Shown piece by piece: positions 1-64,000 of a stretch of DNA of 64,000 nucleotides. Numbering within the stretch: the first letter of the stretch is position 1; the number at the start of each line of letters is the position of its first letter. The position numbers were made by a program, and so were the translations under genes. The stretch comes from a virus. The stretch lies in the IMG/VR virus record IMGVR_UViG_3300037245_003639. One strand, 5' to 3'. The notes beneath the pieces were generated by a model. It had not been told where the DNA came from and ran no database searches. It worked only from the letters and a program-made list of their open reading frames with translations.

Positions 1-434
1 AACTGTTTCATACTCATCACTGGTTTAGCCCCAAGCCCAACTCGATATGCACGCCAGCCTGTCTTTACCATCTCCTGAAATATTGAACGGGCATCATCAA
101 TAGATTCAGGAAGAATCGTTTCCCAAACAATGCGTTTTGTACGATACGTTGGCTGATCAGATTGCGTGCCAGATTGAGATGTGGTTCCAAGGTGATAAAC
201 AATTCGCCTTAAGATAGCACACCGAGGGTCTTTAGGATTACGGAGTATCGCTGTTAAATCGAAGAACTCACAACTTTTCCATTTACCGTTTAGAAGCCCA
301 TGGATTCCAACAGTGCGATATGCCGGATGCATAACTCCCCAGGCAAGAGCCTCAAAATTTGGATGAGTGATATCCGAAGCAATCTTTTGCCAATGTTCAA
401 TCGACTTTGGAGTCATTTGCCTTTTAGTCAACAT
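1..434 (-). CDS. hypothetical protein (partial, runs off window start)
   Basis: Minus-strand ORF starting with ATG near 434 and continuing past position 1; not in ORF track because truncated. Confidence 0.3.
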   Translation of the reverse strand, partial: MLTKRQMTPKSIEHWQKIASDITHPNFEALAWGVMHPAYRTVGIHGLLNGKWKSCEFFDLTAILRNPKDPRCAILRRIVYHLGTTSQSGTQSDQPTYRTKRIVWETILPESIDDARSIFQEMVKTGWRAYRVGLGAKPVMSMKQ

Positions 435-443
435 AATTCCAGT

Positions 444-899
444 TTACTGAATCGACCCATGTTGGGGGTTGCTTAGCAGGAACGAAATCCTTAGATAAAT
501 TCCCGCCCAAACAGTGGGAGCAACCATCAAACCTTTTTGAAATACCCAAGGACCAATATGGATAACAGGAACCCGATGGAGAATAAACGATGGATGCTTG
601 CCCTCTTTCCCATGGACATTGATGGCAAGAAAGAACGAGGCTATCTGATCACTGGAATGCGGCTGACTCGCCCCTTCGCTAAGATAGATGAGCTTCTCGG
701 CTCCAAAGCCCGTTTCCAGCAAAGCTCGTCCAGCAGTATCTTCCATGGCTTCATCTGCATTAGCCAAGGCAGATGGCAATTCCAATATGACATTACCGAC
801 TTTTTCTCGAACACGCTCAGCAATCAGGATTTGCATCTGTTCGTCTTTGCGTTTTACTTCATCTTTCACGACCGCTACGACAAGAGCCAGATGGGGCAT
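444..899 (-). CDS. hypothetical protein
   Basis: 151-aa ORF with protein-like charged composition; the antisense + ORFs look spurious. Confidence 0.4.
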   Translation of the reverse strand: MPHLALVVAVVKDEVKRKDEQMQILIAERVREKVGNVILELPSALANADEAMEDTAGRALLETGFGAEKLIYLSEGASQPHSSDQIASFFLAINVHGKEGKHPSFILHRVPVIHIGPWVFQKGLMVAPTVWAGIYLRISFLLSNPQHGSIQ

Positions 900-908
900 G
901 ACTTCTCC

Positions 909-1235
909 TTACAGTCCCAGTTTTTTCAACAGTTCAGGCTTAACCGAATCACGGCCACAATTGTCGATGCGACCCTGGATTATAGCCTTGTATTCAGCAC
1001 CGGCCTTTTGATGATACTCGATAGTCAAACCAGCGAGCAAATCATCCGACATCATCGAGAGATTGCCGAGATCTTGTTTCTTTTGGGATACCCTCATAAG
1101 AAGTGCTCTCATCTTTTCAACACTGACTTCGGAACTGAAAAGAGTTTCATCAGACCCGAGCAGAGTTTCAGCAACTCGAACCCCAAATTCAAATGCAAGA
1201 ACCCAGCTATCATGATCAGGCAGGCTGCTGGTCAT
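909..1235 (-). CDS. hypothetical protein
   Basis: 108-aa ORF in a co-directional minus-strand gene block. Confidence 0.35.
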   Translation of the reverse strand: MTSSLPDHDSWVLAFEFGVRVAETLLGSDETLFSSEVSVEKMRALLMRVSQKKQDLGNLSMMSDDLLAGLTIEYHQKAGAEYKAIIQGRIDNCGRDSVKPELLKKLGL

Positions 1236-1923
1236 CTCGTTCTTCCTTGTCTAGTTTGTTTAGGCCGCATATCAGATCATCCATAGTCAGACGCTCCTCA
1301 TCACCACTGAGTGCCTTGTCTACGTCAATGATGCGCATGGCTTTGAGATCGGCAGCCGTTTCATCCATTGATGCCAGCCAATCCTTGTGGGGATTGCCAC
1401 AATGACCATGAGCCGCATGAGCAATCATGTAGATCTGGTCGATGAGTTTCTTGGGATCATTATCGTCCTCTGCTAGATGAGATATCCCATCAATCAACAG
1501 CAGGGCCTTCTCCATCCTGCGTTCCTGGCTTTCATCTACTTTGGCCTGCCAGAACTCGGAAATCTTGTCTTTCACTTCATCAACAGTGGCTTCAAACTCC
1601 TCCATGCTGCTGTCAAAAGTTTGCTCGACAATCGCTTTGGCCTGCTCGTCTACGGCATTCTCGAAGGTAGTCCGCAAACGTTCCACCAGCTTGGAGAACT
1701 GAACAGTTCTGCCGTTGATGCTCAGGTCAACGGCGATCTTGAGGTCTGCATCGCCCGGTTTCCGCCCGCCTTCTGGAACGATCCATCCACGCTGATCCAG
1801 TCCAGAAGTCAACGCGAGGATCAGCCAGTACAACCAGTCACCTCTCTCGGCGGCGTCGTCATGCCTGAAGTTTTTCCCCAACTCGGTGATATTGATTGTT
1901 TCTGTTTTGGCGTCAGGTACCAT
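1216..1923 (-). CDS. hypothetical acidic protein
   Basis: 235-aa ORF immediately downstream of a tRNA. Confidence 0.5.
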   Translation of the reverse strand: MVPDAKTETINITELGKNFRHDDAAERGDWLYWLILALTSGLDQRGWIVPEGGRKPGDADLKIAVDLSINGRTVQFSKLVERLRTTFENAVDEQAKAIVEQTFDSSMEEFEATVDEVKDKISEFWQAKVDESQERRMEKALLLIDGISHLAEDDNDPKKLIDQIYMIAHAAHGHCGNPHKDWLASMDETAADLKAMRIIDVDKALSGDEERLTMDDLICGLNKLDKEERDDQQPA

Positions 1924-1939
1924 GATTGTTTCTCCCTAA

Positions 1940-2015
1940 TGGGTCCAGTAGGATTTGAACCTACGACCTTCAAGTTATGAGCTTGTTGCTCTGAGCCAGA
2001 CTGAGCTATGGACCC
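1940..2015 (-). tRNA. tRNA-Met(CAT)
   Basis: Reverse complement folds as a cloverleaf GGGTCCA...TGGACCC+A with GGTTCAAATCC T-loop and anticodon loop CTCATAA. Confidence 0.75.
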
Positions 2016-2269
2016 GTTTTCTTCTTTCGGTGCGGTGGAGCAGTCTTATTGTAAACAACTTCCAACCAACCCAACACTTTATCATTCACTAGCGGAACGG
2101 CAACTATCACCCAAAGTAACAGACAGGCGAGACCGCCACAAATCTGCAACACGGCGGTCGATTGCTCGGTGTCGAACAACCAACTGCTAGCGACCGGCGA
2201 CCATATTGGCGAGAGTACGTTCAAGACTCCAGTTATCAGAAGCAGAATTCCAAACCAACCGCCACGCAT
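2006..2269 (-). CDS. small membrane protein
   Basis: 87 aa with two hydrophobic helices; 3' end overlaps the tRNA by about 10 nt. Confidence 0.3.
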   Translation of the reverse strand: MRGGWFGILLLITGVLNVLSPIWSPVASSWLFDTEQSTAVLQICGGLACLLLWVIVAVPLVNDKVLGWLEVVYNKTAPPHRKKKTGP

Positions 2270-2272
2270 GCC

Positions 2273-2512
2273 TTATACCTCTATCTGAAATTCGCTTGGA
2301 TCATAGCATCCTATGGTTCCATCTTCATGTTGAACCTCATAGCAAAGGCCATGTGAATCGTGATGCATGATTACAGTGCCTTTTACTCCCCAGCGACGTT
2401 TGGGCAATGCATCTTCAGTCCAATCGTCAATCTCAGGATTAGCCTCAGTAGTGACAACTTTAGTTCCACGACTAATGGGTGGCCAACTCATTGTTCTTAT
2501 ACTCCTACCCAT
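2273..2512 (-). CDS. hypothetical protein
   Basis: 79-aa ORF. Confidence 0.3.
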   Translation of the reverse strand: MGRSIRTMSWPPISRGTKVVTTEANPEIDDWTEDALPKRRWGVKGTVIMHHDSHGLCYEVQHEDGTIGCYDPSEFQIEV

Positions 2513-2841
2513 TCGTGGTTAGCTAAGAACTCCCGTTCTGTTGGTGTAACTGAGCCCTTAGCAATCATTTTCTTAATTTGCTCAGCATTCTCATCCCACT
2601 GGGCTTTGCGATCCTTGACAATCTGTCGCGCGGCGGCCAGCAATTCTTGATAATGCTTTTTGTCCGCCTTTAACTCATCTCCACGAGCAAAAGCATCCGG
2701 CACCATGACTTCGTGCCTGCGGCAAAAAACGAAGAAATTGTGCATCTCACCGCTAGCAAACGACACCACAAGTTCAAGGTCTTTTTCGCGAGTCCAGATC
2801 ATACTGCTGTTCCTCCGCCAGTTTAGCTCCGTCTTGGCCAA
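2497..2841 (-). CDS. hypothetical protein
   Basis: 114-aa ORF. Confidence 0.4.
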   Translation of the reverse strand: MAKTELNWRRNSSMIWTREKDLELVVSFASGEMHNFFVFCRRHEVMVPDAFARGDELKADKKHYQELLAAARQIVKDRKAQWDENAEQIKKMIAKGSVTPTEREFLANHEWVGV

Positions 2842-3164
2842 CTCTTGGCAATCTCATCAACTGTTTCTTGTAGTTTGGACATGCAGTCATCGAGAACATC
2901 CGGATATTCACAAATGTCTACGCGGATGCCGTTGACCACATGAGTGCGAATCGTGTCCTCACGCATATCGCCACAAACGCAACATTCACCACGCATGTAG
3001 TCTCGTATCTTAGTCCCAGCCGTCCTGGGCTTTCGCTTGCTGTTGTCGCCATGTCGCTTCGTCTTGTTCTTGTCTTTTGTCATTCCATTCCTCTGCCAGT
3101 TTCTTAGTGATCCTTGCAACCGCAATAAAGTAACTCCGGCCACTGATGCCCTGCTTCGCCGCAA
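2823..3164 (-). CDS. hypothetical Cys-containing protein (start uncertain)
   Basis: 113-aa ORF overlapping 3010..3228; an internal start near 2996 would remove the overlap. Confidence 0.3.
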   Translation of the reverse strand: MRRSRASVAGVTLLRLQGSLRNWQRNGMTKDKNKTKRHGDNSKRKPRTAGTKIRDYMRGECCVCGDMREDTIRTHVVNGIRVDICEYPDVLDDCMSKLQETVDEIAKSWPRRS

Positions 3165-3228
3165 TGGCCCGAGCTTGTTTCCTGCATTTCTCTATCTCCG
3201 CTTGAGATAGATAGGGATACTTACTCAT
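3010..3228 (-). CDS. hypothetical protein
   Basis: 72-aa ORF in a different frame from its neighbour. Confidence 0.3.
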   Translation of the reverse strand: MSKYPYLSQAEIEKCRKQARAIAAKQGISGRSYFIAVARITKKLAEEWNDKRQEQDEATWRQQQAKAQDGWD

Positions 3229-3944
3229 CGATCACTCGCTGGCGGTTTCCTGAAACTCCACTCGTTGAAACCTTTAGATTCCGCCTTAAGTTTATCAGGA
3301 ATCACCGGCATTGGCTTCTGCGGAATAGCCAAATTCCCAACAAACATTGCGATCTCTTGGAACGCTGTATATGTGTCGAAAACCCTAAAAAAACCATACT
3401 TATTCAGCATGGAGTTCCATTCTATCACCCCAGTGTATCCACGGCCATGTTTATAAGCCACAAAAATGGGGCAGCGTTTTTCCATGAACATTTGTTCATA
3501 TTGAGTTTGCTGCTTAGCACATTCCCGAAAGAAATCCTCGTAATGCCGTCGAGTGCCACTACCCCACGGGAAGTGTAATCGACGCTGATATCGACCTTTC
3601 TCGTGGTAAGCCCTCAATTCTCGGGGTCGTAGATGTTGCTCCATAAAAGCATCGACTTCGGCCAAACTGAAACATTTGATGCTTAGTGTAGGTTTGGGGT
3701 CATGTTCAATCAACGGTGGGTACAATTCAATCAACGGGTAGATCTTACCGCAGAATCCGATAATATAAGCATCACCCTGATCGCCGTGACAGTTTGGAAA
3801 CGGCCATTCTTTTCGGTCGAGATGTTGTTCTTCTGGCTTGCGAACATAGACCACCGTGCGATCTTGGCCACACCCCATGATGCAGTCGTAATAGTCTTTC
3901 TGGTCCGCGATGATTCTCATGGTCCTGCCCTCATTTAACCTCAA
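3225..3944 (-). CDS. hypothetical protein
   Basis: 239-aa ORF. Confidence 0.5.
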   Translation of the reverse strand: MRLNEGRTMRIIADQKDYYDCIMGCGQDRTVVYVRKPEEQHLDRKEWPFPNCHGDQGDAYIIGFCGKIYPLIELYPPLIEHDPKPTLSIKCFSLAEVDAFMEQHLRPRELRAYHEKGRYQRRLHFPWGSGTRRHYEDFFRECAKQQTQYEQMFMEKRCPIFVAYKHGRGYTGVIEWNSMLNKYGFFRVFDTYTAFQEIAMFVGNLAIPQKPMPVIPDKLKAESKGFNEWSFRKPPASDR

Positions 3945-4266
3945 CCACCTTCGCGGTTTTTTCGCGGAGATTGAACTCGACCGTCAACAACTCTCCGTAT
4001 TCAATCCACTTCGACAAGTCCTCTTGCATGATCGTTGTCATCTCATTATCATCTATTTGGCTTCGCTCAAATCCCATATCTTCTACAGCGCGTCGAATGC
4101 AGTCAGGCGTCTTGAATGATACTCGAATGGTGTCAGGAATGTCAAGGTTAATCTCGTTGCCGTCGTCGTCCATGATAAGAACTTTCATTTTACTAACCAC
4201 CATAGTGCCAAACCAAGGTTTTCCAGACAAAGAACCCCAATTGCGATTATTGCCGCCTTCTTCCAT
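3931..4266 (-). CDS. hypothetical protein
   Basis: 111-aa ORF. Confidence 0.4.
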   Translation of the reverse strand: MEEGGNNRNWGSLSGKPWFGTMVVSKMKVLIMDDDGNEINLDIPDTIRVSFKTPDCIRRAVEDMGFERSQIDDNEMTTIMQEDLSKWIEYGELLTVEFNLREKTAKVVEVK

Positions 4267-4333
4267 CTTTCGCGGCAGTGAAAGAGTTCCCTATGTCTAC
4301 TATTGGGAACCAAAAGTTCTTCTTCATCGGGCA

Positions 4334-4576
4334 TCAAAAGACTCCCAGCCGTCCTGTTCGCATTTCGCCTGGTGTGAACTTCCTTATGCTGCATTCAAAG
4401 CAGCGTTGTTTTATTATCTCGCTCTCACCTCCCTGATAGCATTTGAAACATACCTTGCGACCACACCAAATGCATTTGAACAGACTGCCGTCTGGTGGAT
4501 ATCCGCATTTTTCGCATTTCTTTCGCCTCATCGTCATTCTCGGCTTATTTCGACACAGCAGAATATATGATTCCAC
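4334..4576 (-). CDS. zinc-ribbon protein
   Basis: 80 aa with several CxxC pairs. Confidence 0.4.
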   Translation of the reverse strand: MESYILLCRNKPRMTMRRKKCEKCGYPPDGSLFKCIWCGRKVCFKCYQGGESEIIKQRCFECSIRKFTPGEMRTGRLGVF

Positions 4577-4705
4577 CTATTGAGAGTGTTTTCTTCACGA
4601 GTATCATATCATCTTTGGCAAACATCTCGACCAGCCATACTTCAGCTTGCTCTCGCTGTTCATTGCTCACGCAATACATCGTGAATGTCAATATCTGCTT
4701 CTTCA

Positions 4706-4930
4706 TTAGTCAATGCAACTCCGAGCCAATTCGGCCCACCTTTGCCATTCAGACAAAGTAACTTGCTCTCTCTTTGGCTCGCTCTCTACATATGTCCCTT
4801 CGGGTTCGGGAAATATTCGCTCATAAAAGACGATGTGGCTGGTTACATCCAAAACTTTTCTTCGATCCAGATGCCATGTGCCACTCTCAGTGTTGTAACG
4901 TTCGTACACTTGACCGATTTCAGGTTTCAT
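4706..4930 (-). CDS. hypothetical protein
   Basis: Start trimmed to MKPEIGQ so the N-terminus does not run into the adjacent tRNA. Confidence 0.4.
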   Translation of the reverse strand: MKPEIGQVYERYNTESGTWHLDRRKVLDVTSHIVFYERIFPEPEGTYVESEPKREQVTLSEWQRWAELARSCID

Positions 4931-4932
4931 AA

Positions 4933-5006
4933 TGGGAGTGGTGGGATTCGAACCCACGAATCTTCGGCTTATGAGACCGCTGCCTTAACCACTTAGCTAC
5001 ACTCCC
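4933..5006 (-). tRNA. tRNA-Met(CAT)
   Basis: rc is GGGAGTGTAGCTAAGTGG...GGGTTCGAATCCCACCACTCCCA with anticodon loop CTCATAA. Confidence 0.7.
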
Positions 5007-5010
5007 AAAA

Positions 5011-5082
5011 TGGGCGAGGGAGGGATTCGAACCCTCACGAAGAGATTTTCAGCCTCTTGTGCTGCCATTACACCACCTGCCC
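5011..5082 (-). tRNA. tRNA-Phe(GAA)-like, irregular acceptor/T junction
   Basis: rc is GGGCAGGTGGTGTAATGGCAGCAC...CTGAAAA...GAGGGTTCGAATCCCTC; there is one extra nucleotide before the 3' acceptor strand. Confidence 0.5.
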
Positions 5083-5090
5083 TTTCAAAA

Positions 5091-5162
5091 TGGGACGACC
5101 GGGAGTTGAACCCGGAATGCACAGATTTTCAGTCTGCTGCCCTACCGTTAGGCCACCGTCCC
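5091..5162 (-). tRNA. tRNA-Phe(GAA)
   Basis: rc is GGGACGG...GCAGA CTGAAAA TCTGT...CCGGGTTCAACTCCCGGTCGTCCCA; clean cloverleaf. Confidence 0.7.
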
Positions 5163-5180
5163 CTTTTATTCAGTTTTCAA

Positions 5181-5254
5181 TGGGAGTAGAGGGAATCGAA
5201 CCCACGCGCTTTCGGGCAAGAACCGAATGCTCTACCTAGCTGAGCTATACTCTC
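5181..5254 (-). tRNA. tRNA-Lys(CTT), degenerate copy
   Basis: Anticodon stem TTCGG/CCGAA with loop TTCTTGC; one mismatch each in the acceptor and T stems. Confidence 0.5.
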
Positions 5255-5586
5255 GGAACAACCTTGCCTTCAGAACCTTCTCTAACCATGATGTTCTTGG
5301 GGGCTGCTTTAATTGGTTCTGGTGGCATGCCGTCCACCTGGGACTCGTCACTGTGAACCTGCAACCAGTCGTCGTTTTTGCCTTCCCGAAGTTCTGAACC
5401 AAATGATGACATTTCCTTCGGATCGCCTACTCTTAGGACCAAACAGTTCATCCCGTCCATTTTTGGAATCTCGACCACTGATACTCGGCCGATCTCGTGA
5501 AAATGTTCACCATCATGAATCACGACTGGCAAAATACCAAAAGATTCTGTTTTAGTCAAGCAATCTCGAAACTGTGTCGTATTCAT
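5245..5586 (-). CDS. hypothetical protein
   Basis: 113-aa ORF; 3' end abuts the tRNA. Confidence 0.4.
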   Translation of the reverse strand: MNTTQFRDCLTKTESFGILPVVIHDGEHFHEIGRVSVVEIPKMDGMNCLVLRVGDPKEMSSFGSELREGKNDDWLQVHSDESQVDGMPPEPIKAAPKNIMVREGSEGKVVPRV

Positions 5587-5627
5587 AGGAGTCGCCTTAT
5601 TCGTTTTTGCTGATTATTTTAGGCTAA

Positions 5628-5700
5628 TGAGGTCGCAGAGATTCGAACTCTGGTCCCGAGATTAAGAGTCTCGTGCATCTCCGACTATGCTTCGACCTCG
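5628..5700 (-). tRNA. tRNA-Lys(CTT)
   Basis: rc is GAGGTCGAAGCAT...CGAGA CTCTTAA TCTCG...CAGAGTTCGAATCTCTGCGACCTCA; all stems pair. Confidence 0.7.
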
Positions 5701-5730
5701 TTTGCTCTACCTAACTGAGCTACACTCCCA
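5701..5730 (-). pseudogene. tRNA 5' fragment (acceptor + D arm)
   Basis: rc GGGAGTGTAGCTCAGTTAGGTAGAGCA has no anticodon or T arm and resembles the 5' end of the tRNA-Met at 4933..5006. Confidence 0.45.
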
Positions 5731-5941
5731 AAACTTTTTCCAGACCAGCAACCATCTCTCTGTGGAATTCTAATCGATCTTCAACCTCTTTGCTGCTAAC
5801 CTCTGTTAGTTTAGTCTTGTTCTCCCATCCATGGGCAAGACCTCGCAAGTCCAGAAGAAAAGCACACCTGTCATTCTCTTCACTAATCGTGAAAAGGTCG
5901 ATTCCTTCTCCCAGGCAGCGAAATACCTTTAGTTTGCTCAT
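5720..5941 (-). CDS. hypothetical protein
   Basis: 73-aa ORF. Confidence 0.3.
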   Translation of the reverse strand: MSKLKVFRCLGEGIDLFTISEENDRCAFLLDLRGLAHGWENKTKLTEVSSKEVEDRLEFHREMVAGLEKVLGV

Positions 5942-6459
5942 GCAGGCATTCTTCCCAACAATTCAGCGAAGTTAGCCGAGGCACTCGATTCTGAATTAGC
6001 ATTCAAAGTCAAACGCCTTAGCGTGCTCTGTTTCACATTCGTCACCCTTAGACCGTTGCCGAGGAATAATTCAACCAGACGTTCTTTTTCTTCATAACGC
6101 CAATGCAACACAATGGCATAGTAACCATCGTCTGTCACCACTAAATCGCCGACTCGTATCATTTTTTTGGCATCGGCACTTATTCCGCGAGCCACGCTAA
6201 ACCATCTTTCTCTCATCTCTACCAACATCGCTATATTCAGCTCTACCGCGTTATCAGACACGACAGAATCTATACCGCAATGCGGACAAAGAGCCGTTGT
6301 TGGCTGCGGATCTTTTCTGCTCTTCCTGACGTATTGCTTTACATCCGTTGATGGAAAAATTCGTCCACAGTAAAAACATCCGCATTGTTCACTCTCGCCG
6401 ATCAGGGCCTTATTGTCTGACGAGATACTGTGAATCCGTTTTAGTTCTGTATCATTCAT
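5938..6459 (-). CDS. zinc-ribbon protein
   Basis: 173 aa with CGCFYCGR...CPHCG. Confidence 0.45.
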   Translation of the reverse strand: MNDTELKRIHSISSDNKALIGESEQCGCFYCGRIFPSTDVKQYVRKSRKDPQPTTALCPHCGIDSVVSDNAVELNIAMLVEMRERWFSVARGISADAKKMIRVGDLVVTDDGYYAIVLHWRYEEKERLVELFLGNGLRVTNVKQSTLRRLTLNANSESSASANFAELLGRMPA

Positions 6460-6467
6460 ATTTCACG

Positions 6468-6493
6468 TCAATCTGGGTGCGACAGGAATCGAA
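6468..6493 (-). repeat. tRNA 3' fragment, direct repeat of the 3' end of the tRNA at 6998..7068
   Basis: TGGGTGCGACAGGAATCGAACCCGCT versus TGGGTGCGACAAGAATCGAACTCGCT at 6998. Confidence 0.55.
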
Positions 6494-6983
6494 CCCGCTC
6501 TAATACCGAATCAACCGTCTGACTCAGTGAAGTATGGATCACAGAAGAACCAAATGGATGCTCAACGTAATCCTTTTTCCACAGAATATCCAGATAGTCG
6601 ATCCGGTAAGCATCGTCCGGTCTTCCGTATACTACCTTGCACCTTTCTCGGAGCCAGTAACCCAACTCAAAGTTGGTGGTCAATCCGATTAGCTCCCTGG
6701 TCCTCGGAACCCAAAACATAATACAGTCTGCAAGTTTGAGTCCAGCATATTCCCAAATCGGCAGATCAGTTCTGTCCTTATCGGATGCAGCACAGTCGGC
6801 GAACTCAGGCACGATTAAAGTACCTGCAAATCCTCGACTTCTGAATTTCTCGATTGCATCGAATCTCCAACTCGGCTGCAAATGCTGCTGGTTCCCACGA
6901 ACCGTTGGCCCTGCTAAAAAGACCACAGGGATATCGCTTCGTTCAAACTCTGACGACGGAGTTTCGTATCGAAAAACGTTCAT
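6468..6983 (-). CDS. nucleoside 2-deoxyribosyltransferase-like protein
   Basis: VVFLAGP...IVPEF motif pattern of the NDT/Rcl fold; the last 10 codons are encoded by a tRNA 3'-fragment-like sequence. Confidence 0.45.
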   Translation of the reverse strand: MNVFRYETPSSEFERSDIPVVFLAGPTVRGNQQHLQPSWRFDAIEKFRSRGFAGTLIVPEFADCAASDKDRTDLPIWEYAGLKLADCIMFWVPRTRELIGLTTNFELGYWLRERCKVVYGRPDDAYRIDYLDILWKKDYVEHPFGSSVIHTSLSQTVDSVLERVRFLSHPD

Positions 6984-6997
6984 ACGAAACTCATCAA

Positions 6998-7068
6998 TGG
7001 GTGCGACAAGAATCGAACTCGCTCAGAGAGATTAAAAGTCTCTTGTGCAGCCTTTACACCACGCACCC
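6998..7068 (-). tRNA. tRNA-Lys(TTT)
   Basis: rc is GGGTGCGTGGTGTAAAGGCTGCAC AGAGA CTTTTAA TCTCT...GAGTTCGATTCTTGTCGCACCCA. Confidence 0.65.
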
Positions 7069-7130
7069 TACATTCTGTAAGATGCGTCTGTTTATATCGT
7101 TGTCCAATCATTTCAACACCTCTTTCAAAA

Positions 7131-7203
7131 TAGGGACGGGGAGACTCGAACTCCCGACCAATCGGTTAAAAGCCGATTGCTCTACCAACTGAGCTACGTC
7201 CCT
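7131..7203 (-). tRNA. tRNA-Lys(TTT)
   Basis: rc is AGGGACGTAGCTCAGTTGGTAGAGC ATCGG CTTTTAA CCGAT...GGGAGTTCGAGTCTCCCCGTCCCTA. Confidence 0.7.
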
Positions 7204-7212
7204 AACGGTTCC

Positions 7213-7425
7213 TCAAAACTCATGAAACTCTTGTATTTCCGCTTCCATGGCCACATGGTCAAACTTCAACCATCTCGTTTTTCCCCATTGCACCCAAGCT
7301 AACCCGTCGCCAACTTCGGATTTCACCCAGATTTCGCAGCGTTTCTCTGTGAGATTTTCCAGCAAAGCCCGATGGCCGTTGCCCGCTCTGAATCGGTAAT
7401 CTTCAATTTCTCGTAGGAACATCAA
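7213..7425 (-). CDS. hypothetical protein
   Basis: 70-aa ORF. Confidence 0.3.
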   Translation of the reverse strand: MMFLREIEDYRFRAGNGHRALLENLTEKRCEIWVKSEVGDGLAWVQWGKTRWLKFDHVAMEAEIQEFHEF

Positions 7426-7616
7426 GTATAACTTCGATTCGCCGCATTATCTACGGCTGTCTTTACCGCTTGTTTCCATCCCTCCATAGAATACGGTTTA
7501 GGATGAACGAGCGTCGCCCAAATACGATCTACCAACTCGTCAGAAACAAATCGTCTAACAAGTTCCGCTTTGACCATCTCTCTGGTCCGGGCATCCATCA
7601 ATGCTTTCTTAGTCAT
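7422..7616 (-). CDS. hypothetical protein
   Basis: 64-aa ORF. Confidence 0.3.
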   Translation of the reverse strand: MTKKALMDARTREMVKAELVRRFVSDELVDRIWATLVHPKPYSMEGWKQAVKTAVDNAANRSYT

Positions 7617-7671
7617 ACTAACCTCAAATCATGGCTTATTTCTAACCTAAGCAGGGCTGCTTCCTATCTTT

Positions 7672-8019
7672 TCACTTCGGCTCTGCTCCATACATCCGAA
7701 AATATTTGAACTTCCGTGGCCACTCGTATCTCGGACAAAATGCTATCGCAACCTCTTCGTTGCCATAGTTCCCTTCACGTATGACAACATGATCTTCGAG
7801 TTTCTTGGCAGCCTCGAAATCCTTGTCGCTTACGGCGCAGACCACTTTGAAAAAAGGGCCTAAAATCCAGTCCAACATCCAATCCTTATGTTGGAACTTG
7901 CGAAAACAAGCAATCGATGCATGAGCCACGTTGACGATGGCCACCCCGAGCGGAATAGTTTCCCGCACCAGGATATACATCTTCAGTTTATCGTCTCTTA
8001 TCAACTTAGCCATATTCAC
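7672..8019 (-). CDS. pth2: peptidyl-tRNA hydrolase, PTH2 family
   Basis: KMYILVRETIPLGVAIVNVAHASIACF, KVVCAVSDKDFEAAKKL and EEVAIAFCP match the PTH2 core (compare human PTRH2 [26 protein letters not shown]). Confidence 0.6.
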   Translation of the reverse strand: MNMAKLIRDDKLKMYILVRETIPLGVAIVNVAHASIACFRKFQHKDWMLDWILGPFFKVVCAVSDKDFEAAKKLEDHVVIREGNYGNEEVAIAFCPRYEWPRKFKYFRMYGAEPK

Positions 8020-8294
8020 ACTCTACTCGATATGGCTCTCGCTGTCAACAAAAATAGCCCCCAAGCCAGATTGTGGCTTGAGGGCCTTCGCAGTTTCGAC
8101 TTATCTAAATACCGCGAGCGTTCCTCAAGCCAAGCTGTGCTTGGTAAAGCGTATAAAGCTTTGTTTCTTGAGACAACGCATCGATTCATTCCTCTTCCCG
8201 CCCATATAGAGCGGGCAACCTGCATTACTACAGGGGAGTTGTACCGCATTATACGTCGAATGTCAAGGAATTCCTCTGAAATTTCTGATAATCT

Positions 8295-9323
8295 TTAGTC
8301 CAAGGATTCCAGGAATTCCAGATGGTCGTCAATGGATTCGGGTTTTATCCACATATCGTAATCAGATTTATCCTTCATCCACGGTTCTTCATCTTTTACA
8401 CCATGAATGAGTTCCCGAATCTCGTCTGTGAAATCCAGCCGAATATATTTTTGAACAGGATCGTAAGAAACAACTCTGAGAACCACTCCTTCTTTAATGC
8501 TGTTGAAGAAGGTGCCGGTAAACATGTGAGGAACTTTCTCTGAAATTTGAGCAAAGAACGGCCCAGGGAAAAACTTGATCGGTTTTTTCACTTTGACAAG
8601 CGGGAATCGTTCCTTGTGGGCCATAGTCCACGTTAGCATGCGATTCTCTCGTTCTCGATGTTTCTTTTCAAAGTCCAAAGCGGCTTTCTTCCATTCTGTC
8701 TTGCTTTGATTGCCGGTCATACGAGTGTGATAAGCCCCCAAGATGAAACGCATACGCTTCTTGGACATGTTTTTGGCCTGTTCGACAGAGATGGTATCAG
8801 CGAAACGTTGATTGAAAACTTCGGTCATGTCATCCCATTTTTCCATGAACATCAAAGCGTTATCTCGTTCAAACCGAAACCAGTTGCTCTCTCGTTCTGT
8901 TTCCGCAAGTTCTTGCTCAATCCAACTTTCATCACGAGGGTCAAAGCCAATTTTCTGAATGAGACTTTCTAAGTTGTCTTGGGATTGTTGTGCCATTTCT
9001 TTCAGCCTTTTGTCTTTGATCTTAAGGGGGACTTCGTATCCCAATTCATGAGCGACTTCCAGAGCCTTTAATTGCACAGAAATCAAATCATATTGGAAAC
9101 GTTGTAGATTCTCAGGAGAACGAATATCATCAGGCAGAATCCAAAAGCATTCCAGTCCTGATAGTTCATTGTCTTGACATTCGAAGATAGGTATGTTTAC
9201 TATTGTTTCCCCTATTGGGGTTCGTTCGTATCTTAGGAATGTTGCTTTATCTTCTGTGAATCCTATCTCGCTATTGTAAACTATCAAAACTTCTTGTTTT
9301 GGTTCAAGTTTTCGTCTACTCAT
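8295..9323 (-). CDS. hypothetical protein
   Basis: 342-aa ORF, charged with coiled-coil-like segments. Confidence 0.5.
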   Translation of the reverse strand: MSRRKLEPKQEVLIVYNSEIGFTEDKATFLRYERTPIGETIVNIPIFECQDNELSGLECFWILPDDIRSPENLQRFQYDLISVQLKALEVAHELGYEVPLKIKDKRLKEMAQQSQDNLESLIQKIGFDPRDESWIEQELAETERESNWFRFERDNALMFMEKWDDMTEVFNQRFADTISVEQAKNMSKKRMRFILGAYHTRMTGNQSKTEWKKAALDFEKKHRERENRMLTWTMAHKERFPLVKVKKPIKFFPGPFFAQISEKVPHMFTGTFFNSIKEGVVLRVVSYDPVQKYIRLDFTDEIRELIHGVKDEEPWMKDKSDYDMWIKPESIDDHLEFLESLD

Positions 9324-9341
9324 TAAACATTATACCGCCGA

Positions 9342-9764
9342 TTACTCAATATCTTCTGTGACTAGCGCCAATTCTGCCATATATTCTTCGACAGCAGTGA
9401 TTAAATCTTCCAGAGAGTAAACGACTGGGACACCATGATATTCGCAATAACGTTCAATCTTTTCTTTACCTTTGACGGCTCCTTCTAAGCACATAACAAC
9501 TTGACCACCGCGACCCACGGCATCTCCAAATTCTAACAGTGTGGAATGTCCTTTCCATTCAGAATTCAAATAGAAAACGATAACAGCACATTTTTCTTGC
9601 ATAACTTGCAGTTGACGGGCAGTCTCGTTTGCTCGTTGGTCTTCGTCGAATTCATCGTATCCATCCACGATGGGATCAAAGACGGCGATGTCCTGTGAGA
9701 TTTCGTTTTTCAGTTTAGTGCGCCACGACATATCGGACAACCCACCAAGATATACGTCCCACAT
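9342..9764 (-). CDS. nucleoside 2-deoxyribosyltransferase-like protein
   Basis: N-terminal VYLGG...FDP plus a conserved acidic residue, as in the NDT/DNPH1 family. Confidence 0.4.
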   Translation of the reverse strand: MWDVYLGGLSDMSWRTKLKNEISQDIAVFDPIVDGYDEFDEDQRANETARQLQVMQEKCAVIVFYLNSEWKGHSTLLEFGDAVGRGGQVVMCLEGAVKGKEKIERYCEYHGVPVVYSLEDLITAVEEYMAELALVTEDIE

Positions 9765-9791
9765 CTCGTTCTCCTTTATAATGGATTTGAA

Positions 9792-9977
9792 TTAATTGTC
9801 CTTATCAGTTTTTGGTTTGTTTTTCCTTTGTTTCGGTTTTTTGATGAAGTGCGTACATAAAGGGCATCTTGCAGATAGGTGCTTCTCTGGTTCCAGTGCA
9901 TCATAATAATCACATAGCTGATCTGGAACCACTTCAAGCTGGCGCAATTCACAATACCCTTTGGTTGGCGACGGCAT
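9792..9977 (-). CDS. small zinc-ribbon protein
   Basis: 61 aa with CELRQ...CPLC. Confidence 0.25.
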   Translation of the reverse strand: MPSPTKGYCELRQLEVVPDQLCDYYDALEPEKHLSARCPLCTHFIKKPKQRKNKPKTDKDN

Positions 9978-10065
9978 TTACTCCTCCTTCCTCTATTCAA
10001 CCAACTGCCCGTGGCATCCTGCTCTGGATCGAGTCAAAATATTTCCGAGAAAAAAGAAAGGAATT

Positions 10066-10090
10066 GCTTGACATCTCTCGTATAATGGCA
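10066..10090 (+). promoter_or_regulatory. compact promoter-like motif GCTTGACATCTCTCGTATAATGG
   Basis: TTGACA and TATAAT hexamers only 7 nt apart; a near-identical 24-mer recurs at 21194. Confidence 0.45.
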
Positions 10091-10091
10091 T

Positions 10092-10293
10092 ATCTTTCTC
10101 GTGTCTCGTCGCGGTGGCGGGATACATGGAGAAGTAACGATGCTTTTGAATTCGTCCCACAACTCGTCAGCGGTTCACATCGCAGACAACGTGCGCATTA
10201 GCGTAGCCGCTAATTCCACGTAAGGTTGCAGGGCGAAATAAGGATTTTCGAGCCCTGCAACCCTAATCGGGAAGCAGGGCTTTTTTATTGGCA
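10092..10293 (+). ncRNA. putative small RNA or tRNA-array leader (paralog A)
   Basis: About 200 nt without an ORF between the promoter motif and the terminator AGCCCTGCAACC..GCAGGGCTTTTTT (10251..10287), with internal TTGCAGGGC/GCCCTGCAA hairpins. Confidence 0.35.
10251..10290 (+). terminator. intrinsic terminator
   Basis: GC-rich stem GCCCTGC..GCAGGGC followed by TTTTTTATT. Confidence 0.55.
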
Positions 10294-10319
10294 GATCGAT
10301 GTCGTAAAAGCTAAAATCA

Positions 10320-10391
10320 GGGCGCGTAGTTTAGAGGAAGAATGCTTCGTTTACACCGAAGAGGTCGCTGGTTCGAATCCAGCCGTGCCCA
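10320..10391 (+). tRNA. tRNA-Val(TAC)
   Basis: GGGCGCG...CTTCG TTTACAC CGAAG...GCTGGTTCGAATCCAGCCGTGCCCA. Confidence 0.7.
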
Positions 10392-10563
10392 GTATATAGC
10401 CTTATCTAGCACGGATGTAAAAGAATGTGGAATTACCTGAATAGACTATCTGACATTGATGAAGGGCAAGCCTGGAGATTGTTGTGTGTGTTGTCGTTTG
10501 TCACAGGGATGGTCGCATGTAACTCTCTGTGGTTATTAGTCCTTTGATCCTGGGTGGGTTTTA

Positions 10564-10625
10564 GGGTGCGTGGCTCAGCTCGTGCTTGGCCGAAAAGATC
10601 GTGGGTTCGAATCCCACCTCGCCCA
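10564..10625 (+). pseudogene. truncated tRNA-like element (about 62 nt)
   Basis: Acceptor GGGTGCG/CTCGCCC and T arm GTGGGTTCGAATCCCAC are present, but only about 30 nt lie between them, so the D and anticodon arms are incomplete. Confidence 0.4.
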
Positions 10626-10636
10626 TTAGTGAAACA

Positions 10637-10849
10637 ATGAAACGCAGAATTGAAGTCCGAAAGAAACCTGATGGCAGTGTGGATGAAGTCCTGCTTTACA
10701 TCGATGACGAGTGCGTAATGCACCTGGAGTACATGGACGACAATAAGATTTGGATTGGTCTGTATGACGGCAGAGACTATCCCACTCACGTAAGAATGGG
10801 AAGCGCCAAGCCAATCCAGACTGTGGTTGAAGACGGAAACGAAGAATGA
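10637..10849 (+). CDS. hypothetical protein
   Basis: Start trimmed to MKRRIEV downstream of the tRNA-like element. Confidence 0.4.
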   Translation: MKRRIEVRKKPDGSVDEVLLYIDDECVMHLEYMDDNKIWIGLYDGRDYPTHVRMGSAKPIQTVVEDGNEE

Positions 10850-11043
10850 AAATCGGTGATACAGTTTACGTCTTGGCAAAGGAAGACGGAACGATACTTG
10901 GCGACGGTGATGGGTTGGTGATGTCCGAAGTCGAGTTGATTGTTAAAAATGAGCTTGCTCTTAATGATAAATATTTAGGAGCCCTCAATCAATGTGATAT
11001 GTCAGAAGTCACAGTGGAGACAGTGATACTGACAAAAGTTTGA
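10846..11043 (+). CDS. hypothetical protein
   Basis: 65 aa, coupled to the upstream gene through an ATGA overlap. Confidence 0.35.
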   Translation: MKIGDTVYVLAKEDGTILGDGDGLVMSEVELIVKNELALNDKYLGALNQCDMSEVTVETVILTKV

Positions 11044-11049
11044 TCTAGA

Positions 11050-11121
11050 TCCGAGGTAGCACAACGGTAGTGCGTCGCACTGTTAATGCGATGGTTGCTG
11101 GTTCGAATCCAGCCCTCGGAG
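11050..11121 (+). tRNA. tRNA-Asn(GTT)
   Basis: TCCGAGGTAGCACAACGGTAGTGC TCGCA CTGTTAA TGCGA...GCTGGTTCGAATCCAGCCCTCGGAG. Confidence 0.7.
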
Positions 11122-11135
11122 TTTGAGAGTCGATC

Positions 11136-11209
11136 TCATCGGTAGCTCAGTTGGCCAGAGCACTTGGCTGTTAACCAGGGTGTCGCGGGTTCGAATCCCG
11201 TCCGGTGAG
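11136..11209 (+). tRNA. tRNA-Asn(GTT), second copy
   Basis: TCATCGGTAGCTCAGTTGGCCAGAGC CTTGG CTGTTAA CCAGG...GCGGGTTCGAATCCCGTCCGGTGAG. Confidence 0.6.
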
Positions 11210-11355
11210 CTTCACCCGAAAGGGTGCGAAGAGATCTTTGATAACTTAAAAGCGACGTTTTGTTTTGGCTGCGGCAGACCACAACCAGAAGGTATAATGG
11301 ACTGCCAATGCGAAAATGACGAATAACGGAAGCGACCACCTATCGCTTCCGCTAA

Positions 11356-11429
11356 GGGCGTTTGGCTCAGTTGGTTAGAGCGCATCCTTCACACGGATGA
11401 GATCACAGGTTCAAATCCTGTAACGCCCA
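11356..11429 (+). tRNA. tRNA-Val(CAC)
   Basis: GGGCGTTTGGCTCAGTTGGTTAGAGC CATCC TTCACAC GGATG...ACAGGTTCAAATCCTGTAACGCCCA. Confidence 0.75.
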
Positions 11430-11431
11430 TT

Positions 11432-11653
11432 ATGAGAGATGCAATTGTCGAAATTCTGAAATCAGGCACGGGTTGCGGAGTAGAATTCGCTGCAATGCTG
11501 TTTGTTCATCAACTGGAAGATGGGCGGTTTCGGGTTGGTTGCGAGGGAGATCACGATGAGTGGATCTTTCATAATGCAGAAATGGCCGCTATCTGCTTCT
11601 TGAATAAAAGAAGAGAGAAAGGGCTGGGATTTGATTTTGAAACGGGCGCGTAG
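11432..11653 (+). CDS. hypothetical protein
   Basis: 73-aa ORF between tRNAs. Confidence 0.35.
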   Translation: MRDAIVEILKSGTGCGVEFAAMLFVHQLEDGRFRVGCEGDHDEWIFHNAEMAAICFLNKRREKGLGFDFETGA

Positions 11654-11717
11654 CGCAGTTGGTTAGCGCACTTCGGTGACATCGAAGGGGTCGTGAGTTC
11701 AAGTCTCACCGTGCCCA
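11644..11717 (+). tRNA. tRNA-Val(GAC)
   Basis: GGGCGCGTAGCGCAGTTGGTTAGCGC CTTCG GTGACAT CGAAG...GTGAGTTCAAGTCTCACCGTGCCCA. Confidence 0.75.
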
Positions 11718-11929
11718 TTACGACATACCTTCACGCTAGTTGCTATGCAGCAAGCCGGAGGCAGCGGTCCTGGCGGGTGAACCTAACCTGTTACTCTACC
11801 GTCAGGTAAGATTACATCATGGAGTAAGGGACTGGTAACAGAGACGCCTTATTATCATGGTGCCGCTATGAAAGTCGTAACTTTTGCCGAGTGGTCTTAC
11901 CCTGAGCCCGACAGACTGCTTGGCAATTT

Positions 11930-12003
11930 GGGAGCGTAGCTCAGTTGGTTAGAGCAATTCGCTGATAACGAATAGGTCAGTGGTTCGACTCCACTCGTTC
12001 CCA
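11930..12003 (+). tRNA. tRNA-Ile(GAT)
   Basis: GGGAGCGTAGCTCAGTTGGTTAGAGC ATTCG CTGATAA CGAAT...AGTGGTTCGACTCCACTCGTTCCCA. Confidence 0.75.
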
Positions 12004-12173
12004 TTTTATCTGCATTTTCCTTGACAAAAGAACGATGACCAACCTGGCTTGGCAACGAGTATTTGAGGAAATGCGGAAATGCGTTCTTACTTGTTGTCGA
12101 TGTCACAGAGAAATTGAGTACAGGATAATTCCCGCAAAGAAAGTCACAGCCGTTTATCGCGAAAGGCAGATCG

Positions 12174-12479
12174 ATGAAACTGATGGTTGAATTAGAAGGA
12201 ACGGGATTTCCTCCTCCTTCGTCATTTGATGGACTTGAATTTGAACAGCGCAACATAAAAGAAAAACGAGATGGAAAACCAGATGGAGGGTTTTCGTTTG
12301 TCGGTTATGTCGTAATTTCTCTCGGGAGCGCTGCAAGCGGTGTAATAGGCAATTACATCTTTGCCTGGTTGAGAAGTCCAGGAGCAAAAGTGATGAGTCT
12401 CAAAATTGAAGGGGAGCGCATAAACCCTGATGATGTAGACGCCATAGCTGACGCAGTAAAAAAGAGACTCACACAGTAA
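12174..12479 (+). CDS. hypothetical protein
   Basis: 101 aa with a Gly-rich hydrophobic segment; sits between a complete tRNA-Ile and a tRNA 3' fragment. Confidence 0.4.
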   Translation: MKLMVELEGTGFPPPSSFDGLEFEQRNIKEKRDGKPDGGFSFVGYVVISLGSAASGVIGNYIFAWLRSPGAKVMSLKIEGERINPDDVDAIADAVKKRLTQ

Positions 12480-12486
12480 GGATGAA

Positions 12487-12514
12487 GTCGTTGGTTCGAC
12501 TCCAACCGTTCCCA
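12487..12514 (+). repeat. tRNA 3' fragment (T arm + acceptor), paralogous to the tRNA-Ile 3' end
   Basis: GTCGTTGGTTCGACTCCAACCGTTCCCA versus GTCAGTGGTTCGACTCCACTCGTTCCCA in tRNA-Ile, with compensatory changes in the T stem. Confidence 0.5.
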
Positions 12515-12621
12515 TTCGAGGTGAAAGATGTCTGGATGGTGGTATGTAGGAATCGCGCTGGTGGTAGTTGTAGCCCTGGTAGCTAAATGGCTATGGAACC
12601 AAATCATCAGCATCGATTAGA

Positions 12622-12693
12622 TGGCTCGTGGTCTACTGGTTACGACGCTTCCCTGATAAGGAAGAGAAGATGGTTCAATTCCATTCGAGCCAA
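12622..12693 (+). tRNA. tRNA-Ile(GAT)-like, second copy
   Basis: TGGCTCG...CTTCC CTGATAA GGAAG...GATGGTTCAATTCCATTCGAGCCAA, with a T1-A72 first pair. Confidence 0.5.
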
Positions 12694-12695
12694 TT

Positions 12696-12857
12696 TGACA
12701 GGTGGTCTAATACCGCAAGGACATGTGAGACATGCAAAAGCAGCTATCTTGGATAGGTGTCCCGTAAAATTCTAGATCTCGATACGGGTGAATCGCTCTT
12801 GCTGGGGAAAGATGGCATCTACCGGTGTCGATGTGGGTTCGAATCCCATCCTGTCAT
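12696..12857 (+). pseudogene. tRNA-like with about 80-nt internal insertion (disrupted or intron-bearing)
   Basis: 5' TGACAGGTGGTCTAATACC... and 3' ...GTGGGTTCGAATCCCATCCTGTCA halves pair as an acceptor stem but lie about 160 nt apart. Confidence 0.25.
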
Positions 12858-12860
12858 TTT

Positions 12861-12933
12861 GGGGCAGTAGCTCAGTTGGGAGAGCGCCGTCTTCGCAAGG
12901 CGGAGGTTGCGGGTTCGAATCCCGTCTGCTCCA
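12861..12933 (+). tRNA. tRNA-Ala(CGC)
   Basis: GGGGCAGTAGCTCAGTTGGGAGAGC CCGTC TTCGCAA GGCGG...GCGGGTTCGAATCCCGTCTGCTCCA, with the G3:U70 Ala identity pair. Confidence 0.75.
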
Positions 12934-12935
12934 TT

Positions 12936-13100
12936 GGGTCGGTGGCTTAATTGGTAGAGCGTGCCGTGCAGAAAGGCAAGTCGGTCATAGATGCCTAAGC
13001 CCAGGGTTAAAAGTGTATCTTAGGTGTACCCGACATGACTGGAGAACAGTCTTTAGGCAGACCTGTGGCAAGAGTATGGGTTCGAATCCCGTCCGATCCA
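12936..13100 (+). tRNA. tRNA-Ala-like with about 90-nt insertion (putative intron)
   Basis: Acceptor GGGTCGG/CCGATCC with G3:U70, D arm TGGCTTAATTGGTAGAGC and T arm ATGGGTTCGAATCCCGT are all present, but the anticodon region is interrupted by about 90 extra nt. Confidence 0.35.
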
Positions 13101-13104
13101 TTAG

Positions 13105-13311
13105 GTGAATGAAATGGTTGTATATTGCGATTGTCCGTGCCATAAACCAGGAGCGACAATACTTCACTTTGATGCCTGCTGTAGTCTTTGTCCAAAATGT
13201 GGCAAGGGTATTGTTCGTGGTTTCAAGGAACATTTTGGAACCTGCACGGGTGAGTTGCTTAACAAAGTGAAACGAAAGAGAAGGCAAAAACCAGAACCGC
13301 CTTGGGTATAA
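13105..13311 (+). CDS. Cys-rich small protein
   Basis: 68 aa with CDCPCH...CSLCPKCG. Confidence 0.4.
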   Translation: MNEMVVYCDCPCHKPGATILHFDACCSLCPKCGKGIVRGFKEHFGTCTGELLNKVKRKRRQKPEPPWV

Positions 13312-13315
13312 ATTT

Positions 13316-13388
<73 letters not shown>

Positions 13389-13390
13389 TT

Positions 13391-13672
13391 ATGAAAGAGA
13401 AAACCCTGACAGAAGTATGGACGGAATTAGACCACTGGATTTACATGCATCAAGATGGCGGCATAGTATATGACAATCACGCTCAGAATTCGTTTGAGCA
13501 AGCCGGTGGAGATTTCGATACGCTGATACTGGCTATTGAAGATCATATTGTGCAAGATGACGATGACAAGGAAGTTATAGATTGGCCGTCTGTCGAAACA
13601 ACGTATGAGCATATGGTTCAACAACCTGAGTGGACCGACAAGGATTGGAAATTCAATCCTGATTGGTTTTGA
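13391..13672 (+). CDS. hypothetical acidic protein
   Basis: Start trimmed to MKEKTLTEVW after the tRNA. Confidence 0.4.
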   Translation: MKEKTLTEVWTELDHWIYMHQDGGIVYDNHAQNSFEQAGGDFDTLILAIEDHIVQDDDDKEVIDWPSVETTYEHMVQQPEWTDKDWKFNPDWF

Positions 13673-13676
13673 GTTT

Positions 13677-13748
13677 GGGGCAGTAGCTCAATGGGAGAGC
13701 ATCGCGTTTGCAACGCGGAGGTTGAGGGTTCGAATCCCTTCTGCTCCA
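13677..13748 (+). tRNA. tRNA-Ala(TGC)
   Basis: GGGGCAGTAGCTCAATGGGAGAGC TCGCG TTTGCAA CGCGG...GAGGGTTCGAATCCCTTCTGCTCCA, with G3:U70. Confidence 0.75.
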
Positions 13749-13761
13749 TTAGGAGATTGAG

Positions 13762-13995
13762 ATGATTTTAGGACGCAATCCTAATCCTGGCCGCGTTTTA
13801 ATGGACATCGCTGATGATGCTGAATTGCGAGGTTTCCTTGATGCTGGGCGGATTCGACATGCTCAGCGAACGGGCAACTGGCCTGAGCATTTGAAACCTG
13901 GTCGGCTTATCATGCGGCTGCCAGAAGATGTTCGTAATATTCTAAAACAACTGCGGTCGAGTGACTTGACAAAGGCTCGGTATCCGTTACACTGA
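13762..13995 (+). CDS. hypothetical protein
   Basis: 77-aa ORF. Confidence 0.35.
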   Translation: MILGRNPNPGRVLMDIADDAELRGFLDAGRIRHAQRTGNWPEHLKPGRLIMRLPEDVRNILKQLRSSDLTKARYPLH

Positions 13996-14003
13996 AATAG
14001 ATT

Positions 14004-14094
14004 GGATAGGCTGGATTCCCATTGGTGCGGGACACTTGATTGCTAATCAAGGGATCGTTTCGGCGGTTTAAGAGTTCGAATCTCTTCCTATCCG
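14004..14094 (+). tRNA. tRNA-Ser(GCT)
   Basis: Class II tRNA: GGATAGG...CTTGA TTGCTAA TCAAG, long variable arm, AAGAGTTCGAATCTCTTCCTATCCG. Confidence 0.65.
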
Positions 14095-14096
14095 TT

Positions 14097-14702
14097 ATGG
14101 TGATAATCGAGGTCCATAGTGCTCAGTCGATATTGACGGCTTCGCCGCAAGTCCCGCACGTCATCATTTCGATATCAGACAAGCCCGAGAGTTTGCCTGA
14201 TATCCAACAGAATGAGCACTGCAAGGGACTGTTACAACTCTGCTTTCACGATGTAGACAAAGACTTTCGGAGATTCAAAACGATTTCCGATGAGCAGGCT
14301 CAGGAAGCAGTGGATTTCATTCAGTCTCATATCGGGATTGACCTAATCATCTGCCAATGCGATGCTGGGATCAGCCGTAGTTCTGGAATGGCGGCAGCGA
14401 TAGCCAAGGCATTCAACGGTGATGATGAGCAATTTTTCAGACGATACATGCCAAACACAGCAGTGTATCGAAAAGTATTGGTAAAGCTTCAGGAGATTAC
14501 AATGTCTGGGTGTAAGCACAATTGGATCGTTTACTCCACGGCGGTTGTAGATGCCACAATCCTTGTAGAATGCAGCAAATGCAAGGAACGTGGTGGAATC
14601 CTCCGAAAGGATTCTACCGAGCAGGATTGGAAAGATGCATTCACTGCACCTTCCGATCCGTATCCACTGAGGGAAGATCTTTATCCCTTTGTGCAAACTT
14701 AG
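14097..14702 (+). CDS. dual-specificity/tyrosine phosphatase-like protein with C-terminal zinc ribbon
   Basis: CX5R active-site signature CDAGISRS (HC-x-AG-xx-RS pattern); C-terminal CKHNW...CSKCKERGG. Confidence 0.45.
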   Translation: MVIIEVHSAQSILTASPQVPHVIISISDKPESLPDIQQNEHCKGLLQLCFHDVDKDFRRFKTISDEQAQEAVDFIQSHIGIDLIICQCDAGISRSSGMAAAIAKAFNGDDEQFFRRYMPNTAVYRKVLVKLQEITMSGCKHNWIVYSTAVVDATILVECSKCKERGGILRKDSTEQDWKDAFTAPSDPYPLREDLYPFVQT

Positions 14703-14791
14703 GATGGACTAGCCGACAGTTGGCGACGGCACCGGATTTGAAATTCGGCGAGGCTTCACCGCCCTTGTGGGTTCGACCCCCACTCCATCCG
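14702..14791 (+). tRNA. tRNA-Ser(TGA)
   Basis: GGATGGA...CCGGA TTTGAAA TTCGG, long variable arm, GTGGGTTCGACCCCCACTCCATCCG. Confidence 0.65.
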
Positions 14792-14825
14792 TTACAAAAG
14801 GCCGAAGCATTTGGATGGATTTGTT

Positions 14826-15269
14826 ATGATAAATGAACTACTAATCGCATTGGGCCGCATCGCAGAGCTTCCAGACAACTGTGGCGGAGGTTGCGGACAA
14901 GGTTGTTGTGGTTGCATCGGTAGAGCAATCGCAATTGCTCAAATTGAACTGGATAAACCCGATAGAGAAGTTGAAGCTCCACCTCAACCTGTTTGGAAAT
15001 GTCTAATTTGCGAACAGGTAGTTGAAGTAGAACATCCAGGTGATGACTCTAAAGCTTGCTGGCCCAACGTTGTTGGTGGTCATGTCGAAGTGACTTTTGG
15101 CTATGGTAGCATTTTTGACCAGTGTCAAAACAGCGGTCGGGAGACTTACCAAGGATGCATCTGTGATGAATGTGTCAAAAAGAAAGGTAAATTACTCAGG
15201 CGAGTCAGAGGACATCGTTCTGCTCGATGGGAAATTTTGCCAAATGATTTGGACGAATGCAGAGGATAG
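14826..15269 (+). CDS. Cys-rich hypothetical protein
   Basis: Start trimmed to MINELL; contains CGGGCGQGCCGC and further cysteines. Confidence 0.4.
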   Translation: MINELLIALGRIAELPDNCGGGCGQGCCGCIGRAIAIAQIELDKPDREVEAPPQPVWKCLICEQVVEVEHPGDDSKACWPNVVGGHVEVTFGYGSIFDQCQNSGRETYQGCICDECVKKKGKLLRRVRGHRSARWEILPNDLDECRG

Positions 15270-15352
15270 ACTGTCCTGATTGGTGCCAGGTGCCTGATTG
15301 GAAATCAGGTGGGGGCGCAAGCCTCCTGTCGGTTCGAATCCGACTCTATCCG
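15264..15352 (+). tRNA. tRNA-Ser(GGA)
   Basis: GGATAGA...CCTGA TTGGAAA TCAGG, long variable arm, TCGGTTCGAATCCGACTCTATCCG. Confidence 0.65.
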
Positions 15353-15367
15353 TTTGGGGAGAAAAAT

Positions 15368-15532
15368 ATGCATCATAAACGTAAGCGGGCTCGGAATTCG
15401 CGAGCCGGATGTAAGATGTGTAAATTTTGGAAAGTGAATGGATTTCGAACTGGAAGAACAGAAGGTGAAAAACATTCCGACCATGTGAGACGAAAAACAG
15501 CGAATCAAGAAGTCAAAAACGAAACGTCGTAA
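15368..15532 (+). CDS. small basic protein
   Basis: MHHKRKRARNSRAGCKMCKF..., Lys/Arg-rich. Confidence 0.3.
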   Translation: MHHKRKRARNSRAGCKMCKFWKVNGFRTGRTEGEKHSDHVRRKTANQEVKNETS

Positions 15533-15537
15533 TCCTT

Positions 15538-15624
15538 GGAGAGTAGGGGGCATTGGTGCCCAACGGGTCTCGAAAGCCCGCCCAGACCATTACGCGTCTG
15601 ACCGTTCGATTCGGTTACTCTCCG
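15538..15624 (+). tRNA. tRNA-Ser(CGA)
   Basis: GGAGAGT...CGGGT CTCGAAA GCCCG, long variable arm, CCGTTCGATTCGGTTACTCTCCG. Confidence 0.6.
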
Positions 15625-15661
15625 TTAACTAACATTTCTACTTGCATCTCCCATCAACATT

Positions 15662-16501
15662 TTGAATACTCTTTGTATGAAAGTCTGTCCAAATATTTTC
15701 GCGGAAGTGACCTATTCTAAGCAGTCGCTGATATCCAGGAAGTTCCCCCAGGATTTCGTTGGTCACATAATCAACGGGGAATGTACCGAAGTGATGGTTT
15801 CTATGCCGCCCGAGGCAGTGGATCTTGTGGTTACATCGCCTCCTTATTTTGTAAACAAGAGCTATGAAAACACTTGGACATTCGACCAATATTGTACTCT
15901 AATGCAACATGTTTTTGTTCAGTGTTTCATAATGCTCAAACCTGGCGGTTATCTCGTTATCAACTTCGGCGACTATTTCAACAAAGATAGGTTCTATGAT
16001 TGTGACGTGCCCAGCGTCTACCCCGCTACAATTAATTTCTTTGACTGGGGCCGGGATGCTGGGTTTGATTTGCAGGCTACTCGTATCTGGCGTAAACAGT
16101 TCTCACGAATGAGCATCCCATTCGTTTGCAATCATCATCCCCGTCCCGTCTTTGACTACGAACATATCTGGACCTTTCGCAAACCCGACGGGACTGGCAA
16201 AGAGTTTGTCAATGACCGCAAACTCTCTCAAAGAGGAGTCCTTGGAGATGGTTGGAGTTCTTCTGCTCAATTAGCCAACCATGAAGCAGCATTTCCGCTT
16301 GAATTGCCTTTGTGGGCAATCGATGTCTATTCAAAAGAGAAAGATGATATTGTTCTTGATCCCTTCTGTGGAATTGGGACCACTCTGATAGCTGCTTCTG
16401 AGAGAGGCAGAAAGTTTATCGGGATTGATATTAGTGAAGAACACTGTAAAGCGGCCTTTCGACGTATGAGATATTCTGATACGGGTTGGAAGAGGAAATG
16501 A
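15662..16501 (+). CDS. DNA N6-adenine/N4-cytosine methyltransferase (beta class)
   Basis: SPPY catalytic motif IV near the N-terminus and DPFCGIGTT AdoMet-binding motif I near the C-terminus, the permuted order typical of the N6_N4_Mtase family. Confidence 0.8.
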   Translation: MNTLCMKVCPNIFAEVTYSKQSLISRKFPQDFVGHIINGECTEVMVSMPPEAVDLVVTSPPYFVNKSYENTWTFDQYCTLMQHVFVQCFIMLKPGGYLVINFGDYFNKDRFYDCDVPSVYPATINFFDWGRDAGFDLQATRIWRKQFSRMSIPFVCNHHPRPVFDYEHIWTFRKPDGTGKEFVNDRKLSQRGVLGDGWSSSAQLANHEAAFPLELPLWAIDVYSKEKDDIVLDPFCGIGTTLIAASERGRKFIGIDISEEHCKAAFRRMRYSDTGWKRK

Positions 16502-16507
16502 AAAAAA

Positions 16508-16801
16508 GTGAAATCCAAAGACACTTGGACGTTGGTTTACTCGTTGGAGGAAGAAGAGTTTCCTACTTTTCAAGCAGCCGCAGAACGGATGGTGAAAAGG
16601 GTGGATATCGATATCCAAAAAGGTATGGCCTTGCAGATTTTAGAAACTGCCATCTGGATTGAGCCAATGGGAGGTGACATGCCGCCCATTATGTTTTATA
16701 CTGTCCGCGACATTGCAGGAGAGTGTGGATGGACAGATGAATGGTTATCCCGAGAGAAACCGGATGATAGAGCCCGACTTAGTTCATCTCCGGTTGAATA
16801 G
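16508..16801 (+). CDS. hypothetical protein
   Basis: 97-aa ORF. Confidence 0.4.
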   Translation: MKSKDTWTLVYSLEEEEFPTFQAAAERMVKRVDIDIQKGMALQILETAIWIEPMGGDMPPIMFYTVRDIAGECGWTDEWLSREKPDDRARLSSSPVE

Positions 16802-16994
16802 GGAGAGAGAGTGCCTGAAAATGGAAGACGAGATACGCTATCCATACCTGCGACTCACTTGAACCAGAGCAGTCTCGTGGAATGGTGCGAGAATACTATC
16901 AAAGTGCTTGAAAAAGATTGTGGGCTAGAGAACTACTGGATAGAAATAAAAGTTCATAAATTGAAAAATGCTTTCAGGATCCCGAGGAAGACTA

Positions 16995-17381
16995 ATGAAG
17001 AAACCGCAACTTGAACTTTACGCTATCCGTACCAAAGATGGTAAATGGTTTCACCGCAAAGGTTATGGAGGTATGGGGGAATCCTGGGCGGATGATTTCG
17101 AGAAAGCCCGCATCTACAACAAAATTGGGCCTGCCCGAGCCGTTGTAACTTGGTTCGCCAAGAGATGGCCTGAATATGGTGTGCCAAATCTCGTCAGACT
17201 GGTCATCAGCAAAGCAGAATTAGTGGACGAGACTGAACGAGTCGAGAAACGCAACAAAAAAGAAGCAGCGTGGAAAGCCAAGACAAACGAACGTTATGCC
17301 AAAAAAGAGCTACAAAGGGCTCAACTGGCAGTCGAACAAGCTAAAACTAAACTAAACGAACTATCCGAGACAAAAACATGA
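16995..17381 (+). CDS. hypothetical protein
   Basis: Start trimmed to MKKPQLELY; Lys-rich C-terminal helix. Confidence 0.45.
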   Translation: MKKPQLELYAIRTKDGKWFHRKGYGGMGESWADDFEKARIYNKIGPARAVVTWFAKRWPEYGVPNLVRLVISKAELVDETERVEKRNKKEAAWKAKTNERYAKKELQRAQLAVEQAKTKLNELSETKT

Positions 17382-17824
17382 AACCAAAATTCTGCGGACG
17401 CTGTGGCAACCCTTCATACACAGGAGAGCACGGAAATCGGTGTCCCGCCTGTCAGTTTGTGGCTCCTTTACAATTGACTATGGATACCACTGATAAGTTT
17501 CTGAGAATTGAACGCGATGAGCCCGTATCTTTTCAACTTCTCGGCGATCCGAAGCCAGTTCAATGTCATCATGGAGAACACTCATGGCTGGCCTACGAAA
17601 TGACAGTTCTACATGATAACAAAGAGAAAACATTACGTTTGTGCAAAATGGCAATGCAACAGTTGGTCTTACTAATCAAAACCGGTCATCCAACAAATGG
17701 GCGATATCAAATCGCTCGTTCTGGTTATGGATTACAGACTAGTTACGAGATTATCGCTCTCGATAAGATTCAAACTCCGTCACAACCGTCTATATGGTCA
17801 AAACTATTTGCTTGGATGCACTGA
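17378..17824 (+). CDS. zinc-ribbon protein
   Basis: CGRCGN...CPAC at the N-terminus. Confidence 0.45.
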   Translation: MKPKFCGRCGNPSYTGEHGNRCPACQFVAPLQLTMDTTDKFLRIERDEPVSFQLLGDPKPVQCHHGEHSWLAYEMTVLHDNKEKTLRLCKMAMQQLVLLIKTGHPTNGRYQIARSGYGLQTSYEIIALDKIQTPSQPSIWSKLFAWMH

Positions 17825-18627
17825 TGAAAATATCAATAGCACAGATCAACTGTAAAGCTGGAGACCTGCCAGCTAATCGAGAGAAGATCTTACAATACAT
17901 CATTGTCGCGGCGGACCAGGAAAGCGATCTAATTGTCTTCCCTGAAATGGCTGATACCGGTTATAGCATGAACGATGCGTCTCTTGCTGAAGACTGGCAC
18001 GATGGTCATACTTTCATGCAAGACCTTCGACTTGCGGCTGATCACCATAATATCGCAATCATCTGTGGCCTGGCCGAACGAGAGCAAAAACAACTTTACA
18101 ACAGCGTGCTGGCTATCGATAAAGATGGTCGCTTGCTACAGAAATACCGCAAGACTCATCTATTCTCTCTTGCTGGTGAAGACGAAGTCCTGACGGCTGG
18201 TGATGAGTTCATAGTGACCGCCATCAACCAGTATCAAGCCAAAGAACCGATTGTTAGGGTCGGTCTGATGATTTGTTACGATGTCCGCTTTCCAGAAATG
18301 TGTCGAAAGCTGGTTGCTGAGAAATTTGCTGACATTTTAGTTGTTGTTGCTGCTTTTCCTTTCCCAAGACTTGAACATTGGAAGACTCTCACAGCATGTA
18401 GAGCTATGGAAAATCAGGTCTTCGTAGTTGCTGCAAATAGAGTGGGAACCGACAAGGATTTAACCTTTTGCGGAAGTAGTAGTATAATCGACCCGTTTGG
18501 AACTCGAATTGTGGCGGCATCTGAAACTCACGAAATTTTGTTGACGCAGGAGATTGATTTGAATCGTATTCAGGAAGCTCGCGCCAACATGAACCTCCTC
18601 CAAGACCGCCGCACAGATCTCTACTAA
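17824..18627 (+). CDS. carbon-nitrogen hydrolase (nitrilase superfamily; omega-amidase-like)
   Basis: Catalytic Glu-Lys-Cys triad contexts FPEM, YRKTHLF and GLMICYD. Confidence 0.8.
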   Translation: MKISIAQINCKAGDLPANREKILQYIIVAADQESDLIVFPEMADTGYSMNDASLAEDWHDGHTFMQDLRLAADHHNIAIICGLAEREQKQLYNSVLAIDKDGRLLQKYRKTHLFSLAGEDEVLTAGDEFIVTAINQYQAKEPIVRVGLMICYDVRFPEMCRKLVAEKFADILVVVAAFPFPRLEHWKTLTACRAMENQVFVVAANRVGTDKDLTFCGSSSIIDPFGTRIVAASETHEILLTQEIDLNRIQEARANMNLLQDRRTDLY

Positions 18628-18637
18628 AGGAGAATAA

Positions 18638-19813
18638 ATGCGTCAGGTATATCAAGCCTTCAACAACATCGGTCTGTCCAAAATTGTTGAAGTCAGTGAA
18701 GCAGCTCGAAATATTGCACCCGTTTATGAAGAAAAAACTGGCAAACCATTCATTTATTTTCAGCGCGGCGAAGTCGGTTTTGATGTTCCAGCCTACATTC
18801 AACACGCTCTAACGTTAGCTCTGACCAAGGGCCTTACTCGCTACCCGAAATCAGGGGGCGAACCCTGGTTCAAAAGCGCGGTCGTTGAACATCTGAAAGA
18901 AGATGGAATCGAAGGACTAAAGAATGAGAATGTCCTCTGCACCTACGGAGGTCAAGAAGGACTGGAACTCATTTTCTCTCTGTTTCGCGGATGTAAGGTA
19001 GCGGGTTTCACTCCTTGCTGGTCTTGCATGCTCGATAACATCTGGCCCTACGCCGATTCGACATTCATTCCAGTTCCACTTGTGGACTATCAGATCGATT
19101 TTGACAAAGTAGAAGCAGCCATGAAGCAAGCTCCCCTCTTCTACTTCAATACGCCGCACAATCCCACTGGCACAGTCTTCACTCAAGAAGAAATCGAACA
19201 TATAGTTTCTCTCGCGGATAATTATGATGTCCTTCTGATTTCTGACGAAGCTTATAAAGACATCATCTTTGAGGGAGAACATTTCAGCCCACTACGTCTG
19301 AATAGCCCCAATGTTTTCTCGACATTCACTTTCTCAAAATCCTACTGCGCCACAGGGCTTAGAACCGGATATTCAGTTTGTCGTGATACCAGCGTCATTG
19401 AAAAACTTGTCAGGGGAGAATACACACAAACAGCAGGCGTTGCTACTCCCTTGCAATACGCTTTCACCGAGGCTTTGAGGCAAACCGACGCCAGAGAAGA
19501 ATGGCTAACCTTCTATATGAAGGAACTCAGAGCCCGCAAGCAAGCCTTAGAAGAAAGCCTCATGGGACTAAAAATGTCAGTACCGCAGGGAGCCTTCTAT
19601 TGCTTTATTGATTTCAATGATTACATCCCAGTCAATGTAGACCCCGACAAATACCTGATGGATTTACTAATCGAAAACGGCATTGCAGCAGTTCCTGGTT
19701 CTGCTTTTGGCAAGGGCTATGAAGGTTTCATTCGCTTGTCATTTTCTACGTTAGACGCTACACTTGTGGAAGAAGGCGCTAAAAGATTACGGAGCGTGGT
19801 AACAAAGAACTAA
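18638..19813 (+). CDS. PLP-dependent aminotransferase, class I/II
   Basis: NTPHNPTGTV, LISDEAY and SFSKSY (PLP lysine) motifs. Confidence 0.8.
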   Translation: MRQVYQAFNNIGLSKIVEVSEAARNIAPVYEEKTGKPFIYFQRGEVGFDVPAYIQHALTLALTKGLTRYPKSGGEPWFKSAVVEHLKEDGIEGLKNENVLCTYGGQEGLELIFSLFRGCKVAGFTPCWSCMLDNIWPYADSTFIPVPLVDYQIDFDKVEAAMKQAPLFYFNTPHNPTGTVFTQEEIEHIVSLADNYDVLLISDEAYKDIIFEGEHFSPLRLNSPNVFSTFTFSKSYCATGLRTGYSVCRDTSVIEKLVRGEYTQTAGVATPLQYAFTEALRQTDAREEWLTFYMKELRARKQALEESLMGLKMSVPQGAFYCFIDFNDYIPVNVDPDKYLMDLLIENGIAAVPGSAFGKGYEGFIRLSFSTLDATLVEEGAKRLRSVVTKN

Positions 19814-19881
19814 GAAGCAATTATGAATATGACACTACGATTGGATAACGAGCGTTTGTGGCATAAACGAAAGGAACAGTT

Positions 19882-20400
19882 ATGGTTGATACGGCAGTTA
19901 TGATGAATGCATCGTTTGACAAACGTATGAATATGATTCGTCAGCGACTTGACAATTTTCAGAATGCGGGGTTAACATGTAAAGATGTAGACGATGATCA
20001 TTACTTTACTAATAAGGAGACTAACAAAGAGTGCCGCATTCGTCATAGTTTTTTAGAAAGCTATTTTAAGGATATGGATGTCCCCTTAGCCTTGAGATAT
20101 TTTTTGATTGACTTGCTTAGATGGGTGCCAGAAATTTCACCCGAACAGATTATCAAAGAAGTGCAAAGTATTAGCGATGTCAAAGGTCTCCCGGGAACAT
20201 ATTGTCGCAATAATTGGCAATGTGATTGTGGTAGCACAGTGTTTGAAATAACTGGGTCCGGAGCAAGAAATTCGTCTGGACGACCAATGTGTAACGATTG
20301 GCGTGATTACGAGTTTTGCAGTACATGTGGCCAAGTATGGAGTGATCAGTTAGTTCGTTTACACAGGACGGAAGAAAACCCCTATTTATTCGGAGTATAA
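19882..20400 (+). CDS. Cys-rich hypothetical protein
   Basis: 172-aa ORF. Confidence 0.45.
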   Translation: MVDTAVMMNASFDKRMNMIRQRLDNFQNAGLTCKDVDDDHYFTNKETNKECRIRHSFLESYFKDMDVPLALRYFLIDLLRWVPEISPEQIIKEVQSISDVKGLPGTYCRNNWQCDCGSTVFEITGSGARNSSGRPMCNDWRDYEFCSTCGQVWSDQLVRLHRTEENPYLFGV

Positions 20401-20498
20401 TGAAATCGCTTCCTGGCGCAGTTTAACTTTCGCGTGAAAGATGGGGCTGCCTTGGGTGCTCAGACCTTTTGGTCTAAGGCATTTGTTAGGAGAATATC

Positions 20499-20783
20499 AT
20501 GTCTGATTTACGTATCATTAGGGGATATCCAAAAAATGGCTGGAGCCAAGGTGTTACTTGGGCTATTGTCGAACGAGATGATGGTCACTATGTAATATCT
20601 CATTGGGCAGCATTATGGAAAGGCGGAACTGACCAACATGGGTGCTTTGCCACTGATGTTGATGCTGAACAATGGATCAGAGATCATGTCAAGCGTAAAG
20701 AAGAGGAATGCCTACGCAAAGAGCAGGAGAAGGATTTGAAAGAAGCCAAGAGGCTGACAGAGAAATGGGAGAACATCAAATGA
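20499..20783 (+). CDS. hypothetical protein
   Basis: 94-aa ORF with a good RBS context. Confidence 0.45.
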   Translation: MSDLRIIRGYPKNGWSQGVTWAIVERDDGHYVISHWAALWKGGTDQHGCFATDVDAEQWIRDHVKRKEEECLRKEQEKDLKEAKRLTEKWENIK

Positions 20784-21184
20784 TCAAAAATTTCATCGGA
20801 CCAGACCCAGAAAAAGACCCCTCCGCTGCGCCAGTTGCCGCAGCAGGTGTAGACCTCAGTGAGGCTGACCAGTATCGAATTGACTATGCTTATCCCGATC
20901 CCGGAAAGTATGAGTCACTCAAATGCGGTATCTGTGAAACCGAGATGAATGTCCGACGCAACCTCCATGGTCCGACCAGCTATGGAGCCGCCATGGCGAA
21001 AAAAGGACGAGATCACGACGCCTTCCGCTGCCCGCACATCGACGAGGATTGGCATATCCAAGCGAAGGCCCTACGCCGAGCGGCCAGAGAGACCCCAAGC
21101 GCGACTTTGGCTGGCGTGTTCCTGCAAGAAATGGCCCAGATATGTCAGACACGAGAGGCCACGAAAAAAGTTTCAAAGTTTTAG
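20780..21184 (+). CDS. hypothetical protein with zinc-binding Cys/His
   Basis: Start set at MIKNF; contains LKCGICE...CPH. Confidence 0.4.
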   Translation: MIKNFIGPDPEKDPSAAPVAAAGVDLSEADQYRIDYAYPDPGKYESLKCGICETEMNVRRNLHGPTSYGAAMAKKGRDHDAFRCPHIDEDWHIQAKALRRAARETPSATLAGVFLQEMAQICQTREATKKVSKF

Positions 21185-21193
21185 CAGGAATCG

Positions 21194-21217
21194 CTTGACA
21201 TCTGTCGTATAATGTCG
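21194..21217 (+). promoter_or_regulatory. compact promoter-like motif GCTTGACATCTGTCGTATAATG (copy 2)
   Basis: Near-identical to the motif at 10066. Confidence 0.45.
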
Positions 21218-21420
21218 TATCCTTCTTGAAGCTCCATGGTGGAGCCAGAGGACAGCAACGTGATTTCTATGACCCATACAACCAGACAGCCGCAGCCAGG
21301 GACAGAGCGTCCTGGTACGCGGATGCCACGCGGACAAGAACCCCGCGAAAGGCGCTGAGTTGTAAGGGTAATAGCCAATAGGATTTACAAGCCCTGCAAC
21401 TCAGCGAGTTGTAGGGCTTT
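21218..21420 (+). ncRNA. putative small RNA or tRNA-array leader (paralog B)
   Basis: ORF-free, ending in GCCCTGCAACTCAGCGAGTTGTAGGGCTTTTTTATTG; same architecture as 10092..10293. Confidence 0.35.
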
Positions 21421-21425
21421 TTTAT

Positions 21426-21496
21426 TGCCTCATGGTGTAGTGGTCGCACGACGGTCTTTGAAGCCGTTGGTCTTGGTTCGATTCCAAGTGGGGCAG
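21426..21496 (+). tRNA. tRNA-Gln(TTG)
   Basis: TGCCTCATGGTGTAGTGGTCGCAC ACGGT CTTTGAA GCCGT...CTTGGTTCGATTCCAAGTGGGGCAG. Confidence 0.6.
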
Positions 21497-21550
21497 TTTC
21501 ACCCGAAAGGGTGATTTCAACCCGTGATAAAACGGGCTGAAACAGTGAAA

Positions 21551-21625
21551 CAGGGCGTAGCTCAACCTGGTAGAGCGCCTGGCCTGGGACCAGGAGGTTT
21601 GGAGGTTCGAATCCTCTCGCCCTGA
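21551..21625 (+). tRNA. tRNA-Pro(TGG)
   Basis: CAGGGCGTAGCTCAACCTGGTAGAGC CCTGG CCTGGGA CCAGG...GGAGGTTCGAATCCTCTCGCCCTGA, with the C1-G72 pair typical of bacterial Pro. Confidence 0.7.
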
Positions 21626-21807
21626 TTGCAAAACGTGACCGACAAAGCGGTGAGCTTCGGCAAAACTCCGTGGGAGTCATCTTCGGATGGCAACTGAAAA
21701 TTCGCCTTGAGCGACGGTCATATGGCTCATCAGAGCAACAAGTTAATAGGGCTGGCAAGATGCCAGACAAAAACGAGTGCAACCGCGCCCTCCCGAGGGC
21801 GCGTCAT

Positions 21808-21878
21808 GCTCCTGTAGTTTAGTGGCAGAACGCTAGATTCTCAGTCTAGTAGCCGGGGTTCGACTCCCCGTAGGAGCG
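21808..21878 (+). tRNA. tRNA-Glu(CTC)
   Basis: GCTCCTGTAGTTTAGTGGCAGAAC CTAGA TTCTCAG TCTAG...CGGGGTTCGACTCCCCGTAGGAGCG. Confidence 0.7.
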
Positions 21879-21881
21879 TAT

Positions 21882-21955
21882 GCTGGTGTAGCTTCAATTG
21901 GTAGAGCGCCTCTTTTGTAAGGAGGATGTTGCGGGTTCAAGTCCTGTCGCCAGCT
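21882..21955 (+). tRNA. tRNA-Thr(TGT)
   Basis: GCTGGTGTAGCTTCAATTGGTAGAGC CCTCT TTTGTAA GGAGG...GCGGGTTCAAGTCCTGTCGCCAGCT. Confidence 0.7.
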
Positions 21956-21961
21956 TTCTTT

Positions 21962-22032
21962 TGCCCTGTGGTGTAATGGTAGCACGGCTGACTCTGGATC
22001 AGCCAGTGGGAGTTCAAATCTTCCTGGGGCAG
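21962..22032 (+). tRNA. tRNA-Gln(CTG)
   Basis: TGCCCTGTGGTGTAATGGTAGCAC GCTGA CTCTGGA TCAGC...GGAGTTCAAATCTTCCTGGGGCAG. Confidence 0.6.
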
Positions 22033-22038
22033 TTTTAT

Positions 22039-22111
22039 GCATCTGTAGCTTAATTGGTAAAGCATTGCGTTGCCAACGCAAAGACTGTGGGTTCGAGACC
22101 CATCGGATGCT
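22039..22111 (+). tRNA. tRNA-Gly(GCC)
   Basis: GCATCTGTAGCTTAATTGGTAAAGC TTGCG TTGCCAA CGCAA...GTGGGTTCGAGACCCATCGGATGCT. Confidence 0.75.
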
Positions 22112-22225
22112 TAGGATACCTCGATGAGTAGGTTAACATACTCTTGGGGATGCAAGCGGCTCCTTCCAGGGGTAGGGTCGGAATTAACAGCCGTAGTAAA
22201 AGCCTACAATCTACCCCACTTTTCT

Positions 22226-22297
22226 GCGGACGTAACTCAATGGTAGAGTATCAGCTTCCCAAGCTGAAAGTTGCGAGTTCAAATCTCGTCGTCCGCT
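22226..22297 (+). tRNA. tRNA-Gly(CCC)
   Basis: GCGGACGTAACTCAATGGTAGAGT TCAGC TTCCCAA GCTGA...GCGAGTTCAAATCTCGTCGTCCGCT. Confidence 0.75.
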
Positions 22298-22301
22298 TTA
22301 T

Positions 22302-22372
22302 GCGTCCTTGGTGTAACGGTAGCATAAGACCCTTCCAAGGTTTTGGCACGAGTTCGAATCTCGTAGGACGCT
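22302..22372 (+). tRNA. tRNA-Gly(TCC)
   Basis: GCGTCCTTGGTGTAACGGTAGCAT AGACC CTTCCAA GGTTT...CGAGTTCGAATCTCGTAGGACGCT. Confidence 0.7.
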
Positions 22373-22437
22373 TAGAAATACCTTTGACCATTCTGTCGTG
22401 TGAAGCTATAATGTAGATCCATAGAAGGAGATTCATT

Positions 22438-22665
22438 ATGGCTAACTCTCTGGGCCGTGACTTGAAAAGGGGAGACAAAATTGTCTTCCAGAACGGGCAA
22501 ATAGGCATTTGTGGCGGTCAGTGCTTCGGTAGTTTTTCTTTCACGTCAGGAACGGCTCTTGACGTAACAATCAATGGACATTCAGTAAAAGCGAACGGTT
22601 ATGACATCGATGCCGAAGCGACCGTAAAGAAATTTGCAAAAGATAACGAGTGGGAAGATACTTGA
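22438..22665 (+). CDS. hypothetical small protein
   Basis: 75 aa with RBS AGGAGATTCATTATG and an upstream GCTATAATG -10-like box. Confidence 0.45.
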   Translation: MANSLGRDLKRGDKIVFQNGQIGICGGQCFGSFSFTSGTALDVTINGHSVKANGYDIDAEATVKKFAKDNEWEDT

Positions 22666-22666
22666 T

Positions 22667-22739
22667 GCTAGCGTAGCTTTAACGGTAGAGCGCTGCTTTC
22701 GTAAAGCAGATGTTGCAGGTTCGATTCCTGTCGCTAGCC
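22667..22739 (+). tRNA. tRNA-Thr(CGT)
   Basis: GCTAGCGTAGCTTTAACGGTAGAGC CTGCT TTCGTAA AGCAG...GCAGGTTCGATTCCTGTCGCTAGCC. Confidence 0.75.
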
Positions 22740-22741
22740 TT

Positions 22742-22812
22742 GTGGCCGTGGTGTAACGGTAGCATAACTGGTTGTGAGCCAGTGGGCGGCGGTTCAAATC
22801 CGCTCGGTCACC
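22742..22812 (+). tRNA. tRNA-His(GTG)
   Basis: GTGGCCGTGGTGTAACGGTAGCAT ACTGG TTGTGAG CCAGT...GGCGGTTCAAATCCGCTCGGTCACC with C73; no encoded G-1. Confidence 0.65.
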
Positions 22813-22816
22813 CCAA

Positions 22817-22890
22817 CTGGGCGTAGGAAAATCTGGTATTCCGCAGCGTTCGGGACGCTGAGACTGTGGGTTCAAATCCCACCGCCCAGA
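22817..22890 (+). tRNA. tRNA-Pro(CGG)
   Basis: CTGGGCGTAGGAAAATCTGGTATTCC CAGCG TTCGGGA CGCTG...GTGGGTTCAAATCCCACCGCCCAGA. Confidence 0.7.
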
Positions 22891-22899
22891 TTCACAAAA

Positions 22900-22974
22900 C
22901 GGAGCGTAGCGAAGCCTGGTTATCGCGCATGCTCGGGGAGCATGAGACCGGCGGTTCGAATCCGCCCGCTCCGA
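22900..22974 (+). tRNA. tRNA-Pro(GGG)
   Basis: CGGAGCGTAGCGAAGCCTGGTTATCGC CATGC TCGGGGA GCATG...GGCGGTTCGAATCCGCCCGCTCCGA. Confidence 0.7.
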
Positions 22975-23020
22975 TTCATTTGGTGGTTCTTCTGAGTATA
23001 ATGTTCCGAGGAGAATTACC
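22975..23020 (+). promoter_or_regulatory. duplicated promoter/RBS block TTCTGAGTATAATGTTCCGAGGAGAATTACC
   Basis: Recurs almost identically at 23655..23696 upstream of the paralogous gene. Confidence 0.5.
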
Positions 23021-23620
23021 ATGATTATCGATCTTACAAACGTTCAAGGGACCATTCCGGATGCGCTGGAAGTTTTACTAAAGGACATGCTGGATGGCAA
23101 TGTTGCTATCGACAACGGCACTAGACTTATCGCTTTCAATCCACAATACGCATCGTTGGATGAAAGCGTTGATGGGCTTACTTGCGAAATTTCCGACGAA
23201 ACCAAGTCCATACATGAAGATCCCGAGCTAAAAAGAATCCTAGATTTGAGGTCAGAGGCTAATCGGATTGAACGCAAAAGAAAAGAGCGTCTGGGCCTGT
23301 TGCCTAGAGACCCATCCGGCGTTGTGGAAAAAGTTGATAGCAGCTTGCCATGGGACAGTGATAACATCAAATCAGCCGAGAAATCATTCTGTACAACCCA
23401 AATGGAAGGATATTCTCGTAAGAAAAATGGCAAGTATTTTCTTACAGGTGCTAAAATTCACCGTAAAAAAGATTTCCGTGAGGAGTTCATTGAGATTGAA
23501 CGTGATGTTGTCAATCGACAATCTCGCACGACAAGGGAATGGTTAAGAAAAAACGCTGTCAAAATAACCAAGCGTTGTTTCCGTCGCTCGCAACCTGGTC
23601 TGAAAACAAACGTAAACTAA
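23021..23620 (+). CDS. hypothetical protein (paralog 1)
   Basis: 199 aa; N-terminus MIIDLTNVQG and a YSRKKNGKYFLTGAKIH block are shared with the gene at 23697. Confidence 0.55.
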   Translation: MIIDLTNVQGTIPDALEVLLKDMLDGNVAIDNGTRLIAFNPQYASLDESVDGLTCEISDETKSIHEDPELKRILDLRSEANRIERKRKERLGLLPRDPSGVVEKVDSSLPWDSDNIKSAEKSFCTTQMEGYSRKKNGKYFLTGAKIHRKKDFREEFIEIERDVVNRQSRTTREWLRKNAVKITKRCFRRSQPGLKTNVN

Positions 23621-23696
23621 TCCACCTCACGCTTCACGGGATGGCTCGATTCATTTGGTAGTTCTTCTGAGTATAATGTTCCAGAGGAGAATTACC

Positions 23697-24566
23697 ATGA
23701 TTATCAACATCGACGAAATCGACATCAAAAACGCTTCTGTAGTAGAGAATTTGAAAAGACTTTTTGTTCGCAACCCCACGAGCATTCCATACGATGCCGA
23801 CTTCTCATCTTTGACCGAAGATGATGAAGTAGAAAGTTTCACTTGTCATCTGTTGCCATGGGATATAAAAGCCACTGAGGCCAGTCAAGATATCAATATG
23901 ATTCGTCAAGGCCCTGAAACTTTGGCGTGGCATGAGGATAAGAATTGGCCTGATTTCAGTGCATTAGGCACAGAAGTCAGAAAACTGGGTCTTGCAGTGA
24001 GATCATCAGGTGCTATTTGGCTTGACCCTTGTACTGAAGTCCATATTGTGCCAGAAAATCGAAACGTTCTCATTGACAAGATAAACCCTGATTTGTCTTG
24101 GACAGAACATAGCCCTGCGTGGGAATACAACTTCTGGGAGGCGAGACCCACTGGACGCATCACAGATCGTGACGATTACGCTCGCAAGCAGAATGGCGAA
24201 TACCACCTTAAAGGTGCAAAAACTCACAATGGCGACTTTTTCTGGAGAACGCTTGAGCAAGATAAAGAATATTGCTCAGAGGTTGAAAACAGAATAGAGA
24301 ACACCCCAGCACTTGAGGCTAAGCGGGCTAAACGAAGGGGCTCGAACTTCAGATGTCTAACATCTGGCAAACGTCTTCTTGCGACGAATCTTTTGCAGAA
24401 ATGGATTGATAACAACGAGGCACGAATTGTCGAGGAAATCGAAACAATCGAGAAAAGACAGAAAGAACCAGTCCCGCAAGAGACGATACAAGACAAAGGG
24501 AAGGTAATAGCCGAGGCTAAGATAATGGCCGAAGCTTTGGACCGTATTCTGAACAAACCATGTTGA
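23697..24566 (+). CDS. hypothetical protein (paralog 2)
   Basis: Start MIINIDEIDI after the duplicated promoter/RBS; contains YARKQNGEYHLKGAKTH. Confidence 0.55.
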   Translation: MIINIDEIDIKNASVVENLKRLFVRNPTSIPYDADFSSLTEDDEVESFTCHLLPWDIKATEASQDINMIRQGPETLAWHEDKNWPDFSALGTEVRKLGLAVRSSGAIWLDPCTEVHIVPENRNVLIDKINPDLSWTEHSPAWEYNFWEARPTGRITDRDDYARKQNGEYHLKGAKTHNGDFFWRTLEQDKEYCSEVENRIENTPALEAKRAKRRGSNFRCLTSGKRLLATNLLQKWIDNNEARIVEEIETIEKRQKEPVPQETIQDKGKVIAEAKIMAEALDRILNKPC

Positions 24567-24601
24567 CTACGCAGTCAACATGGCTCTTTTAGTAAACAAT
24601 G

Positions 24602-24674
24602 GTAGCCGTAGCTTAATTGGTAAAGCACCTGACTGTGGCTCAGGGGAGTACGGGTTCAAGTCCCGCCGGTTACC
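24602..24674 (+). tRNA. tRNA-His(GTG)-like, second copy
   Basis: GTAGCCGTAGCTTAATTGGTAAAGC CCTGA CTGTGGC TCAGG...ACGGGTTCAAGTCCCGCCGGTTACC. Confidence 0.5.
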
Positions 24675-24682
24675 CTTTATTT

Positions 24683-33608: not shown

Positions 33609-33950
33609 ATGGGTATGGGTTTTAGGATATCGGGATGCAGTTGCAAACGTTTATCGGGCGTGACTAATGTAACTATAACTAATCCCAACCCCGCGAATTT
33701 CAGTATCCTGAAATTTGAAATGGTCGGCGAGTTTTTGATCTTGTTTGTGCGTTATCCTGATTGTACTAACTTTGAAGGTCGAAAGATTTTGGTATTTGAA
33801 GATATTTCAGCAGACGATCTATTTGATCAAAAGCGACTTGACCCTCATTTCTGTGAAGAATGCTTTTCACCAATTGCTCGATTCGTTCCTACTCAACACG
33901 GTTGGGATTTAGCGATGAAATTTTGCCAAAAATGTTGCAACCACGATTGA
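33609..33950 (+). CDS. Cys-rich hypothetical protein
   Basis: 113 aa with RBS GGAGATTTGTCATG. Confidence 0.45.
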   Translation: MGMGFRISGCSCKRLSGVTNVTITNPNPANFSILKFEMVGEFLILFVRYPDCTNFEGRKILVFEDISADDLFDQKRLDPHFCEECFSPIARFVPTQHGWDLAMKFCQKCCNHD

Positions 33951-34111
33951 TGTCGCGTATAATTGTGGTCAGCAATGGAGGATAATGAAATGACTGAGCG
34001 CCAAGCCCTTTAGACGTTGTTCAACGTCGCTTCGAACAATTTAACATCCCTTTAGTTATCGATCGAAATATCATCCCCGATGATGATTCTACGCTTTTTG
34101 TATGCAGCGGC

Positions 34112-34876
34112 ATGCAAAGAGTACGACATCGTTTTCGTCAACTCGACAAACAGAAACACGGCTCTTTGCAGTCTTGCATTAGAACTAACGATCTGGACTC
34201 TGTTGGTGACGGGATGCATCTCACCTATTTCGAGATGCTGGGAAACTTCTCTTTTGGCCGCAACGATTTCGAGGAATCTGTGGAACTCTGGGATTGCATT
34301 ATCCAAGATTTCTCTATACCTGTGACCTTTGTAACAGTTCATCCAGATCGTAATGATCACCGACAGATGTGGCTCCAACGGGGCTACAAAGTTGTTGATA
34401 GTGATGAGAACAAATGGTCCGATGGAGAAATTGGTGGAGAATGTTGCGAGATTTTCTCTGGTCCTCTGGAAGTTGGCAACCTTGTAAATCCTATGGGACA
34501 TTCCACAGATGTCGGTTTCGGCTGGGAACGAATGCTTCAAATCATTGAAAAGAAAGAGCGGGTTGATGAAACCAGTTTGTTTGACCAATCTTTGGACCCA
34601 ATGGTTCGTGATCATGTGCGAACTTTGCGCATTTTGCGGGAACATGACATTCAACCAGGATCAAAAGGACGTGAATATATATGTCGTCGTTTAGTGCGGC
34701 GTATATTAGACCACAATCCGCCGGGCTTTGATGATTGGATTCATCGAGAACGAGAACTACGAGATGATCGCATTCACAAAGGTCGCAAATCTTATAGAAA
34801 GTTTCGTCAGAAATCTTCCCAATGGTGGTGGGAAACTTTCGGAATTTTGCCCGAAGAGATGAAATTGTTGTTATAA
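34112..34876 (+). CDS. alanyl-tRNA synthetase catalytic-domain-only protein (AlaRS-like, no tRNA-binding or editing domains); true start is upstream and out of frame
   Basis: QSCIRTNDLDSVG...HLTYFEMLGNFSFG matches the AlaRS class II core (E. coli QRCVRAGGKHNDLENVG...HHTFFEMLGNFSFGDYF). TDVGFGWERMLQII and VRDHVRTLRILREHD...GREYICRRLVRRIL match VDTGMGLERIAAVL and IADHIRACAFLIADG...GYVLRRIIRRAV. AlaRS-like sequence continues upstream in the +1 frame back to an ATG at about 33990. Confidence 0.7.
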   Translation: MQRVRHRFRQLDKQKHGSLQSCIRTNDLDSVGDGMHLTYFEMLGNFSFGRNDFEESVELWDCIIQDFSIPVTFVTVHPDRNDHRQMWLQRGYKVVDSDENKWSDGEIGGECCEIFSGPLEVGNLVNPMGHSTDVGFGWERMLQIIEKKERVDETSLFDQSLDPMVRDHVRTLRILREHDIQPGSKGREYICRRLVRRILDHNPPGFDDWIHRERELRDDRIHKGRKSYRKFRQKSSQWWWETFGILPEEMKLLL

Positions 34877-34894
34877 TTGTAGAGGCGGCTGTAG

Positions 34895-34962
34895 ATGAGT
34901 GTGTAACAAGTAGGTTCGAATCCTGCCAGCCGTCCTTTTTCGAGAATTGATGATGGCGCTTA
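34895..34962 (+). terminator. tRNA-like minihelix/terminator downstream of the AlaRS-like gene
   Basis: GCGGCTG..GTAGGTTCGAATCCTGCCAGCCGTCC followed by TTTTT; has an acceptor-like stem and T arm but no anticodon arm. Confidence 0.4.
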
Positions 34963-35004
34963 TTCTGCTGACGATATTCTGCGTCATCGCATATATCTGG
35001 CACT

Positions 35005-35202
35005 GTGCAAGAAAGATCTACCCTCATGGATAAGCCCCCATATAAAACGCACCTGCGTAAACAAGGAACTAAGTATAAAACTCACTGTGGGGCCAATGGC
35101 AAAGTAAAGATGCTTGTTGACACCTTTATTGCATTGGCCAAATACGACGATTCGGCTCTCTGTAAACGCTGTCTGAAAAGATACTTCAAGGAATTGGTAT
35201 AG
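35005..35202 (+). CDS. hypothetical small basic protein
   Basis: 65-aa ORF. Confidence 0.3.
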   Translation: MQERSTLMDKPPYKTHLRKQGTKYKTHCGANGKVKMLVDTFIALAKYDDSALCKRCLKRYFKELV

Positions 35203-35203
35203 C

Positions 35204-35446
35204 GTGGGTTATTTCCCCAATGGCACTTCAGGATGTATGTATGAAGAGAAATGGTGCGAGAATTGTCTCCATGGTCAGGGGGAATTGGGCAACGATTGCG
35301 CTGTTTGGTTAATTCATCAGATGTTCAATTATGATGAATGTAATAACCAAGAAAGTCCTTTGCATATTTTGATTCCAAGAGACAAGGAAGGTTTCAGCAA
35401 GAAATGTGCAATGTTCCACAAAATTCAGAAGGATGCATATGGTTAA
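35204..35446 (+). CDS. Cys-rich hypothetical protein
   Basis: 80 aa with CENCLHG...CAVW. Confidence 0.4.
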   Translation: MGYFPNGTSGCMYEEKWCENCLHGQGELGNDCAVWLIHQMFNYDECNNQESPLHILIPRDKEGFSKKCAMFHKIQKDAYG

Positions 35447-35996
35447 GGTTTGTGGACCCCGCGACAAGAGAAGACCCGAGGCTATCAATACCACGTCCCG
35501 CTCCAAGAACTGGAGTCGAGGATTAAGTCCGTTCGTTTTAGGCCCTATTGAATGTTGCGCTGGCATTATGGCTCGTAACGTCGAGAACGCTTGGCAGTAT
35601 TCCAAAGTCTATAAATGCCATACCAAAGAAGATGGTTCCCCATCGTTGGATTACTTCAAATGGGCCAAAGCTGGTTGGCTTGATCCCATGGCTCATCGAT
35701 ATCCAATGGGTAAAGGTGTAATACCTGAATACTCTTATTGGAACGGCAAAAAGTTGACTTACGTTCAAGCTCGCAAAGAGATTTACGTTCCTTTGTATTC
35801 TAAGGCCGTCGCTGATACTCCCGCATTTGCCAAACTCAAAGATCTTTATGAAGAGCAGGAAGAACTTTGGCTTTGGGACTTCGATGGGTATGATCATCGC
35901 AAGTTGGGTATGGATTTAAATGAGGTTCTTGACTGCGCTGAGAAAAAAATGGGTCATGCTTTTGTTCTCGCGATGATGCTGGAAGGATATCTATAA
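35433..35996 (+). CDS. hypothetical protein
   Basis: Start taken at MHMVKV; otherwise well-formed ORF. Confidence 0.45.
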   Translation: MHMVKVCGPRDKRRPEAINTTSRSKNWSRGLSPFVLGPIECCAGIMARNVENAWQYSKVYKCHTKEDGSPSLDYFKWAKAGWLDPMAHRYPMGKGVIPEYSYWNGKKLTYVQARKEIYVPLYSKAVADTPAFAKLKDLYEEQEELWLWDFDGYDHRKLGMDLNEVLDCAEKKMGHAFVLAMMLEGYL

Positions 35997-36685
35997 TGCA
36001 ATATAACGCAGTTCTGTTTGATTACGGAGATACGCTATCCGGCGGGCATGGTTGGATAAACCAAATGATTCAACAACTTTATGAATCAGGATATCGTCTG
36101 GGCATCGTTAGTAATAGCAATCGCTATGGAGATGCTTATTGGCTCCGTTCTCATATAGCCAAAAAGTGGCCCGGGCATTTCGAGGTTGTTATTGGATCAG
36201 GTGGATTTTTGGGTCATCAATCAGAATCCGGGGTATATATGGGGGGTTCACTCGGATGTCATAAACCAGATATGCGGATCTATGAGCGAGCAATCCATTT
36301 CCTTAACATGCCTCCCGCGAGAATTATGTTTGTTGGGGATACCTTTAATGCCGATGTTGTCGGTCCCAATGAGGCGGGAATGACGGGGTTTCTAGGGAAA
36401 AGCGATTTCGACTACGCCCCTAATCTCTGGGATAAACTGGGTGACAAACCTTGTCAACGTCGTAATTTGCTAACCAGTTATTCTGTTGAATACGAGAACA
36501 ATCATTGGGTCATTATCACTCGGTTGGTACATCTTACAGAACCACTCCAGAAAGATGAGGAGGTTATTGCGGGTCTCCGGCCATGGCAAGTAAAAGTATG
36601 GAACGTAAAACACGACAAAAACGATATCCTTGATACAACTAGGAACCACAGGAAATTAATACGTATCCACGTCGAGTCAATTTAA
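35996..36685 (+). CDS. HAD-superfamily hydrolase
   Basis: Motif I LFDYGDTL, motif II GIVSNS, motif III lysine CHKPD and motif IV FVGDTFNADV. Confidence 0.7.
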   Translation: MQYNAVLFDYGDTLSGGHGWINQMIQQLYESGYRLGIVSNSNRYGDAYWLRSHIAKKWPGHFEVVIGSGGFLGHQSESGVYMGGSLGCHKPDMRIYERAIHFLNMPPARIMFVGDTFNADVVGPNEAGMTGFLGKSDFDYAPNLWDKLGDKPCQRRNLLTSYSVEYENNHWVIITRLVHLTEPLQKDEEVIAGLRPWQVKVWNVKHDKNDILDTTRNHRKLIRIHVESI

Positions 36686-36787
36686 GGACTGAAATTTTCT
36701 CAAAAGCCCTTGACACGGCAAGTTGTTTCTGCTACTCTCCGTCCAGATTCAGTTTCAGGATAAGACAACTAAACAGGAGATTCCCTG

Positions 36788-37528
36788 ATGGGCAGGTTGA
36801 ATCAAGTCATTGCTGTGTGTTTGCCGGCAAAAGCTCGCGCTATCAACACGTTAGAGCAGGCTCACAGAGGGTGGAAATCAGACCAAATCGCTGGCATGAG
36901 CCGTACATATGAGCCTTTGGATGATGAAGGCGAGCAACAGCCTTCTGAAACGAAGGTCATCCAGCTCAAAGTTGGTGCCATTCTCAAGAAGGTCGAAACC
37001 GATCTGGTTGCTTTATACGATATTGTTGCCACGCAAGATACGGGCAATACCAAGGCAAAGGCCAGCATTGAAATAGACGGGCGCGTTCTGTTGAAAGATG
37101 TCCCTGTCACCATGCTGCTTTTCTTGGAGAAGCAGATGGCGATCAATATCATTCCATTCCTGCGTAAGTTGCCTACACTGCCGGCAGACCGTGAATGGAA
37201 GTACGACGAGGGCCGAGACTGCTACGTTTCAGATTCTGTTAAGAGCAATAGGACACAGAAAATTCCACAGACGCATATTTTGCATCCGCCAACGACTGAA
37301 CATCCGGCCCAATGCCAGATGTACAACGTTGACAAACCTGTCGGCGTCTGGACAACAACGTATTTCTCTGGGGCTCTTCCTGCGTCAGAGAAAACAGAGA
37401 TGTTGGCCCGAGCTGAGAAACTTCAGGATGCTCTCAAAAAGGCCCGAGAGGAAGCCAACAGCATGGAAGTGCAGTCGGTCAAGCTGGGCCAGACCGTGTG
37501 GAATTTCGTCTTCAATCAAGGAGGCTAA
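36788..37528 (+). CDS. hypothetical protein
   Basis: 246 aa with an upstream TTGACA promoter-like box and RBS GGAGATTCCCTGATG. Confidence 0.5.
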   Translation: MGRLNQVIAVCLPAKARAINTLEQAHRGWKSDQIAGMSRTYEPLDDEGEQQPSETKVIQLKVGAILKKVETDLVALYDIVATQDTGNTKAKASIEIDGRVLLKDVPVTMLLFLEKQMAINIIPFLRKLPTLPADREWKYDEGRDCYVSDSVKSNRTQKIPQTHILHPPTTEHPAQCQMYNVDKPVGVWTTTYFSGALPASEKTEMLARAEKLQDALKKAREEANSMEVQSVKLGQTVWNFVFNQGG

Positions 37529-37584
37529 CGAGTTACTCAAAAGAGTGCAGTCTTAGTTTTAGACTTAGACTAAACAAACGCCAT

Positions 37585-37614
37585 AAGTGCAGGTTCGAGT
37601 CCTGCCCCGACCAT
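37585..37614 (+). repeat. tRNA 3' fragment (T arm + CCCGACCA)
   Basis: AGTGCAGGTTCGAGTCCTGCCCCGACCA with no upstream 5' half; the matching 5' acceptor GGTCGGG lies about 140 nt downstream. Confidence 0.45.
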
Positions 37615-37752
37615 TGCTCCAAGATGACAACTGATGAGTTGGCGCTCGTAAGAGCAGTTGCCATCGACTTTAGGGTCTGGGAAACGGGCCGACGTGAAAA
37701 CGATGGTTGTCAGTCCCAAGGCACAGCGAGGGCGAGAGCCCTCGCGACGGTC

Positions 37753-37800
37753 GGGTAGCCCAACAGGCAGAGGCACCGCCCTCATAAGGCGGCGGCGTTT
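37753..37800 (+). pseudogene. tRNA-Met(CAT) 5' half (acceptor + D arm + anticodon arm)
   Basis: GGTCGGGTAGCCCAACAGGCAGAGGC CCGCC CTCATAA GGCGG; no contiguous T arm, and the acceptor pairs with the upstream 3' fragment at 37608. Confidence 0.4.
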
Positions 37801-37920
37801 AAGCTGAGATTATCACTCTAATCTAACTGTGCTGGGTCGTTAGGTCAAGCGTCAGTCACAGAACCGCTGGTCGAGGGTTCAAATCCCTCCCCCTGCTTTA
37901 CTGCAATCGTTGTTTCTACT

Positions 37921-37945
37921 TTTGCGGGGGTAGCTCAGTGGCAGA
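37921..37945 (+). pseudogene. tRNA 5' fragment
   Basis: GGGGGTAGCTCAGTGGCAGAGCA has an acceptor and D arm but nothing further. Confidence 0.35.
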
Positions 37946-38020
37946 GCAAGCGTCATCAAGATGATGGCTGACTTAAACGGAGAATACTAACGACCGTGGG
38001 TCCGCCTCAGCACAAACAAT

Positions 38021-38056
38021 CCTGCCCGTGACATGGGTATGTCACGGGCAGCCTTT
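38021..38056 (+). terminator. strong intrinsic terminator
   Basis: Perfect 13-bp inverted repeat CTGCCCGTGACAT..ATGTCACGGGCAG followed by CCTTTTTTAAT. Confidence 0.75.
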
Positions 38057-38065
38057 TTTAATTCC

Positions 38066-38090
38066 CTTGACAAATTCTATAATCCTCGCT
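38066..38090 (+). promoter_or_regulatory. compact TTGACA-N5-TATAAT promoter-like motif
   Basis: CCTTGACAAATTCTATAATCC; third copy of the closely spaced hexamer architecture. Confidence 0.4.
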
Positions 38091-38116
38091 ATGGTGTGAA
38101 TAGATCGGAGGCTAGC

Positions 38117-38467
38117 ATGGAACAATCGAAACGTCGATCAGCGGCAATGCCTGAATCTTGGCGATCTCTTCTTTCAAGGAAATCTGATAGATTCTGGTCC
38201 AAAGTTGACAGGAGCGTTCTTGACGGGTGTTGGATTTGGACTGCCAGCCGACAATCAGGTGAATATGGGCAAATTGGCCGAACCATCGAGGGGCGATGCA
38301 TTATGATATTGGCTCATCGCATGGCTTATTTTTTGGTAAAGGGAGAAATCCCGGCAGCTCATGATGTTCGTCATACTTGTGGCGAGAGACTCTGTTGTAA
38401 TCCCGCTCATCTCTTTCTAAAGAAGGTTGAAGCCAATCCAAGAACTCCCCTAGCAGTAGCAGTATGA
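38117..38467 (+). CDS. HNH homing endonuclease
   Basis: GCWIWT...GEYGQIG...AHRMAYFLVKGEIP...VRHTCGERLCCNPAHL (HNH_3 pattern); start at MEQSKRR with RBS GGAGG. Confidence 0.7.
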   Translation: MEQSKRRSAAMPESWRSLLSRKSDRFWSKVDRSVLDGCWIWTASRQSGEYGQIGRTIEGRCIMILAHRMAYFLVKGEIPAAHDVRHTCGERLCCNPAHLFLKKVEANPRTPLAVAV

Positions 38468-38530
38468 GATATGCAATTGGCAAGGCCGTCGAGGGTTTTA
38501 CCCCCAACGACCTTTACCGTTTGATTGGAT

Positions 38531-39805
38531 CTAAGGCTGCGCAGGAATCGGCTCGCCGGTCCAGTACGTAGGATGCGGGCGATGCATTAGATTCTCAAGC
38601 CGCAGACCATTCATCCAAACCGAGTTGTGAACATCACCATATCCGACGATCATGCCCGATTGAATATTGGTGATATTAGCCACCTTCACGCCACGGGTTT
38701 TACCATCCAACCTGACAAAGTATTTGGAGGCATAAGCTTCGTCGTGAATGTTTTCGATAACGACATTGCTAGTCCCTCCATATATCACTTCGTTATCAGT
38801 CTCGTCGCCCAAGACGAATGATGCTCCACAACTCCCGTAAGTCTTCGCCGTGAAATAGATATCATGAATCCAGACCGAGTGTGTTCTTGAACCCAACTTG
38901 ATGATGTAACGATCATGGGGGTCTGCGCCGGTTGGCAGGGTATCACAAGCAAAATGGCAACTACCATCGATAACGCCACCTGCATTACTGATAGCTCCTC
39001 CCGCTCCTGGGGTAAAACCGCCAGCAACATCACCATGGGGTGACGTGATGCGGTGATTATTGTATGAGCTTGTGAAATATGCTCCACCTATTTTACCTTG
39101 GAACCGAAAGTTACATGTATCAGTAATACGATAAACTTCGCAACCAATATTAACAAAACATGCACCACCGTAAGGGCTATCGTCGCCGAAGCGCCCACGC
39201 ATATCGCAGCGGGTGACAATGTTGAGGTTGGCATTATCTGACGGGAATTCCCTAGCCCATAACAAACCGCAACCGGGCATCGTGTAATTGTTATCTAGGG
39301 CTAATAATAACCCATCAAGAGTGGATCTCTCCGTCCCTGTCATATCAACAATAGGAGCGGAGGCTAATTGGGCGGGAAATCGAATGACTGCGAGATAACC
39401 TAATTCAAATTTCAGTTCAATTCTCGATCCTTGACGAAAATTAAGCGTCTGGGGCCAGGTTACTTGACCTGGTGTTATAGGAACAAAAACTCTGCCACCA
39501 CTACCTGCAATTTTAGCCAAAACTTGGCTCTGTACCGACCAGAATTTAGGATACATCGGCTCCAGAATCCCATTTGGCAGTAATCCTTCCGGGCTGCGGA
39601 ACTGTTCAGCTTGGGCTCTGGCTTCATCAGAGGTAAAGGGTACTCCCTTCTTTTTGAGGACTTCCAAAAACTTTTGGACCTTGTCAACCGGTTGCTTATC
39701 AGCGGGTTTGACATTGATGGGTTCGATCTTTGTTTTTTGAGGAGAGTTTACTTGAGCGCAAGCAACCCCAACTAAACATAGACTTACTACTGCAATCCAT
39801 TTCAT
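38531..39805 (-). CDS. secreted beta-helix/pectin-lyase-fold protein
   Basis: Signal peptide MKWIAVVSLCLVGVACAQ; Gly/Asn-rich repeated turns; 424 aa. Confidence 0.5.
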   Translation of the reverse strand: MKWIAVVSLCLVGVACAQVNSPQKTKIEPINVKPADKQPVDKVQKFLEVLKKKGVPFTSDEARAQAEQFRSPEGLLPNGILEPMYPKFWSVQSQVLAKIAGSGGRVFVPITPGQVTWPQTLNFRQGSRIELKFELGYLAVIRFPAQLASAPIVDMTGTERSTLDGLLLALDNNYTMPGCGLLWAREFPSDNANLNIVTRCDMRGRFGDDSPYGGACFVNIGCEVYRITDTCNFRFQGKIGGAYFTSSYNNHRITSPHGDVAGGFTPGAGGAISNAGGVIDGSCHFACDTLPTGADPHDRYIIKLGSRTHSVWIHDIYFTAKTYGSCGASFVLGDETDNEVIYGGTSNVVIENIHDEAYASKYFVRLDGKTRGVKVANITNIQSGMIVGYGDVHNSVWMNGLRLENLMHRPHPTYWTGEPIPAQP

Positions 39806-39913
39806 TTGATTCTCTCCAAAACATAGAAAACACGACTCGCGGCCACTGTATCAACTTTTTCTCTCTGGTCAAGCGCTTTCTGGTGGAATCCCGGCGAACA
39901 GGTATAATGGGGA

Positions 39914-40135
39914 ATGCCGACTTATGAATATCAGTGTGATGCCTGTGATCATCATTTTGAAGAACTCCAGTTAATCACCGCTAAACCGTTCAAAAAATGC
40001 CCCGAATGTGGGAAACGCAAGCTTATTAGGCTAATCGGAACAGGCATTGGTGTGATATTCAAGGGCTCGGGATTCTACGCCACCGATTATGCTCAGCCAC
40101 GAAAAGAACCTCCCAAAAACCAAAACAAATCTTGA
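39914..40135 (+). CDS. FmdB-family zinc-ribbon regulatory protein
   Basis: MPTYEYQCDACDHHFE...CPECG, the canonical FmdB N-terminus. Confidence 0.65.
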   Translation: MPTYEYQCDACDHHFEELQLITAKPFKKCPECGKRKLIRLIGTGIGVIFKGSGFYATDYAQPRKEPPKNQNKS

Positions 40136-40166
40136 CAAATCCGTTTTCCTGTGTTAGTTTGTTTGA

Positions 40167-40772
40167 ATGAAACAGTACCCAACCATTGCGAGGACCATTG
40201 ATCGAGGGCTCCAGATATACGCCTTCGACAAAATCGATGGTTCAAACATTCGGGCTGAATGGTCTCGAAAGAACGGCTTCTATAAGTTTGGGAGTCGCAA
40301 TGTGCTCATGGACGTAGATCATGAGCTTGGAGAGGCTGTAAAGCTCATACAGAAGGGTTACGCATTTGCTCTGGGAGAGATCTTCCGCAAGCAACGCTGG
40401 GACAGAGCTATCTGTTTCTTTGAGTTCTCCGGACCCAATTCGTTTGCAGGACAGCATGTTGATGAGCCCCACAAAGTAGTGCTTATCGATGTAAATCCGC
40501 ATAAAAAAGGCATCGAGCCTCCACGGGATTTCATTCGGACGTTCGGCGACCTGGGTATTCCCACTTGTTTGCATGTCGGCAAAGCAACTGTTTCGTTTGA
40601 GCAGTCTGTTCGGGATGGGACTCTGTCGGGATTGGGTTCCGAAGGCGTGGTTTGCAAGGGAGTCCGTAAAGGACGGCATCTGACGATGTTTAAGATCAAG
40701 AGTGATGCATGGATTGCAAAACTCAAAGACTTCTGTGGCGATGATGAAAAGAAGTTCCAGAGGTTACTATGA
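40167..40772 (+). CDS. ATP-dependent RNA ligase-like nucleotidyltransferase
   Basis: Covalent nucleotidyltransferase motifs I KIDGSN, III FFEFSG, IV EGVVCKG and V MFKIKSD in a compact 201-aa protein. Confidence 0.6.
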   Translation: MKQYPTIARTIDRGLQIYAFDKIDGSNIRAEWSRKNGFYKFGSRNVLMDVDHELGEAVKLIQKGYAFALGEIFRKQRWDRAICFFEFSGPNSFAGQHVDEPHKVVLIDVNPHKKGIEPPRDFIRTFGDLGIPTCLHVGKATVSFEQSVRDGTLSGLGSEGVVCKGVRKGRHLTMFKIKSDAWIAKLKDFCGDDEKKFQRLL

Positions 40773-40969
40773 CCGATACTCAAATCAAACGCAAGGCCAG
40801 ACATCTCGCACAAAAGTATGCCCGCCTTGTAAATGAACAACATAAGCATTACGAAGATATCGAAATGCGGGGTGGCAATTCATTTGAGTATGGACGAAAG
40901 ACCGAAGAACAAATTCTCACAGAAGTGATCGAAGCTGCTTTAAAAAAAGCTTCCGAAAGTCAGGCATGA
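40769..40969 (+). CDS. hypothetical protein
   Basis: 66 aa, translationally coupled by an ATGA overlap. Confidence 0.4.
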   Translation: MTDTQIKRKARHLAQKYARLVNEQHKHYEDIEMRGGNSFEYGRKTEEQILTEVIEAALKKASESQA

Positions 40970-41805
40970 ATGTGAAATGGCTGGTTGAGCGTGATGTTTT
41001 CTCAGAAGATCTCGGCCCTCTGATTGCCGAAATTCAGCGGCAAGGCATGGAGGTTGAGCAAATCAAATACATCCCCTTCGAATCGGGTTCATATGATAAC
41101 TATGACCCCGGTGATTGTGTGATATGCTATGGTTCGCTCAATCTGGTCCGACAACTTCAGCGACAAAAACCTTGGATACCAGGTAGCTTTTGTACGTTGC
41201 CCAACTTCGAATGCAGCAAGTATTACGCTTACTTTGGTAAATATCTGCTTAATAGCGAATATCGCATGATGCCACTGGCCGAACTCAAACGTCGCAAAGA
41301 AGAGCTATTCCAGAGTTATAAAGTCGGCGGCTTATCCCCAGAGTGCGATGATCCTGAATTCTTTGTACGACCTAGCAGTGGTTTCAAAACCTTTACTGGC
41401 AAAGTCATCAAGGCCAGCACGTTCGACAGCGATTATGAATGGTTCGAAGAATTTGCTGACCCCGAGGCTTTAGTTGTTGCTGCCGGCCCACAAAGAGTAA
41501 TGAGCGAATGGCGGTTCGTTGTTTGTCAGCATAGAATCATCGCGGGTTCTCGATATCAACCATCACAGCCGGTTGGCGATAACGAGGAAGATGCGGCTGC
41601 TTGGAATTTAGCAGCTCATATTGCCAGGACACCTTGGCAGCCCGACCCTATGTGGATTCTGGATATCTGTAAGACATCCGGGGGTCTTTCTCTGCTTGAA
41701 ATCAACAGTTTCAGTTGTTCGGGTTTTTATGCCTGTGATGTAGAACCGATTGTCAGAGAGGCCACCCGCTTGGCTTTATGGGAATGGATGGAGATAAATG
41801 GCTGA
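40966..41805 (+). CDS. ATP-grasp domain protein
   Basis: C-terminal SLLEINSFSCSGFY resembles the ATP-grasp Mg-binding motif; fused to an N-terminal domain of unknown function. Confidence 0.45.
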   Translation: MNVKWLVERDVFSEDLGPLIAEIQRQGMEVEQIKYIPFESGSYDNYDPGDCVICYGSLNLVRQLQRQKPWIPGSFCTLPNFECSKYYAYFGKYLLNSEYRMMPLAELKRRKEELFQSYKVGGLSPECDDPEFFVRPSSGFKTFTGKVIKASTFDSDYEWFEEFADPEALVVAAGPQRVMSEWRFVVCQHRIIAGSRYQPSQPVGDNEEDAAAWNLAAHIARTPWQPDPMWILDICKTSGGLSLLEINSFSCSGFYACDVEPIVREATRLALWEWMEING

Positions 41806-41980
41806 TACCTACCGAGCAGACCTCGGCGTGAAGTGTGAAGACTGTAAAACCGATGACGCCATTTTCAAACATTGGGGACCGCTTGCTCCTCCCGGTAAGA
41901 TTATCCAATGTTGTGCGGGTTGTATGAAAAAAAGAGGAATCTACCTTGCGGAGCATGGACATGCACTGGAAAAATTTTGA
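41798..41980 (+). CDS. small zinc-binding protein
   Basis: 60 aa with CEDCK...CCAGC. Confidence 0.35.
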   Translation: MADTYRADLGVKCEDCKTDDAIFKHWGPLAPPGKIIQCCAGCMKKRGIYLAEHGHALEKF

Positions 41981-42521
41981 CTATCAAGAATGGCAAAAGG
42001 AAGACCGAGCTTTCAATCATCCGGAATTCGATGCGGCAATGAAGAAAGCCCTTGAAGCAGCAGCGGGTCTACCTGACATAATCAAAGATGTTGGCAAACT
42101 GACTCGTCCTCCCTGGAAACCAAACGCCTATTACAATAGAGATGGAGACCAACTCGAAGTCTGGCTATCAGATGAAGAGTCCTATGCACGTTGGATCTGC
42201 CCAGGCGTCACTGTTTATCTGTCAATGGAGACAGAGGAGGTTGTTGGAGTAACTGTTGAAGGCATCAAAAGAAAAGTTCAGCATCATACTCTTGAAATCA
42301 AGGAAGAAGCTTGGGAGGCCGATGAGCGTATAATAACCATAGATGGTGCTGCTGTGGGCAGAACTTTGAGCAAACAGGATGCCAAAATTGTTGAACAATG
42401 GTTACAGTCAGCAAAGAGCGAATTATGGACCTCAAAGTCGTTAGCGGGAACCTCTTCGAAGCCACCGAGCGATTCATCTGCCACCAATGCAACTCCGTCA
42501 CCAACCGAGGAGCCAATTTAG
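41946..42521 (+). CDS. hypothetical protein with low-complexity Ser/Thr/Pro C-terminus
   Basis: 191-aa ORF. Confidence 0.45.
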   Translation: MRSMDMHWKNFDYQEWQKEDRAFNHPEFDAAMKKALEAAAGLPDIIKDVGKLTRPPWKPNAYYNRDGDQLEVWLSDEESYARWICPGVTVYLSMETEEVVGVTVEGIKRKVQHHTLEIKEEAWEADERIITIDGAAVGRTLSKQDAKIVEQWLQSAKSELWTSKSLAGTSSKPPSDSSATNATPSPTEEPI

Positions 42522-42919
42522 CAAGAGCTATGTTTGCTCACTTCCCTTGGGCAGATATCTATTCATCACGTTCTAAACCACATACTCCATCTTCTGAGGA
42601 ACTCCCAGGTAATATAATCATTCGCGGTAACGGAGAGAATGAACGTCTTGTCGTCAATATGATGGGGCAGTATTACCCCGGCTCGCCACGTTACCCTGAT
42701 TCAAAACGGGATGGCGTCCAAGTCCGTCAAAAAGCCTTTGCAAATTGTCTTGACCAAATTGCTCAAATTCCTTACCTTGTCAGTGTAGCATTCCCGTGGC
42801 AGATCGGTTGCGGAGCAGCCGGAGGCGACTGGATCGTATACAGGCATTTGATACGGGAGTTTGCGGAGAAAGTCGATGTCCCCGTTCGCGTATACAAGCT
42901 TCCCAATGAGAGTTCGTAA
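42425..42919 (+). CDS. macro domain (ADP-ribose binding/processing) protein
   Basis: MDLKVVSGNLFEATERFICHQCNSVT..GANLARAMF resembles the macro-domain N-terminal strand and Gly-rich loop; N-terminus overlaps the upstream ORF in another frame. Confidence 0.5.
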   Translation: MDLKVVSGNLFEATERFICHQCNSVTNRGANLARAMFAHFPWADIYSSRSKPHTPSSEELPGNIIIRGNGENERLVVNMMGQYYPGSPRYPDSKRDGVQVRQKAFANCLDQIAQIPYLVSVAFPWQIGCGAAGGDWIVYRHLIREFAEKVDVPVRVYKLPNESS

Positions 42920-43338
42920 TGAATCGGAGCCCTGGGCTTGCGCATGTGGAGTTGTATGTTGATAATGTAAAGAAGACGACGAAAGGACGATTGCAGAGTT
43001 TCAGCGTAGTTGCTCGACGCCGATTGCCTTCCCATCGTAGACTCGGAAGCTTACATATTTGCGTCGAAGATTGCGGTAGAGCATATGTCGGTAACGTGGA
43101 AATAGTATCGACTTGGCGAGACAGAAAGCTCGGAAAGGCTTTGTATCGTCTCGCTATCTCCTATTACGGAGAACTTAACACCAGATTTGAAGAAGCATCG
43201 ACCCCTGCCCAGCGAGTTTGGCTGAGTTTGATAAACTCAGGTGAATATAAGTACGACTGGCAAGAAGGCACGTATTTGTGCATATGGCCCAAGGGACAAC
43301 GTAGGAGATCGAAATGTTCTGGGAACTCTTCATCGTAG
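42919..43338 (+). CDS. GNAT-like acetyltransferase (putative)
   Basis: VGNVEIVSTWRDRKLGKALY resembles the GNAT motif A R/Q-x-x-G-x-G/A. Confidence 0.35.
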   Translation: MNRSPGLAHVELYVDNVKKTTKGRLQSFSVVARRRLPSHRRLGSLHICVEDCGRAYVGNVEIVSTWRDRKLGKALYRLAISYYGELNTRFEEASTPAQRVWLSLINSGEYKYDWQEGTYLCIWPKGQRRRSKCSGNSSS

Positions 43339-43967
43339 GTAGTATCTGGTTCTGGTTTTTGTCCGCAATCTTAGGAAGTTTCTTCTTATATAACATCTTC
43401 CATGAGAAGACCCTCGGAGCAACGTCCTCCCTGATTATCTACGGGTTGGTCATCTGTTTCTTCGGCAATTTCAATGTCTTTAGTTGGGTTTGGGATAACC
43501 CCTGGGAATTGCTGAAATGGGGCGGTTCTTACGTTATCCTTGGCGTTTTATGGTCCATACTTCGTTGGTATCTGTTCAATACCAAAGTCAAATATGCTTT
43601 TAACGAAATCAAAACCGCTTTCAAAAAAGAGCATAACATAACAGGCGACGTTCCCAATGAACTAAGGGGGGAGTGGAGACGCTATCTCAATGGCCGTCAT
43701 GACGAATGGGACAGCGTTGCCCGCCATTACGAATGGACGGCTCCGGTTACTATTCGCTCTTTGGAAGATATCATTCCAGCACCAAGGAAGTACCGCCGCT
43801 CCATCATATGTTGGATGACGTTCTGGCCGCTATCAGTTATCTTCTTCCTGTTACATGACTTCATCACTGGGCTTTTCGAAAGATTGTACCAAGCTCTGTC
43901 GAACGTTTATGGCATGATCACGAAATCAGTTTTTGGCAAGATAACCGACGACTTGAAAGAAGTATGA
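43314..43967 (+). CDS. polytopic membrane protein
   Basis: At least 4 hydrophobic helices; Trp/Phe-rich. Confidence 0.5.
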   Translation: MFWELFIVGSIWFWFLSAILGSFFLYNIFHEKTLGATSSLIIYGLVICFFGNFNVFSWVWDNPWELLKWGGSYVILGVLWSILRWYLFNTKVKYAFNEIKTAFKKEHNITGDVPNELRGEWRRYLNGRHDEWDSVARHYEWTAPVTIRSLEDIIPAPRKYRRSIICWMTFWPLSVIFFLLHDFITGLFERLYQALSNVYGMITKSVFGKITDDLKEV

Positions 43968-44042
43968 ATTTCTTTGTATTTCTCTTGACAGGATTTTCAA
44001 TCACGTTACACTGCAACCAGTAATTTTGCTTGGAGAAACGAC

Positions 44043-44546
44043 ATGAAGATTTCTGGATACAAGTTACGAGAAGCCCTTCGTAATAAGCGAACATTACGTG
44101 ATGTCCTGGCTACTCGTTTCAACGAGACGCTTTTCCAGTTTGAAGCTGGCGCGAAGCCACAAGACGTGGCTAAGGGCTTTCAGGAAGCGGATCAAGCAGT
44201 TGCTATGTTGGAGGAAGCTCAGCAATTCTACAACCAACAAGTCAACGTCGAGGTTGAAGGCAAGACGATGACGTTGGTAAGGGCCATCAAGTTGGTTGGT
44301 GGCGCGGGCCGTCTGGAGAAGATGTGGCGAAGTGCAGCCACAGATACAGGCCGCGACCGCTACAGCAGCTATCGTGAAATGTCCCGGAAATCTGATGAAG
44401 AACATGCACGAAGAATGGTTTCTGTAGACGATGCAATCGAACTTGCTCAAAAGGCGGCTCGCTTTGCCAGCGCCTTGCGGAGTGCGATTGCAGAAGCTAA
44501 TGCTCGGAAAGTGGAACTGAACTTAAGTCCTGATCTGATCTCTTGA
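44043..44546 (+). CDS. hypothetical protein
   Basis: 167 aa, alpha-helical and charged. Confidence 0.5.
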   Translation: MKISGYKLREALRNKRTLRDVLATRFNETLFQFEAGAKPQDVAKGFQEADQAVAMLEEAQQFYNQQVNVEVEGKTMTLVRAIKLVGGAGRLEKMWRSAATDTGRDRYSSYREMSRKSDEEHARRMVSVDDAIELAQKAARFASALRSAIAEANARKVELNLSPDLIS

Positions 44547-44790
44547 GAGAGGATCGGGGCGAGGGCAGAGGAATGTAACATGTTACTGTCCGGACACGGA
44601 ATGGCAAGGAAAACGACATCCGAGGAATGCATCCTGGTAGCTCAAGCCGCTGATCCCATAGTTGGAAATGGGCGGTATAACAACCCAGACCCGGTAATGC
44701 GTCTAGCCAAGCTGTGAGCTATTCTTCTGCCCGCTTAAACAAGAGCCGTCCGAGGAAACTCGGGCGGCTCTCTGTAATTTCCTGGGGAGG

Positions 44791-45405
44791 TTAAACTGTT
44801 ATCGTTATATTCCCATTCGGGGCTTGATAAGGGTCAGAGTTCGTGACGGTAGCTCCAGCCGCAGTCGCAGCAATATTGGTTGTACCAACATAACCCGTAT
44901 CAGAATTAGTCACTGTTGATCCAGCCGCAGTTATCACTTCTGTTGCTTTCGCGTTGTTCGTGACGTTGATAGTAAAAGATCCCTGGGTGGCTGCGTTAAG
45001 CCAAGCATCATCACTTAGTTGCGTGATCGCATCAGGAGATTGATATCTTTTGTCTCGTGTTTTGAAGTCAACCCAAGGGGTCCACCATCCTGCGTCTCGC
45101 CTGCATCGTGCTTGAAAGTTAGTTCTGAATGGCAGAATAATGACTGCGCTTGAAACCGACCTTGAAATAACTTGTGGCCAAGCTGGCTCATTTGGACCAC
45201 CTGTCGGACCTGCTGTTTGAGTTGTTAGGGCTGTTGAGCGGCTTATCGTTACCGATCCATCCGCATAGGGAACCTGGTCTCTACGCCTAACCATATATTC
45301 AACATTTCCGGTTACGAACCCGGAGTTTATTGTTACCGCATCGCCTCTTGCTGTGCCGGCAGTATTTCTAGTGGGGTTGTCTCCAACAGTTACTGTAACA
45401 GCCAT
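44791..45405 (-). CDS. Thr/Ser/Asn-rich protein (possible structural or fibre-like)
   Basis: 204 aa, low hydrophobicity, repeated TVTNSD segments. Confidence 0.45.
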   Translation of the reverse strand: MAVTVTVGDNPTRNTAGTARGDAVTINSGFVTGNVEYMVRRRDQVPYADGSVTISRSTALTTQTAGPTGGPNEPAWPQVISRSVSSAVIILPFRTNFQARCRRDAGWWTPWVDFKTRDKRYQSPDAITQLSDDAWLNAATQGSFTINVTNNAKATEVITAAGSTVTNSDTGYVGTTNIAATAAGATVTNSDPYQAPNGNITITV

Positions 45406-45534
45406 GATTGCCTCCTAGCAAAGAACCACTCTTGATTTCCTCGCAAGTTTCTGGGATTCCTTCCGCAAAACTGAACAAAATACATTTATAGAATTCGATT
45501 TGACAACCGCGAAAACCTTTATTAGACTTAGAGT

Positions 45535-45738
45535 GTGATTGGTAAGGAGACCTGCGTGTTTTATTGTGACCTGTGCCGCATCAAACGTAACTGGCCCATC
45601 TCGGGATTTGAATCTCATGGTCCCTGTGAGATTTGTGGGAAAGTAGCGTTATGCTACGATCTCCCATCATCGATGTTACCTATTCCTCCCGTTTCTGATG
45701 ATCCTGAGTCAAAAAAGCAGGGTGGAACGAACGAATAA
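45535..45738 (+). CDS. small zinc-finger protein
   Basis: CVFYCDLC...GPCEICG. Confidence 0.35.
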   Translation: MIGKETCVFYCDLCRIKRNWPISGFESHGPCEICGKVALCYDLPSSMLPIPPVSDDPESKKQGGTNE

Positions 45739-45755
45739 GCCAAGAATAGATATCG

Positions 45756-46097
45756 TTGCATTTGAGTATGGAGACACACACTATGAGAATCCAAGAATGG
45801 ATGATCTATATTTGCGATGGTGGTCTTGCAGCAATTCATGGCGAATTCTATCCGATTACCGAATATTATTGCCCAGATCTAAAACTTGCAGTGAACTCGC
45901 AAACCTTCTTTCTTTCTGGGACTAACAGATATGAGACATCAAACGGGGACACAGAATTCAATCATCCTCAACCAGAACTAGTCAAAGAGATTGAAATCTC
46001 AAATGAATTAGCGAATTTAATGCGCATAATGAAAGACGGGGCTCGTGGGTATGATGTATTTAAGAAACAAATGTTTCCTGACAAGAGTGAGAGATAA
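45756..46097 (+). CDS. hypothetical protein
   Basis: 113-aa ORF. Confidence 0.4.
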   Translation: MHLSMETHTMRIQEWMIYICDGGLAAIHGEFYPITEYYCPDLKLAVNSQTFFLSGTNRYETSNGDTEFNHPQPELVKEIEISNELANLMRIMKDGARGYDVFKKQMFPDKSER

Positions 46098-46099
46098 AG

Positions 46100-46282
46100 A
46101 TGTTGGTGCTTTCAAGAAAAGTTGATGAAAAGATCATTATCGGTGATAATGAGATTTGTGTAACTGTCGTTGATATTCGCGGCGACAAGGTAAGACTTGG
46201 CATCGAGGCTTCGCCTAACATTCAGATTCATCGAGAAGAGATCTTCCGGGCCATTCAGAAACAAAAACCTGTTGGGATTTGA
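46100..46282 (+). CDS. csrA: carbon storage regulator CsrA
   Basis: MLVLSRKVDEKIIIGDNEICVTVVDIRGDKVRLGIEASPNIQIHREEIFRAIQ aligns along its full length with E. coli CsrA [48 protein letters not shown]. Confidence 0.85.
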   Translation: MLVLSRKVDEKIIIGDNEICVTVVDIRGDKVRLGIEASPNIQIHREEIFRAIQKQKPVGI

Positions 46283-46396
46283 AATGGCCAAGAAAAAAGA
46301 TATTCCTACCGCAGCACAATTGCGCATATATTCGATTTGGTATCCGCCCGCGTGGGCAAGTTCATTCGGCCGATGCTCGGCCACAGGAGACTCATC

Positions 46397-47386
46397 ATGA
46401 AAGATTACAGTAAGCGGAAAGGCTTCACGCTCATCGAGTTGCTGGTGGTGGTGGCTATCATAGCACTGCTCATCTCCATCTTGCTGCCATCGCTGGCTCG
46501 CGCAAAGGAGCAAGCCCGCATTGCCAAGTGCCTGGCCAACCAGCGCAACATCATGCAGTCCTCGGTCAGTTATGTTATGGACAACCAGAGCGCCGTCTTC
46601 GCGTTCCCTTGGAACGTGTATATCGAGGGCGAACAGCCGCGCCACGACCTTGCAACGGAGTTCATTTGGGGTGGCGGTGTTCCCGATCGCCGTCGAGGAG
46701 AATGGGATCCCACGTTTGGCGAAAATCCCGCCGGACCGGCAAGAACCGACACCTATTGGATCCGACCGATCCACCGACCCATGAACAAATACCTCGACGC
46801 GCAGGTCACCTGGGACCACCCCGAGCGCGTCAAACCCAACCAGATGCGGCACAAGATTCCGATGGATCTGCCTGATTACTTCAAATGTCCTTCAGATAAG
46901 TCGGCGGGCGTGCCGATGGCCGGAGCCACTGGTATCGCCTTCGATGCCGACACTCCATTTCTCACCTGGGAGTGGTGGGGCACGAGTTATCCAATCAACT
47001 GGTACTGGGCGTATTGTTTTTACCCGCCCGCACAACGCCTGATTGGGAGCGCTACTGGCGGACCCGAGGGCGTGCTCGACGGCTCGCGTCACAAGCAGCT
47101 TCTCAAGAGCAAGGAGGTCTCGGGTGCTGCCGAGTGGATCATGTTCTACGAGAACCAGATGAACTTCGCGATGGAGGGAGCCCGCCCGAGAGGAGCACCG
47201 GATGGCGAACCGCGAATCGTCACCGGCTGGCACCGGCAGGAGAACATGCACGCTGCCGCATTCTTCGACGGGCACGCCAAGTATGGCTACTTCGACACGA
47301 CCTACATTGACGGCCCCGCCTGGACTACCTGGCCCAGCCGCAACCAGTGGATGGGCACACCATCGGAACCGTACATCGACCAGTAA
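46397..47386 (+). CDS. type II secretion pseudopilin-like protein (prepilin N-terminal methylation domain + DUF1559)
   Basis: GFTLIELLVVVAIIALLISILLPSL prepilin signal; C-terminal AAFFDGHAKY (H-x9-DG-type DUF1559 motif); markedly higher GC (about 60%) than its surroundings. Confidence 0.7.
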   Translation: MKDYSKRKGFTLIELLVVVAIIALLISILLPSLARAKEQARIAKCLANQRNIMQSSVSYVMDNQSAVFAFPWNVYIEGEQPRHDLATEFIWGGGVPDRRRGEWDPTFGENPAGPARTDTYWIRPIHRPMNKYLDAQVTWDHPERVKPNQMRHKIPMDLPDYFKCPSDKSAGVPMAGATGIAFDADTPFLTWEWWGTSYPINWYWAYCFYPPAQRLIGSATGGPEGVLDGSRHKQLLKSKEVSGAAEWIMFYENQMNFAMEGARPRGAPDGEPRIVTGWHRQENMHAAAFFDGHAKYGYFDTTYIDGPAWTTWPSRNQWMGTPSEPYIDQ

Positions 47387-47399
47387 GTCAGTCCGGGCC

Positions 47400-48990
47400 A
47401 GATTGACAAGTAACAGATTTTGGGAGCGATTACGGAGACAATTTGCATTTCAACAAGCAAAAATTGCTTGTTTTCCTCGGGTTGGTTTATGCAAATTCCG
47501 AGAATATCGTTGATTTTCGTTTGACACGGCGGATTTCTGTGGTATACTACCTTTAGTGATAAACACTACAAAGTAAATAACGGGAAAGACTGGCTAGCTT
47601 CTTTCCCCTCCGGGAGCACCGGGACCGGCGAAAGCCCCCTGGTGCCCTTTTTTTTTGCGGGAGGGGTTTCGAGAGGAGAGCATCGGGTACCTATGGTTCC
47701 TGGTGCCCTCTTTTTTTGTTCGCCATAGGAGGGGGACTCAGAATCTGAGTATAATGTACTGGACGAATGATTCAGTCTCTATCTTCCAGCCGACCAGCAG
47801 TCTTTCCACCGCATGTGGGCATCATAGGGCTGTTAGTTCGTAGGGGAGCTGGCAGATAGGTAAGAGCGGGCAGCAGTTAGGCGACGGCTCTGCCCGCTCA
47901 CTATATATACGCGCTCCCCCAAAAATCAGTTCTGAGCATTCCTAAAGCCCGAATCGGAAAGGACTTGTAAAAAATCACGAAAACCGCCCAATCCGCTTGC
48001 AATGATTTCTGATTGTGGTATACTCCCCCTATCAAGTTGAGAGTAACAAACGGAACGAAACAAAACGATCTTTCAAAAGTAAATAGTGATGAATCCCAAC
48101 CGCAAGCCGACAGGCTTGTGGGGTTTCCAACAGCAGAAATGCTCAAGGGAACTACAGTCAGTCCGTGGGAAACCGACAGGAAACTGGAGACAGTGACCTG
48201 CGGGTACAAAAGCCCAAACTACTCAACGGGTTAGGTGCTGACAAAGCTGACAGCAATGTTAGTGGCGACAGTGACGATGAAGACGAAATTCCAGCAGCGA
48301 TAATATCAAGTTGGTTGGGAGTCTGATTCGGGAACTCACGGCGGGCTTCGGAATTAGGATGGCGTCGATATAAGACTGCCTAGACAAGCAATCGATCACG
48401 GTCGATTGTGGACGGGTTAGGATGAACAAGACGCTCACCTGAGTAGCAAAAAGCGGGAAACGATGCCTGCCGCGAGCGGGTACCAGCAAAAGTTGCACGG
48501 GTAGTCCTAGTTGTCTGCGGGATAGGGTTGATTGCCTTTTGTAGCAGACGATCAACACCCCCTCCTGAATAAGGAATAGGGGCTGTCGAGCCTCGGATAG
48601 CAGGTTGAGCCTAGCGGATATACAACTATTCGCTTAGAGACGACGGAGATGCTTTACTTCGATATCAAATTGAGCCAGGTCGGTATCCATCTGCCGCAAG
48701 TATCGGGACTACGGGCAACCCAAAAGGTAGCCACGAGAAACGAATATGAACGACGGAGGGACCGGAATGAGTCGCGCTTCAAGGTAAACTATTTAGCAGT
48801 GGTCACAGCAAAACTGTGAAGAGTGGAATGCCTCGGAGAGTGCTACTATAAAGGTGACAGGGATTCAGGTTGTTGCTCCGATACCTATCGGGACTTGATT
48901 AATCTCTTGACCCAGACGTGACGGAGTAAGAAACTTCCACTCGGCCCCGGCCCCAGTTGGTAACAACTGAGCCGGGGCTTTTTTTTTGCG
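47400..48990 (+). ncRNA. about 1.6-kb ORF-poor region with internal promoters and terminators; candidate structured non-coding RNA locus
   Basis: No ORF over 75 aa on + and only weak ones on -. Extended -10 boxes TGTGGTATACT at 47531 and 48003, GAGTATAATG at 47747. Intrinsic terminators near 47636..47660, 47702..47722 and 48943..48990 (GCCCCGGCCCC..GAGCCGGGGC + T9). Confidence 0.4.
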
Positions 48991-49013
48991 CGAGACAAAC
49001 CGTATAATAGCAA

Positions 49014-49877
49014 ATGCGTTATGCGTTCTTAACCAATGTGTTTCAGTGGGGACATAGAGGCGGGTCACAAAGTCGGGCTCGCAATATGGAGACCATGTTG
49101 AAGCGACATGCAACCTTCAGCTACAAAGTAGTTAAAAAAGATCACAGACAATTTCTTGATTCGCATCTTATAGATGTAGTTCATATACAATCGAACAATA
49201 AACTGGTCAACCTAGCCATGGACCGGAATATGACAATTATTGTCGGCCCGAACATGTGTTGGAAACAAGCTCCAAAAAAACTGCTTTCATACCCCCGTTT
49301 ACTAAGTGCGGTTATACAGCGCCCCGATCCATTACCCAAGAAACTCAAGCCAACATGGGAGGACCATATCAAATATTTCCCAGCTTTTGTAGACGAAAAA
49401 TTCTTCTGTCCTTCAGACTCTCAAAAAACAATTGATGTTTTGACCATAGGGAAATCGTTTTATTATGACCGCTATGAAACGAACTTAAAGAAAATACATA
49501 CACACATCAAAAAGATGGGATTGCGTCATAAATACTTGAAACGCTATTCTTTACGGGAATTCAGGGATGCTCTCAATCAATCCAGAATTCTATTGTTCCC
49601 CAGCCCGAAGGAAGCAGGTGCAACTCTTTGTCATGCTCTTCTGGAGTGCAGCATGATGAATATCCCGTTTATTGGGCTGAAAAGTGTTGTAATTGAGAGA
49701 GAAAACGAGTATCATCTTAGCAGGGGATTAGGAGCAAGCACGACAGATGAAATGGCAGAGTTTGCCAGAGACATGATTCAGAACTCTGGAGATTACTGTC
49801 CAAGAAAGTGGACGTTGGAACGATATTCAACAAAAGCAGCATACCAGCGTCTAACAGATATTTTGGATGAAACATGA
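49014..49877 (+). CDS. glycosyltransferase (GT-B, family 1/4-like)
   Basis: C-terminal ILLFPSPKEAGATLCHALLECSMMNIPFIG fits the GT1/GT4 E-x7-E-like nucleotide-sugar-binding region. Confidence 0.5.
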   Translation: MRYAFLTNVFQWGHRGGSQSRARNMETMLKRHATFSYKVVKKDHRQFLDSHLIDVVHIQSNNKLVNLAMDRNMTIIVGPNMCWKQAPKKLLSYPRLLSAVIQRPDPLPKKLKPTWEDHIKYFPAFVDEKFFCPSDSQKTIDVLTIGKSFYYDRYETNLKKIHTHIKKMGLRHKYLKRYSLREFRDALNQSRILLFPSPKEAGATLCHALLECSMMNIPFIGLKSVVIERENEYHLSRGLGASTTDEMAEFARDMIQNSGDYCPRKWTLERYSTKAAYQRLTDILDET

Positions 49878-50545
49878 TTGAGACATTTGTCGTTAATCTA
49901 TATAGAGAACCATATGACACCTATGTAGGACGTGCAGGCAAAGGGCAGTTAGGCTATTTTGGGAATCCTTTCACGGGGATGTCCCGCACCGAAAGTATTG
50001 CTCTATTCCGTAAGCATTTTTATGAACGGCTGAAATCAGATCCACTCTTCAACCGTAGAGTCCGTTCACTAAAAGGCAAGATCCTAGGTTGCTTTTGTAA
50101 ACCGAAAGCATGTCACGCAGATATTATCGTTGAATATCTCAATGGGCTTCCTGAAGAAAAGCCAATTCGATTAGCCGTGGTAGGGTCGCGCAGTTTCCGA
50201 GACTGCAAATTCATGAAGGAAATCCTTCAATGGTATGATGTCCAACAGATCATCAGCGGGGGAGCGCATGGGGCTGATCAGCACGCTGCCACTTATGCTA
50301 ACGAACATGGCATACCTTTGAAAGAACTCAAACCCGACTGGGGATATGGCAAATCCGCAGGTTTCCGTCGCAATGAACAGATAGTTGACGCCTGTGATGA
50401 AGTCGTAGCATTCTGGGATGGAAAATCGCGTGGAACAAAACATACCATCAATCTTGCGGAAGAGAAAGGCAAACCTGTATCGATTTATTGGCCGCAGCCG
50501 TCCGTTAAAACATCCATTCCTCATGACGCAATATCAATATTATAA
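49874..50545 (+). CDS. DUF4326-like N-terminal domain fused to DUF2493/SLOG (YspA/LOG-like) domain
   Basis: N-terminal YVGRAGKGQLGYFGNPF...GCFCKPKACHADII; C-terminal RLAVVGSRSF...IISGGAHGADQHAA...VVAFWDGKSRGTKHTI. Confidence 0.5.
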   Translation: MIETFVVNLYREPYDTYVGRAGKGQLGYFGNPFTGMSRTESIALFRKHFYERLKSDPLFNRRVRSLKGKILGCFCKPKACHADIIVEYLNGLPEEKPIRLAVVGSRSFRDCKFMKEILQWYDVQQIISGGAHGADQHAATYANEHGIPLKELKPDWGYGKSAGFRRNEQIVDACDEVVAFWDGKSRGTKHTINLAEEKGKPVSIYWPQPSVKTSIPHDAISIL

Positions 50546-50598
50546 GGAGCGGCTTGACATGACTTCTAAGTGTTTATATATGTCTATAGGAGACCGAT

Positions 50599-52044
50599 AT
50601 GGATTGGAATGATCCCGAGGCAGTAAAAGAATATAATCTGCGGTTCAAGCAGTGGCGTGATCATCGTGCAGAAACTATTGCCACCTTTCCTGAGAGCCCC
50701 AGAGATTTGGGTAGTCAGCATAAGTCAGATCTAAAAGATGATCAAACGGTCAAAGCTATCACTGTTTGCTTCAGTGATATCGAAGGCCGATTCCACATGT
50801 TGGACTATGACAAAGATTATATTCTCGCTTCAGACGATAATCTCACGTTTGATGGTTCCTCTATTAGGGGCTTCACGAACCAAAATGAAAGTGATCTGCG
50901 TCTCGCCTTGGATTGGAGCGCCTTCTATATCGCTCCTCCGTCAGTGTTCGGCCCTGGCAAAGTGATGGTTTTTAGTGAGATCCGAGATAAAGACGGGCAC
51001 CTTTATGACTGTGATATACGGGCACAACTGAAGTTATTTTTGAAGGAAGAGAGTCAACTCGGCAGATTCGTCAATGTTGCCGCTGAAATCGAGGGATTCC
51101 TGTTCGAAGGTCAAAATGCCGAAAAGATTTTCTATCAGAGTCCCGAATTCCACTGTGTAACTACCGGCGGTTATTTTAATACTCTGCCGTCATCCCAACT
51201 GCGTAGTTTCATCGACAAGGCAGCAGAAGCACAACGAGCCCTGGGGTTTGAGAACGAGAAGGATCACCCTGAAGTTGCTCCAGCGCAGTTTGAGTTGAAT
51301 TGGAAATACACTGAGGCTCTAATTGCTGCGGATCAGATTCAGCTTTATAAGATGGTTTGCCGAGTGGTGGCAGATCGCATGGGTTATACAGCATCGTTTC
51401 TTCCTAAACCCCTGGCGGGGGTAAACGGGAATGGCATGCATACCAATATTTCGTTCCACCAGACGGTGCTTAATAAACCAACGAAAAACCTAATGTACGA
51501 CAAGGCTACAAAAGATGGTATTTCTGAGTGGGCTCGGAAATTCGCGGACGGTATCCTGCGGAGAGCTAAAGATATATGTTTGGTTCTAAATCCCAGCGTC
51601 AATGCATACCGTCGCCTCGATCCGCATTACGAGGCTCCTAATGAGATTTTTGCTTCCGCAGTGGATAGGGGAGCGATGATACGTTTCCCACTGTGCAATG
51701 AGAAGTCTGCCCGAGTTGAGGTAAGATCCGTATCTCCTGATGCTAACCCTTATCTATTATTGTTGGTTCTTCTGAAGGCTGGTCTGCGAGGTCAACAGGA
51801 GGAACTAATACCAACGGACAGGCCCTGTGAGTTACTTCCTCAGAATATCCATGAGGCTATCTGTGGATTCAACGATAACATGTTCATTACCGAGGCATTG
51901 GGTCTCGATGCCAGAAGAAAATATGCTGACTGGAAAGAGGCATCTGCGGATCGTTGCCCAAAACTTCTGGGCAAGAATATAAAACCCGCGGAAATAATGT
52001 TCCACCATGAGGTTACTAACCAGCATTTGTGGCAGATGTTCTAA
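50599..52044 (+). CDS. glutamine synthetase family protein (GlnA-like / gamma-glutamyl ligase)
   Basis: KPLAGVNGNGMHTNISF (GS ATP-binding signature region) and SVNAYRRLDPHYEAPNEIF (GS NxYKRLxPGYEAP region). Confidence 0.75.
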   Translation: MDWNDPEAVKEYNLRFKQWRDHRAETIATFPESPRDLGSQHKSDLKDDQTVKAITVCFSDIEGRFHMLDYDKDYILASDDNLTFDGSSIRGFTNQNESDLRLALDWSAFYIAPPSVFGPGKVMVFSEIRDKDGHLYDCDIRAQLKLFLKEESQLGRFVNVAAEIEGFLFEGQNAEKIFYQSPEFHCVTTGGYFNTLPSSQLRSFIDKAAEAQRALGFENEKDHPEVAPAQFELNWKYTEALIAADQIQLYKMVCRVVADRMGYTASFLPKPLAGVNGNGMHTNISFHQTVLNKPTKNLMYDKATKDGISEWARKFADGILRRAKDICLVLNPSVNAYRRLDPHYEAPNEIFASAVDRGAMIRFPLCNEKSARVEVRSVSPDANPYLLLLVLLKAGLRGQQEELIPTDRPCELLPQNIHEAICGFNDNMFITEALGLDARRKYADWKEASADRCPKLLGKNIKPAEIMFHHEVTNQHLWQMF

Positions 52045-52067
52045 AGGAATAACCTGTCCAACAACGA

Positions 52068-52571
52068 ATGAAAGATATGCCTTCCGTAATAACAATTGGA
52101 ACTCCCGGTTCTCCAGATGCATTAGGTGGAGGAACTACTGCCGACGAGACGACGACGGTTCCCGTCATTCCGCCTCAGCAGGGAGAATCTGAGGCTGAAT
52201 CTCGATTGGCCTCTGATGAGAGTACAGGCATCAGTACGGGAAGACCACGATTTCAGGATGAAGATGAACTCAACCTTGTCACTCGACAGGCTATTCAAAT
52301 GGAAGCGGTCAGGCTAATTAGAGTGGAGCAGCAAGTTGTCAACCAAAGTGAGCCGCAGTCAGCCACATCATCGAATGAAGTTGTCGCCCAGGCAACTAAT
52401 AGAACTTATGTATCACAGCAACGCATAGACGATGCCGTGAGAGCATTACAGAAACTACAACGCTCTTGTAATCATATTTATGACAAAGTTTCACGGAGAT
52501 GTCTATACTGCACAAAACATAGAAATTCGCATGTTTATGATACGACCAGAATGATTTTGAATCAAAGTTGA
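52068..52571 (+). CDS. hypothetical protein with Thr/Ser-rich N-terminus
   Basis: 167-aa ORF. Confidence 0.4.
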   Translation: MKDMPSVITIGTPGSPDALGGGTTADETTTVPVIPPQQGESEAESRLASDESTGISTGRPRFQDEDELNLVTRQAIQMEAVRLIRVEQQVVNQSEPQSATSSNEVVAQATNRTYVSQQRIDDAVRALQKLQRSCNHIYDKVSRRCLYCTKHRNSHVYDTTRMILNQS

Positions 52572-53548
52572 AACACACTGGAGTTGATATGTTAGATGCA
52601 TTTGCCAAATATCTGGTAGACGAACGTCATCTGTCTTCAAAGACAGAACGTTTCTACCGAGTGGACGTTCAACACTTCAAACGTTTTCTTGACAACGATG
52701 TATTGCCAACCCGGCAAAATTCTCCCCAGACCAAAGATGTTTTGGATGTTACGAGAGATGATATTCAACTCTTTGCTGATTATCTGACGCGCGACTACAA
52801 ACCCCGCACAATCAATCGCAAGATTGCTGCGCTCGGTGCCTTCTACCGCTTTCTCATCAAGAAGGGTTTTCTGGAGAAATCTCCTATTCATCACGAAAAG
52901 AAACCGGGTGGAGGGTTGGATATCAGAAAACCCCGCGTTCCCAAGGAAGATCTGGTTCATATATCGGATGATAATATCAAGATGTTACTTGAATCCATAG
53001 ACCCAGATAGTAAACTGAGAAAGTTGCGAGACAAAGCCCTTTACAGTCTGATGGCCCTAGCTGGGTTAAAAGCTCCCGAACTACAGTCTATGACTTTGGG
53101 AGACGTGGATATCACTGACAAAACTGTCAAAATAATCCGTAGGAAAGAGTTAGTTTTTATTCCTGTGGACCATGAGTTACTTTCTGTAATCGAAACATAT
53201 TACTTCGCTCGTTTGGACAACAACGACAGCCTCACCGATTCTGACTTTTTGTTTATCAACAAACATGGCAAAAGTCTAAGTTGTCGCAGTATGCGCCGCA
53301 ATCTGGTAAGATACGCGCTGGAAGCAGGTATCCGAGTTAATCCCTCTCAGTTGCGTCATTCCTTTGCCATCAACGCAGTTCGCCAAGGGGTAGATTTGAC
53401 GGTATTGCAGCAACAGCTTGGACACCTTGCTAAGACAACAATGAAAGCTTACAAAATTCCACAGGATATGATTAATCTAGGAGACGCGGCCCCTATCGAG
53501 GAGGTCGAACCCATTGCGGAGGTGACGACTTGTGAGTACGTGGGATAA
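52568..53548 (+). CDS. int: tyrosine recombinase/integrase (XerC/D-like)
   Basis: N-terminal SAM-like core-binding domain (FYRVDVQHFKRFL); C-terminal LRHSFAINAVRQGVDL...LGHLAKTTMKAYKI (R-HxxR-Y catalytic pattern). Confidence 0.75.
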   Translation: MKHTGVDMLDAFAKYLVDERHLSSKTERFYRVDVQHFKRFLDNDVLPTRQNSPQTKDVLDVTRDDIQLFADYLTRDYKPRTINRKIAALGAFYRFLIKKGFLEKSPIHHEKKPGGGLDIRKPRVPKEDLVHISDDNIKMLLESIDPDSKLRKLRDKALYSLMALAGLKAPELQSMTLGDVDITDKTVKIIRRKELVFIPVDHELLSVIETYYFARLDNNDSLTDSDFLFINKHGKSLSCRSMRRNLVRYALEAGIRVNPSQLRHSFAINAVRQGVDLTVLQQQLGHLAKTTMKAYKIPQDMINLGDAAPIEEVEPIAEVTTCEYVG

Positions 53549-53786
53549 CTGGTATTGTCCGAAATGTGGCGCTCATAATCGGGTGGACTTAGGGAATCTG
53601 AATGACCAAACCGCGCCTGACATTGAAGCAGTCGAATGTTATAATTGCAAACATGTCGATTGGATAGACGAACATGCACAGGACTTCTGTCAAATCGAAA
53701 AGCCCGAGGAAGCTTGTTGCGAAGAAGGCCAGCCACCCTGTTCATATTGCGCTGGAACCGGTGTCCGACGTGAAACTAGAAAATGA
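53532..53786 (+). CDS. zinc-ribbon protein
   Basis: CPKCG...CYNCKH...CSYCAGTG. Confidence 0.4.
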   Translation: MSTWDNWYCPKCGAHNRVDLGNLNDQTAPDIEAVECYNCKHVDWIDEHAQDFCQIEKPEEACCEEGQPPCSYCAGTGVRRETRK

Positions 53787-54735
53787 ACTGCAATATCGTC
53801 TTTCATCTGCTGCTGATTTCCTAGAATCCTGCTGGGATGGCAAGCAATTCAGCCATGAGTTCACGCAAGAAGAGAAACCATCGAAAAAGTTCCATGTACT
53901 ACATCATTTACAAGCCATCTCAGTCCTGATATCGCTGGCTGAATTCCTCGGGAGGAATCGCTTGCGATCTATTGCAGATGAAGCTTTTGAACTAACGCTA
54001 TCATGGAAATTCAATAACGGGGACTCCAGCTTCATAGTTTATGATGACGAATCATTTTTAAGTTGGAATGCTCTCACTGCTATCATCCATCTGAAAAGAA
54101 AAGAAATCATCGAGGCCCGCAGTTTTGTGGGTTCTATCCTGGAATGCATCGGGGACGAGACTGTCTCTCCTGTCTATCCCCCCGATTTTGAAAAACCAGC
54201 ATCCTCATTAACAGAAGCCATGTTGGCTCTCATTTTGGTCTCCGCGAAAAACAAAGATGAGGCCCTAGAAGATGCCGCGGCCTATATAGCCGAGATTCTG
54301 CTCAAACAAGGCGTGTTGTACAATCACTACGAGGTATGGGCCTTCACGCTCATGCACAATATCGACCATGATCCCCGTTATCTCCAACGAGCCAGACGCC
54401 AAATCAAAGAATTCAAACAACCTGCTGTTCAAGCCATGACCAGTCTCTTTGCGGCTTGTGCTCAACAGGCATTCTTGGCCGCTTATCCGCACGATGAATG
54501 GTTGGGACAAGATAAAAAACATGCCAATCAGCTTCATATGAAAATTCTGAACCAACAAGTTGCCCTGCAAGTGGACAAAGATAAGTCCTTCAAGTGGCCC
54601 CCTGAATTCTATGGAGCTTTCATCCTGCGTAAGACCCGCCCCAATATCCGCCTGGATTATGTCCTGCAAAATGCCATGGCCATAATGCAATATATTTCGC
54701 ACTTGACAAACCAGAAAGCCCTTGCTATCATTTGA
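53770..54735 (+). CDS. hypothetical alpha-helical protein (start uncertain, possibly GTG)
   Basis: Long ORF in track (53674..54735) overlapping the upstream gene; no recognisable motifs. Confidence 0.4.
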   Translation: MKLENELQYRLSSAADFLESCWDGKQFSHEFTQEEKPSKKFHVLHHLQAISVLISLAEFLGRNRLRSIADEAFELTLSWKFNNGDSSFIVYDDESFLSWNALTAIIHLKRKEIIEARSFVGSILECIGDETVSPVYPPDFEKPASSLTEAMLALILVSAKNKDEALEDAAAYIAEILLKQGVLYNHYEVWAFTLMHNIDHDPRYLQRARRQIKEFKQPAVQAMTSLFAACAQQAFLAAYPHDEWLGQDKKHANQLHMKILNQQVALQVDKDKSFKWPPEFYGAFILRKTRPNIRLDYVLQNAMAIMQYISHLTNQKALAII

Positions 54736-54744
54736 GTTTAGGAG

Positions 54745-55836
54745 TTGAAGATGCAAGAAAGAGAATTCGCGGAGAAATACTGTATCTTTCGGTGCCGGTC
54801 TGGCTCCCATGCTTATGGTACGTCCTTGCCTACGTCCGACGTAGACACCCGGGGTGTATTTATCGCGCCCCCGTCCCATATCCTCAGTTGCGTTCATAAA
54901 ATTGAGCAGGCTGAGGACAAGGCGACCGATACCGTCATCTTCGAGCTGAAGAAATTCATGAACATGGCAGCCAACTGTAACCCGAATATCATCGAGTTGC
55001 TGTTTACTGACGAGCGAAATATACTGTTCATGCATGATACTTTCCGCCGAATCCGAGAGCATGCTCATCTATTCTTATCCAGAAAGGCGAAGCATACTTT
55101 CAGCGGATATGCTATGTCTCAGTTACAGCGTATCAAAGGACATAACAAGTGGATCAACAACCCGCAGCCCGAACAAACTCCGAGCATGGCGGATTTCTGT
55201 CGGTTCATTGGTACGAATGGAGCCGTTCGTCGTGATAATATGGCCATTCGCGCTTTGTCCAAGGTTTGTTTCTTGGCAAAGACTTTTGGTGCAACCCAAT
55301 TTAGGGTTTACCATTCGCCTGAGTTTTTCGCAGAAAAAGTTGGTTTCTTCAACGAAAACGAAACTCAGCCGAAATATGTCAATATTGATGATGAAACGTT
55401 AGCTCGCAGGGCAACGTATAAGGGTTTCTTGTGGATTAACATAGACGAGTTCAAAACTCTCTACAAAGAATGGAGCCAGTATTGGGAATGGAAAAACAAT
55501 CGCAATGAAGTTCGGGCTGAGTTAGAAGCACGGCATGGTTACGATACCAAACATGCTATGCATCTTGTTCGCCTAATGCGTATGGCACAGGAAATTCTTA
55601 CCGAAGGTAAGGTTATTGTTCGTCGTCCTGATGCTGCTGAGTTGCTTCGTATTCGTGCTGGTGAATTCGATTACGAATGGCTGCTCAACTGGGCTAAAGA
55701 AATGGATGAGAAACTCAACGAAGCCGACAAGAAGTCCGAACTTCAGTTTGCTGCTGATTATGAGGGAATTGATGCTCTCTACAGGGAAACAGTTCTTCAG
55801 TATTGGAGAGAACACAAACTCCTTAACTATGCATAA
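54745..55836 (+). CDS. nucleotidyltransferase-fold protein (Pol-beta superfamily)
   Basis: RCRSGSHAYGTSLPTSDVDTRGVFIAP matches the GS-x9-13-DxD Pol-beta-type NTase motif; RBS GGAGTTGAAGATG. Confidence 0.55.
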   Translation: MKMQEREFAEKYCIFRCRSGSHAYGTSLPTSDVDTRGVFIAPPSHILSCVHKIEQAEDKATDTVIFELKKFMNMAANCNPNIIELLFTDERNILFMHDTFRRIREHAHLFLSRKAKHTFSGYAMSQLQRIKGHNKWINNPQPEQTPSMADFCRFIGTNGAVRRDNMAIRALSKVCFLAKTFGATQFRVYHSPEFFAEKVGFFNENETQPKYVNIDDETLARRATYKGFLWINIDEFKTLYKEWSQYWEWKNNRNEVRAELEARHGYDTKHAMHLVRLMRMAQEILTEGKVIVRRPDAAELLRIRAGEFDYEWLLNWAKEMDEKLNEADKKSELQFAADYEGIDALYRETVLQYWREHKLLNYA

Positions 55837-56603
55837 ACTATAGGTGGTGGGTCCGCATCTATATCGGGGGTTGGTCCTGGTGCAGTCTCCCATCCTGTCA
55901 ACAAGCCAGCATCCCGGTTATCATAATCTTCCGGGACTGGTTTGTCTATATATAATCCTCGTGTATCCCAGAAATATTCGCTTCCGAGCAACGTCATCCC
56001 CCCTCCAATATAGGCTCGAAAAGCCTCTGCGAAGGTGGGATAACCGCTTTCTGTTTCCAGTTGGTCTTTGAACCATACCCTCCATATGTTCGGTATATTT
56101 GGAGTGGTGATATCTATTTCGGATGGAACATATAACGAGAAGAATTTGACATGCTTCAAACTGCGTTCATCCTCTATGATGTTCAAAACAATAGGAGTGA
56201 ACCCGGGAGTATCGATTTCTATAGCTCGACCGGCAAAATAAACAGTCAGAGTCTCTAAGTCAGTTCTGTTTGAAATAATAAGTTCTTTGGAAATTTGGAT
56301 ATCAAAGCGATTAGAATAAAGAACTTCACCACCAGAACCACCATCATCAGATGAAATCTCCATGTCCATTCGAATTCTCCTGTCACCCAAAGCAACTTCT
56401 TCTAGAGTGCGAGTGAGTTCGACATGATAACCAGAATTATCAGCGGCCAGAACTGAGAAGACGGTTTGACCTTGGTTCATCAAGAAAATGGATGCGATAA
56501 AATCTTGCGTATTAAGTTCGAAAGAATGAGAATCTACATCCGGAGTATAACTCAGGAGAGTTCTTCCTTTGCGGGGTTTACCAGCAGTCTCATTCACGGC
56601 CAT
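55827..56603 (-). CDS. hypothetical protein
   Basis: 258-aa minus-strand ORF between + genes. Confidence 0.4.
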   Translation of the reverse strand: MAVNETAGKPRKGRTLLSYTPDVDSHSFELNTQDFIASIFLMNQGQTVFSVLAADNSGYHVELTRTLEEVALGDRRIRMDMEISSDDGGSGGEVLYSNRFDIQISKELIISNRTDLETLTVYFAGRAIEIDTPGFTPIVLNIIEDERSLKHVKFFSLYVPSEIDITTPNIPNIWRVWFKDQLETESGYPTFAEAFRAYIGGGMTLLGSEYFWDTRGLYIDKPVPEDYDNRDAGLLTGWETAPGPTPDIDADPPPIVYA

Positions 56604-56696
56604 TTATGGCTCCTCACCGATAATTTCGTGGAAGAGGAGCTGATATCCTGCCTATTTACAGTTGACACGGGCTTTGGTTGCTGGTAAGATGCTTTC

Positions 56697-57395
56697 ATGT
56701 ATTGGTTTACAGCAGACACGCACTTTAATCATGCTAACGTCATCAAATACTGCCAGCGTCCGTTCGCGTCCGTAGATGAGATGAACCAAGCGCTAATTGA
56801 CAATATCAACGAACGGGTTCAGCCAGGAGATACGCTATATCATCTGGGCGACTTCTCTTTTGGGCGTCGAGACAGAAAGACCAATGATGCCGCTAAATAT
56901 CTGGAACGGATCAGATGCAAAAATGTCATGATTATTCCAGGTAACCATGACCCTCATCACGCTAATGGGTTACCTCGTAAAGAGTTTGCCCAATTATTTG
57001 CGGGCTGCTATCCCTTCTTTCGCCTGAAAGCAGAGTTGGCAGGTGTACGCGCTGAAATATTCATGTTCCACTATGCTTGCCGGGTTTGGATGAAATCGCA
57101 TCATGGAACATGGCATTTATACGGACATTCTCACGGTACTCTGGAAGATCTGCCAAACTCAATGTCGCTTGACATTGGGGTGGATTCCCATAATTATCGA
57201 CCATTGAATATTGCGGATATAGCTGCGTTGATGGCTAAGAAGACATTCACGCCAATCGACCATCACGGGGACCAGGGTGGTCTCGATTTGAAGGGAGCAT
57301 TGGCGAAGATTCGGGATTATGACCCCGACGATTCCGACCCGCTGTATCGCAATGCTGTGCGACAGTTCGCAAACGAAGGCATGGGCGAGGGATAA
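56697..57395 (+). CDS. calcineurin-like metallophosphoesterase
   Basis: FTADTHF, GDFSFG and IIPGNHD metal-binding motifs. Confidence 0.7.
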   Translation: MYWFTADTHFNHANVIKYCQRPFASVDEMNQALIDNINERVQPGDTLYHLGDFSFGRRDRKTNDAAKYLERIRCKNVMIIPGNHDPHHANGLPRKEFAQLFAGCYPFFRLKAELAGVRAEIFMFHYACRVWMKSHHGTWHLYGHSHGTLEDLPNSMSLDIGVDSHNYRPLNIADIAALMAKKTFTPIDHHGDQGGLDLKGALAKIRDYDPDDSDPLYRNAVRQFANEGMGEG

Positions 57396-58513
57396 TGCCC
57401 ACTGAACTAAACGTTGACAGGTTGAATCAGAAAGCCCTTGGGGCGCTAGTCGGAGTTGTGTCCGGTGATATCCACGGTCTGCCGGTTGAATGTCAGTCGC
57501 CGACCGCCATTCGCGATAAAGTGGGATACGTGGACGAACCGATTTCCTGCAAACATCATCCTTATAAAAGTGTAGCCCGACGAGCAAAGGGAACAAAATC
57601 GGATGACTCACAATTAACATTCGCCATGATGACATCGCTCACTCGGCAAGGTGGCTACAATCTCGATGATATCAAGAAGGCTCACGTTGAAGCCGCAGAT
57701 GGTGCTTACGGAACTCCTGTAGGATGGGGAGGCTCTACCAGAACTTCTATAGACAAAATGCGGGAAGGCAAGCGAGTTACTATGGCCCCCGAAGGGGCTG
57801 GCAATGGGCCTGTTATCAAGATAACGCCCTTAGCCATCTACTGTGTCTATCGTTGCCTGGAAACTCCGCATCGTCGTTTCACTAACAGCTTCAATCTTTC
57901 TCTATTGAAGAAGTGTAGAGAGGTCAGCCAACTTACTCATGGCGACCCAGCTTGTATCGTTGCTGCCTATTGTCAATGTAGAATGGTGATCCGAGCCCTG
58001 CAAGACGAGCTTCCTAAAGAATCTCGCTCAGTTGCAACTATGTTCATTGAGGATGCTCAATGGGCAGAAGCGCATATCGAGGCTAAAGACCTTCATTTGG
58101 CCCAAAGGATAGAAGATGTTTTGCGTTGGGAGATGGGATTCGCAGGTCCGAGTGTTATAGACGGCCCGATTCAGCGGCGAATGGCCGAGTTGAATCCTGG
58201 TCATTTACGCTCATTCGATATTGAAACTGGACGAATGTCGTCCATGATTTGTACAGAGCATAGTTCGTACATCTATAACTCTTATCCGTTGGTAGCATAT
58301 TGCACAGCAAAATATCTACCTTATAGGAATTTTCGTCATGCTCTATTAGAAACAGTCAACGCTGGAGCAGACGCTGATAGCAATGCCAGCATGGTGGGGG
58401 CCATTATGGGCGCTCATTTGGGCTTTGATGGAATTCCCGAAGAGATGGTCAAATGCACCAAAGATTGGTCAAAAGTGCTTGTCAGAATCAGACATTTTGT
58501 CCGGCATTTGTAG
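57395..58513 (+). CDS. ADP-ribosylglycohydrolase family protein
   Basis: N-terminal ALGALVGVVSGDIHGLPVE (ARH GxxxGxxxGDALG pattern); 372 aa. Confidence 0.7.
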   Translation: MPTELNVDRLNQKALGALVGVVSGDIHGLPVECQSPTAIRDKVGYVDEPISCKHHPYKSVARRAKGTKSDDSQLTFAMMTSLTRQGGYNLDDIKKAHVEAADGAYGTPVGWGGSTRTSIDKMREGKRVTMAPEGAGNGPVIKITPLAIYCVYRCLETPHRRFTNSFNLSLLKKCREVSQLTHGDPACIVAAYCQCRMVIRALQDELPKESRSVATMFIEDAQWAEAHIEAKDLHLAQRIEDVLRWEMGFAGPSVIDGPIQRRMAELNPGHLRSFDIETGRMSSMICTEHSSYIYNSYPLVAYCTAKYLPYRNFRHALLETVNAGADADSNASMVGAIMGAHLGFDGIPEEMVKCTKDWSKVLVRIRHFVRHL

Positions 58514-58649
58514 GAAAACAGAATGTCATGGTTCCTTTTTTTTGTGGTCCTATTTCTATTAGTGTTCTCTGGCTGTCCAAAAAAACTCCTTGACCTACCA
58601 GCCAACAATTGGAAAGCTTCCTTCATGAGGCAAGCTAAACCCCCTTGCT

Positions 58650-59285
58650 ATGGAGGAAGAAATGGCAGATCTACAGCGACATTCGGATGAAGGCTGGATT
58701 AAAGAAGGGATGATTCTTTATTATGAAACCCCTGATCTGCAAACAGCCAAAGTCACTTCGGGACATCGAGTTGGTCAGACTTTGGAGTTGCCTAAAAAAA
58801 CAGATGTAGAGTTCCGAACAGAAATCCTGATCAAAGTCCGGGTAAAAAGCCGCAGTTTCTATTGCAAAGCTCTTGTCCTTGGAATAAAAGAGAACACTTT
58901 TACAGTCCAATTACCACACACTGGCTGGAAGAGTTTGCCTCGCAAACGCTTCTTCCGTATCAAACTCTCACGGTGGGGCCGTTTCAATGAGAATACTGCC
59001 AACATCAAAGACATATCTGTGGCAGGAGCAGCTATTGAAGTCACTGATCCAAACGGACTCACAGAGGGCATGCAATACAAATTCCAAACCGGTAGATTCA
59101 CCACTTCTGCCAGGATCAACGAAATCACAGGAAATAGGGTCAGAGTTCAATTCCCAATCAGAGACAATCTGAGTATGGACTTGAATTGCATCGTTCGAGA
59201 CTGTTATCGACAAGAAAAGGAACAAGGGATCGGGGAAATAAGGAATAGGAAAACTGAACCTTTTAGTCGAATAGCGAGTGCATGA
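58650..59285 (+). CDS. PilZ domain protein (c-di-GMP receptor-like)
   Basis: RKRFFRIKL (RxxxR) followed by IKDISVAGAAIEV (D-x-S-x-x-G), the two halves of the PilZ c-di-GMP-binding signature; an N-terminal YcgR-like domain is possible. Confidence 0.55.
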   Translation: MEEEMADLQRHSDEGWIKEGMILYYETPDLQTAKVTSGHRVGQTLELPKKTDVEFRTEILIKVRVKSRSFYCKALVLGIKENTFTVQLPHTGWKSLPRKRFFRIKLSRWGRFNENTANIKDISVAGAAIEVTDPNGLTEGMQYKFQTGRFTTSARINEITGNRVRVQFPIRDNLSMDLNCIVRDCYRQEKEQGIGEIRNRKTEPFSRIASA

Positions 59286-59749
59286 AGAATGCTCTATTCT
59301 GTGTCTTAATTTGTCTCACAATGTTCCTTGTGGGCTGTATAGCTTACAAGGACATTGTGCTTCGCCCCGCCTTCGACCATCGTTTTTCGCCTGACGATTT
59401 TGGTTATCAGTTTTCATACGTGCCACTGATAACCGTTACATTTCCAGACCACAGTTTATGCATTCCGCCTATTGTTGTTGTTTCGAACATTTACACGGTT
59501 TTTCAGACCCAATGGGACTATAATATAGAACTACAGATTCAAAGAGTCGATGAGCCTAAACTGTTTATCTACTCGTCCGAGGACGAAGTGGCTCCTTATA
59601 TGGGCGGTCTTCGAGTATTCCAACAGGCTCCAGAACCCAAAGAGCTATGGACGGTTTATGGTGAACATGGAAAAATGGTGCGAGAAGACCAAGAAAAATA
59701 CGAGGAGAAGCTTATCGGCTGGATGAATAGTATTTTACATGCGGATTAA
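59282..59749 (+). CDS. lipoprotein
   Basis: Signal peptide with lipobox LVGC. Confidence 0.5.
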   Translation: MKNALFCVLICLTMFLVGCIAYKDIVLRPAFDHRFSPDDFGYQFSYVPLITVTFPDHSLCIPPIVVVSNIYTVFQTQWDYNIELQIQRVDEPKLFIYSSEDEVAPYMGGLRVFQQAPEPKELWTVYGEHGKMVREDQEKYEEKLIGWMNSILHAD

Positions 59750-59764
59750 TCCGAGGAGACTCTC

Positions 59765-60394
59765 ATGGATAAACAGGATGCTAAGAGAATAGGCAATCAG
59801 CATAGCCCGCTGTTAGCTCAGCTTATCAAAGCTGCTGAAGGTGTAAAATCAAAGGAAGTTACACCATTCAAAGATACCATCATCAAGATTGCGTCAGACA
59901 CCCCACCATCACTCAAGGAAACCCTGGCAAAAATCGCGGTAGACACTGAGAAACGTACCAGATTTATGAAACAAGCTCAGTTTGATACTCCCCCCACTGC
60001 GGAACCTGACTTTGACGGCATGGCCGCTGGCGGAAGCCCGGAGCTGGGAGATACTCCAATGGGAGATACTCCAATGGAAGAATATCCAGATGAAGAACCT
60101 GGTGGCGATATGGAGGAGGCCAAGCAGCATCTCGCCGATGCTCTGGTTTCTCTTTGTGGAGGCGTGGATGAAGCGATGGAATGTCTCCAATCCAGTGGAG
60201 ACATTGGAGATGAACTGGAGATGGGTGAAGAACTTGGCGACGATATGGTTCCATCAGAGTTGCTCGGTGGAGAGCCAGAGCAAGAACCGGAACCAGCGCC
60301 AGCAGATATGATGAAACCCATGGTGCAAGAGCCAATGACACAAGAGCCATCACTTATGGGTCAGAATCCAATCAAACAAACTCCGCTCATGTAA
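59765..60394 (+). CDS. acidic hypothetical protein
   Basis: 209 aa, Asp/Glu/Pro-rich, with repeated DTPMG. Confidence 0.5.
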   Translation: MDKQDAKRIGNQHSPLLAQLIKAAEGVKSKEVTPFKDTIIKIASDTPPSLKETLAKIAVDTEKRTRFMKQAQFDTPPTAEPDFDGMAAGGSPELGDTPMGDTPMEEYPDEEPGGDMEEAKQHLADALVSLCGGVDEAMECLQSSGDIGDELEMGEELGDDMVPSELLGGEPEQEPEPAPADMMKPMVQEPMTQEPSLMGQNPIKQTPLM

Positions 60395-60465
60395 AGTCTC
60401 TTTGTAAAAGAACAAGCCCAGTGCAACTATTGCGCTGGGCTTTTCATTTAAGAGTATAATGTAAC

Positions 60466-61410
60466 ATGGGTACCGAAAACGAACATACTGAGCTTTTCGT
60501 CAAAGGAACTATCATCGGGCATCTCATTGGAGATGCATTAGGATATCCTTACGAAAATGCAGAGAACGTTCTCCAATATCAGATTGAAATGGTCAATGGT
60601 CGTCACGGAGAACTTGATGGTTCCTGGTCAATGCCTGGAGCTTTTGCTTTAGCCACAATGGCCAGCGTCAATGAGTATAACGGTCTCGATCTTGATGATG
60701 TAATGGAAAAGTTCAATGATGTCTACATTGCTGGTTATCTCACTCCCAATCAGGAATGTAAAGATCTCGGACCAACTACGACTGAAGCGATCAAAAACTA
60801 TACCAATGGAATGCCAGTAGATCGTTGCGGGGTCCGAACAGAAACAATGGATAACGATTGTCTGGCACGTATTCTGCCAGTTGGTCTATATTTTGCGTCG
60901 AGTCCAATCGACGAACTCATAGATAACGCTCATATGGTATGTCGCTTGACCCATGCTAATGCTCATTGTGAAGTCACATGTGCAGCGTATTGCATGGTAA
61001 TTCGCAATCTGCTGTTACAGCGGCCTGAGAAGGCTCTCGAATTACTCGATGATTACTATCGAACCAAAAAAATGAATGAACACATACAGGCTTTAGGTAA
61101 CTTTAATGAGTATAGAGATGTAAGAAATCCGACTGGGATCAAACACGTATTCGACAGTTTTTGGAGTGCGTGGAGTTGCCACGCTCGCAACGAACATGAT
61201 TTCGCATGTTGCGTTACAGACGCAGTATATTTAGGGAATGACACGAACACAACTGCTGCTATTGCAGGAGCAATCTCAGCGCTATCGAACGGGCTGAACG
61301 ATATCCCTTATAAGTGGTTACAAGTGCTTAGAATCAACAACGAAGTAATGGAGATTACCCAAACGTTTGTGAATTCGGTGATAGAGAGAAACCTGCAAAC
61401 AGTAGAATGA
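60466..61410 (+). CDS. ADP-ribosylglycohydrolase family protein (second copy)
   Basis: GTIIGHLIGDALGYPYE ARH signature; 314 aa; GAGTATAATG promoter box upstream. Confidence 0.7.
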   Translation: MGTENEHTELFVKGTIIGHLIGDALGYPYENAENVLQYQIEMVNGRHGELDGSWSMPGAFALATMASVNEYNGLDLDDVMEKFNDVYIAGYLTPNQECKDLGPTTTEAIKNYTNGMPVDRCGVRTETMDNDCLARILPVGLYFASSPIDELIDNAHMVCRLTHANAHCEVTCAAYCMVIRNLLLQRPEKALELLDDYYRTKKMNEHIQALGNFNEYRDVRNPTGIKHVFDSFWSAWSCHARNEHDFACCVTDAVYLGNDTNTTAAIAGAISALSNGLNDIPYKWLQVLRINNEVMEITQTFVNSVIERNLQTVE

Positions 61411-61530
61411 GTCACCTCCCTCTTCGACTCCTTTTCATTTCATCCACGGGCCTCTACAGGAGTCGAACTTTTGTGCAGGAAACTCAGCAACTTTGTAGAA
61501 CGAGTATAATGAGACTCAAGGAGGTTTGCG

Positions 61531-61740
61531 GTGAAAGGTATCGTCAAATGGTTCAGTAGAGACAAAGCCTACGGATTCATCGTCCCAGATGACGATGAAA
61601 ACAAAAAAGACATATTTGTCCACGCAAATGACATTCAGGATGAAGGCCACACACTGATTGATGGACAGCATGTGGAATTTGAAGTTGAGACTGGCTCAAA
61701 AGGCCGCAAAGCCAGTAGTGTAAAAGTTGTCCCTAATTAA
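61531..61740 (+). CDS. cspA: cold-shock protein (CspA family)
   Basis: GIVKWFSRDKAYGFI (RNP1-like) and VFVHANDI (RNP2-like); 69 aa; GTG start with RBS AAGGAGG. Confidence 0.8.
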   Translation: MKGIVKWFSRDKAYGFIVPDDDENKKDIFVHANDIQDEGHTLIDGQHVEFEVETGSKGRKASSVKVVPN

Positions 61741-61753
61741 GAGAGAAAGAAAC

Positions 61754-61969
61754 ATGATTCGAGTAAGAGTGGATGGAGATGGAGATAGAGATATAAGCAT
61801 TGCACTCCGCAAGTTGAAAAAGCTTATCGAAAAAGACGGCTTGATGAAGGAAATCAAGAAGCACGAATACTACGAAAAACCGTCTGAAAAACGGCGACGG
61901 GCAGCAGTACGTCGCCTGAAAATGATTCGTAAAGCTCAGGAAGAAGCCCGAGAAAAACAAGGTTTCTAA
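61754..61969 (+). CDS. rpsU: ribosomal protein bS21 homolog
   Basis: IRVRVDGDGDRDISIALRKLKKLIEKDGLMKEIKKHEYYEKPSEKRRRAAVRRLKMIRK parallels bacterial S21 ([56 protein letters not shown]). Confidence 0.65.
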   Translation: MIRVRVDGDGDRDISIALRKLKKLIEKDGLMKEIKKHEYYEKPSEKRRRAAVRRLKMIRKAQEEAREKQGF

Positions 61970-62289
61970 CCTGTATCATCATTGCTACACGATATTTATC
62001 ATATCGTGGGATTTTCCCCGAAGCAAAAATTTGACACGTTGTATGATCCTTGATAGGCTTTCCGTATGCCTTCATGTTTCATACGGCGAGATAGCAGAAG
62101 AGAAACATTCGGTTAGTCTTGGTGACGATTAGAATGTTCATCCGAAGTATCTCAGAGGAGACAAGAATGACGTGGTTTTTCAGTTGGTTTTCTGAAACTT
62201 TTGTGAGTTGGCTGCTTGGCTTTTGGGCTGACGGCCTTGGAACTGTCTGGACGGGTTTGTTTACCTAAACTCATCCAAGGAAAGGAAAT

Positions 62290-62727
62290 TTGATGGTTAG
62301 AACATCAACATCACTATTACTGGTAGCCGCACTTCTACTCTGTACGGGTTGCGTCAGCGGCGGAAAATGGTTTGAGGGATTCGACAGCCAAGGATGGGAT
62401 GTCAAGAAAACCTACGCCAAGACGAAATTTGGTCCTGAATGCCGAGAGAATGCCGACGGTGATAGCAGCACCCGTTGGACCGCTCAAATGGGTCTTTGGA
62501 CCGAAATGGACAACAGTCACAAAGTCGGCGTCACTTACCGTCGTCGCGATGTTGACGGCGGTGGTGGAGGCCATGATAATGCCTTCTGGCTGGAATGGGA
62601 GATTCCCATTTGGAAGGCACCCGAGAGATCGGCCACAGCCCAGATACGCATGGAAGAGCGACTGGCCTTGCTGGAAGCTGATCGAGACGGCAACAATGCA
62701 AATGCTCGTCTTAAGGCAAGTCCGTAA
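62290..62727 (+). CDS. lipoprotein
   Basis: Signal peptide with lipobox LLLCTGC; Gly-rich. Confidence 0.5.
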   Translation: MMVRTSTSLLLVAALLLCTGCVSGGKWFEGFDSQGWDVKKTYAKTKFGPECRENADGDSSTRWTAQMGLWTEMDNSHKVGVTYRRRDVDGGGGGHDNAFWLEWEIPIWKAPERSATAQIRMEERLALLEADRDGNNANARLKASP

Positions 62728-62763
62728 CAACGCGAAAGCCGAAGGGGCCGAAAGGCCCCTTCT

Positions 62764-64000: not shown

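What the first reader, a model, noticed from the sequence alone, without database searches (positions are those of the whole stretch)
33990..34120. AlaRS catalytic-core gene whose N-terminus requires a +1 frameshift at a prfB-like CUU-UAG site
An ATG at about 33990 opens MTERQAL and hits TAG. From the next nucleotide, the +1 frame reads RRCQRRFEQFNIPLVIDRNIIPDDDSTLFVCSGMQRV..., which aligns with the AlaRS N-terminus (AEIRQAFLDFF...LVPHNDPTLLFTNAGMNQF) and runs in-frame into the annotated 34112..34876 ORF. The shift site CTT-TAG-A matches the programmed +1 frameshift logic of RF2 (CUU UGA C), where Leu-tRNA slips CUU to UUU at a poorly decoded stop. The product would be an about 290-aa AlaRS catalytic domain with no tRNA-recognition, editing or C-Ala domains. 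Such minimal AlaRS cores can aminoacylate G3:U70 minihelices, and every Ala tRNA here carries G3:U70. A tRNA-like minihelix/terminator sits immediately downstream (34895..34962).
Basis: partly seen in the sequence, partly recalled or inferred. Interest (0 to 1): 0.75.

Follow-up and report, generated by a model that had tools for sequence, protein, structure and literature searches.

The report
Frameshift-dependent mini alanyl-tRNA synthetase gene
A huge-phage gene for a stripped-down alanyl-tRNA synthetase can only be made if the ribosome slips back one base within its first six or seven codons, at a deeply conserved site built around an alanine codon, which suggests a switch that senses the supply of charged alanine tRNA.

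Summary
The details were wrong. The AlaRS frame is -1 (or +2) relative to that ATG, not +1. The quoted '+1' peptide mixes two frames. The prfB-like CUU-UAG logic is not conserved.

The layout is family-wide: at least 64 distinct loci, plus seven found later, from huge phages and metagenomes, down to 32% protein identity. Each has a Shine-Dalgarno sequence, an ATG, usually four sense codons, then a zero-frame GCN (Ala) codon. Zero-frame stops are strongly enriched just after it, and the enzyme continues in the -1 frame.

Counting from the Ala G, position -6 is C in 64/64 and the bases at -4 and -3 are identical in 63/64. The 'GC' is kept at nucleotide level while the overlapping -1 codon changes amino acid (Ser, Arg, Gly, Cys). 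The N-terminal segment is under purifying selection in the -1 frame only.

Best reading: a programmed -1 frameshift at an alanine codon, probably tuned by Ala-tRNA availability. The recoding is well supported; the sensing mechanism is inferred.

The parts
33935..33963 (+). Promoter-like site: TTGCAA, 17-nt spacer, TATAAT. It would give a short 5' leader.
   Evidence: 10 of 12 consensus matches. A similar TTGCAA..TATAAT is visible upstream in L002. This is a consensus match only.
33977..33981 (+). Shine-Dalgarno sequence GGAGG, 8 nt upstream of the out-of-frame ATG. It is part of the conserved GGAGGATAA(Y)NAA leader, whose TAA closes the -1 frame in many loci.
   Evidence: logo positions -28..-20. 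An SD-like motif lies 3-16 nt upstream of the ATG in 58/64 loci.
33990..34013 (+). Zero-frame leader ORF: ATG ACT GAG CGC CAA GCC CTT TAG (MTERQAL*).
   Evidence: Equivalent short ORFs, mostly 6-10 codons, occur in 64 distinct homologous loci.
33998..34007 (+). Conserved shift cassette G-C-N-X-X-W-M-G-C-N, here GCGCCAAGCC. C33999 is the invariant C at -6. C34001 and C34002 are the identical pair. CAA 34002-34004 is the proposed P-site codon. GCC 34005-34007 is the conserved zero-frame Ala codon. AGC 34004-34006 is the first -1-frame codon read after the slip.
   Evidence: C at -6 in 64/64; N(-4)=N(-3) in 63/64; -2 is A or T in 60/64; the third base of GCN varies freely; the overlapping -1 codon is AGC 35, CGC 22, GGC 4, TGC 3; 33 distinct 10-mers. 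A TGA at 33995-33997 in the -1 frame forces the shift to occur at or after 33998.
33998..34876 (+). AlaRS-like reading frame (-1 relative to the ATG), 292 codons plus a TAA stop. The predicted product is about 295 aa, for example MTERQ-SPLDVVQRRF....
   Evidence: AF2 model with pLDDT 88; best structural matches are AlaRS catalytic fragments. Purifying selection in this frame upstream of the internal Met.
34013..34028 (+). Small hairpin GACGUU-GUUC-AACGUC, starting 5 nt after the Ala codon. It is a possible local stimulator of the shift.
   Evidence: Related loci L002, L003, L005 and L006 have an 11-bp hairpin at +11 with a compensatory change (CGA/TTC versus CGT/TAC). This is not a family-wide feature.
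34112..34114 (+). Internal ATG, the Met of the invariant CSGMQ motif. Gene callers use it as the start, but it is not the real N-terminus.
   Evidence: The closest database proteins (P0001, P0009, P0024, P0029) are called from this same Met at 254-256 aa. Invariant residues P27..G38 lie upstream of it.
34884..34934 (+). tRNA-like element: an 8-bp acceptor-type stem containing one G:U pair, a T-arm (GGTTCGAATCC) and only about 18 nt in between, followed by a T-run. Its relation to the enzyme is unknown.
   Evidence: weak Rfam tRNA-clan match, 18.1 bits, E=1.7, below threshold. ARAGORN does not call it.

Best explanation
The gene encodes a minimal AlaRS-like enzyme of about 295 aa: a catalytic core with the alanine and ATP pocket intact, plus the first helices of the tRNA-recognition domain. 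It has no editing or C-Ala domain. Making it requires a programmed -1 ribosomal frameshift inside a very short leader.

Proposed mechanism:
1. Ribosomes initiate at the SD-preceded ATG (33990) and read four codons in the zero frame.
2. They arrive with CAA (34002-34004) in the P site and the conserved Ala codon GCC (34005-34007) in the A site.
3. If Ala-tRNA(Ala) is plentiful, Ala is inserted and the ribosome terminates at once at the closely following stop (here CTT TAG), releasing a hexa- or heptapeptide.
4. If Ala-tRNA(Ala) is scarce, the A site stays empty. The P-site peptidyl-tRNA slips back one base onto the overlapping codon, whose first base is always the same (the X_X rule; here C|CAA to CCA).
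5. The A site then reads the -1 codon NGC (here AGC, Ser), and translation continues through the whole enzyme.

This would be a negative-feedback switch: a low level of the enzyme's product raises synthesis of the enzyme.

Shown: the -1 frame relation; the absence of a start codon; deep conservation of the cassette; coding selection in each frame on either side of the site; conservation of the catalytic residues.

For: 1. Frame arithmetic and translations.

2. At least 64 distinct loci share SD-ATG-(3-5 codons)-GCN with the enzyme in the -1 frame, and Ala is codon 6 in 55/64. Further examples include a 634-kb phage at 32% identity and IMG/VR huge phages.

3. Nucleotide logic:
- The 'GC' at 0/+1 is always kept while the overlapping -1-frame codon encodes Ser, Arg, Gly or Cys.
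- The third base of GCN is free (A23, C22, T13, G6). This marks a zero-frame Ala codon rather than a -1-frame residue.
- The bases at -4 and -3 are identical in 63/64 with all four bases represented. This is covariation for identity, as expected of a slip site.

4. Limits on where the shift occurs:
- -1-frame stops at nt 6-8 after the ATG in five loci, including the window.
- A zero-frame stop directly after Ala in 18 loci.
- Together these confine the shift to about 10 nt around the cassette.

5. Zero-frame stops are enriched at codons 1-5 after Ala (18, 21, 8, 16 and 13 of 64) against a 4% background; P about 1e-25 for the first two codons.

6. The 37 codons upstream of the internal Met evolve as coding sequence in the -1 frame only:
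- Differences by codon position 65/28/175.
- 143 synonymous versus 78 nonsynonymous codon changes, against 16/192 and 18/182 in the other frames.
- 0 stops versus 127 and 143.

7. 17/64 loci have no ATG, GTG or TTG at all in the enzyme frame before the internal Met. In the rest such codons are scattered.

8. Published mechanisms match the cassette:
- A slippery X_XXN tetramer followed by a 'hungry' codon gives single P-site-tRNA -1 slippage.
- tRNA-Ser3 pairs out of register with Ala codons.
- Both are described in PMC10861913 and PMC5009743.
- Leu-tRNA abundance modulates HIV -1 frameshifting (PMC6547452 abstract).

9. Family residues R62, W140, N161, V163, D171 and G173 align with the AlaRS pocket residues. 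The fold matches AlaRS catalytic fragments at TMq 0.70-0.77.
Against: - Only 30/64 loci have a P-site codon that re-pairs in two of three positions after a -1 slip (TTA, TTG, TTC, AAC, AAA). In the window (CAA to CCA) and 33 other loci, only the first position is certain to re-pair. The cassette is therefore not a canonical X_XXN tetramer.
- The invariant C at -6 and the G or C at -7 have no role in this model.
- The SD lies about 20 nt from the P-site codon, further than the 10-14 nt I recall for dnaX-type stimulation.
- Dependence on Ala-tRNA, the shift efficiency and the enzyme's substrate are all untested.
- The 64 loci are related by descent, so they are not 64 independent observations. 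There are 33 distinct cassettes and roughly 6-8 X/W types.
Confidence: 0.55

Rival explanations
1. A constitutive programmed -1 (or +2) frameshift that does not sense Ala-tRNA. The shift is obligatory and set by the local sequence, or by host-specific tRNAs, at some base between 33998 and 34013. It might occur at codon 3/4 so that the -1-frame GCN at -7..-5 is read as Ala, or with tRNA-Ala in the P site and the stop or next codon in the A site. In this reading the zero-frame Ala codon is conserved for another reason.
For: - The -1-frame codon at -7..-5 is GCN in 54/64 loci with a free third base, which looks like a translated Ala.
- C at -6 is invariant and is unexplained by the hungry-codon model.
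- Stops are enriched right after the Ala codon, so a slow A-site stop could matter.
- A hairpin starts 5-8 nt after the Ala codon in some clades.
Against: - No tRNA re-pairing is possible for tRNA-Ala (GCN to NGC) or for codon 3 (NNG).
- L020 and L042 have no -1-frame GCN after the last -1-frame stop.
- Three loci have no nearby zero-frame stop.
- This reading does not explain why 'GC' at 0/+1 is fixed while the -1-frame residue varies among Ser, Arg, Gly and Cys.
Confidence: 0.25
2. The short ORF is an independent regulatory leader peptide (attenuation-like or stalling uORF carrying one Ala codon). The enzyme is initiated separately, either at the internal ATG 34112 (a 254-aa product) or at a non-canonical codon in its own frame.
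For: - Leader peptides rich in the cognate codon regulate other aaRS operons (pheST, from general knowledge).
- Gene callers do pick ATG 34112, or TTG/GTG codons in relatives.
Against: - Residues upstream of Met39 are invariant across the family (P27, T32, L33, F34, C36, S37, G38).
- That segment evolves under purifying selection in that frame and aligns to the AlaRS N-terminus.
- 17/64 loci have no ATG, GTG or TTG there. In the others such codons sit at scattered positions without an SD.
- The only SD sits 7-8 nt upstream of the out-of-frame ATG.
Confidence: 0.08
3. A backward hop. Peptidyl-tRNA-Ala detaches from the zero-frame GCN (34005-34007) when the next codon is slow to decode. It re-pairs with the -1-frame GCN 7 nt upstream (33998-34000), and translation resumes in the -1 frame (product MTERQA-PSPLDVV...).
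For: - It explains two conserved 'GC' dinucleotides 7 nt apart.
- The central C at -6 is invariant and the G at -7 is present in 54/64 loci.
- Stops are enriched after the take-off codon.
Against: - The third bases of the two GCN codons are uncorrelated: GCG/GCC 12 times, GCT/GCA 11 times.
- Ten loci have CCG at the landing position, and two of them have no -1-frame GCN at all.
- It does not explain the X=X rule.
- I know of no precedent for a programmed -7 hop.
Confidence: 0.07
4. An artefact or decay: a 1-nt assembly or sequencing error, or a pseudogene.
For: A single missing base in the CCC/TTT run at 34006-34011 would restore the frame in this one sequence.
Against: - The same out-of-frame layout occurs in 64+ independent assemblies from different samples and sequencing projects.
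- The junction sequences differ among them and synonymous changes are abundant.
Confidence: 0.01

Closest known systems
prfB (RF2) programmed +1 frameshift autoregulation
   Same: A translation factor or enzyme gene whose full-length product requires a frameshift early in the mRNA. The zero frame ends at a nearby stop. The plausible logic is that slow decoding of the A-site codon, which depends on the gene's own product, raises frameshifting.
   Different: - The direction is -1, not +1.
- The conserved A-site codon is a sense codon (GCN, Ala), not UGA.
- CUU is not conserved.
- There is no SD 3 nt upstream of the site.
- The site is at codons 5-6 rather than codon 26 (prfB details from general knowledge).
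Hungry-codon single-tRNA -1 slippage (X_XXN plus a scarce aa-tRNA codon), as studied by Gallant and in the dnaX and HIV 'slow regime' work
   Same: An X_X repeat at the P-site codon boundary is followed by a defined A-site codon. An A or U at the second base of the P-site codon in 60/64 loci makes the take-off duplex weak. PMC10861913 describes exactly this scenario.
   Different: - The known cases are experimental or non-programmed. The 2016 review PMC5009743 says of hungry-codon frameshifting that yields functional trans-frame proteins that 'no examples are known'.
- Here the full X_XXN tetramer is present in only 30/64 loci.
Non-cognate out-of-register decoding of Ala codons by tRNA-Ser3 (anticodon GCU) in phage MS2 translation
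   Same: It is a -1 shift at a GCN codon, and it competes with cognate Ala-tRNA. The overlapping -1 codon is AGC in 35/64 loci, including the window. One relative (L005) has a tRNA-Ser(GCU) gene 9 nt downstream of the enzyme gene.
   Different: - In 29/64 loci the -1 codon is CGC, GGC or TGC.
- The MS2 events are low-level and have no known function.
- The X=X rule is not part of that mechanism.
Canonical bacterial -1 PRF (dnaX, IS elements, phage tail-chaperone G/GT)
   Same: The direction is -1, the site is conserved across homologues, and some clades have a hairpin 5-8 nt downstream.
   Different: - There is no X XXY YYZ heptamer.
- There is no family-wide stimulatory structure.
- The zero-frame product is a 6-10-residue peptide, not a second functional protein.
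Tupanvirus mini-AlaRS (461 aa; PMC10036535) and 'small-AlaRS'
   Same: [quoted passage not shown]
   Different: - This protein is about 295 aa, with further deletions in the catalytic core and only the first helices of the tRNA-recognition domain.
- It is bacterial or phage in origin.
- Its activity is untested.
- TuAlaRS is not reported to need recoding.

Membership tests
Alanyl-tRNA synthetase, class IIc catalytic domain (Pfam PF01411) | Sequence match above the Pfam gathering threshold | tested here: met
   80.9 bits against a cut-off of 30.3, E=1e-22.
Alanyl-tRNA synthetase, class IIc catalytic domain (Pfam PF01411) | AlaRS catalytic-fragment fold | tested here: met
   AF2 model pLDDT 88, pTM 0.81. 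The top Foldseek PDB hits are all AlaRS catalytic fragments, E about 1e-15, TMq 0.70-0.77.
Alanyl-tRNA synthetase, class IIc catalytic domain (Pfam PF01411) | Alanine and ATP pocket residues (E. coli R69, W170, N212, V214, D235, G237) | tested here: met
   Family-invariant R62, W140, N161, V163, D171 and G173 fall on the corresponding motifs (CxR, W.xGD, E.xNLV, DxGxGxER) in profile alignments to 1riq, 3hxu and 9jdn. The E. coli numbering is partly from memory.
Bona fide full-length AlaRS (NCBIfam TIGR00344 alaS equivalog) | [quoted passage not shown] | tested here: not met
   83.7 bits against a cut-off of 457. The protein is 292-295 aa, and the alignment to AlaRS ends near residue 310-360 of the catalytic fragments.
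Bona fide full-length AlaRS (NCBIfam TIGR00344 alaS equivalog) | Aminoacylation of G3:U70 tRNA-Ala | not testable with these tools
   The only support is that three G3:U70/A73 tRNA-Ala genes co-occur in the window.
prfB-type +1 programmed frameshift | The target frame is +1 relative to the initiating frame | tested here: not met
   The +1 frame is closed (RRCSTSLRTI*). The enzyme frame is -1.
prfB-type +1 programmed frameshift | Conserved CUU-stop shift site with an SD 3 nt upstream | tested here: not met
   The codon before the stop is CTT, ATT, TTG, TTT, TCA, ATG and others. The stop lies 0-20 codons after the conserved Ala codon. The only SD is the initiation SD.
Canonical -1 PRF cassette | X XXY YYZ slippery heptamer | tested here: not met
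   The conserved pattern is S-C-N-X-X-W-M-G-C-N. Only the X_X identity holds (63/64).
Canonical -1 PRF cassette | Downstream stimulatory stem-loop or pseudoknot 5-9 nt from the site | tested here: inconclusive
   A clade-specific 11-bp hairpin with one compensatory change occurs in L002, L003, L005 and L006, and a 6-bp hairpin in the window. There is no consensus structure, and the MFE equals that of control windows.
Hungry-codon P-site slippage (-1) | X_XXN tetramer immediately 5' of a defined A-site codon | tested here: inconclusive
   X_X holds in 63/64 loci. The full X_XXN is present in 30/64. A GCN codon follows in every locus that carries the leader.
Hungry-codon P-site slippage (-1) | Frameshift efficiency rises when the cognate aa-tRNA is scarce | not testable with these tools
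   This needs in vitro translation or in vivo reporters.
Leader-peptide / uORF control with independent initiation of the main ORF | The main ORF has its own start codon and ribosome-binding site | tested here: not met
   17/64 loci have no ATG, GTG or TTG in the enzyme frame before the internal Met. In the others such codons are scattered and lack an SD.

The most novel reading that the evidence does not exclude
This would be the first natural example of a programmed frameshift that uses a sense 'hungry' codon as its sensor. An aminoacyl-tRNA-synthetase homologue would be made only when ribosomes stall at the codon for its own amino acid. That gives direct translational feedback from Ala-tRNA(Ala) charging to AlaRS-like enzyme synthesis, conserved across a whole family of huge-phage genes.
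Probability: 0.45. Interest if true: 0.9.

Novelty: new variant of a known kind. Interest (0 to 1): 0.8.

Why it matters
Programmed frameshifts that act as sensors are rare textbook cases (RF2, antizyme). A 2016 survey of the field states that no example is known of hungry-codon frameshifting being used to make a functional protein. A conserved -1 shift at the cognate codon of an aaRS-like gene would fill that gap.

It would also give a compact, testable cassette of about 40 nt for studying how A-site vacancy drives frame change.

It may also indicate what this unstudied roughly 295-aa 'alanine--tRNA ligase-related' family does in huge phages that carry near-complete tRNA sets.

There is a practical consequence too. 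Database entries for this family have wrong N-termini: 254-256 aa from the internal Met, or chance TTG/GTG starts. Frameshift-unaware annotation will keep producing them.

Tried and rejected
- A megablast search of the region against the phage collection found no match. A single-protein scan of IMG/VR found nothing; an alignment query was needed.
- Sequencing error or pseudogene is rejected by conservation and by the substitution pattern.
- Stop-codon reassignment was considered from the sequence. Reading TAG as sense only extends the wrong frame, and the TGA at 33995-33997 and TAA codons still close the enzyme frame upstream.
- Transcriptional slippage was considered. The longest homopolymer at the site is 3 nt and is not conserved.
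- A family-wide stimulatory RNA structure was not found. alifold gave no consensus. The downstream MFE of -14.0 kcal/mol compares with -11.2 to -14.4 in control windows of the same genes. The earlier z-score of -1.3 came from mononucleotide shuffles and does not hold up against these controls.
- SD-stimulated (dnaX-like) slippage is unlikely. The SD ends about 20 nt before the P-site codon.
- The backward tRNA-Ala hop was tested through the third bases of the two GCN codons, which show no correlation.
- Other ORFs in the window with a long start-less 5' extension and an out-of-frame SD-ATG: none was found apart from this gene.
- The class II aaRS-core gene next to the homologue in L005 has an ordinary in-frame ATG.
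- Literature searches for a described frameshift in AlaRS-like or phage aaRS genes found nothing relevant.
Full report
**Observation**

The sequence at 33990 reads ATG ACT GAG CGC CAA GCC CTT TAG, which is MTERQAL*. GGAGG lies 8 nt upstream at 33977-33981. The ORF called at 34112..34876 (254 aa) is open in its own frame back to 33998, where it reads APSPLDVVQRRFEQFNIPLVIDRNIIPDDDSTLFVCSGMQRV.... That frame has no ATG, GTG or TTG before 34112.

33990 is position 0 mod 3 and 34112 is 2 mod 3, so the enzyme frame is -1 (or +2) relative to the ATG. The real +1 frame reads RRCSTSLRTI*. The quoted 'RRCQRRFEQF' is a splice of the two frames.

**What the protein is**

The extended ORF matches Pfam PF01411 (tRNA-synt_2c) at 80.9 bits against a cut-off of 30.3. 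It falls far below the full-length alaS equivalog cut-off, at 83.7 against 457.

It aligns to solved AlaRS catalytic fragments from about residue 5-20 onward. An AlphaFold model built on a 24-sequence family alignment has pLDDT 88. Its best PDB matches are all AlaRS catalytic fragments, with TMq 0.70-0.77.

Family-invariant residues R62, W140, N161, V163, D171 and G173 fall on the AlaRS motifs that hold alanine and ATP. Several loops of the core are deleted. [quoted passage not shown]

At about 295 aa it is much smaller than the 461-aa Tupanvirus mini-AlaRS.

The family is sizeable. It has at least 501 clusters at 90% identity and a few dozen at 50%. Members come from huge phages of 125-634 kb in IMG/VR and GenBank, from metagenomes, and from contigs binned mostly with Planctomycetota. 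The window itself carries 44 tRNA genes.

**The frame problem is a family trait, not an error**

The nearest database proteins (P0001 at 83% identity; P0009, P0024 and P0029 at about 68%) are all called from the same internal Met. Their DNA shows the same layout: AGGAGGATAAnnAA, an ATG, six sense codons, then TAG, with the enzyme in the -1 frame.

A scan of about 100 fetched loci gave 64 distinct loci with an SD-preceded ATG in the +1-relative frame, 92-110 nt upstream of the LFxCSGMQ motif. Seven more loci that the motif filter had missed show the same layout. These include LR745206, a 634-kb phage whose protein is only 32% identical.

Proteins that databases show as full length (P0002, P0004) start at chance TTG codons about 30 nt from the SD and carry the same leader. 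Only a few distant members have a genuine in-frame ATG (L017, L040, L041, L064, L069, L070, L085).

**The N-terminal segment is translated in the -1 frame**

Between the shift region and the internal Met, differences within the window's clade fall 65, 28 and 175 on codon positions 1, 2 and 3. Differing codons are synonymous 143 times and nonsynonymous 78 times. In the other two frames the figures are 16/192 and 18/182.

Across the 64 loci that frame has no stop, against 127 and 143 stops in the other two. Invariant residues P27, T32, L33, F34, C36, S37 and G38 lie upstream of the Met that gene callers use.

**Anatomy of the shift site**

The leaders were aligned on the zero-frame GCN codon, with its G as position 0. 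The findings are:

- Ala is codon 6 in 55/64 loci, codon 5 in 6, and codon 4 in one.
- The third base of GCN is free (A23, C22, T13, G6).
- The overlapping -1 codon is always NGC: AGC 35, CGC 22, GGC 4, TGC 3. The 'GC' is thus fixed while the -1-frame residue varies among Ser, Arg, Gly and Cys.
- This is the signature of a zero-frame Ala codon. Equivalently, it is a GC doublet that must face an anticodon.
- The bases at -4 and -3 are identical in 63/64 loci, and all four nucleotides occur. This is covariation for identity, as at slip sites.
- Position -2 is A or T in 60/64.
- Position -6 is C in 64/64, and -7 is G in 54 and C in 10.

The shift can be located within narrow limits. -1-frame stops at nt 6-8 after the ATG in five loci, including the window (TGA 33995-33997), place it at or after nt 9. 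A zero-frame stop directly after Ala in 18 loci places it at or before that point.

Zero-frame stops are strongly enriched in the five codons after Ala: 18, 21, 8, 16 and 13 of 64, against a 4% background. Three loci run on for 15-20 codons, so a stop is not essential.

**Mechanism**

The best fit is the 'hungry codon' regime of -1 frameshifting. With the Ala codon unoccupied in the A site, the P-site peptidyl-tRNA on X-W-M slips back onto X-X-W. The A site then reads NGC.

PMC10861913 describes this scenario as an X_XXN tetramer followed by a codon whose aa-tRNA is scarce. It also describes the alternative in which tRNA-Ser3 pairs out of register with an Ala codon. PMC5009743 covers the same MS2 work and notes that no natural use of hungry-codon frameshifting to make a functional protein is known.

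Either route makes frameshifting inversely dependent on Ala-tRNA(Ala). For an AlaRS-like enzyme this is a negative-feedback loop analogous to RF2/prfB.

The model has four weaknesses:

- Only 30/64 P-site codons re-pair at two positions. The window's CAA to CCA does not.
- The invariant C at -6 is unexplained.
- No family-wide stimulatory structure exists. One clade does have an 11-bp hairpin with a compensatory change, and the window has a 6-bp hairpin at 34013-34028.
- Nothing about tRNA dependence, or about the enzyme's substrate, has been tested.

I put about 0.9 on 'a conserved programmed -1 (or +2) recoding event is required' and about 0.5 on the Ala-tRNA-sensing mechanism.

**Rivals**

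- A constitutive shift at another base of the cassette.
- Independent initiation, with the short ORF acting as a leader peptide.
- A backward hop of peptidyl-tRNA-Ala between the two GCN codons 7 nt apart.
- Artefact.

The first cannot be excluded by sequence alone. The second conflicts with the missing start codons and with the position of the SD. The third is not supported by the third-base comparison, and it fails in loci that lack a -1-frame GCN. The fourth is excluded.

CTT-TAG is present only in the window and in L006. Other members of the clade have ATT, TTG or TTT before TAG, and more distant members end the leader elsewhere. The prfB analogy holds for the regulatory idea but not for the direction, the site or the stimulators.

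**Context**

- A promoter-like TTGCAA-17-TATAAT lies at 33935-33963.
- The three tRNA-Ala genes of the window have G3:U70 and A73.
- A tRNA-like acceptor plus T-arm element follows the gene at 34884-34934.
- No other ORF in the window shows this architecture.

Noticed in passing
window 34884-34934: A tRNA-like element lies 8 nt after the enzyme's stop codon. It has an 8-bp acceptor-type stem with one G:U pair, a canonical T-arm (GGTTCGAATCC) and only about 18 nt in place of the D and anticodon arms, followed by a T-run. ARAGORN does not call it. Rfam gives a sub-threshold tRNA-clan match (18.1 bits, E=1.7). It could be a decayed tRNA, a minihelix substrate or a processing signal.
   Followed up: partly
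L005 3777-3867 (Logan ERR10503229 contig), next to the homologue at 3001-3768: A tRNA-Ser with anticodon GCU lies 9 nt downstream of the homologous enzyme gene. This is the tRNA species known to shift -1 on Ala codons in MS2 translation, and AGC is the -1 codon at the shift site in 35/64 loci. L003 also has an uncalled T-arm-like sequence downstream of its gene.
   Followed up: partly
L005 2407-2874 and 4513-5256: The homologue is flanked by a 155-aa RF-1-domain protein containing a GGQ motif (ArfB / peptidyl-tRNA-hydrolase-like) and by a 247-aa class II aaRS-core-like protein (PF00587) that has an ordinary ATG start. tRNA genes lie around both. These phages therefore cluster several reduced translation-factor genes.
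   Followed up: partly
window 1940-27594: There are 44 tRNA genes in 26 kb. They cover most amino acids, with duplicated isoacceptors (Phe, Lys, Asn, Ile, Glu, His, three Met and six Arg anticodons). No Leu, Cys, Trp, Tyr or Asp tRNA is present in this window.
   Followed up: no
L035 (Ga0315336_1000031, 859,269 bp) and L102 (CAWAYY010000025.1, 802,945 bp, Pirellulales MAG): Family members with the same frameshift leader sit on contigs of more than 800 kb. These are either bacterial chromosomes or prophages (so the gene is not phage-only) or phage genomes larger than any I know of. Seven of the 12 hits in GTDB genomes are in Planctomycetota bins, which hints at the host range.
   Followed up: no
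L002, L003, L005, L006: +11..+35 from the Ala codon (e.g. L003 about 2741-2765): An 11-bp hairpin TTGTTCGNAA-NNN-TTNCGARCAA lies within the coding sequence for V-R-N-R-F/Y-E-Q. A synonymous Arg change (CGA to CGT) is paired with a Phe to Tyr change (TTC to TAC) that keeps the stem intact. The window has a different, shorter hairpin instead.
   Followed up: partly
database proteins P0001, P0009, P0024, P0029, P0099, P0114, P0002, P0004 and others: Public protein predictions for this family have systematically wrong N-termini. They are either truncated to the internal Met of CSGMQ (254-259 aa) or start at chance TTG/GTG codons.
   Followed up: yes
window 33609-33950 and 35204-36685: The neighbouring ORFs include a 113-aa Cys-rich protein upstream and, downstream, an 80-aa Cys-rich ORF, a DUF6939-like protein and a HAD hydrolase-like protein. 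They are syntenic with L002, the 83%-identical relative. Their functions were not examined.
   Followed up: no

Follow-up and report, generated by a model that had tools for sequence, protein, structure and literature searches.

A conserved cassette of a metallophosphoesterase and two ADP-ribosylhydrolase-family proteins, one a predicted pseudo-enzyme, in a huge-phage-like genome

The closest described relatives of the two ARH-family proteins considered here, ARH1 and ARH2, are Serratia Tri1 (PDB 6dre), Listeria Lmo0067 (PDB 8za7) and DraG, which have the fold and the Pfam family in common with both; proteins of the Tri1/Lmo0067 type neutralise ADP-ribosylation by the transferase of an antagonist or a partner. 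In phages, the known stand-alone ADP-ribose hydrolase domains lacking a toxin partner are AdfM, a macro domain acting against DarTG2, and AdfN, a NADAR domain acting against DarTG1, both experimentally proven as counter-defence against DarT (PMC13309987, PMC11825919), while no ARH-family Adf was reported in the literature found. Bacterial conflict systems centred on ARG (ARH) couple this domain tightly to a phosphatase, in some cases a calcineurin-like one, are occasionally joined by Macro or NADAR and are predicted to remove macromolecular ADP-ribosylation by an external transferase (Iyer, Burroughs, Anantharaman and Aravind 2022, PMC9503650); they also include Nudix or WYL repressors and chaperones.

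The window analysed here, a stretch of viral DNA of 64 kb, looks like part of a huge-phage-like genome because it is annotated with 44 tRNA genes and with genes for a CSD protein and ribosomal protein S21. An earlier note had suggested for positions 42425-61410, where it named five genes, a dedicated counter-defence locus of about 20 kb. All five reading frames are present and their enzyme identities hold (Table 1), but the flagged 19-kb interval is a vertically inherited conserved backbone with metabolic and translation genes and not one locus: it also holds a pilin-like gene, glutamine synthetase, a Xer recombinase and a 1.6-kb stretch free of ORFs, and CSD and S21 are its conserved downstream border on the cassette side. 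The CSD-S21 order was kept in six of the eight relatives (L002, L003, L004, L005, L011 and L012), with a weak S21-like match in L006 and neither gene inside the flank of L007. The functional unit within the interval is a small conserved cassette.

Table 1. Features of the cassette and its surroundings (positions in the window; L numbers denote related contigs)
Feature	Position	Strand	Evidence or remark
Stand-alone macro domain protein, BT1257/SCO6735 (TARG1-like) type	42425..42919	+	phmmer, profile, model
DUF4326 (rhodanese-phosphatase-like) fused to YAcAr SLOG	49874..50545	+	Pfam DUF4326 1.5e-16, YAcAr 1.5e-9
Unknown helical protein directly upstream of RlaP	53674..54735	+	orthologs in 5 loci
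RlaP-family Pol-beta nucleotidyltransferase	54745..55836	+	Pfam RlaP PF10127 1.4e-22
Unknown protein between RlaP and cassette	55827..56603	-	conserved in L002 (75%), L003 (34%)
Promoter-like site	56662-56690		upstream of MPE
Calcineurin-like metallophosphoesterase (MPE), first cassette gene	56697..57395	+	Pfam Metallophos 1e-6
ARH1, DraG-like ADP-ribosylhydrolase	57395..58513	+	PF03747 7e-48, full-length
Unknown protein, faint PilZ-like signal	58650..59285	+	Pfam PilZ 0.0027, below cut-off
Alpha/beta hydrolase gene remnant	59282..59749	+	internal deletion; lipoprotein-like signal peptide in front
Acidic protein, largely low-complexity	59765..60394	+	two short conserved helical motifs (alignment)
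Intrinsic-terminator-like hairpin	60414..60442	+	13-bp stem and T run; closes MPE-ARH1 unit
TATAAT-N5-ATG	60455..60468	+	-10 box 5 nt before ARH2 start codon
ARH2, ARH-fold protein	60466..61410	+	PF03747 1.6e-46, full-length
CSD protein and ribosomal protein S21	61531..61969	+	Pfam CSD 3.7e-22, Ribosomal_S21 2.7e-13

The cassette has the order MPE, ARH1, conserved acidic protein, ARH2 in eight related contigs: an MPE homolog lies at most 2 kb upstream of ARH1 in seven of the eight loci, ARH1 and ARH2 are adjacent or syntenic in seven, and the acidic protein, usually placed between them, gave a tblastn match in seven and no match in Pfam or PHROG. In three relatives (L002, L003 and L011) a NADAR hydrolase gene, of the domain type of AdfN, directly follows ARH2, while the window itself has none. 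Only about 5% of jumbo phages have an ARH domain (PMC9503650), and with the synteny kept in seven of eight contigs, chance does not account for the ARH pair. The TAA stop of MPE overlaps the ATG of ARH1 by 1 nt and MPE is translationally coupled to ARH1; in L012 the reading frames of MPE, ARH1 and ARH2 all overlap. Co-transcription of MPE and ARH1 would continue through a few variable genes and the acidic protein to the terminator. One of the intervening proteins, with the faint PilZ-like signal, is conserved only in closer relatives (65% identity in L002, 24% in L003) and had 4q63 (0.014) as its sole PDB profile match; the next is a remnant matching two separated pieces of a 264-aa Hydrolase_4 gene of L002. 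The TATAAT-N5-ATG arrangement was observed six times in the window against 0.6 expected, each time at an ORF start (6/6), and the position of the -10 box directly before ARH2 implies a separate, probably leaderless transcript for this gene.

Both ARH genes passed the PF03747 search, although neither score came close to the equivalog cut-offs for DraG and Tri1. About 70 orthologs of ARH1 keep, essentially without exception, the E, SDD[ST], TH and DADS motifs; the catalytic site is complete with all metal ligands kept, and the enzyme is predicted to be active. Its orthogroup, found on contigs of 116-568 kb, is delimited by identities of 43-80% followed by a sharp fall to 31% or less, and ART-toxin immunity ARHs and DraG are among its best matches. 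These proteins are the best matches of ARH2 in both sequence and structure (nearest 8za7, the Listeria ART-ARH immunity protein, TM 0.85, then Tri1 and DraG). In contrast to Tri1, however, ARH2 is without the metal ligands: the Asp-Asp pair is missing in 27 of 27 database orthologs and DxD is changed to DxN or lost, the degeneracy being greater still in more divergent orthologs, while a bacterial outgroup retains WSDD and DTDT. Nor does ARH2 have a counterpart of the N-terminal stretch of about 70 residues with which Tri1 occludes its toxin, the alignment beginning at Tri1 residue 70. Of the three ADP-ribose erasers counted in the earlier note, all are family members, but only two are probably active.

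Such a loss could be read as decay, and with it the five flagged genes as unrelated accessory genes on the same conserved genome arm, with MPE-ARH1 the only true pair and ARH2 a decaying duplicate. The unlinked macro gene in relatives, the many unrelated genes inside the interval and the transcriptional separation of ARH2 would agree with this explanation, which we nevertheless regard as distinctly unlikely. ARH2 is an intact ORF in nine genomes, its non-catalytic motifs are strongly conserved, and its model has a confident full fold (pLDDT 94.4). It diverges no faster than ARH1 (ARH2/ARH1 identities per genome pair 82/80, 61/60, 50/48 and 44/44%) and therefore seems to be under constraint, so that it is best described as a predicted non-catalytic, but constrained, pseudo-enzyme. 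Since ARH1 and ARH2 are only 22-24% identical, they appear to be independent acquisitions and not recent duplicates, and their adjacency in the relatives and the overlapping frames of L012 also speak against unrelated genes. A comparable conserved ARH-fold pseudo-enzyme is vertebrate ARH2 (ADPRHL1), which has lost the active-site acidic residues and is inactive as a hydrolase; it is a cardiac protein with a function in myofibril assembly unrelated to the phage protein, and we know of no evolutionary link between the two beyond the superfamily.

The metallophosphoesterase was recovered as claimed (phrog_547 at 2e-48, PDB 1xm7 at 1.5e-8), with the metal motifs DxH, GD, GNHD and GHSH intact. Its family occurs in 1440 phage records, of which hardly any have an ARH. 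A weak resemblance to PdeM, a ligase-associated phosphoesterase, raises the possibility that MPE works in the processing of nucleic-acid ends instead of ADP-ribose disposal. The PdeM likeness leads to RNA or tRNA repair and maintenance as an alternative function, with damaged or ADP-ribose-capped RNA ends as the substrates of RlaP, MPE and the ADP-ribose hydrolases: MPE would heal 2',3'-cyclic or terminal phosphates, RlaP would restore lost 3' nucleotides, and ARH1 and the macro protein would free RNA phosphate ends of ADP-ribose or dispose of ADP-ribose 1''-phosphate, a by-product of NAD-dependent 2'-phosphate removal, to the benefit of the large phage tRNA set and the mRNAs. The tRNA genes lie 27 kb upstream and CSD and S21 directly downstream, jumbo-phage phosphoesterases of the calcineurin-like type have been predicted to heal RNA ends (PMC7824862), and macro- and ARH-type hydrolases reverse ADP-ribosylation of RNA phosphate ends (PMC11833690). 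RlaP itself is an RNA 3'-end repair enzyme that extends damaged 3' ends by 1-2 nucleotides (PMC12776372), and its family name derives from an association with RNA ligase. The protein of the window matches phrog_388 at 4e-68, keeps the Pol-beta motif GS...DVD, and is 46% identical over the full length to that of L012 and 44% to the Vequintavirinae homologs (PVP-SE1/rV5-type) among the RlaP enzymes of Vequintavirinae and jumbo phages; the homolog of phage PVP-SE1 lies within a tRNA/CCA-enzyme region.

Despite these points, the RNA-repair function is unlikely for the cassette as a whole. A promoter-like site of its own and the intervening opposite-strand gene, whose product matched no family or PDB entry, set RlaP apart from the cassette; L006 retains the cassette, but RlaP was not detected there; and neither RNA ligase, polynucleotide kinase, KptA/Tpt1 nor 2H phosphoesterase was detected in the window or among the genes tabulated for the eight related loci. 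Instead of the RNA ligase of the named family, a clade-specific helical protein adjoins RlaP upstream, with a weak (alpha/alpha)6 LanC/GH76-like signal and no more than 52 representatives in a set of 1.84 billion proteins; its true start is probably further downstream, as the homologs begin near residue 34. The nucleotidyltransferase assigned earlier to an ADP-ribose toolkit is thus real, but it is a separately transcribed neighbour of the cassette which belongs to RNA-end repair.

The macro protein matches macrodomains in sequence and fold, although it gave no Pfam match even at E<=10. Against solved macrodomains phmmer returned BT1257 (1e-8) and SCO6735 (2.8e-4), the profile search returned DarG macrodomains (3e-4 and 1e-3), and the best Foldseek matches of the AlphaFold model (pLDDT 90.6) were only macrodomains (prob 1.0, TM 0.65-0.7), with serine hydrolases designed on the same fold (OSH55 series) next in rank. 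It has the fold of AdfM, the Asn equivalent to DarG N22 (Asn23) and the Gly-rich loop (GCGAAGGDW), both invariant. A DarG2 type was considered and rejected: the match to BT1257 is better than that to DarG, the position of the catalytic Lys80 of DarG is variable (Ser87 here), and the PADLOC DarG model covers only 41 residues. The reversal of DarT-type defences by phage enzymes, proposed in the earlier note, is proven for AdfM and AdfN, but the macro protein here is of another type. Its gene is 11.8 kb from the nearest other flagged member, and a search of six related loci (L002-L007) turned up no copy closer than 10 kb to ARH1. Its placement 15 kb from the ARH pair is not beyond chance; although part of this genome, it sits outside the cassette. 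A gene overlooked earlier encodes the DUF4326-SLOG fusion, predicted to process NAD/ADP-ribose derivatives (PMC9503650) and found in all relatives with enough flank, L005 retaining only the YAcAr half. Together with the macro gene, it is predicted to be a further, independently placed ADP-ribose-processing gene of this genome.

With these enzymes, the clearance of signals or metabolites has also to be weighed, whereby ARH1, MPE, the macro protein and DUF4326-SLOG would break down toxic ADP-ribose phosphates or soluble ADP-ribose-derived messengers (Thoeris-type cyclic ADP-ribose isomers, His-ADPR), with ARH2 as a sponge, a strategy that suits a non-catalytic ligand binder. A metallophosphoesterase, ADPRibase-Mn, does cleave ADP-ribose and cyclic ADP-ribose, but MPE is closest to generic phage phosphoesterases. 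Phage Macro, NADAR, SLOG and DUF4326 proteins are predicted to act on low-molecular-weight ADP-ribose derivatives (PMC7824862, PMC9503650). However, the metals lost by ARH2 normally hold the ribose hydroxyls of ADP-ribose, so that binding may be abolished too, and a preference of ARH domains for macromolecular conjugates over soluble signals has been argued (Iyer et al. 2022, PMC9503650), which also goes against the Thoeris-type signalling suggested earlier as a target. Such clearance is very improbable.

Pfam gave no match to an ADP-ribosyltransferase family, either across the window of 64 kb or in neighbourhoods of 20 kb in the eight relatives, a search that can miss divergent transferases and covers a small part of each genome. 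The cassette thereby differs from the Tri1/Lmo0067 systems, which have a cognate transferase, and its setting is a phage-like genome and not a toxin-immunity operon. The same result counts against self-regulation, in which phage transferases encoded elsewhere in a genome of at least 400 kb would reprogramme the host, like T4 Alt/ModA/ModB, while ARH1 would reverse or time-limit the phage's own marks during a long infection with ARH2 as regulatory partner. Transferases are common in jumbo phages (PMC7824862), ART-ARH pairs are present in some Aeromonas phages (PMC9503650) and the cassette belongs to the conserved core and not to a variable island, but we hold this scenario to be improbable.

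The tight coupling of ARH1 to a calcineurin-like phosphatase resembles the bacterial ARG(ARH)-centred systems, from which the cassette differs in its phage-like genome, in the putatively dead ARH paralog and in having neither Nudix or WYL repressors nor chaperones. Our tentative reading, to which we give somewhat less than an even chance, is that the cassette erases macromolecular ADP-ribosylation. During infection, ADP-ribosyltransferases would attach ADP-ribose to proteins or nucleic-acid ends; ARH1 would cleave the ADP-ribosyl linkage and MPE would process what this yields, free ADP-ribose or a phosphate end. ARH2 would be a non-catalytic binder, perhaps a reader of the modification or, because its nearest relatives are immunity proteins against ADP-ribosyltransferase toxins, an inhibitor or decoy for such toxins. 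The backbone setting, with metabolic and translation flanks and no variable anti-defence island, fits a housekeeping role during the phage cycle equally well. A counter-defence role is nevertheless plausible, and the cassette is a good candidate for a defence of these phages against bacterial ADP-ribosylating toxins.

All five open reading frames that the earlier note had placed in the flagged interval of about 19 kb were found, and domain searches bore out four of its assignments. Both ADP-ribosylglycohydrolase (ARH) genes matched PF03747 over its full length (model positions 1–287 in both; 7e-48 and 164 bits for ARH1, 1.6e-46 and 160 bits for ARH2, cut-off 26.2 bits), the Pol-beta-type nucleotidyltransferase was RlaP (PF10127; 1.4e-22, 81 bits against a cut-off of 23 bits) with the Pol-beta motif G-S...D-x-D present (SGSHAYGTSLPTSDVDTRG), and the metallophosphoesterase (MPE) was recognized by Metallophos (PF00149; 1e-6, 29.8 bits, cut-off 21.5 bits) and phrog_547 (2e-48), with all its metal motifs in place (DTHFNH, LGDF, GNHD and GHSHG for the expected DxH, GD, GNH[DE] and GHxH). 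The macro-domain protein failed the Pfam test proposed for it, with no match even at E ≤ 10, but the assignment stood in PDB sequence and profile searches and in the predicted fold. Since the four Pfam calls hold and the macro call has this other support, the observation as a whole is confirmed. What did not survive was the dedicated locus across the interval: a conserved backbone was found instead, and the true unit is smaller.

ARH1 belongs to a family of about 70 members with 43–80% identity, after which identity falls sharply to ≤31%. When the window proteins were mapped by tblastn onto eight related loci of metagenomic contigs (L002–L007, L011 and L012; 9–21 kb each), a recurrent order emerged: DUF4326-YAcAr SLOG, glutamine synthetase, (formyltransferase), Xer recombinase, a clade-specific helical protein, RlaP and variable genes, followed by MPE, ARH1, an acidic protein, ARH2, (NADAR), CSD and S21. 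MPE lay ≤2 kb upstream of ARH1 in seven of the eight loci, abutting or overlapping it in five, and ARH2 was ≤3.5 kb downstream of ARH1 in seven, being located elsewhere on the same contig in L007 (P0223); in L012 the three genes were consecutive with overlapping reading frames. A NADAR hydrolase gene directly followed ARH2 in L002, L003 and L011, and none was present in the window. The DUF4326-SLOG fusion, which the earlier gene list lacked, is predicted to process ADP-ribose derivatives (Iyer et al., PMC9503650).

Coordinates of features in the window and in related contigs
Feature	Position	Strand	Remarks
TATAAT-N5-ATG	9321–9334	-	
TATAAT-N5-ATG	27595–27608		
TATAAT-N5-ATG	29412–29425		
TATAAT-N5-ATG	39903–39916		
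TATAAT-N5-ATG	49003–49016		
TATAAT-N5-ATG	60455–60468		
Vault-protein-like, 876 aa	30573–33203	-	major-vault-protein Shoulder 1.2e-24; Vault_3 repeat 7.5e-8
AlaRS-like ORF, 254 aa	34112–34876		N-terminal catalytic part of class II alanyl-tRNA synthetase only, 8.9e-19
R2K-clade ATP-grasp protein	40966–41805		R2K_3 2.3e-13; two genes upstream of macro gene
ORF upstream of macro gene	41946–42521		
Macro gene	42425–42919		
Pseudopilin-like protein	46337–47386		prepilin-type N-terminal methylation motif; local GC 0.53 vs 0.46
ORF-free stretch, no credible ORF	47387–49013		1.6 kb; best Rfam E = 0.1
DUF4326 + YAcAr SLOG fusion	49874–50545		
Integrase, Xer-like	52568–53548		
RlaP	54745–55836		
Conserved opposite-strand gene	55827–56603	-	
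MPE	56697–57395		
ARH1	57395–58513		
Gene behind ARH1	58650–59285		PilZ signal below threshold
Alpha/beta hydrolase remnant	59282–59749		internally deleted; 264-aa intact gene in closest relative, L002 3883–4677
Acidic protein	59765–60394		low-complexity, probably disordered
Hairpin	60414–60442		13 bp, GC-rich, T tail
ARH2	60466–61410		
LAGLIDADG homing-endonuclease-like gene	L003 8620–9372		immediately upstream of MPE gene
RlaP counterpart	L012 5219–6319		
Truncated public macro call	L008 3001–3390		
Truncated public macro call	L009 1039–1428		

Several other roles proposed for genes of the interval were rejected. The idea that the integrase delimits a mobile island was dismissed, since it is Xer-like and occupies the same backbone position in L006, L007 and L011; the gene upstream of RlaP was dismissed as an RNA ligase or ADP-ribosyltransferase (ART), as its family is confined to the clade and showed no more than a weak (alpha/alpha)6 LanC/GH76-like signal; and the acidic low-complexity protein is not considered an enzyme. 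Neither the gene behind ARH1 nor the opposite-strand gene gave anything significant in PDB profile searches. The MPE frame of L003 reaches upstream of its called start (9433 versus 9493, tblastn). The alpha/beta hydrolase gene is a deleted remnant, and therefore gene decay has occurred within the variable segment of the cassette. The view that no function is shared beyond the MPE-ARH1 pair appears quite unlikely.

Promoter and terminator signals were predicted from consensus matches. The MPE stop codon (TAA) shares one base with the ARH1 ATG, a promoter-like TTGACA-17-TAAGAT ends 6 nt ahead of the MPE start, the hairpin lies between the acidic protein gene and ARH2, and a perfect TATAAT stands 5 nt before the ARH2 ATG; therefore, MPE-ARH1 plus the genes up to 60394 look like one transcription unit and ARH2 like a separate one. 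Six copies of the TATAAT-N5-ATG arrangement were found in the window, where 0.6 would be expected; none of 100 shuffles reached this count, and all six sites were exactly at ORF starts lacking a Shine-Dalgarno sequence. Near-consensus -10 boxes were present at the same distance at further genes, including MPE (56697) and the vault-like gene (33203, minus strand). This pattern suggests that leaderless transcripts are widespread in this S21-encoding genome.

The active sites of the two hydrolases were compared in an alignment of 160 ARH sequences, in which the ARH2 group comprised 27 database orthologs and the copies in the loci. The window ARH1 has the Glu of GDxxGxPxE, S-D-D-[ST], TH and D-A-D-S, and practically every one of its roughly 70 orthologs keeps these four motifs. 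The window ARH2 has WSMPGAF in place of WSDD and DTN in place of DTD. None of the 27 database orthologs, nor any copy from the related loci, had the Asp-Asp pair, and the residues at its position were variable (MP, AP, SA, GP, CH and others); the second Asp of D-x-D-[ST] was either replaced by Asn or lost with the whole motif (L005, L011, L012), and the Glu was lost in many orthologs. GDALGYPY, TH, the equivalent of DraG D97 and DSFWSAW were retained. ARH2 thus has the ARH fold but is not a predicted hydrolase. The residues concerned are those probed by the ARH3 D77A, D314A/E and E41A structures, according to the PDB titles, and those named in the E-D-D description of DraG (PMC8120803). The nearest ARH2 outgroup, bacterial ARHs of Burkholderia, Ralstonia and Paraburkholderia with 31–35% identity (P0240–P0283), keeps all motifs, with WSDD and DTDT throughout. 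Across genome pairs the identity of ARH2 versus ARH1 was 82 versus 80, 61 versus 60, 50 versus 48 and 44 versus 44%; judged by these comparisons, ARH2 is a constrained pseudo-enzyme and not a decaying gene.

The ARH2 model (pLDDT 94.4) was closest to two ARH immunity proteins that counter ADP-ribosyltransferase toxins, namely the one in the Listeria ART-ARH structure 8za7 (TM 0.85) and Tri1 (6dre), followed by DraG. Scores with the DraG equivalog model TIGR02662 were 68 (ARH1) and 55 bits (ARH2) against a cut-off of 337 bits, and with the Tri1 model NF041672 they were 40 and 73 bits against 490 bits; the alignment of ARH2 begins at Tri1 position 70, so that the N-terminal toxin-occluding extension of Tri1 is missing. 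ARH1 and ARH2 share 22–24% identity and have different nearest outgroups, on which grounds a recent tandem duplication was rejected in favor of independent acquisitions. A fairly unlikely but specific proposal is that ARH2 is a phage anti-defence pseudo-enzyme, either an antitoxin mimic binding a host ART toxin stoichiometrically or a sequesterer or reader of ADP-ribosyl marks. In either case, its bacterial ancestor would be an immunity hydrolase of DraG/Tri1 type whose catalysis has been given up, and together with the active ARH1 it would form a two-layer defence conserved in a huge-phage clade.

In DraT-DraG and Tre1-Tri1 the transferase adjoins the hydrolase, whereas no ART family was detected by Pfam in the window or the eight loci, a search that divergent ARTs could escape. 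Removal by the cassette of marks set by the phage's own transferases is distinctly unlikely.

The macro protein had no NCBIfam match either, and none of 120 homologs carried a precomputed Pfam domain. Phmmer against PDB aligned it over the whole length with BT1257 (1e-8) and the Streptomyces macrodomain SCO6735 (2.8e-4), a 28-sequence profile added two DarG macrodomains and a Poa1-like phosphatase, and the best Foldseek matches of its AlphaFold model (pLDDT 90.6) were macrodomains (probability 1.0, TM 0.65–0.7), interleaved with designed serine hydrolases of the same fold (OSH55 series). N23 and the GCGAAGGDW loop were invariant across the 28 homologs, Asn23 aligning with DarG N22. The catalytic lysine of DarG is K80 (PMC13309987); the position tested as the DarG/TARG1 catalytic lysine was K80 of T. 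aquaticus DarG within FPTK, which aligns with YPG-x of the macro family; the residue at x varies across the family, and the window protein has Ser87 there. A conserved Arg/Lys two residues further (R89) might substitute for it. BT1257 and SCO6735 outscored DarG, and the PADLOC DarG model matched at 6e-4 over 41 residues only; membership in DarG2/AdfM, the latter being the macro eraser of phages, was rejected on these three counts. Because of the variable Lys position and the 41-residue match, the protein is classified from its sequence as a macrodomain of the BT1257/SCO6735 type. Protein ADP-ribosylation is the target of SCO6735 (PMC8120803). The macro protein might conceivably still work in an AdfM-like manner.

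At its full length the macro ORF shares 97 nt with the ORF upstream. In public annotations of identical contigs this overlap is resolved by starting the gene at Met36 (129 aa), which drops the conserved N-terminal HQCN strand; the start at 42425 is the right one, and the truncation probably recurs as a systematic annotation error throughout the family, which is common in metagenomes, including contigs of 200–500 kb. A tblastn search of six loci (L002–L007) found no macro gene at ≤10 kb from ARH1, and in the L003-type phage its neighborhood was different from that of ARH1. The arrangement of the R2K ATP-grasp and macro genes was repeated on the near-identical contigs L008 and L009, and a connection of the macro gene with peptide or amino-acid ligation is conceivable.

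The window RlaP is of the long form (363 aa), with 44% identity to enterobacterial Vequintavirinae phages, 46% to L012 and 35% to the short RlaP; most clade members have the short form of about 250 aa, which suggests a replacement of RlaP or two RlaP lineages within the clade. It has its own promoter-like site and is separated from the cassette by the conserved opposite-strand gene. RlaP is a family of RNA-repair nucleotidyltransferases associated with RNA ligases, yet Pfam showed no RNA ligase family in the window or the related loci, which are partial genomes. RNA-end repair, the alternative that bears on this neighborhood of a nucleotidyltransferase, a phosphoesterase and ARH1, is unlikely, albeit the least so among the rivals.

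In its gene content, the 64-kb window looks like part of a huge-phage genome. Small ORFs are densely packed, many with PHROG family matches; 44 tRNA genes are clustered on both strands between 1940 and 27594, almost every amino acid being represented and Arg, Ser, Ala, Val, Thr, Pro and Gly having more than one isoacceptor (several for each); ribosomal protein S21, a cold-shock protein, an AlaRS-like fragment, glutamine synthetase and a Xer-type recombinase are encoded; and the metagenomic contigs that carry protein relatives ranged in size from 116 to 568 kb. Since no virion genes are inside the window, we infer its phage status from these features. The tRNA array is unusually large even by huge-phage standards. 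The 20-kb interval had no nucleotide relatives by megablast among 50,697 phage records, single-protein scans of IMG/VR with ARH1 and ARH2 found none either, relatives coming only from the protein database, and an exact ARH1 lookup in the contig index gave no match.

The pilin-like gene, with generic pseudopilin matches and one weak match to a Verrucomicrobia-type cassette protein, may be a hint at the host. The ORF-free stretch next to it was not found in the related loci except for one 78-nt match to L010, and Rfam scanning of this stretch (47.4–49.0 kb) and of 40–64 kb gave no match. The vault-like protein had no PHROG or NCBIfam match, and the AlaRS-like ORF is, judging by its length and match, a fragment or a stand-alone domain. 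The window also encodes several DNA methyltransferases and HNH endonucleases, a class I/II aminotransferase, a sulfotransferase and two nucleoside 2-deoxyribosyltransferase-like proteins; glutamine synthetase is syntenic in the relatives. Coordinates listed for metabolic genes were 50599–52044 and 18638–19813, the rest being ORFs within 1–40 kb. The ORFs of 1–40 kb, scanned as a batch, gave a CN_hydrolase match (3.9e-58) and a separate PHROG 'NAD synthetase' match (8.4e-24), both located by the scan to this region only and not to a particular ORF. No family of the NARP1/NARP2 NAD+ reconstitution pathways (Adps and Namat, or Nampt and NMNAT) appeared among the Pfam matches of the window. Clearance of a signal or metabolite is improbable; ARH domains have been argued to favor macromolecular conjugates (PMC9503650).

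An eraser cassette directed against macromolecular ADP-ribosylation is the best-supported reading, albeit one held with somewhat less than even confidence. ARH1 would hydrolyze the ADP-ribosyl linkage, the coupled phosphoesterase would process the product, ARH2 would work through binding and NADAR would reinforce the cassette in the relatives, with the macro protein and the DUF4326-SLOG protein additionally supplied by the genome. Gene anatomy, residue conservation and synteny were directly observed; the substrates and the counter-defence purpose we infer. Coupling of ARH with phosphatases, including calcineurin-like ones, is recurrent in bacterial ARH-centered conflict systems, and ARH domains are rare in phages, occurring in about 5% of jumbo phages (PMC9503650); for the macro and NADAR erasers of phages, action against DarT has been proven (PMC13309987, PMC11825919). 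Searches of the window and the related loci, which cover <15% of each genome, detected no transferase, RNA ligase, Tpt1 or NAD-salvage gene.

Jumbo-phage ADP-ribose erasers, RlaP and SLOG/DUF4326 genes have already been catalogued (PMC7824862, PMC9503650), so that the 'toolkit' concept in itself is not new. The literature searched contained no description of an MPE-ARH cassette conserved within a clade of huge phages, of a catalytically dead, constrained ARH paralog in such a cassette, or of an experimental role for a phage ARH-family protein. ADP-ribosylation of DNA, RNA and proteins is an emerging major weapon in the conflict between bacteria and phages, and the proven phage erasers are only the macro (AdfM) and NADAR (AdfN) proteins; ARH/DraG is the third eraser superfamily, rare in phages and with no role assigned there. 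The pairing, in an operon-like cassette, of a predicted active ARH with a constrained dead paralog, whose nearest relatives are toxin-immunity proteins, provides a concrete testable gene set, which may point to an unrecognized host ADP-ribosyltransferase defence or to a new mode of inhibiting one. If RNA-end repair or an own ADP-ribosylation cycle were the answer, a function would still be assigned to a conserved core block of huge phages. If ARH2 is truly an antitoxin mimic, or a sequesterer or reader of ADP-ribosyl marks, it would be the first ARH-fold anti-defence pseudo-enzyme.

Follow-up and report, generated by a model that had tools for sequence, protein, structure and literature searches.

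A gene-free stretch in a tRNA-rich phage genome

We analyzed a 64,000-nucleotide stretch of viral DNA (the window), which carries a gene-free stretch of ~1.6 kb (47390–49013) between a pilin-like gene and the gene of a 287-aa protein (49014–49877). CsrA, a DUF4326-SLOG protein, and GlnA are encoded nearby (Table 1). The longest ORFs that the ORF scan found inside the gene-free stretch are 73 aa on the + strand and 102 aa on the − strand. None of the ORFs of at least 56 aa in 47400–48990 (both strands) matched Pfam at E ≤ 1. The ORFs of the gene-free stretch were absent as called genes from a collection of 15 billion proteins, in which the neighboring CsrA is present, and recoding any single stop codon opened no long frame. 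ORF lengths, Pfam, the protein collection, and stop recoding thus agree with a preliminary description of this DNA, which had seen no credible ORF in 47400–48990.

Table 1. Features of the gene-free stretch and of nearby genes (window coordinates).
Feature	Position	Strand	Remarks
CsrA gene, 60 aa	46100–46282	+	PF02599, E = 4.9e-22
Prepilin-type (N_methyl) gene	46337–47386		G+C 57–62% versus ~45% for the genome
Promoter P1	47521–47548	+	TTGACA-16-TATACT, TG-extended −10, 11/12 matches
Small RNA, ~105 nt	~47555–47657	+	start inferred from the −10 element
T1 terminator	stem 47612–47648, then U9	+	fold of the region
T2 terminator hairpin	47672–47718	+	3′ arm and T-run 95% identical to those of T1
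Candidate third unit	47747–47900	+	TATAAT box 47750–47755, then structured ~140 nt
Promoter P2	47997–48024	+	TTGCAA-16-TATACT, TG-extended −10
Large structured RNA, ~955 nt	~48031–48988	+	P2 to T3
5′ leader hairpin of the large RNA	48037–48076	+	predicted fold
Conserved 3′ domain	48567–48942	+	alignment with L001
Long irregular hairpin	48676–48769	+	3 compensatory pairs
Hairpin CACAG/CUGUG	48804–48818	+	A-U to G-C in L001
Hairpin domain	48874–48928	+	within the conserved 3′ domain
Invariant blocks	48632–48662, 48702–48715, 48726–48744, 48850–48867, 48918–48932	+	alignment with L001
T3 intrinsic terminator	48943–48988	+	9-bp G+C stem, apical extension, U9; pairing probability 0.98
CCA-adding nucleotidyltransferase gene	54745–55836		large-phage type protein

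The 287-aa protein recurs with 100% identity on a 403,172-bp JGI contig, and the window therefore belongs to a metagenomic contig of ~403 kb. Its phage character is apparent from PHROG matches, from the size of this contig, and from 44 tRNA genes, which the Rfam scan and ARAGORN place in several clusters between 1940 and 27594. Yet the nearest of them ends at 27594, 20 kb from the RNA genes described below, so the earlier placement of the region next to the tRNA-rich region was loose. Nearly all amino acids are represented among the tRNA genes, many of them twice; no suppressor tRNA was found among the 44. The window also codes for an ADP-ribosylglycohydrolase and a tyrosine recombinase, typical of large phages.

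The CsrA gene is encoded on the same strand as the RNAs, with P1 1.25 kb and the large RNA 1.7 kb downstream of it. In IMG/VR, relatives of this CsrA (28–68% identity) occur on 46 viral contigs, some of them >200 kb and one with two copies. Downstream of the 287-aa gene, positions 49874–53548 hold a DUF4326-SLOG (YspA-like) fusion, glutamine synthetase, a 167-aa ORF, and the tyrosine recombinase. The order of these genes is kept in relatives L001–L003, downstream of a variable RNA slot.

The closest relatives of the prepilin-type gene are chromosomal Phycisphaerae genes that adjoin mfd (65% amino acid and 69% nucleotide identity). Its G+C content and these relatives point to a recent uptake from what is probably the host lineage. 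The gene would thus be a recent host-to-phage transfer, pointing to a Planctomycetota host, and the phage probably infects Phycisphaerae. Two Phycisphaerae-type chromosomal loci have only the pilin gene in common with the window, and the match breaks off right at the pilin stop codon. Because it stops there, the RNAs were not brought in with the pilin gene, and we rejected a host origin for them. Just upstream of P1, a 9-nt inverted repeat, AATTTGCAT / ATGCAAATT (47440–47498), flanks a terminator-like hairpin (47451–47472); repeat and hairpin could be an operator or the terminator of the pilin gene.

The arrangement of the locus recurs in independent assemblies. One of them (L020) is 100% identical over 46766–48246 and reproduces the left junction, assemblies from other samples match 43959–46455 exactly, and the right junction of the RNA region is reproduced in relative L001. 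Thus, the arrangement is not an assembly artefact. Assemblies L020, L001, and L002 break inside the large RNA gene, at 48246, 48567, and ~48749, respectively, and the first ~15 nt of L002 are unlike those of L001. These breaks may be due to strain microdiversity or low coverage.

Promoters, terminators, and transcription units

P1 is among a handful of sites with at least 11 of 12 matches across the 64 kb. It has the 11-mer TGTGGTATACT in common with P2 (47538 and 48014); these are the only two copies in 64 kb, and at least two copies arise in 6 of 100 shuffles. Both extended −10 elements had been noticed in the preliminary description, but at 47531 and 48003 (6–11 nt off), and the first had been given as TTGTGG where the actual letters are CTGTGG. 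P1 and P2 also have the spacer motif GATTTCTG in common, shifted by 3 nt between them. Shortly downstream of both promoters we found the 10-mer AAAGTAAATA (47570–47579 and 48076–48085), which occurs nowhere else in the 64 kb; two copies arise in 2 of 100 shuffles. Its presence solely downstream of the two promoters suggests that the units are under shared regulation or have a common binding site. The heptamer TAGTGAT adjoins AAAGTAAATA at both places, in reversed order.

Three terminators punctuate the stretch. The two similar terminators seen earlier are there: CCTGGTGCCC plus a T-run occurs at 47638–47657 and 47699–47718 as 95% identical copies, each of which closes a long stem. The strong T9 terminator expected at 48943 is also present (T3, GGCCCCGGC...GCCGGGGC + T9) and ends at 48988; in L001 its stem base is conserved and its apical part covaries. 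A simple terminator scan missed T1, T2, and T3 because their loops are larger than its limit. P1 and P2 are predicted host-type sigma-70 promoters that would drive two transcripts. Taken together, the ORF checks, P1/P2, and T1–T3 bear out the proposal of a non-coding region with separately promoted and terminated units.

The first unit, from P1 to T1, had been put at about 110 nt and measures ~105 nt (~47555–47657). It comprises a 5′ hairpin, an A-rich linker with AAAGUAAAUA, a second hairpin, and T1, and it folds with −37.7 kcal/mol (z = −3.5, single sequence). Rfam gave no match for it; the best, BjrC68 at E = 0.1, was below threshold. The hairpin GGCGAAAGCC, formerly assigned to the long transcript, belongs to the terminator of this small RNA. 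A "second short unit" had been proposed behind it. The promoter scan finds no promoter between T1 and T2, however, and a duplicated terminator hairpin is a better reading of 47672–47718 than a gene of its own.

Farther downstream, the GAGTATAATG box is located where it had been reported (47747–47756), but it has no usable −35 and was not called by the promoter scan. The candidate third unit that follows folds with −57.3 kcal/mol (z = −2.7, single sequence; 47747–47900) and ends in a strong 14-bp hairpin (47864–47900) that is not followed by a U-tract. With neither a convincing −35 nor a U-tract, a unit downstream of GAGTATAATG is not supported, and it is uncertain whether 47747–47900 is a separate transcript.

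Could these units be cis-regulatory? P1-T1/T2 and P2-T3 might be strong promoters with terminated leaders, through which a phage antiterminator reads into the + strand operon downstream (287-aa gene, DUF4326-SLOG, GlnA, and others). In that case the 955 nt would serve as a long structured leader. In lambda, PR′-6S RNA-tR′ is a promoter with a terminated leader that is read through by antitermination. In favor of such an arrangement are the near-consensus promoters with short terminated transcripts and tandem terminators behind them, the spacer sequence common to P1 and P2, and the restriction of AAAGTAAATA to the two transcripts. Moreover, the downstream genes are all on the same strand, and the 287-aa gene's own promoter is weak. 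On the other hand, the spacer motif is offset by 3 nt between the promoters, and no antiterminator gene was identified. Further evidence against such a leader comes from the relative described in the next section.

Folding and conservation of the large RNA

The second unit, from P2 to T3, is ~955 nt long (~48031–48988), close to the ~950-nt transcript proposed earlier. Folded as a single sequence at full length, it has a minimum free energy of −333.9 kcal/mol, and the + strand folds better than the − strand. A closing helix is predicted between UGAAUCCC (48090–48097) and GGGAUUCA (48860–48867) with a probability of 0.94; it would enclose a multi-domain body, almost the whole molecule. In the best fold, 48339–48346 pairs with 48465–48472 (probability 1.00), and GGCTTCGG and GCGGGAAACG...CCGC, previously described as hairpins, do not form local hairpins there. 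The RNA had also been called rich in GNRA/UUCG-type hairpins. We counted 5 GNRA hairpins versus 2.2 expected, a weak enrichment that 41 of 500 shuffles reached, and we dropped GNRA and UNCG hairpin enrichment as evidence.

The single-sequence fold z-score of the large RNA was −5.7 and −4.0 in two runs. Since coding segments used as controls (30800–31758 and 54800–55758) reach z values of ~−4.7, this score does not discriminate in this genome and we dropped it as evidence. The excess folding energy was greatest for the large RNA, −44 kcal/mol versus −27 or less in the controls.

We compared the RNA with that of the one relative found, contig SDBT01051178.1 (L001 and L009; re-assembled as L002) from assembly K1060, a deep-sea sediment assembly (PMC6401483). 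The relative's 287-aa protein is 72% identical to that of the window. L001 is cut inside the large RNA, and the comparison thus covers its first 421 nt against 48567–48988, that is, the 3′ 44% of the RNA in two lineages. Over these ~420 nt the nucleotide identity is 82%, versus 68–69% in the adjacent genes. Between the RNA terminator and the 287-aa gene, L001 also has an uncalled 108-aa ORF (433–759) with a zinc-ribbon-like CxxC...CxxC pattern, which is absent from the window.

The alignment shows indels of 1, 2, and 4 nt in the RNA and stop codons in nearly all frames of its ungapped blocks. Substitutions are spread evenly across the three codon positions in all six frames, with no codon periodicity. 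These indels, stops, and even substitutions argue against coding in the 3′ domain.

RNAalifold predicted 116 pairs in the 3′ domain, with 9 compensatory changes, 13 one-sided changes, and no broken pair. The tested structure is derived from the same two sequences that it is scored on; we therefore ran shuffle and slide controls. When columns were shuffled, the energy z was −6.7 and the mean number of compensatory changes was 4.1 (sd 1.7), 9 being reached in 1 of 200 shuffles; overall, the alignment-fold z of the RNA ranged from −5.6 to −6.7. Shuffling the 3′ partners never reproduced the observed value (0 of 500), and sliding the partners by 1–3 columns left 0–2 compensatory pairs. The reverse strand of the alignment folded with −85 kcal/mol versus −111 kcal/mol on the + strand. 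In four coding alignments of the same two genomes, z lay between −0.3 and −1.7 and compensatory changes showed no excess.

Support is strongest for the long irregular hairpin, the CACAG/CUGUG hairpin, and the terminator apex. Several blocks of 14–32 nt are invariant, and one of them (48850–48867) is the region of the 3′ strand of the predicted closing helix. As the alignment of the two lineages shows, at least the 3′ ~420 nt have a base-paired architecture under purifying selection. The earlier view of the ~950-nt unit as a conserved structured RNA thus holds for the 3′ domain, in its conservation (82% versus 68–69% for the flanks), compensatory excess, and lack of a coding signature. The preliminary description had named two findings that would jointly tell against it, an Rfam scan with no hit and a lack of conservation or covariation in relatives; the Rfam scan found nothing (see below), whereas conservation and covariation are present.

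These data bear on the leader hypothesis raised above. A leader of 955 nt that contains covarying helices and invariant blocks, and is better conserved than the genes that it would control, far exceeds the needs of known antitermination sites. In L001, moreover, an extra ORF and a TATAAT box stand between T3 and the 287-aa gene, and the RNA is therefore not coupled to that gene. We consider it improbable that the locus as a whole is a set of antiterminated leaders. For the small unit by itself, a promoter-proximal terminated leader under antitermination, as in lambda PR′, is a serious alternative: P1-T1/T2 may be such a leader.

The conservation above the flanking genes, together with substitutions that keep RNA pairing on one strand, also weighs against non-functional DNA (a decayed gene or spacer) and against a DNA-level element such as a replication origin with primer transcripts. 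Either of these would fit the length of the stretch, its lack of genes, its place in a variable accessory region, and the breaks of several independent assemblies within it. We found no repeats or iterons and no turn in GC skew, and we regard both as very unlikely.

RNA families, distribution, and proposed role

GOLLD and ROOL, whose loci typically lie in or beside tRNA islands, had been suggested as kin of the large RNA. At gathering thresholds, cmscan with Rfam 15 detected only tRNAs in the whole window. A permissive search of 47300–49100 on both strands (E up to 10) gave nothing better than E = 0.1, and its hits were terminator-shaped. These searches thus link the RNA to neither GOLLD nor ROOL nor any other Rfam family, and it is therefore not GOLLD, ROOL, HEARO, OLE, an intron, RNase P, 6S, tmRNA, or Csr/Rsm as currently modelled. 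ARAGORN found no tmRNA in the window, and no IscB, TnpB, IS110-type gene, reverse transcriptase, or interrupted host gene flanks the RNA. We rejected a HEARO or omega RNA because there is neither an IscB/TnpB/IS110-type neighbor nor an RNA model match. A group I or group II intron was likewise rejected: no model matches, the RNA is flanked by complete genes, and it is promoted and terminated on its own.

A very divergent member of one of these classes (GOLLD, ROOL, HEARO/omega RNA, OLE, group I/II intron, RNase P, or tmRNA) might escape the models. The ~950-nt length, the phage location, and the tRNA-rich genome do resemble GOLLD/ROOL loci (PMC12286853). However, no covariance model matched at gathering thresholds (window) or at E up to 10 (47300–49100), and the window offers no tmRNA, no IscB/TnpB/reverse transcriptase, and no interrupted gene. 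Such a hidden membership is extremely improbable. The large RNA is a new family, a member of none known, yet of the kind "large ornate phage RNA."

We wondered whether the nearby CsrA gene points to the function of the RNAs. CsrB, CsrC, RsmY, and RsmZ titrate CsrA through many GGA motifs displayed in loops, and the RNAs could be a CsrA (Rsm) sponge that titrates phage or host CsrA in this manner. CsrA is encoded close upstream on the same strand, GGA is modestly enriched on the + strand (26 in 968 nt, the window mean being 17 with an sd of 5 and the reverse-strand count 10), and GACGGAG is present three times. However, only 2 of the 26 GGA lie in hairpin loops of the minimum free energy fold, most having an unpaired probability near 0. 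A structure-free count of loop-capable GGA gave 19 versus 16.9 (sd 3.3) in shuffles, no excess. L001 lacks three of the GGA motifs, no CsrB, CsrC, or Rsm model matches at E up to 10, none of the 46 CsrA-encoding viral loci has a similar RNA, and the host-derived pilin gene stands between CsrA and the RNAs. A sponge is thus not supported by GGA counts, fold positions, the shuffle comparison, or conservation, and we hold it to be quite unlikely.

How widespread is the large RNA? By blastn, no GenBank phage matched it. IMG/VR, searched with three neighboring proteins or the alignment and with four DNA patterns, yielded no further copy, and a pattern scan of JGI metagenomes returned nothing beyond L001. 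The same kind of scan of GTDB gave nine chance matches with no wider similarity. With a translated frame over the conserved block as query, a library-wide HMMER search recovered only a spurious ORF of L001 and two repeat artefacts. A covariance model of 48598–48772, run on the window and 52 loci, recovered no sequence but its own. Other samples gave identical copies, which bring no variation.

Of the contigs that encode homologs of the 287-aa protein, L001 and L002 alone have the RNA. In its place, immediately upstream of the 287-aa gene, L003, L006, and L008 have a glycosyltransferase, IMPDH, or nucleoside-hydrolase gene, and L007 has a protein gene. As far as these searches reach, the large RNA appears rare and accessory. 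With a promoter and a terminator for each RNA unit and a slot that varies among relatives, the layout is that of a phage "moron," here made of RNA. We infer an accessory, moron-like cassette whose slot is taken by protein genes in other relatives.

Taken together, these results suggest that the locus is a small island of stand-alone genes for non-coding RNAs within a phage genome of ~403 kb that is rich in tRNA genes. P1 would drive the ~105-nt RNA, stopped by the tandem terminators, and P2 the ~955-nt RNA, stopped by T3. Transcription would be by the host polymerase, probably early in infection. The large RNA is not translated; it would fold into a closed multi-domain structure and, in this folded form, may act in trans in a structural or scaffold role, possibly in an RNA-protein or RNA-only assembly. 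That it is a genuine structured non-coding RNA gene is highly probable. A specific structural or scaffold role, argued by analogy, is a tentative proposal that could well be wrong. The explanation as a whole blends the reality of the RNA gene with the structural role, and we favor it with moderate confidence. A GOLLD/ROOL-like structural RNA would be the most likely function.

A bolder possibility is that the RNA is the founding member of a new giant "ornate" class of sediment Planctomycetota megaphages, working as an RNA machine or compartment during infection and forming, with the small RNA and CsrA, a module that seizes host post-transcriptional control. This is speculative, and we think it unlikely. 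If the RNA does belong to an ornate class, it would have a defined tertiary, possibly quaternary, architecture, as in GOLLD and ROOL. To our knowledge, few bacterial or phage RNAs exceed ~500 nt with extensive conserved structure and unknown function (GOLLD, ROOL, OLE, raiA, and formerly HEARO). Such large RNAs, once studied, proved unusual: an RNA nanocage, a membrane ribonucleoprotein, a nuclease guide. With a further family, the phenomenon would reach beyond Firmicutes-type phages, into little-studied phages of ~400 kb from deep-sediment and aquatic samples, probably living on Phycisphaerae. The ~955-nt RNA is a new, clearly delimited target for structural biologists. The strong host-type promoters, the phage CsrA, and the captured pilin gene hint at an early host-takeover cassette that is partly made of RNA.

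Among known systems, lambda 6S/PR′-tR′ resembles the small unit only, in its near-consensus promoter, ~100-nt transcript, and strong terminators upstream of same-strand genes. Here, however, the terminators are tandem, and the genes are separated from the small unit by a further promoter and the 955-nt structured RNA. CsrB, RsmY, and RsmZ are likewise stand-alone RNAs with a strong promoter, an intrinsic terminator, and CsrA encoded nearby. The RNA described here far exceeds them in length, contains long-range helices, and fits none of the family models; its GGA motifs are mostly inside helices and its loops are not enriched in them.

The closest likeness in kind is to the ornate phage RNAs. 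ROOL (rumen-originating, ornate, large) is also a phage-borne, large structured RNA with no known protein partner, and it is abundant. Our RNA differs in that it matches no ROOL model, is ~300–400 nt longer, and lacks the tRNA association. GOLLD exceeds 800 nt and is highly structured, non-coding, encoded by phages or prophages, and transcribed as its own unit, features that the RNA described here appears to share. In contrast to GOLLD, the RNA matches no Rfam model, its host lineage is probably Planctomycetota, and the nearest tRNA is 20 kb away. GOLLD and ROOL are phage-borne and very large, and they form homo-oligomeric, RNA-only cages (PMC12286853). The 3′ region is conserved in GOLLD (PMC12286853), and the 3′ region is also the part for which conservation was found here. 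Across the two lineages, these 3′ 420 nt have in common with structured non-coding RNAs in general a conservation above that of their neighbors, compensatory changes, and no coding signature.
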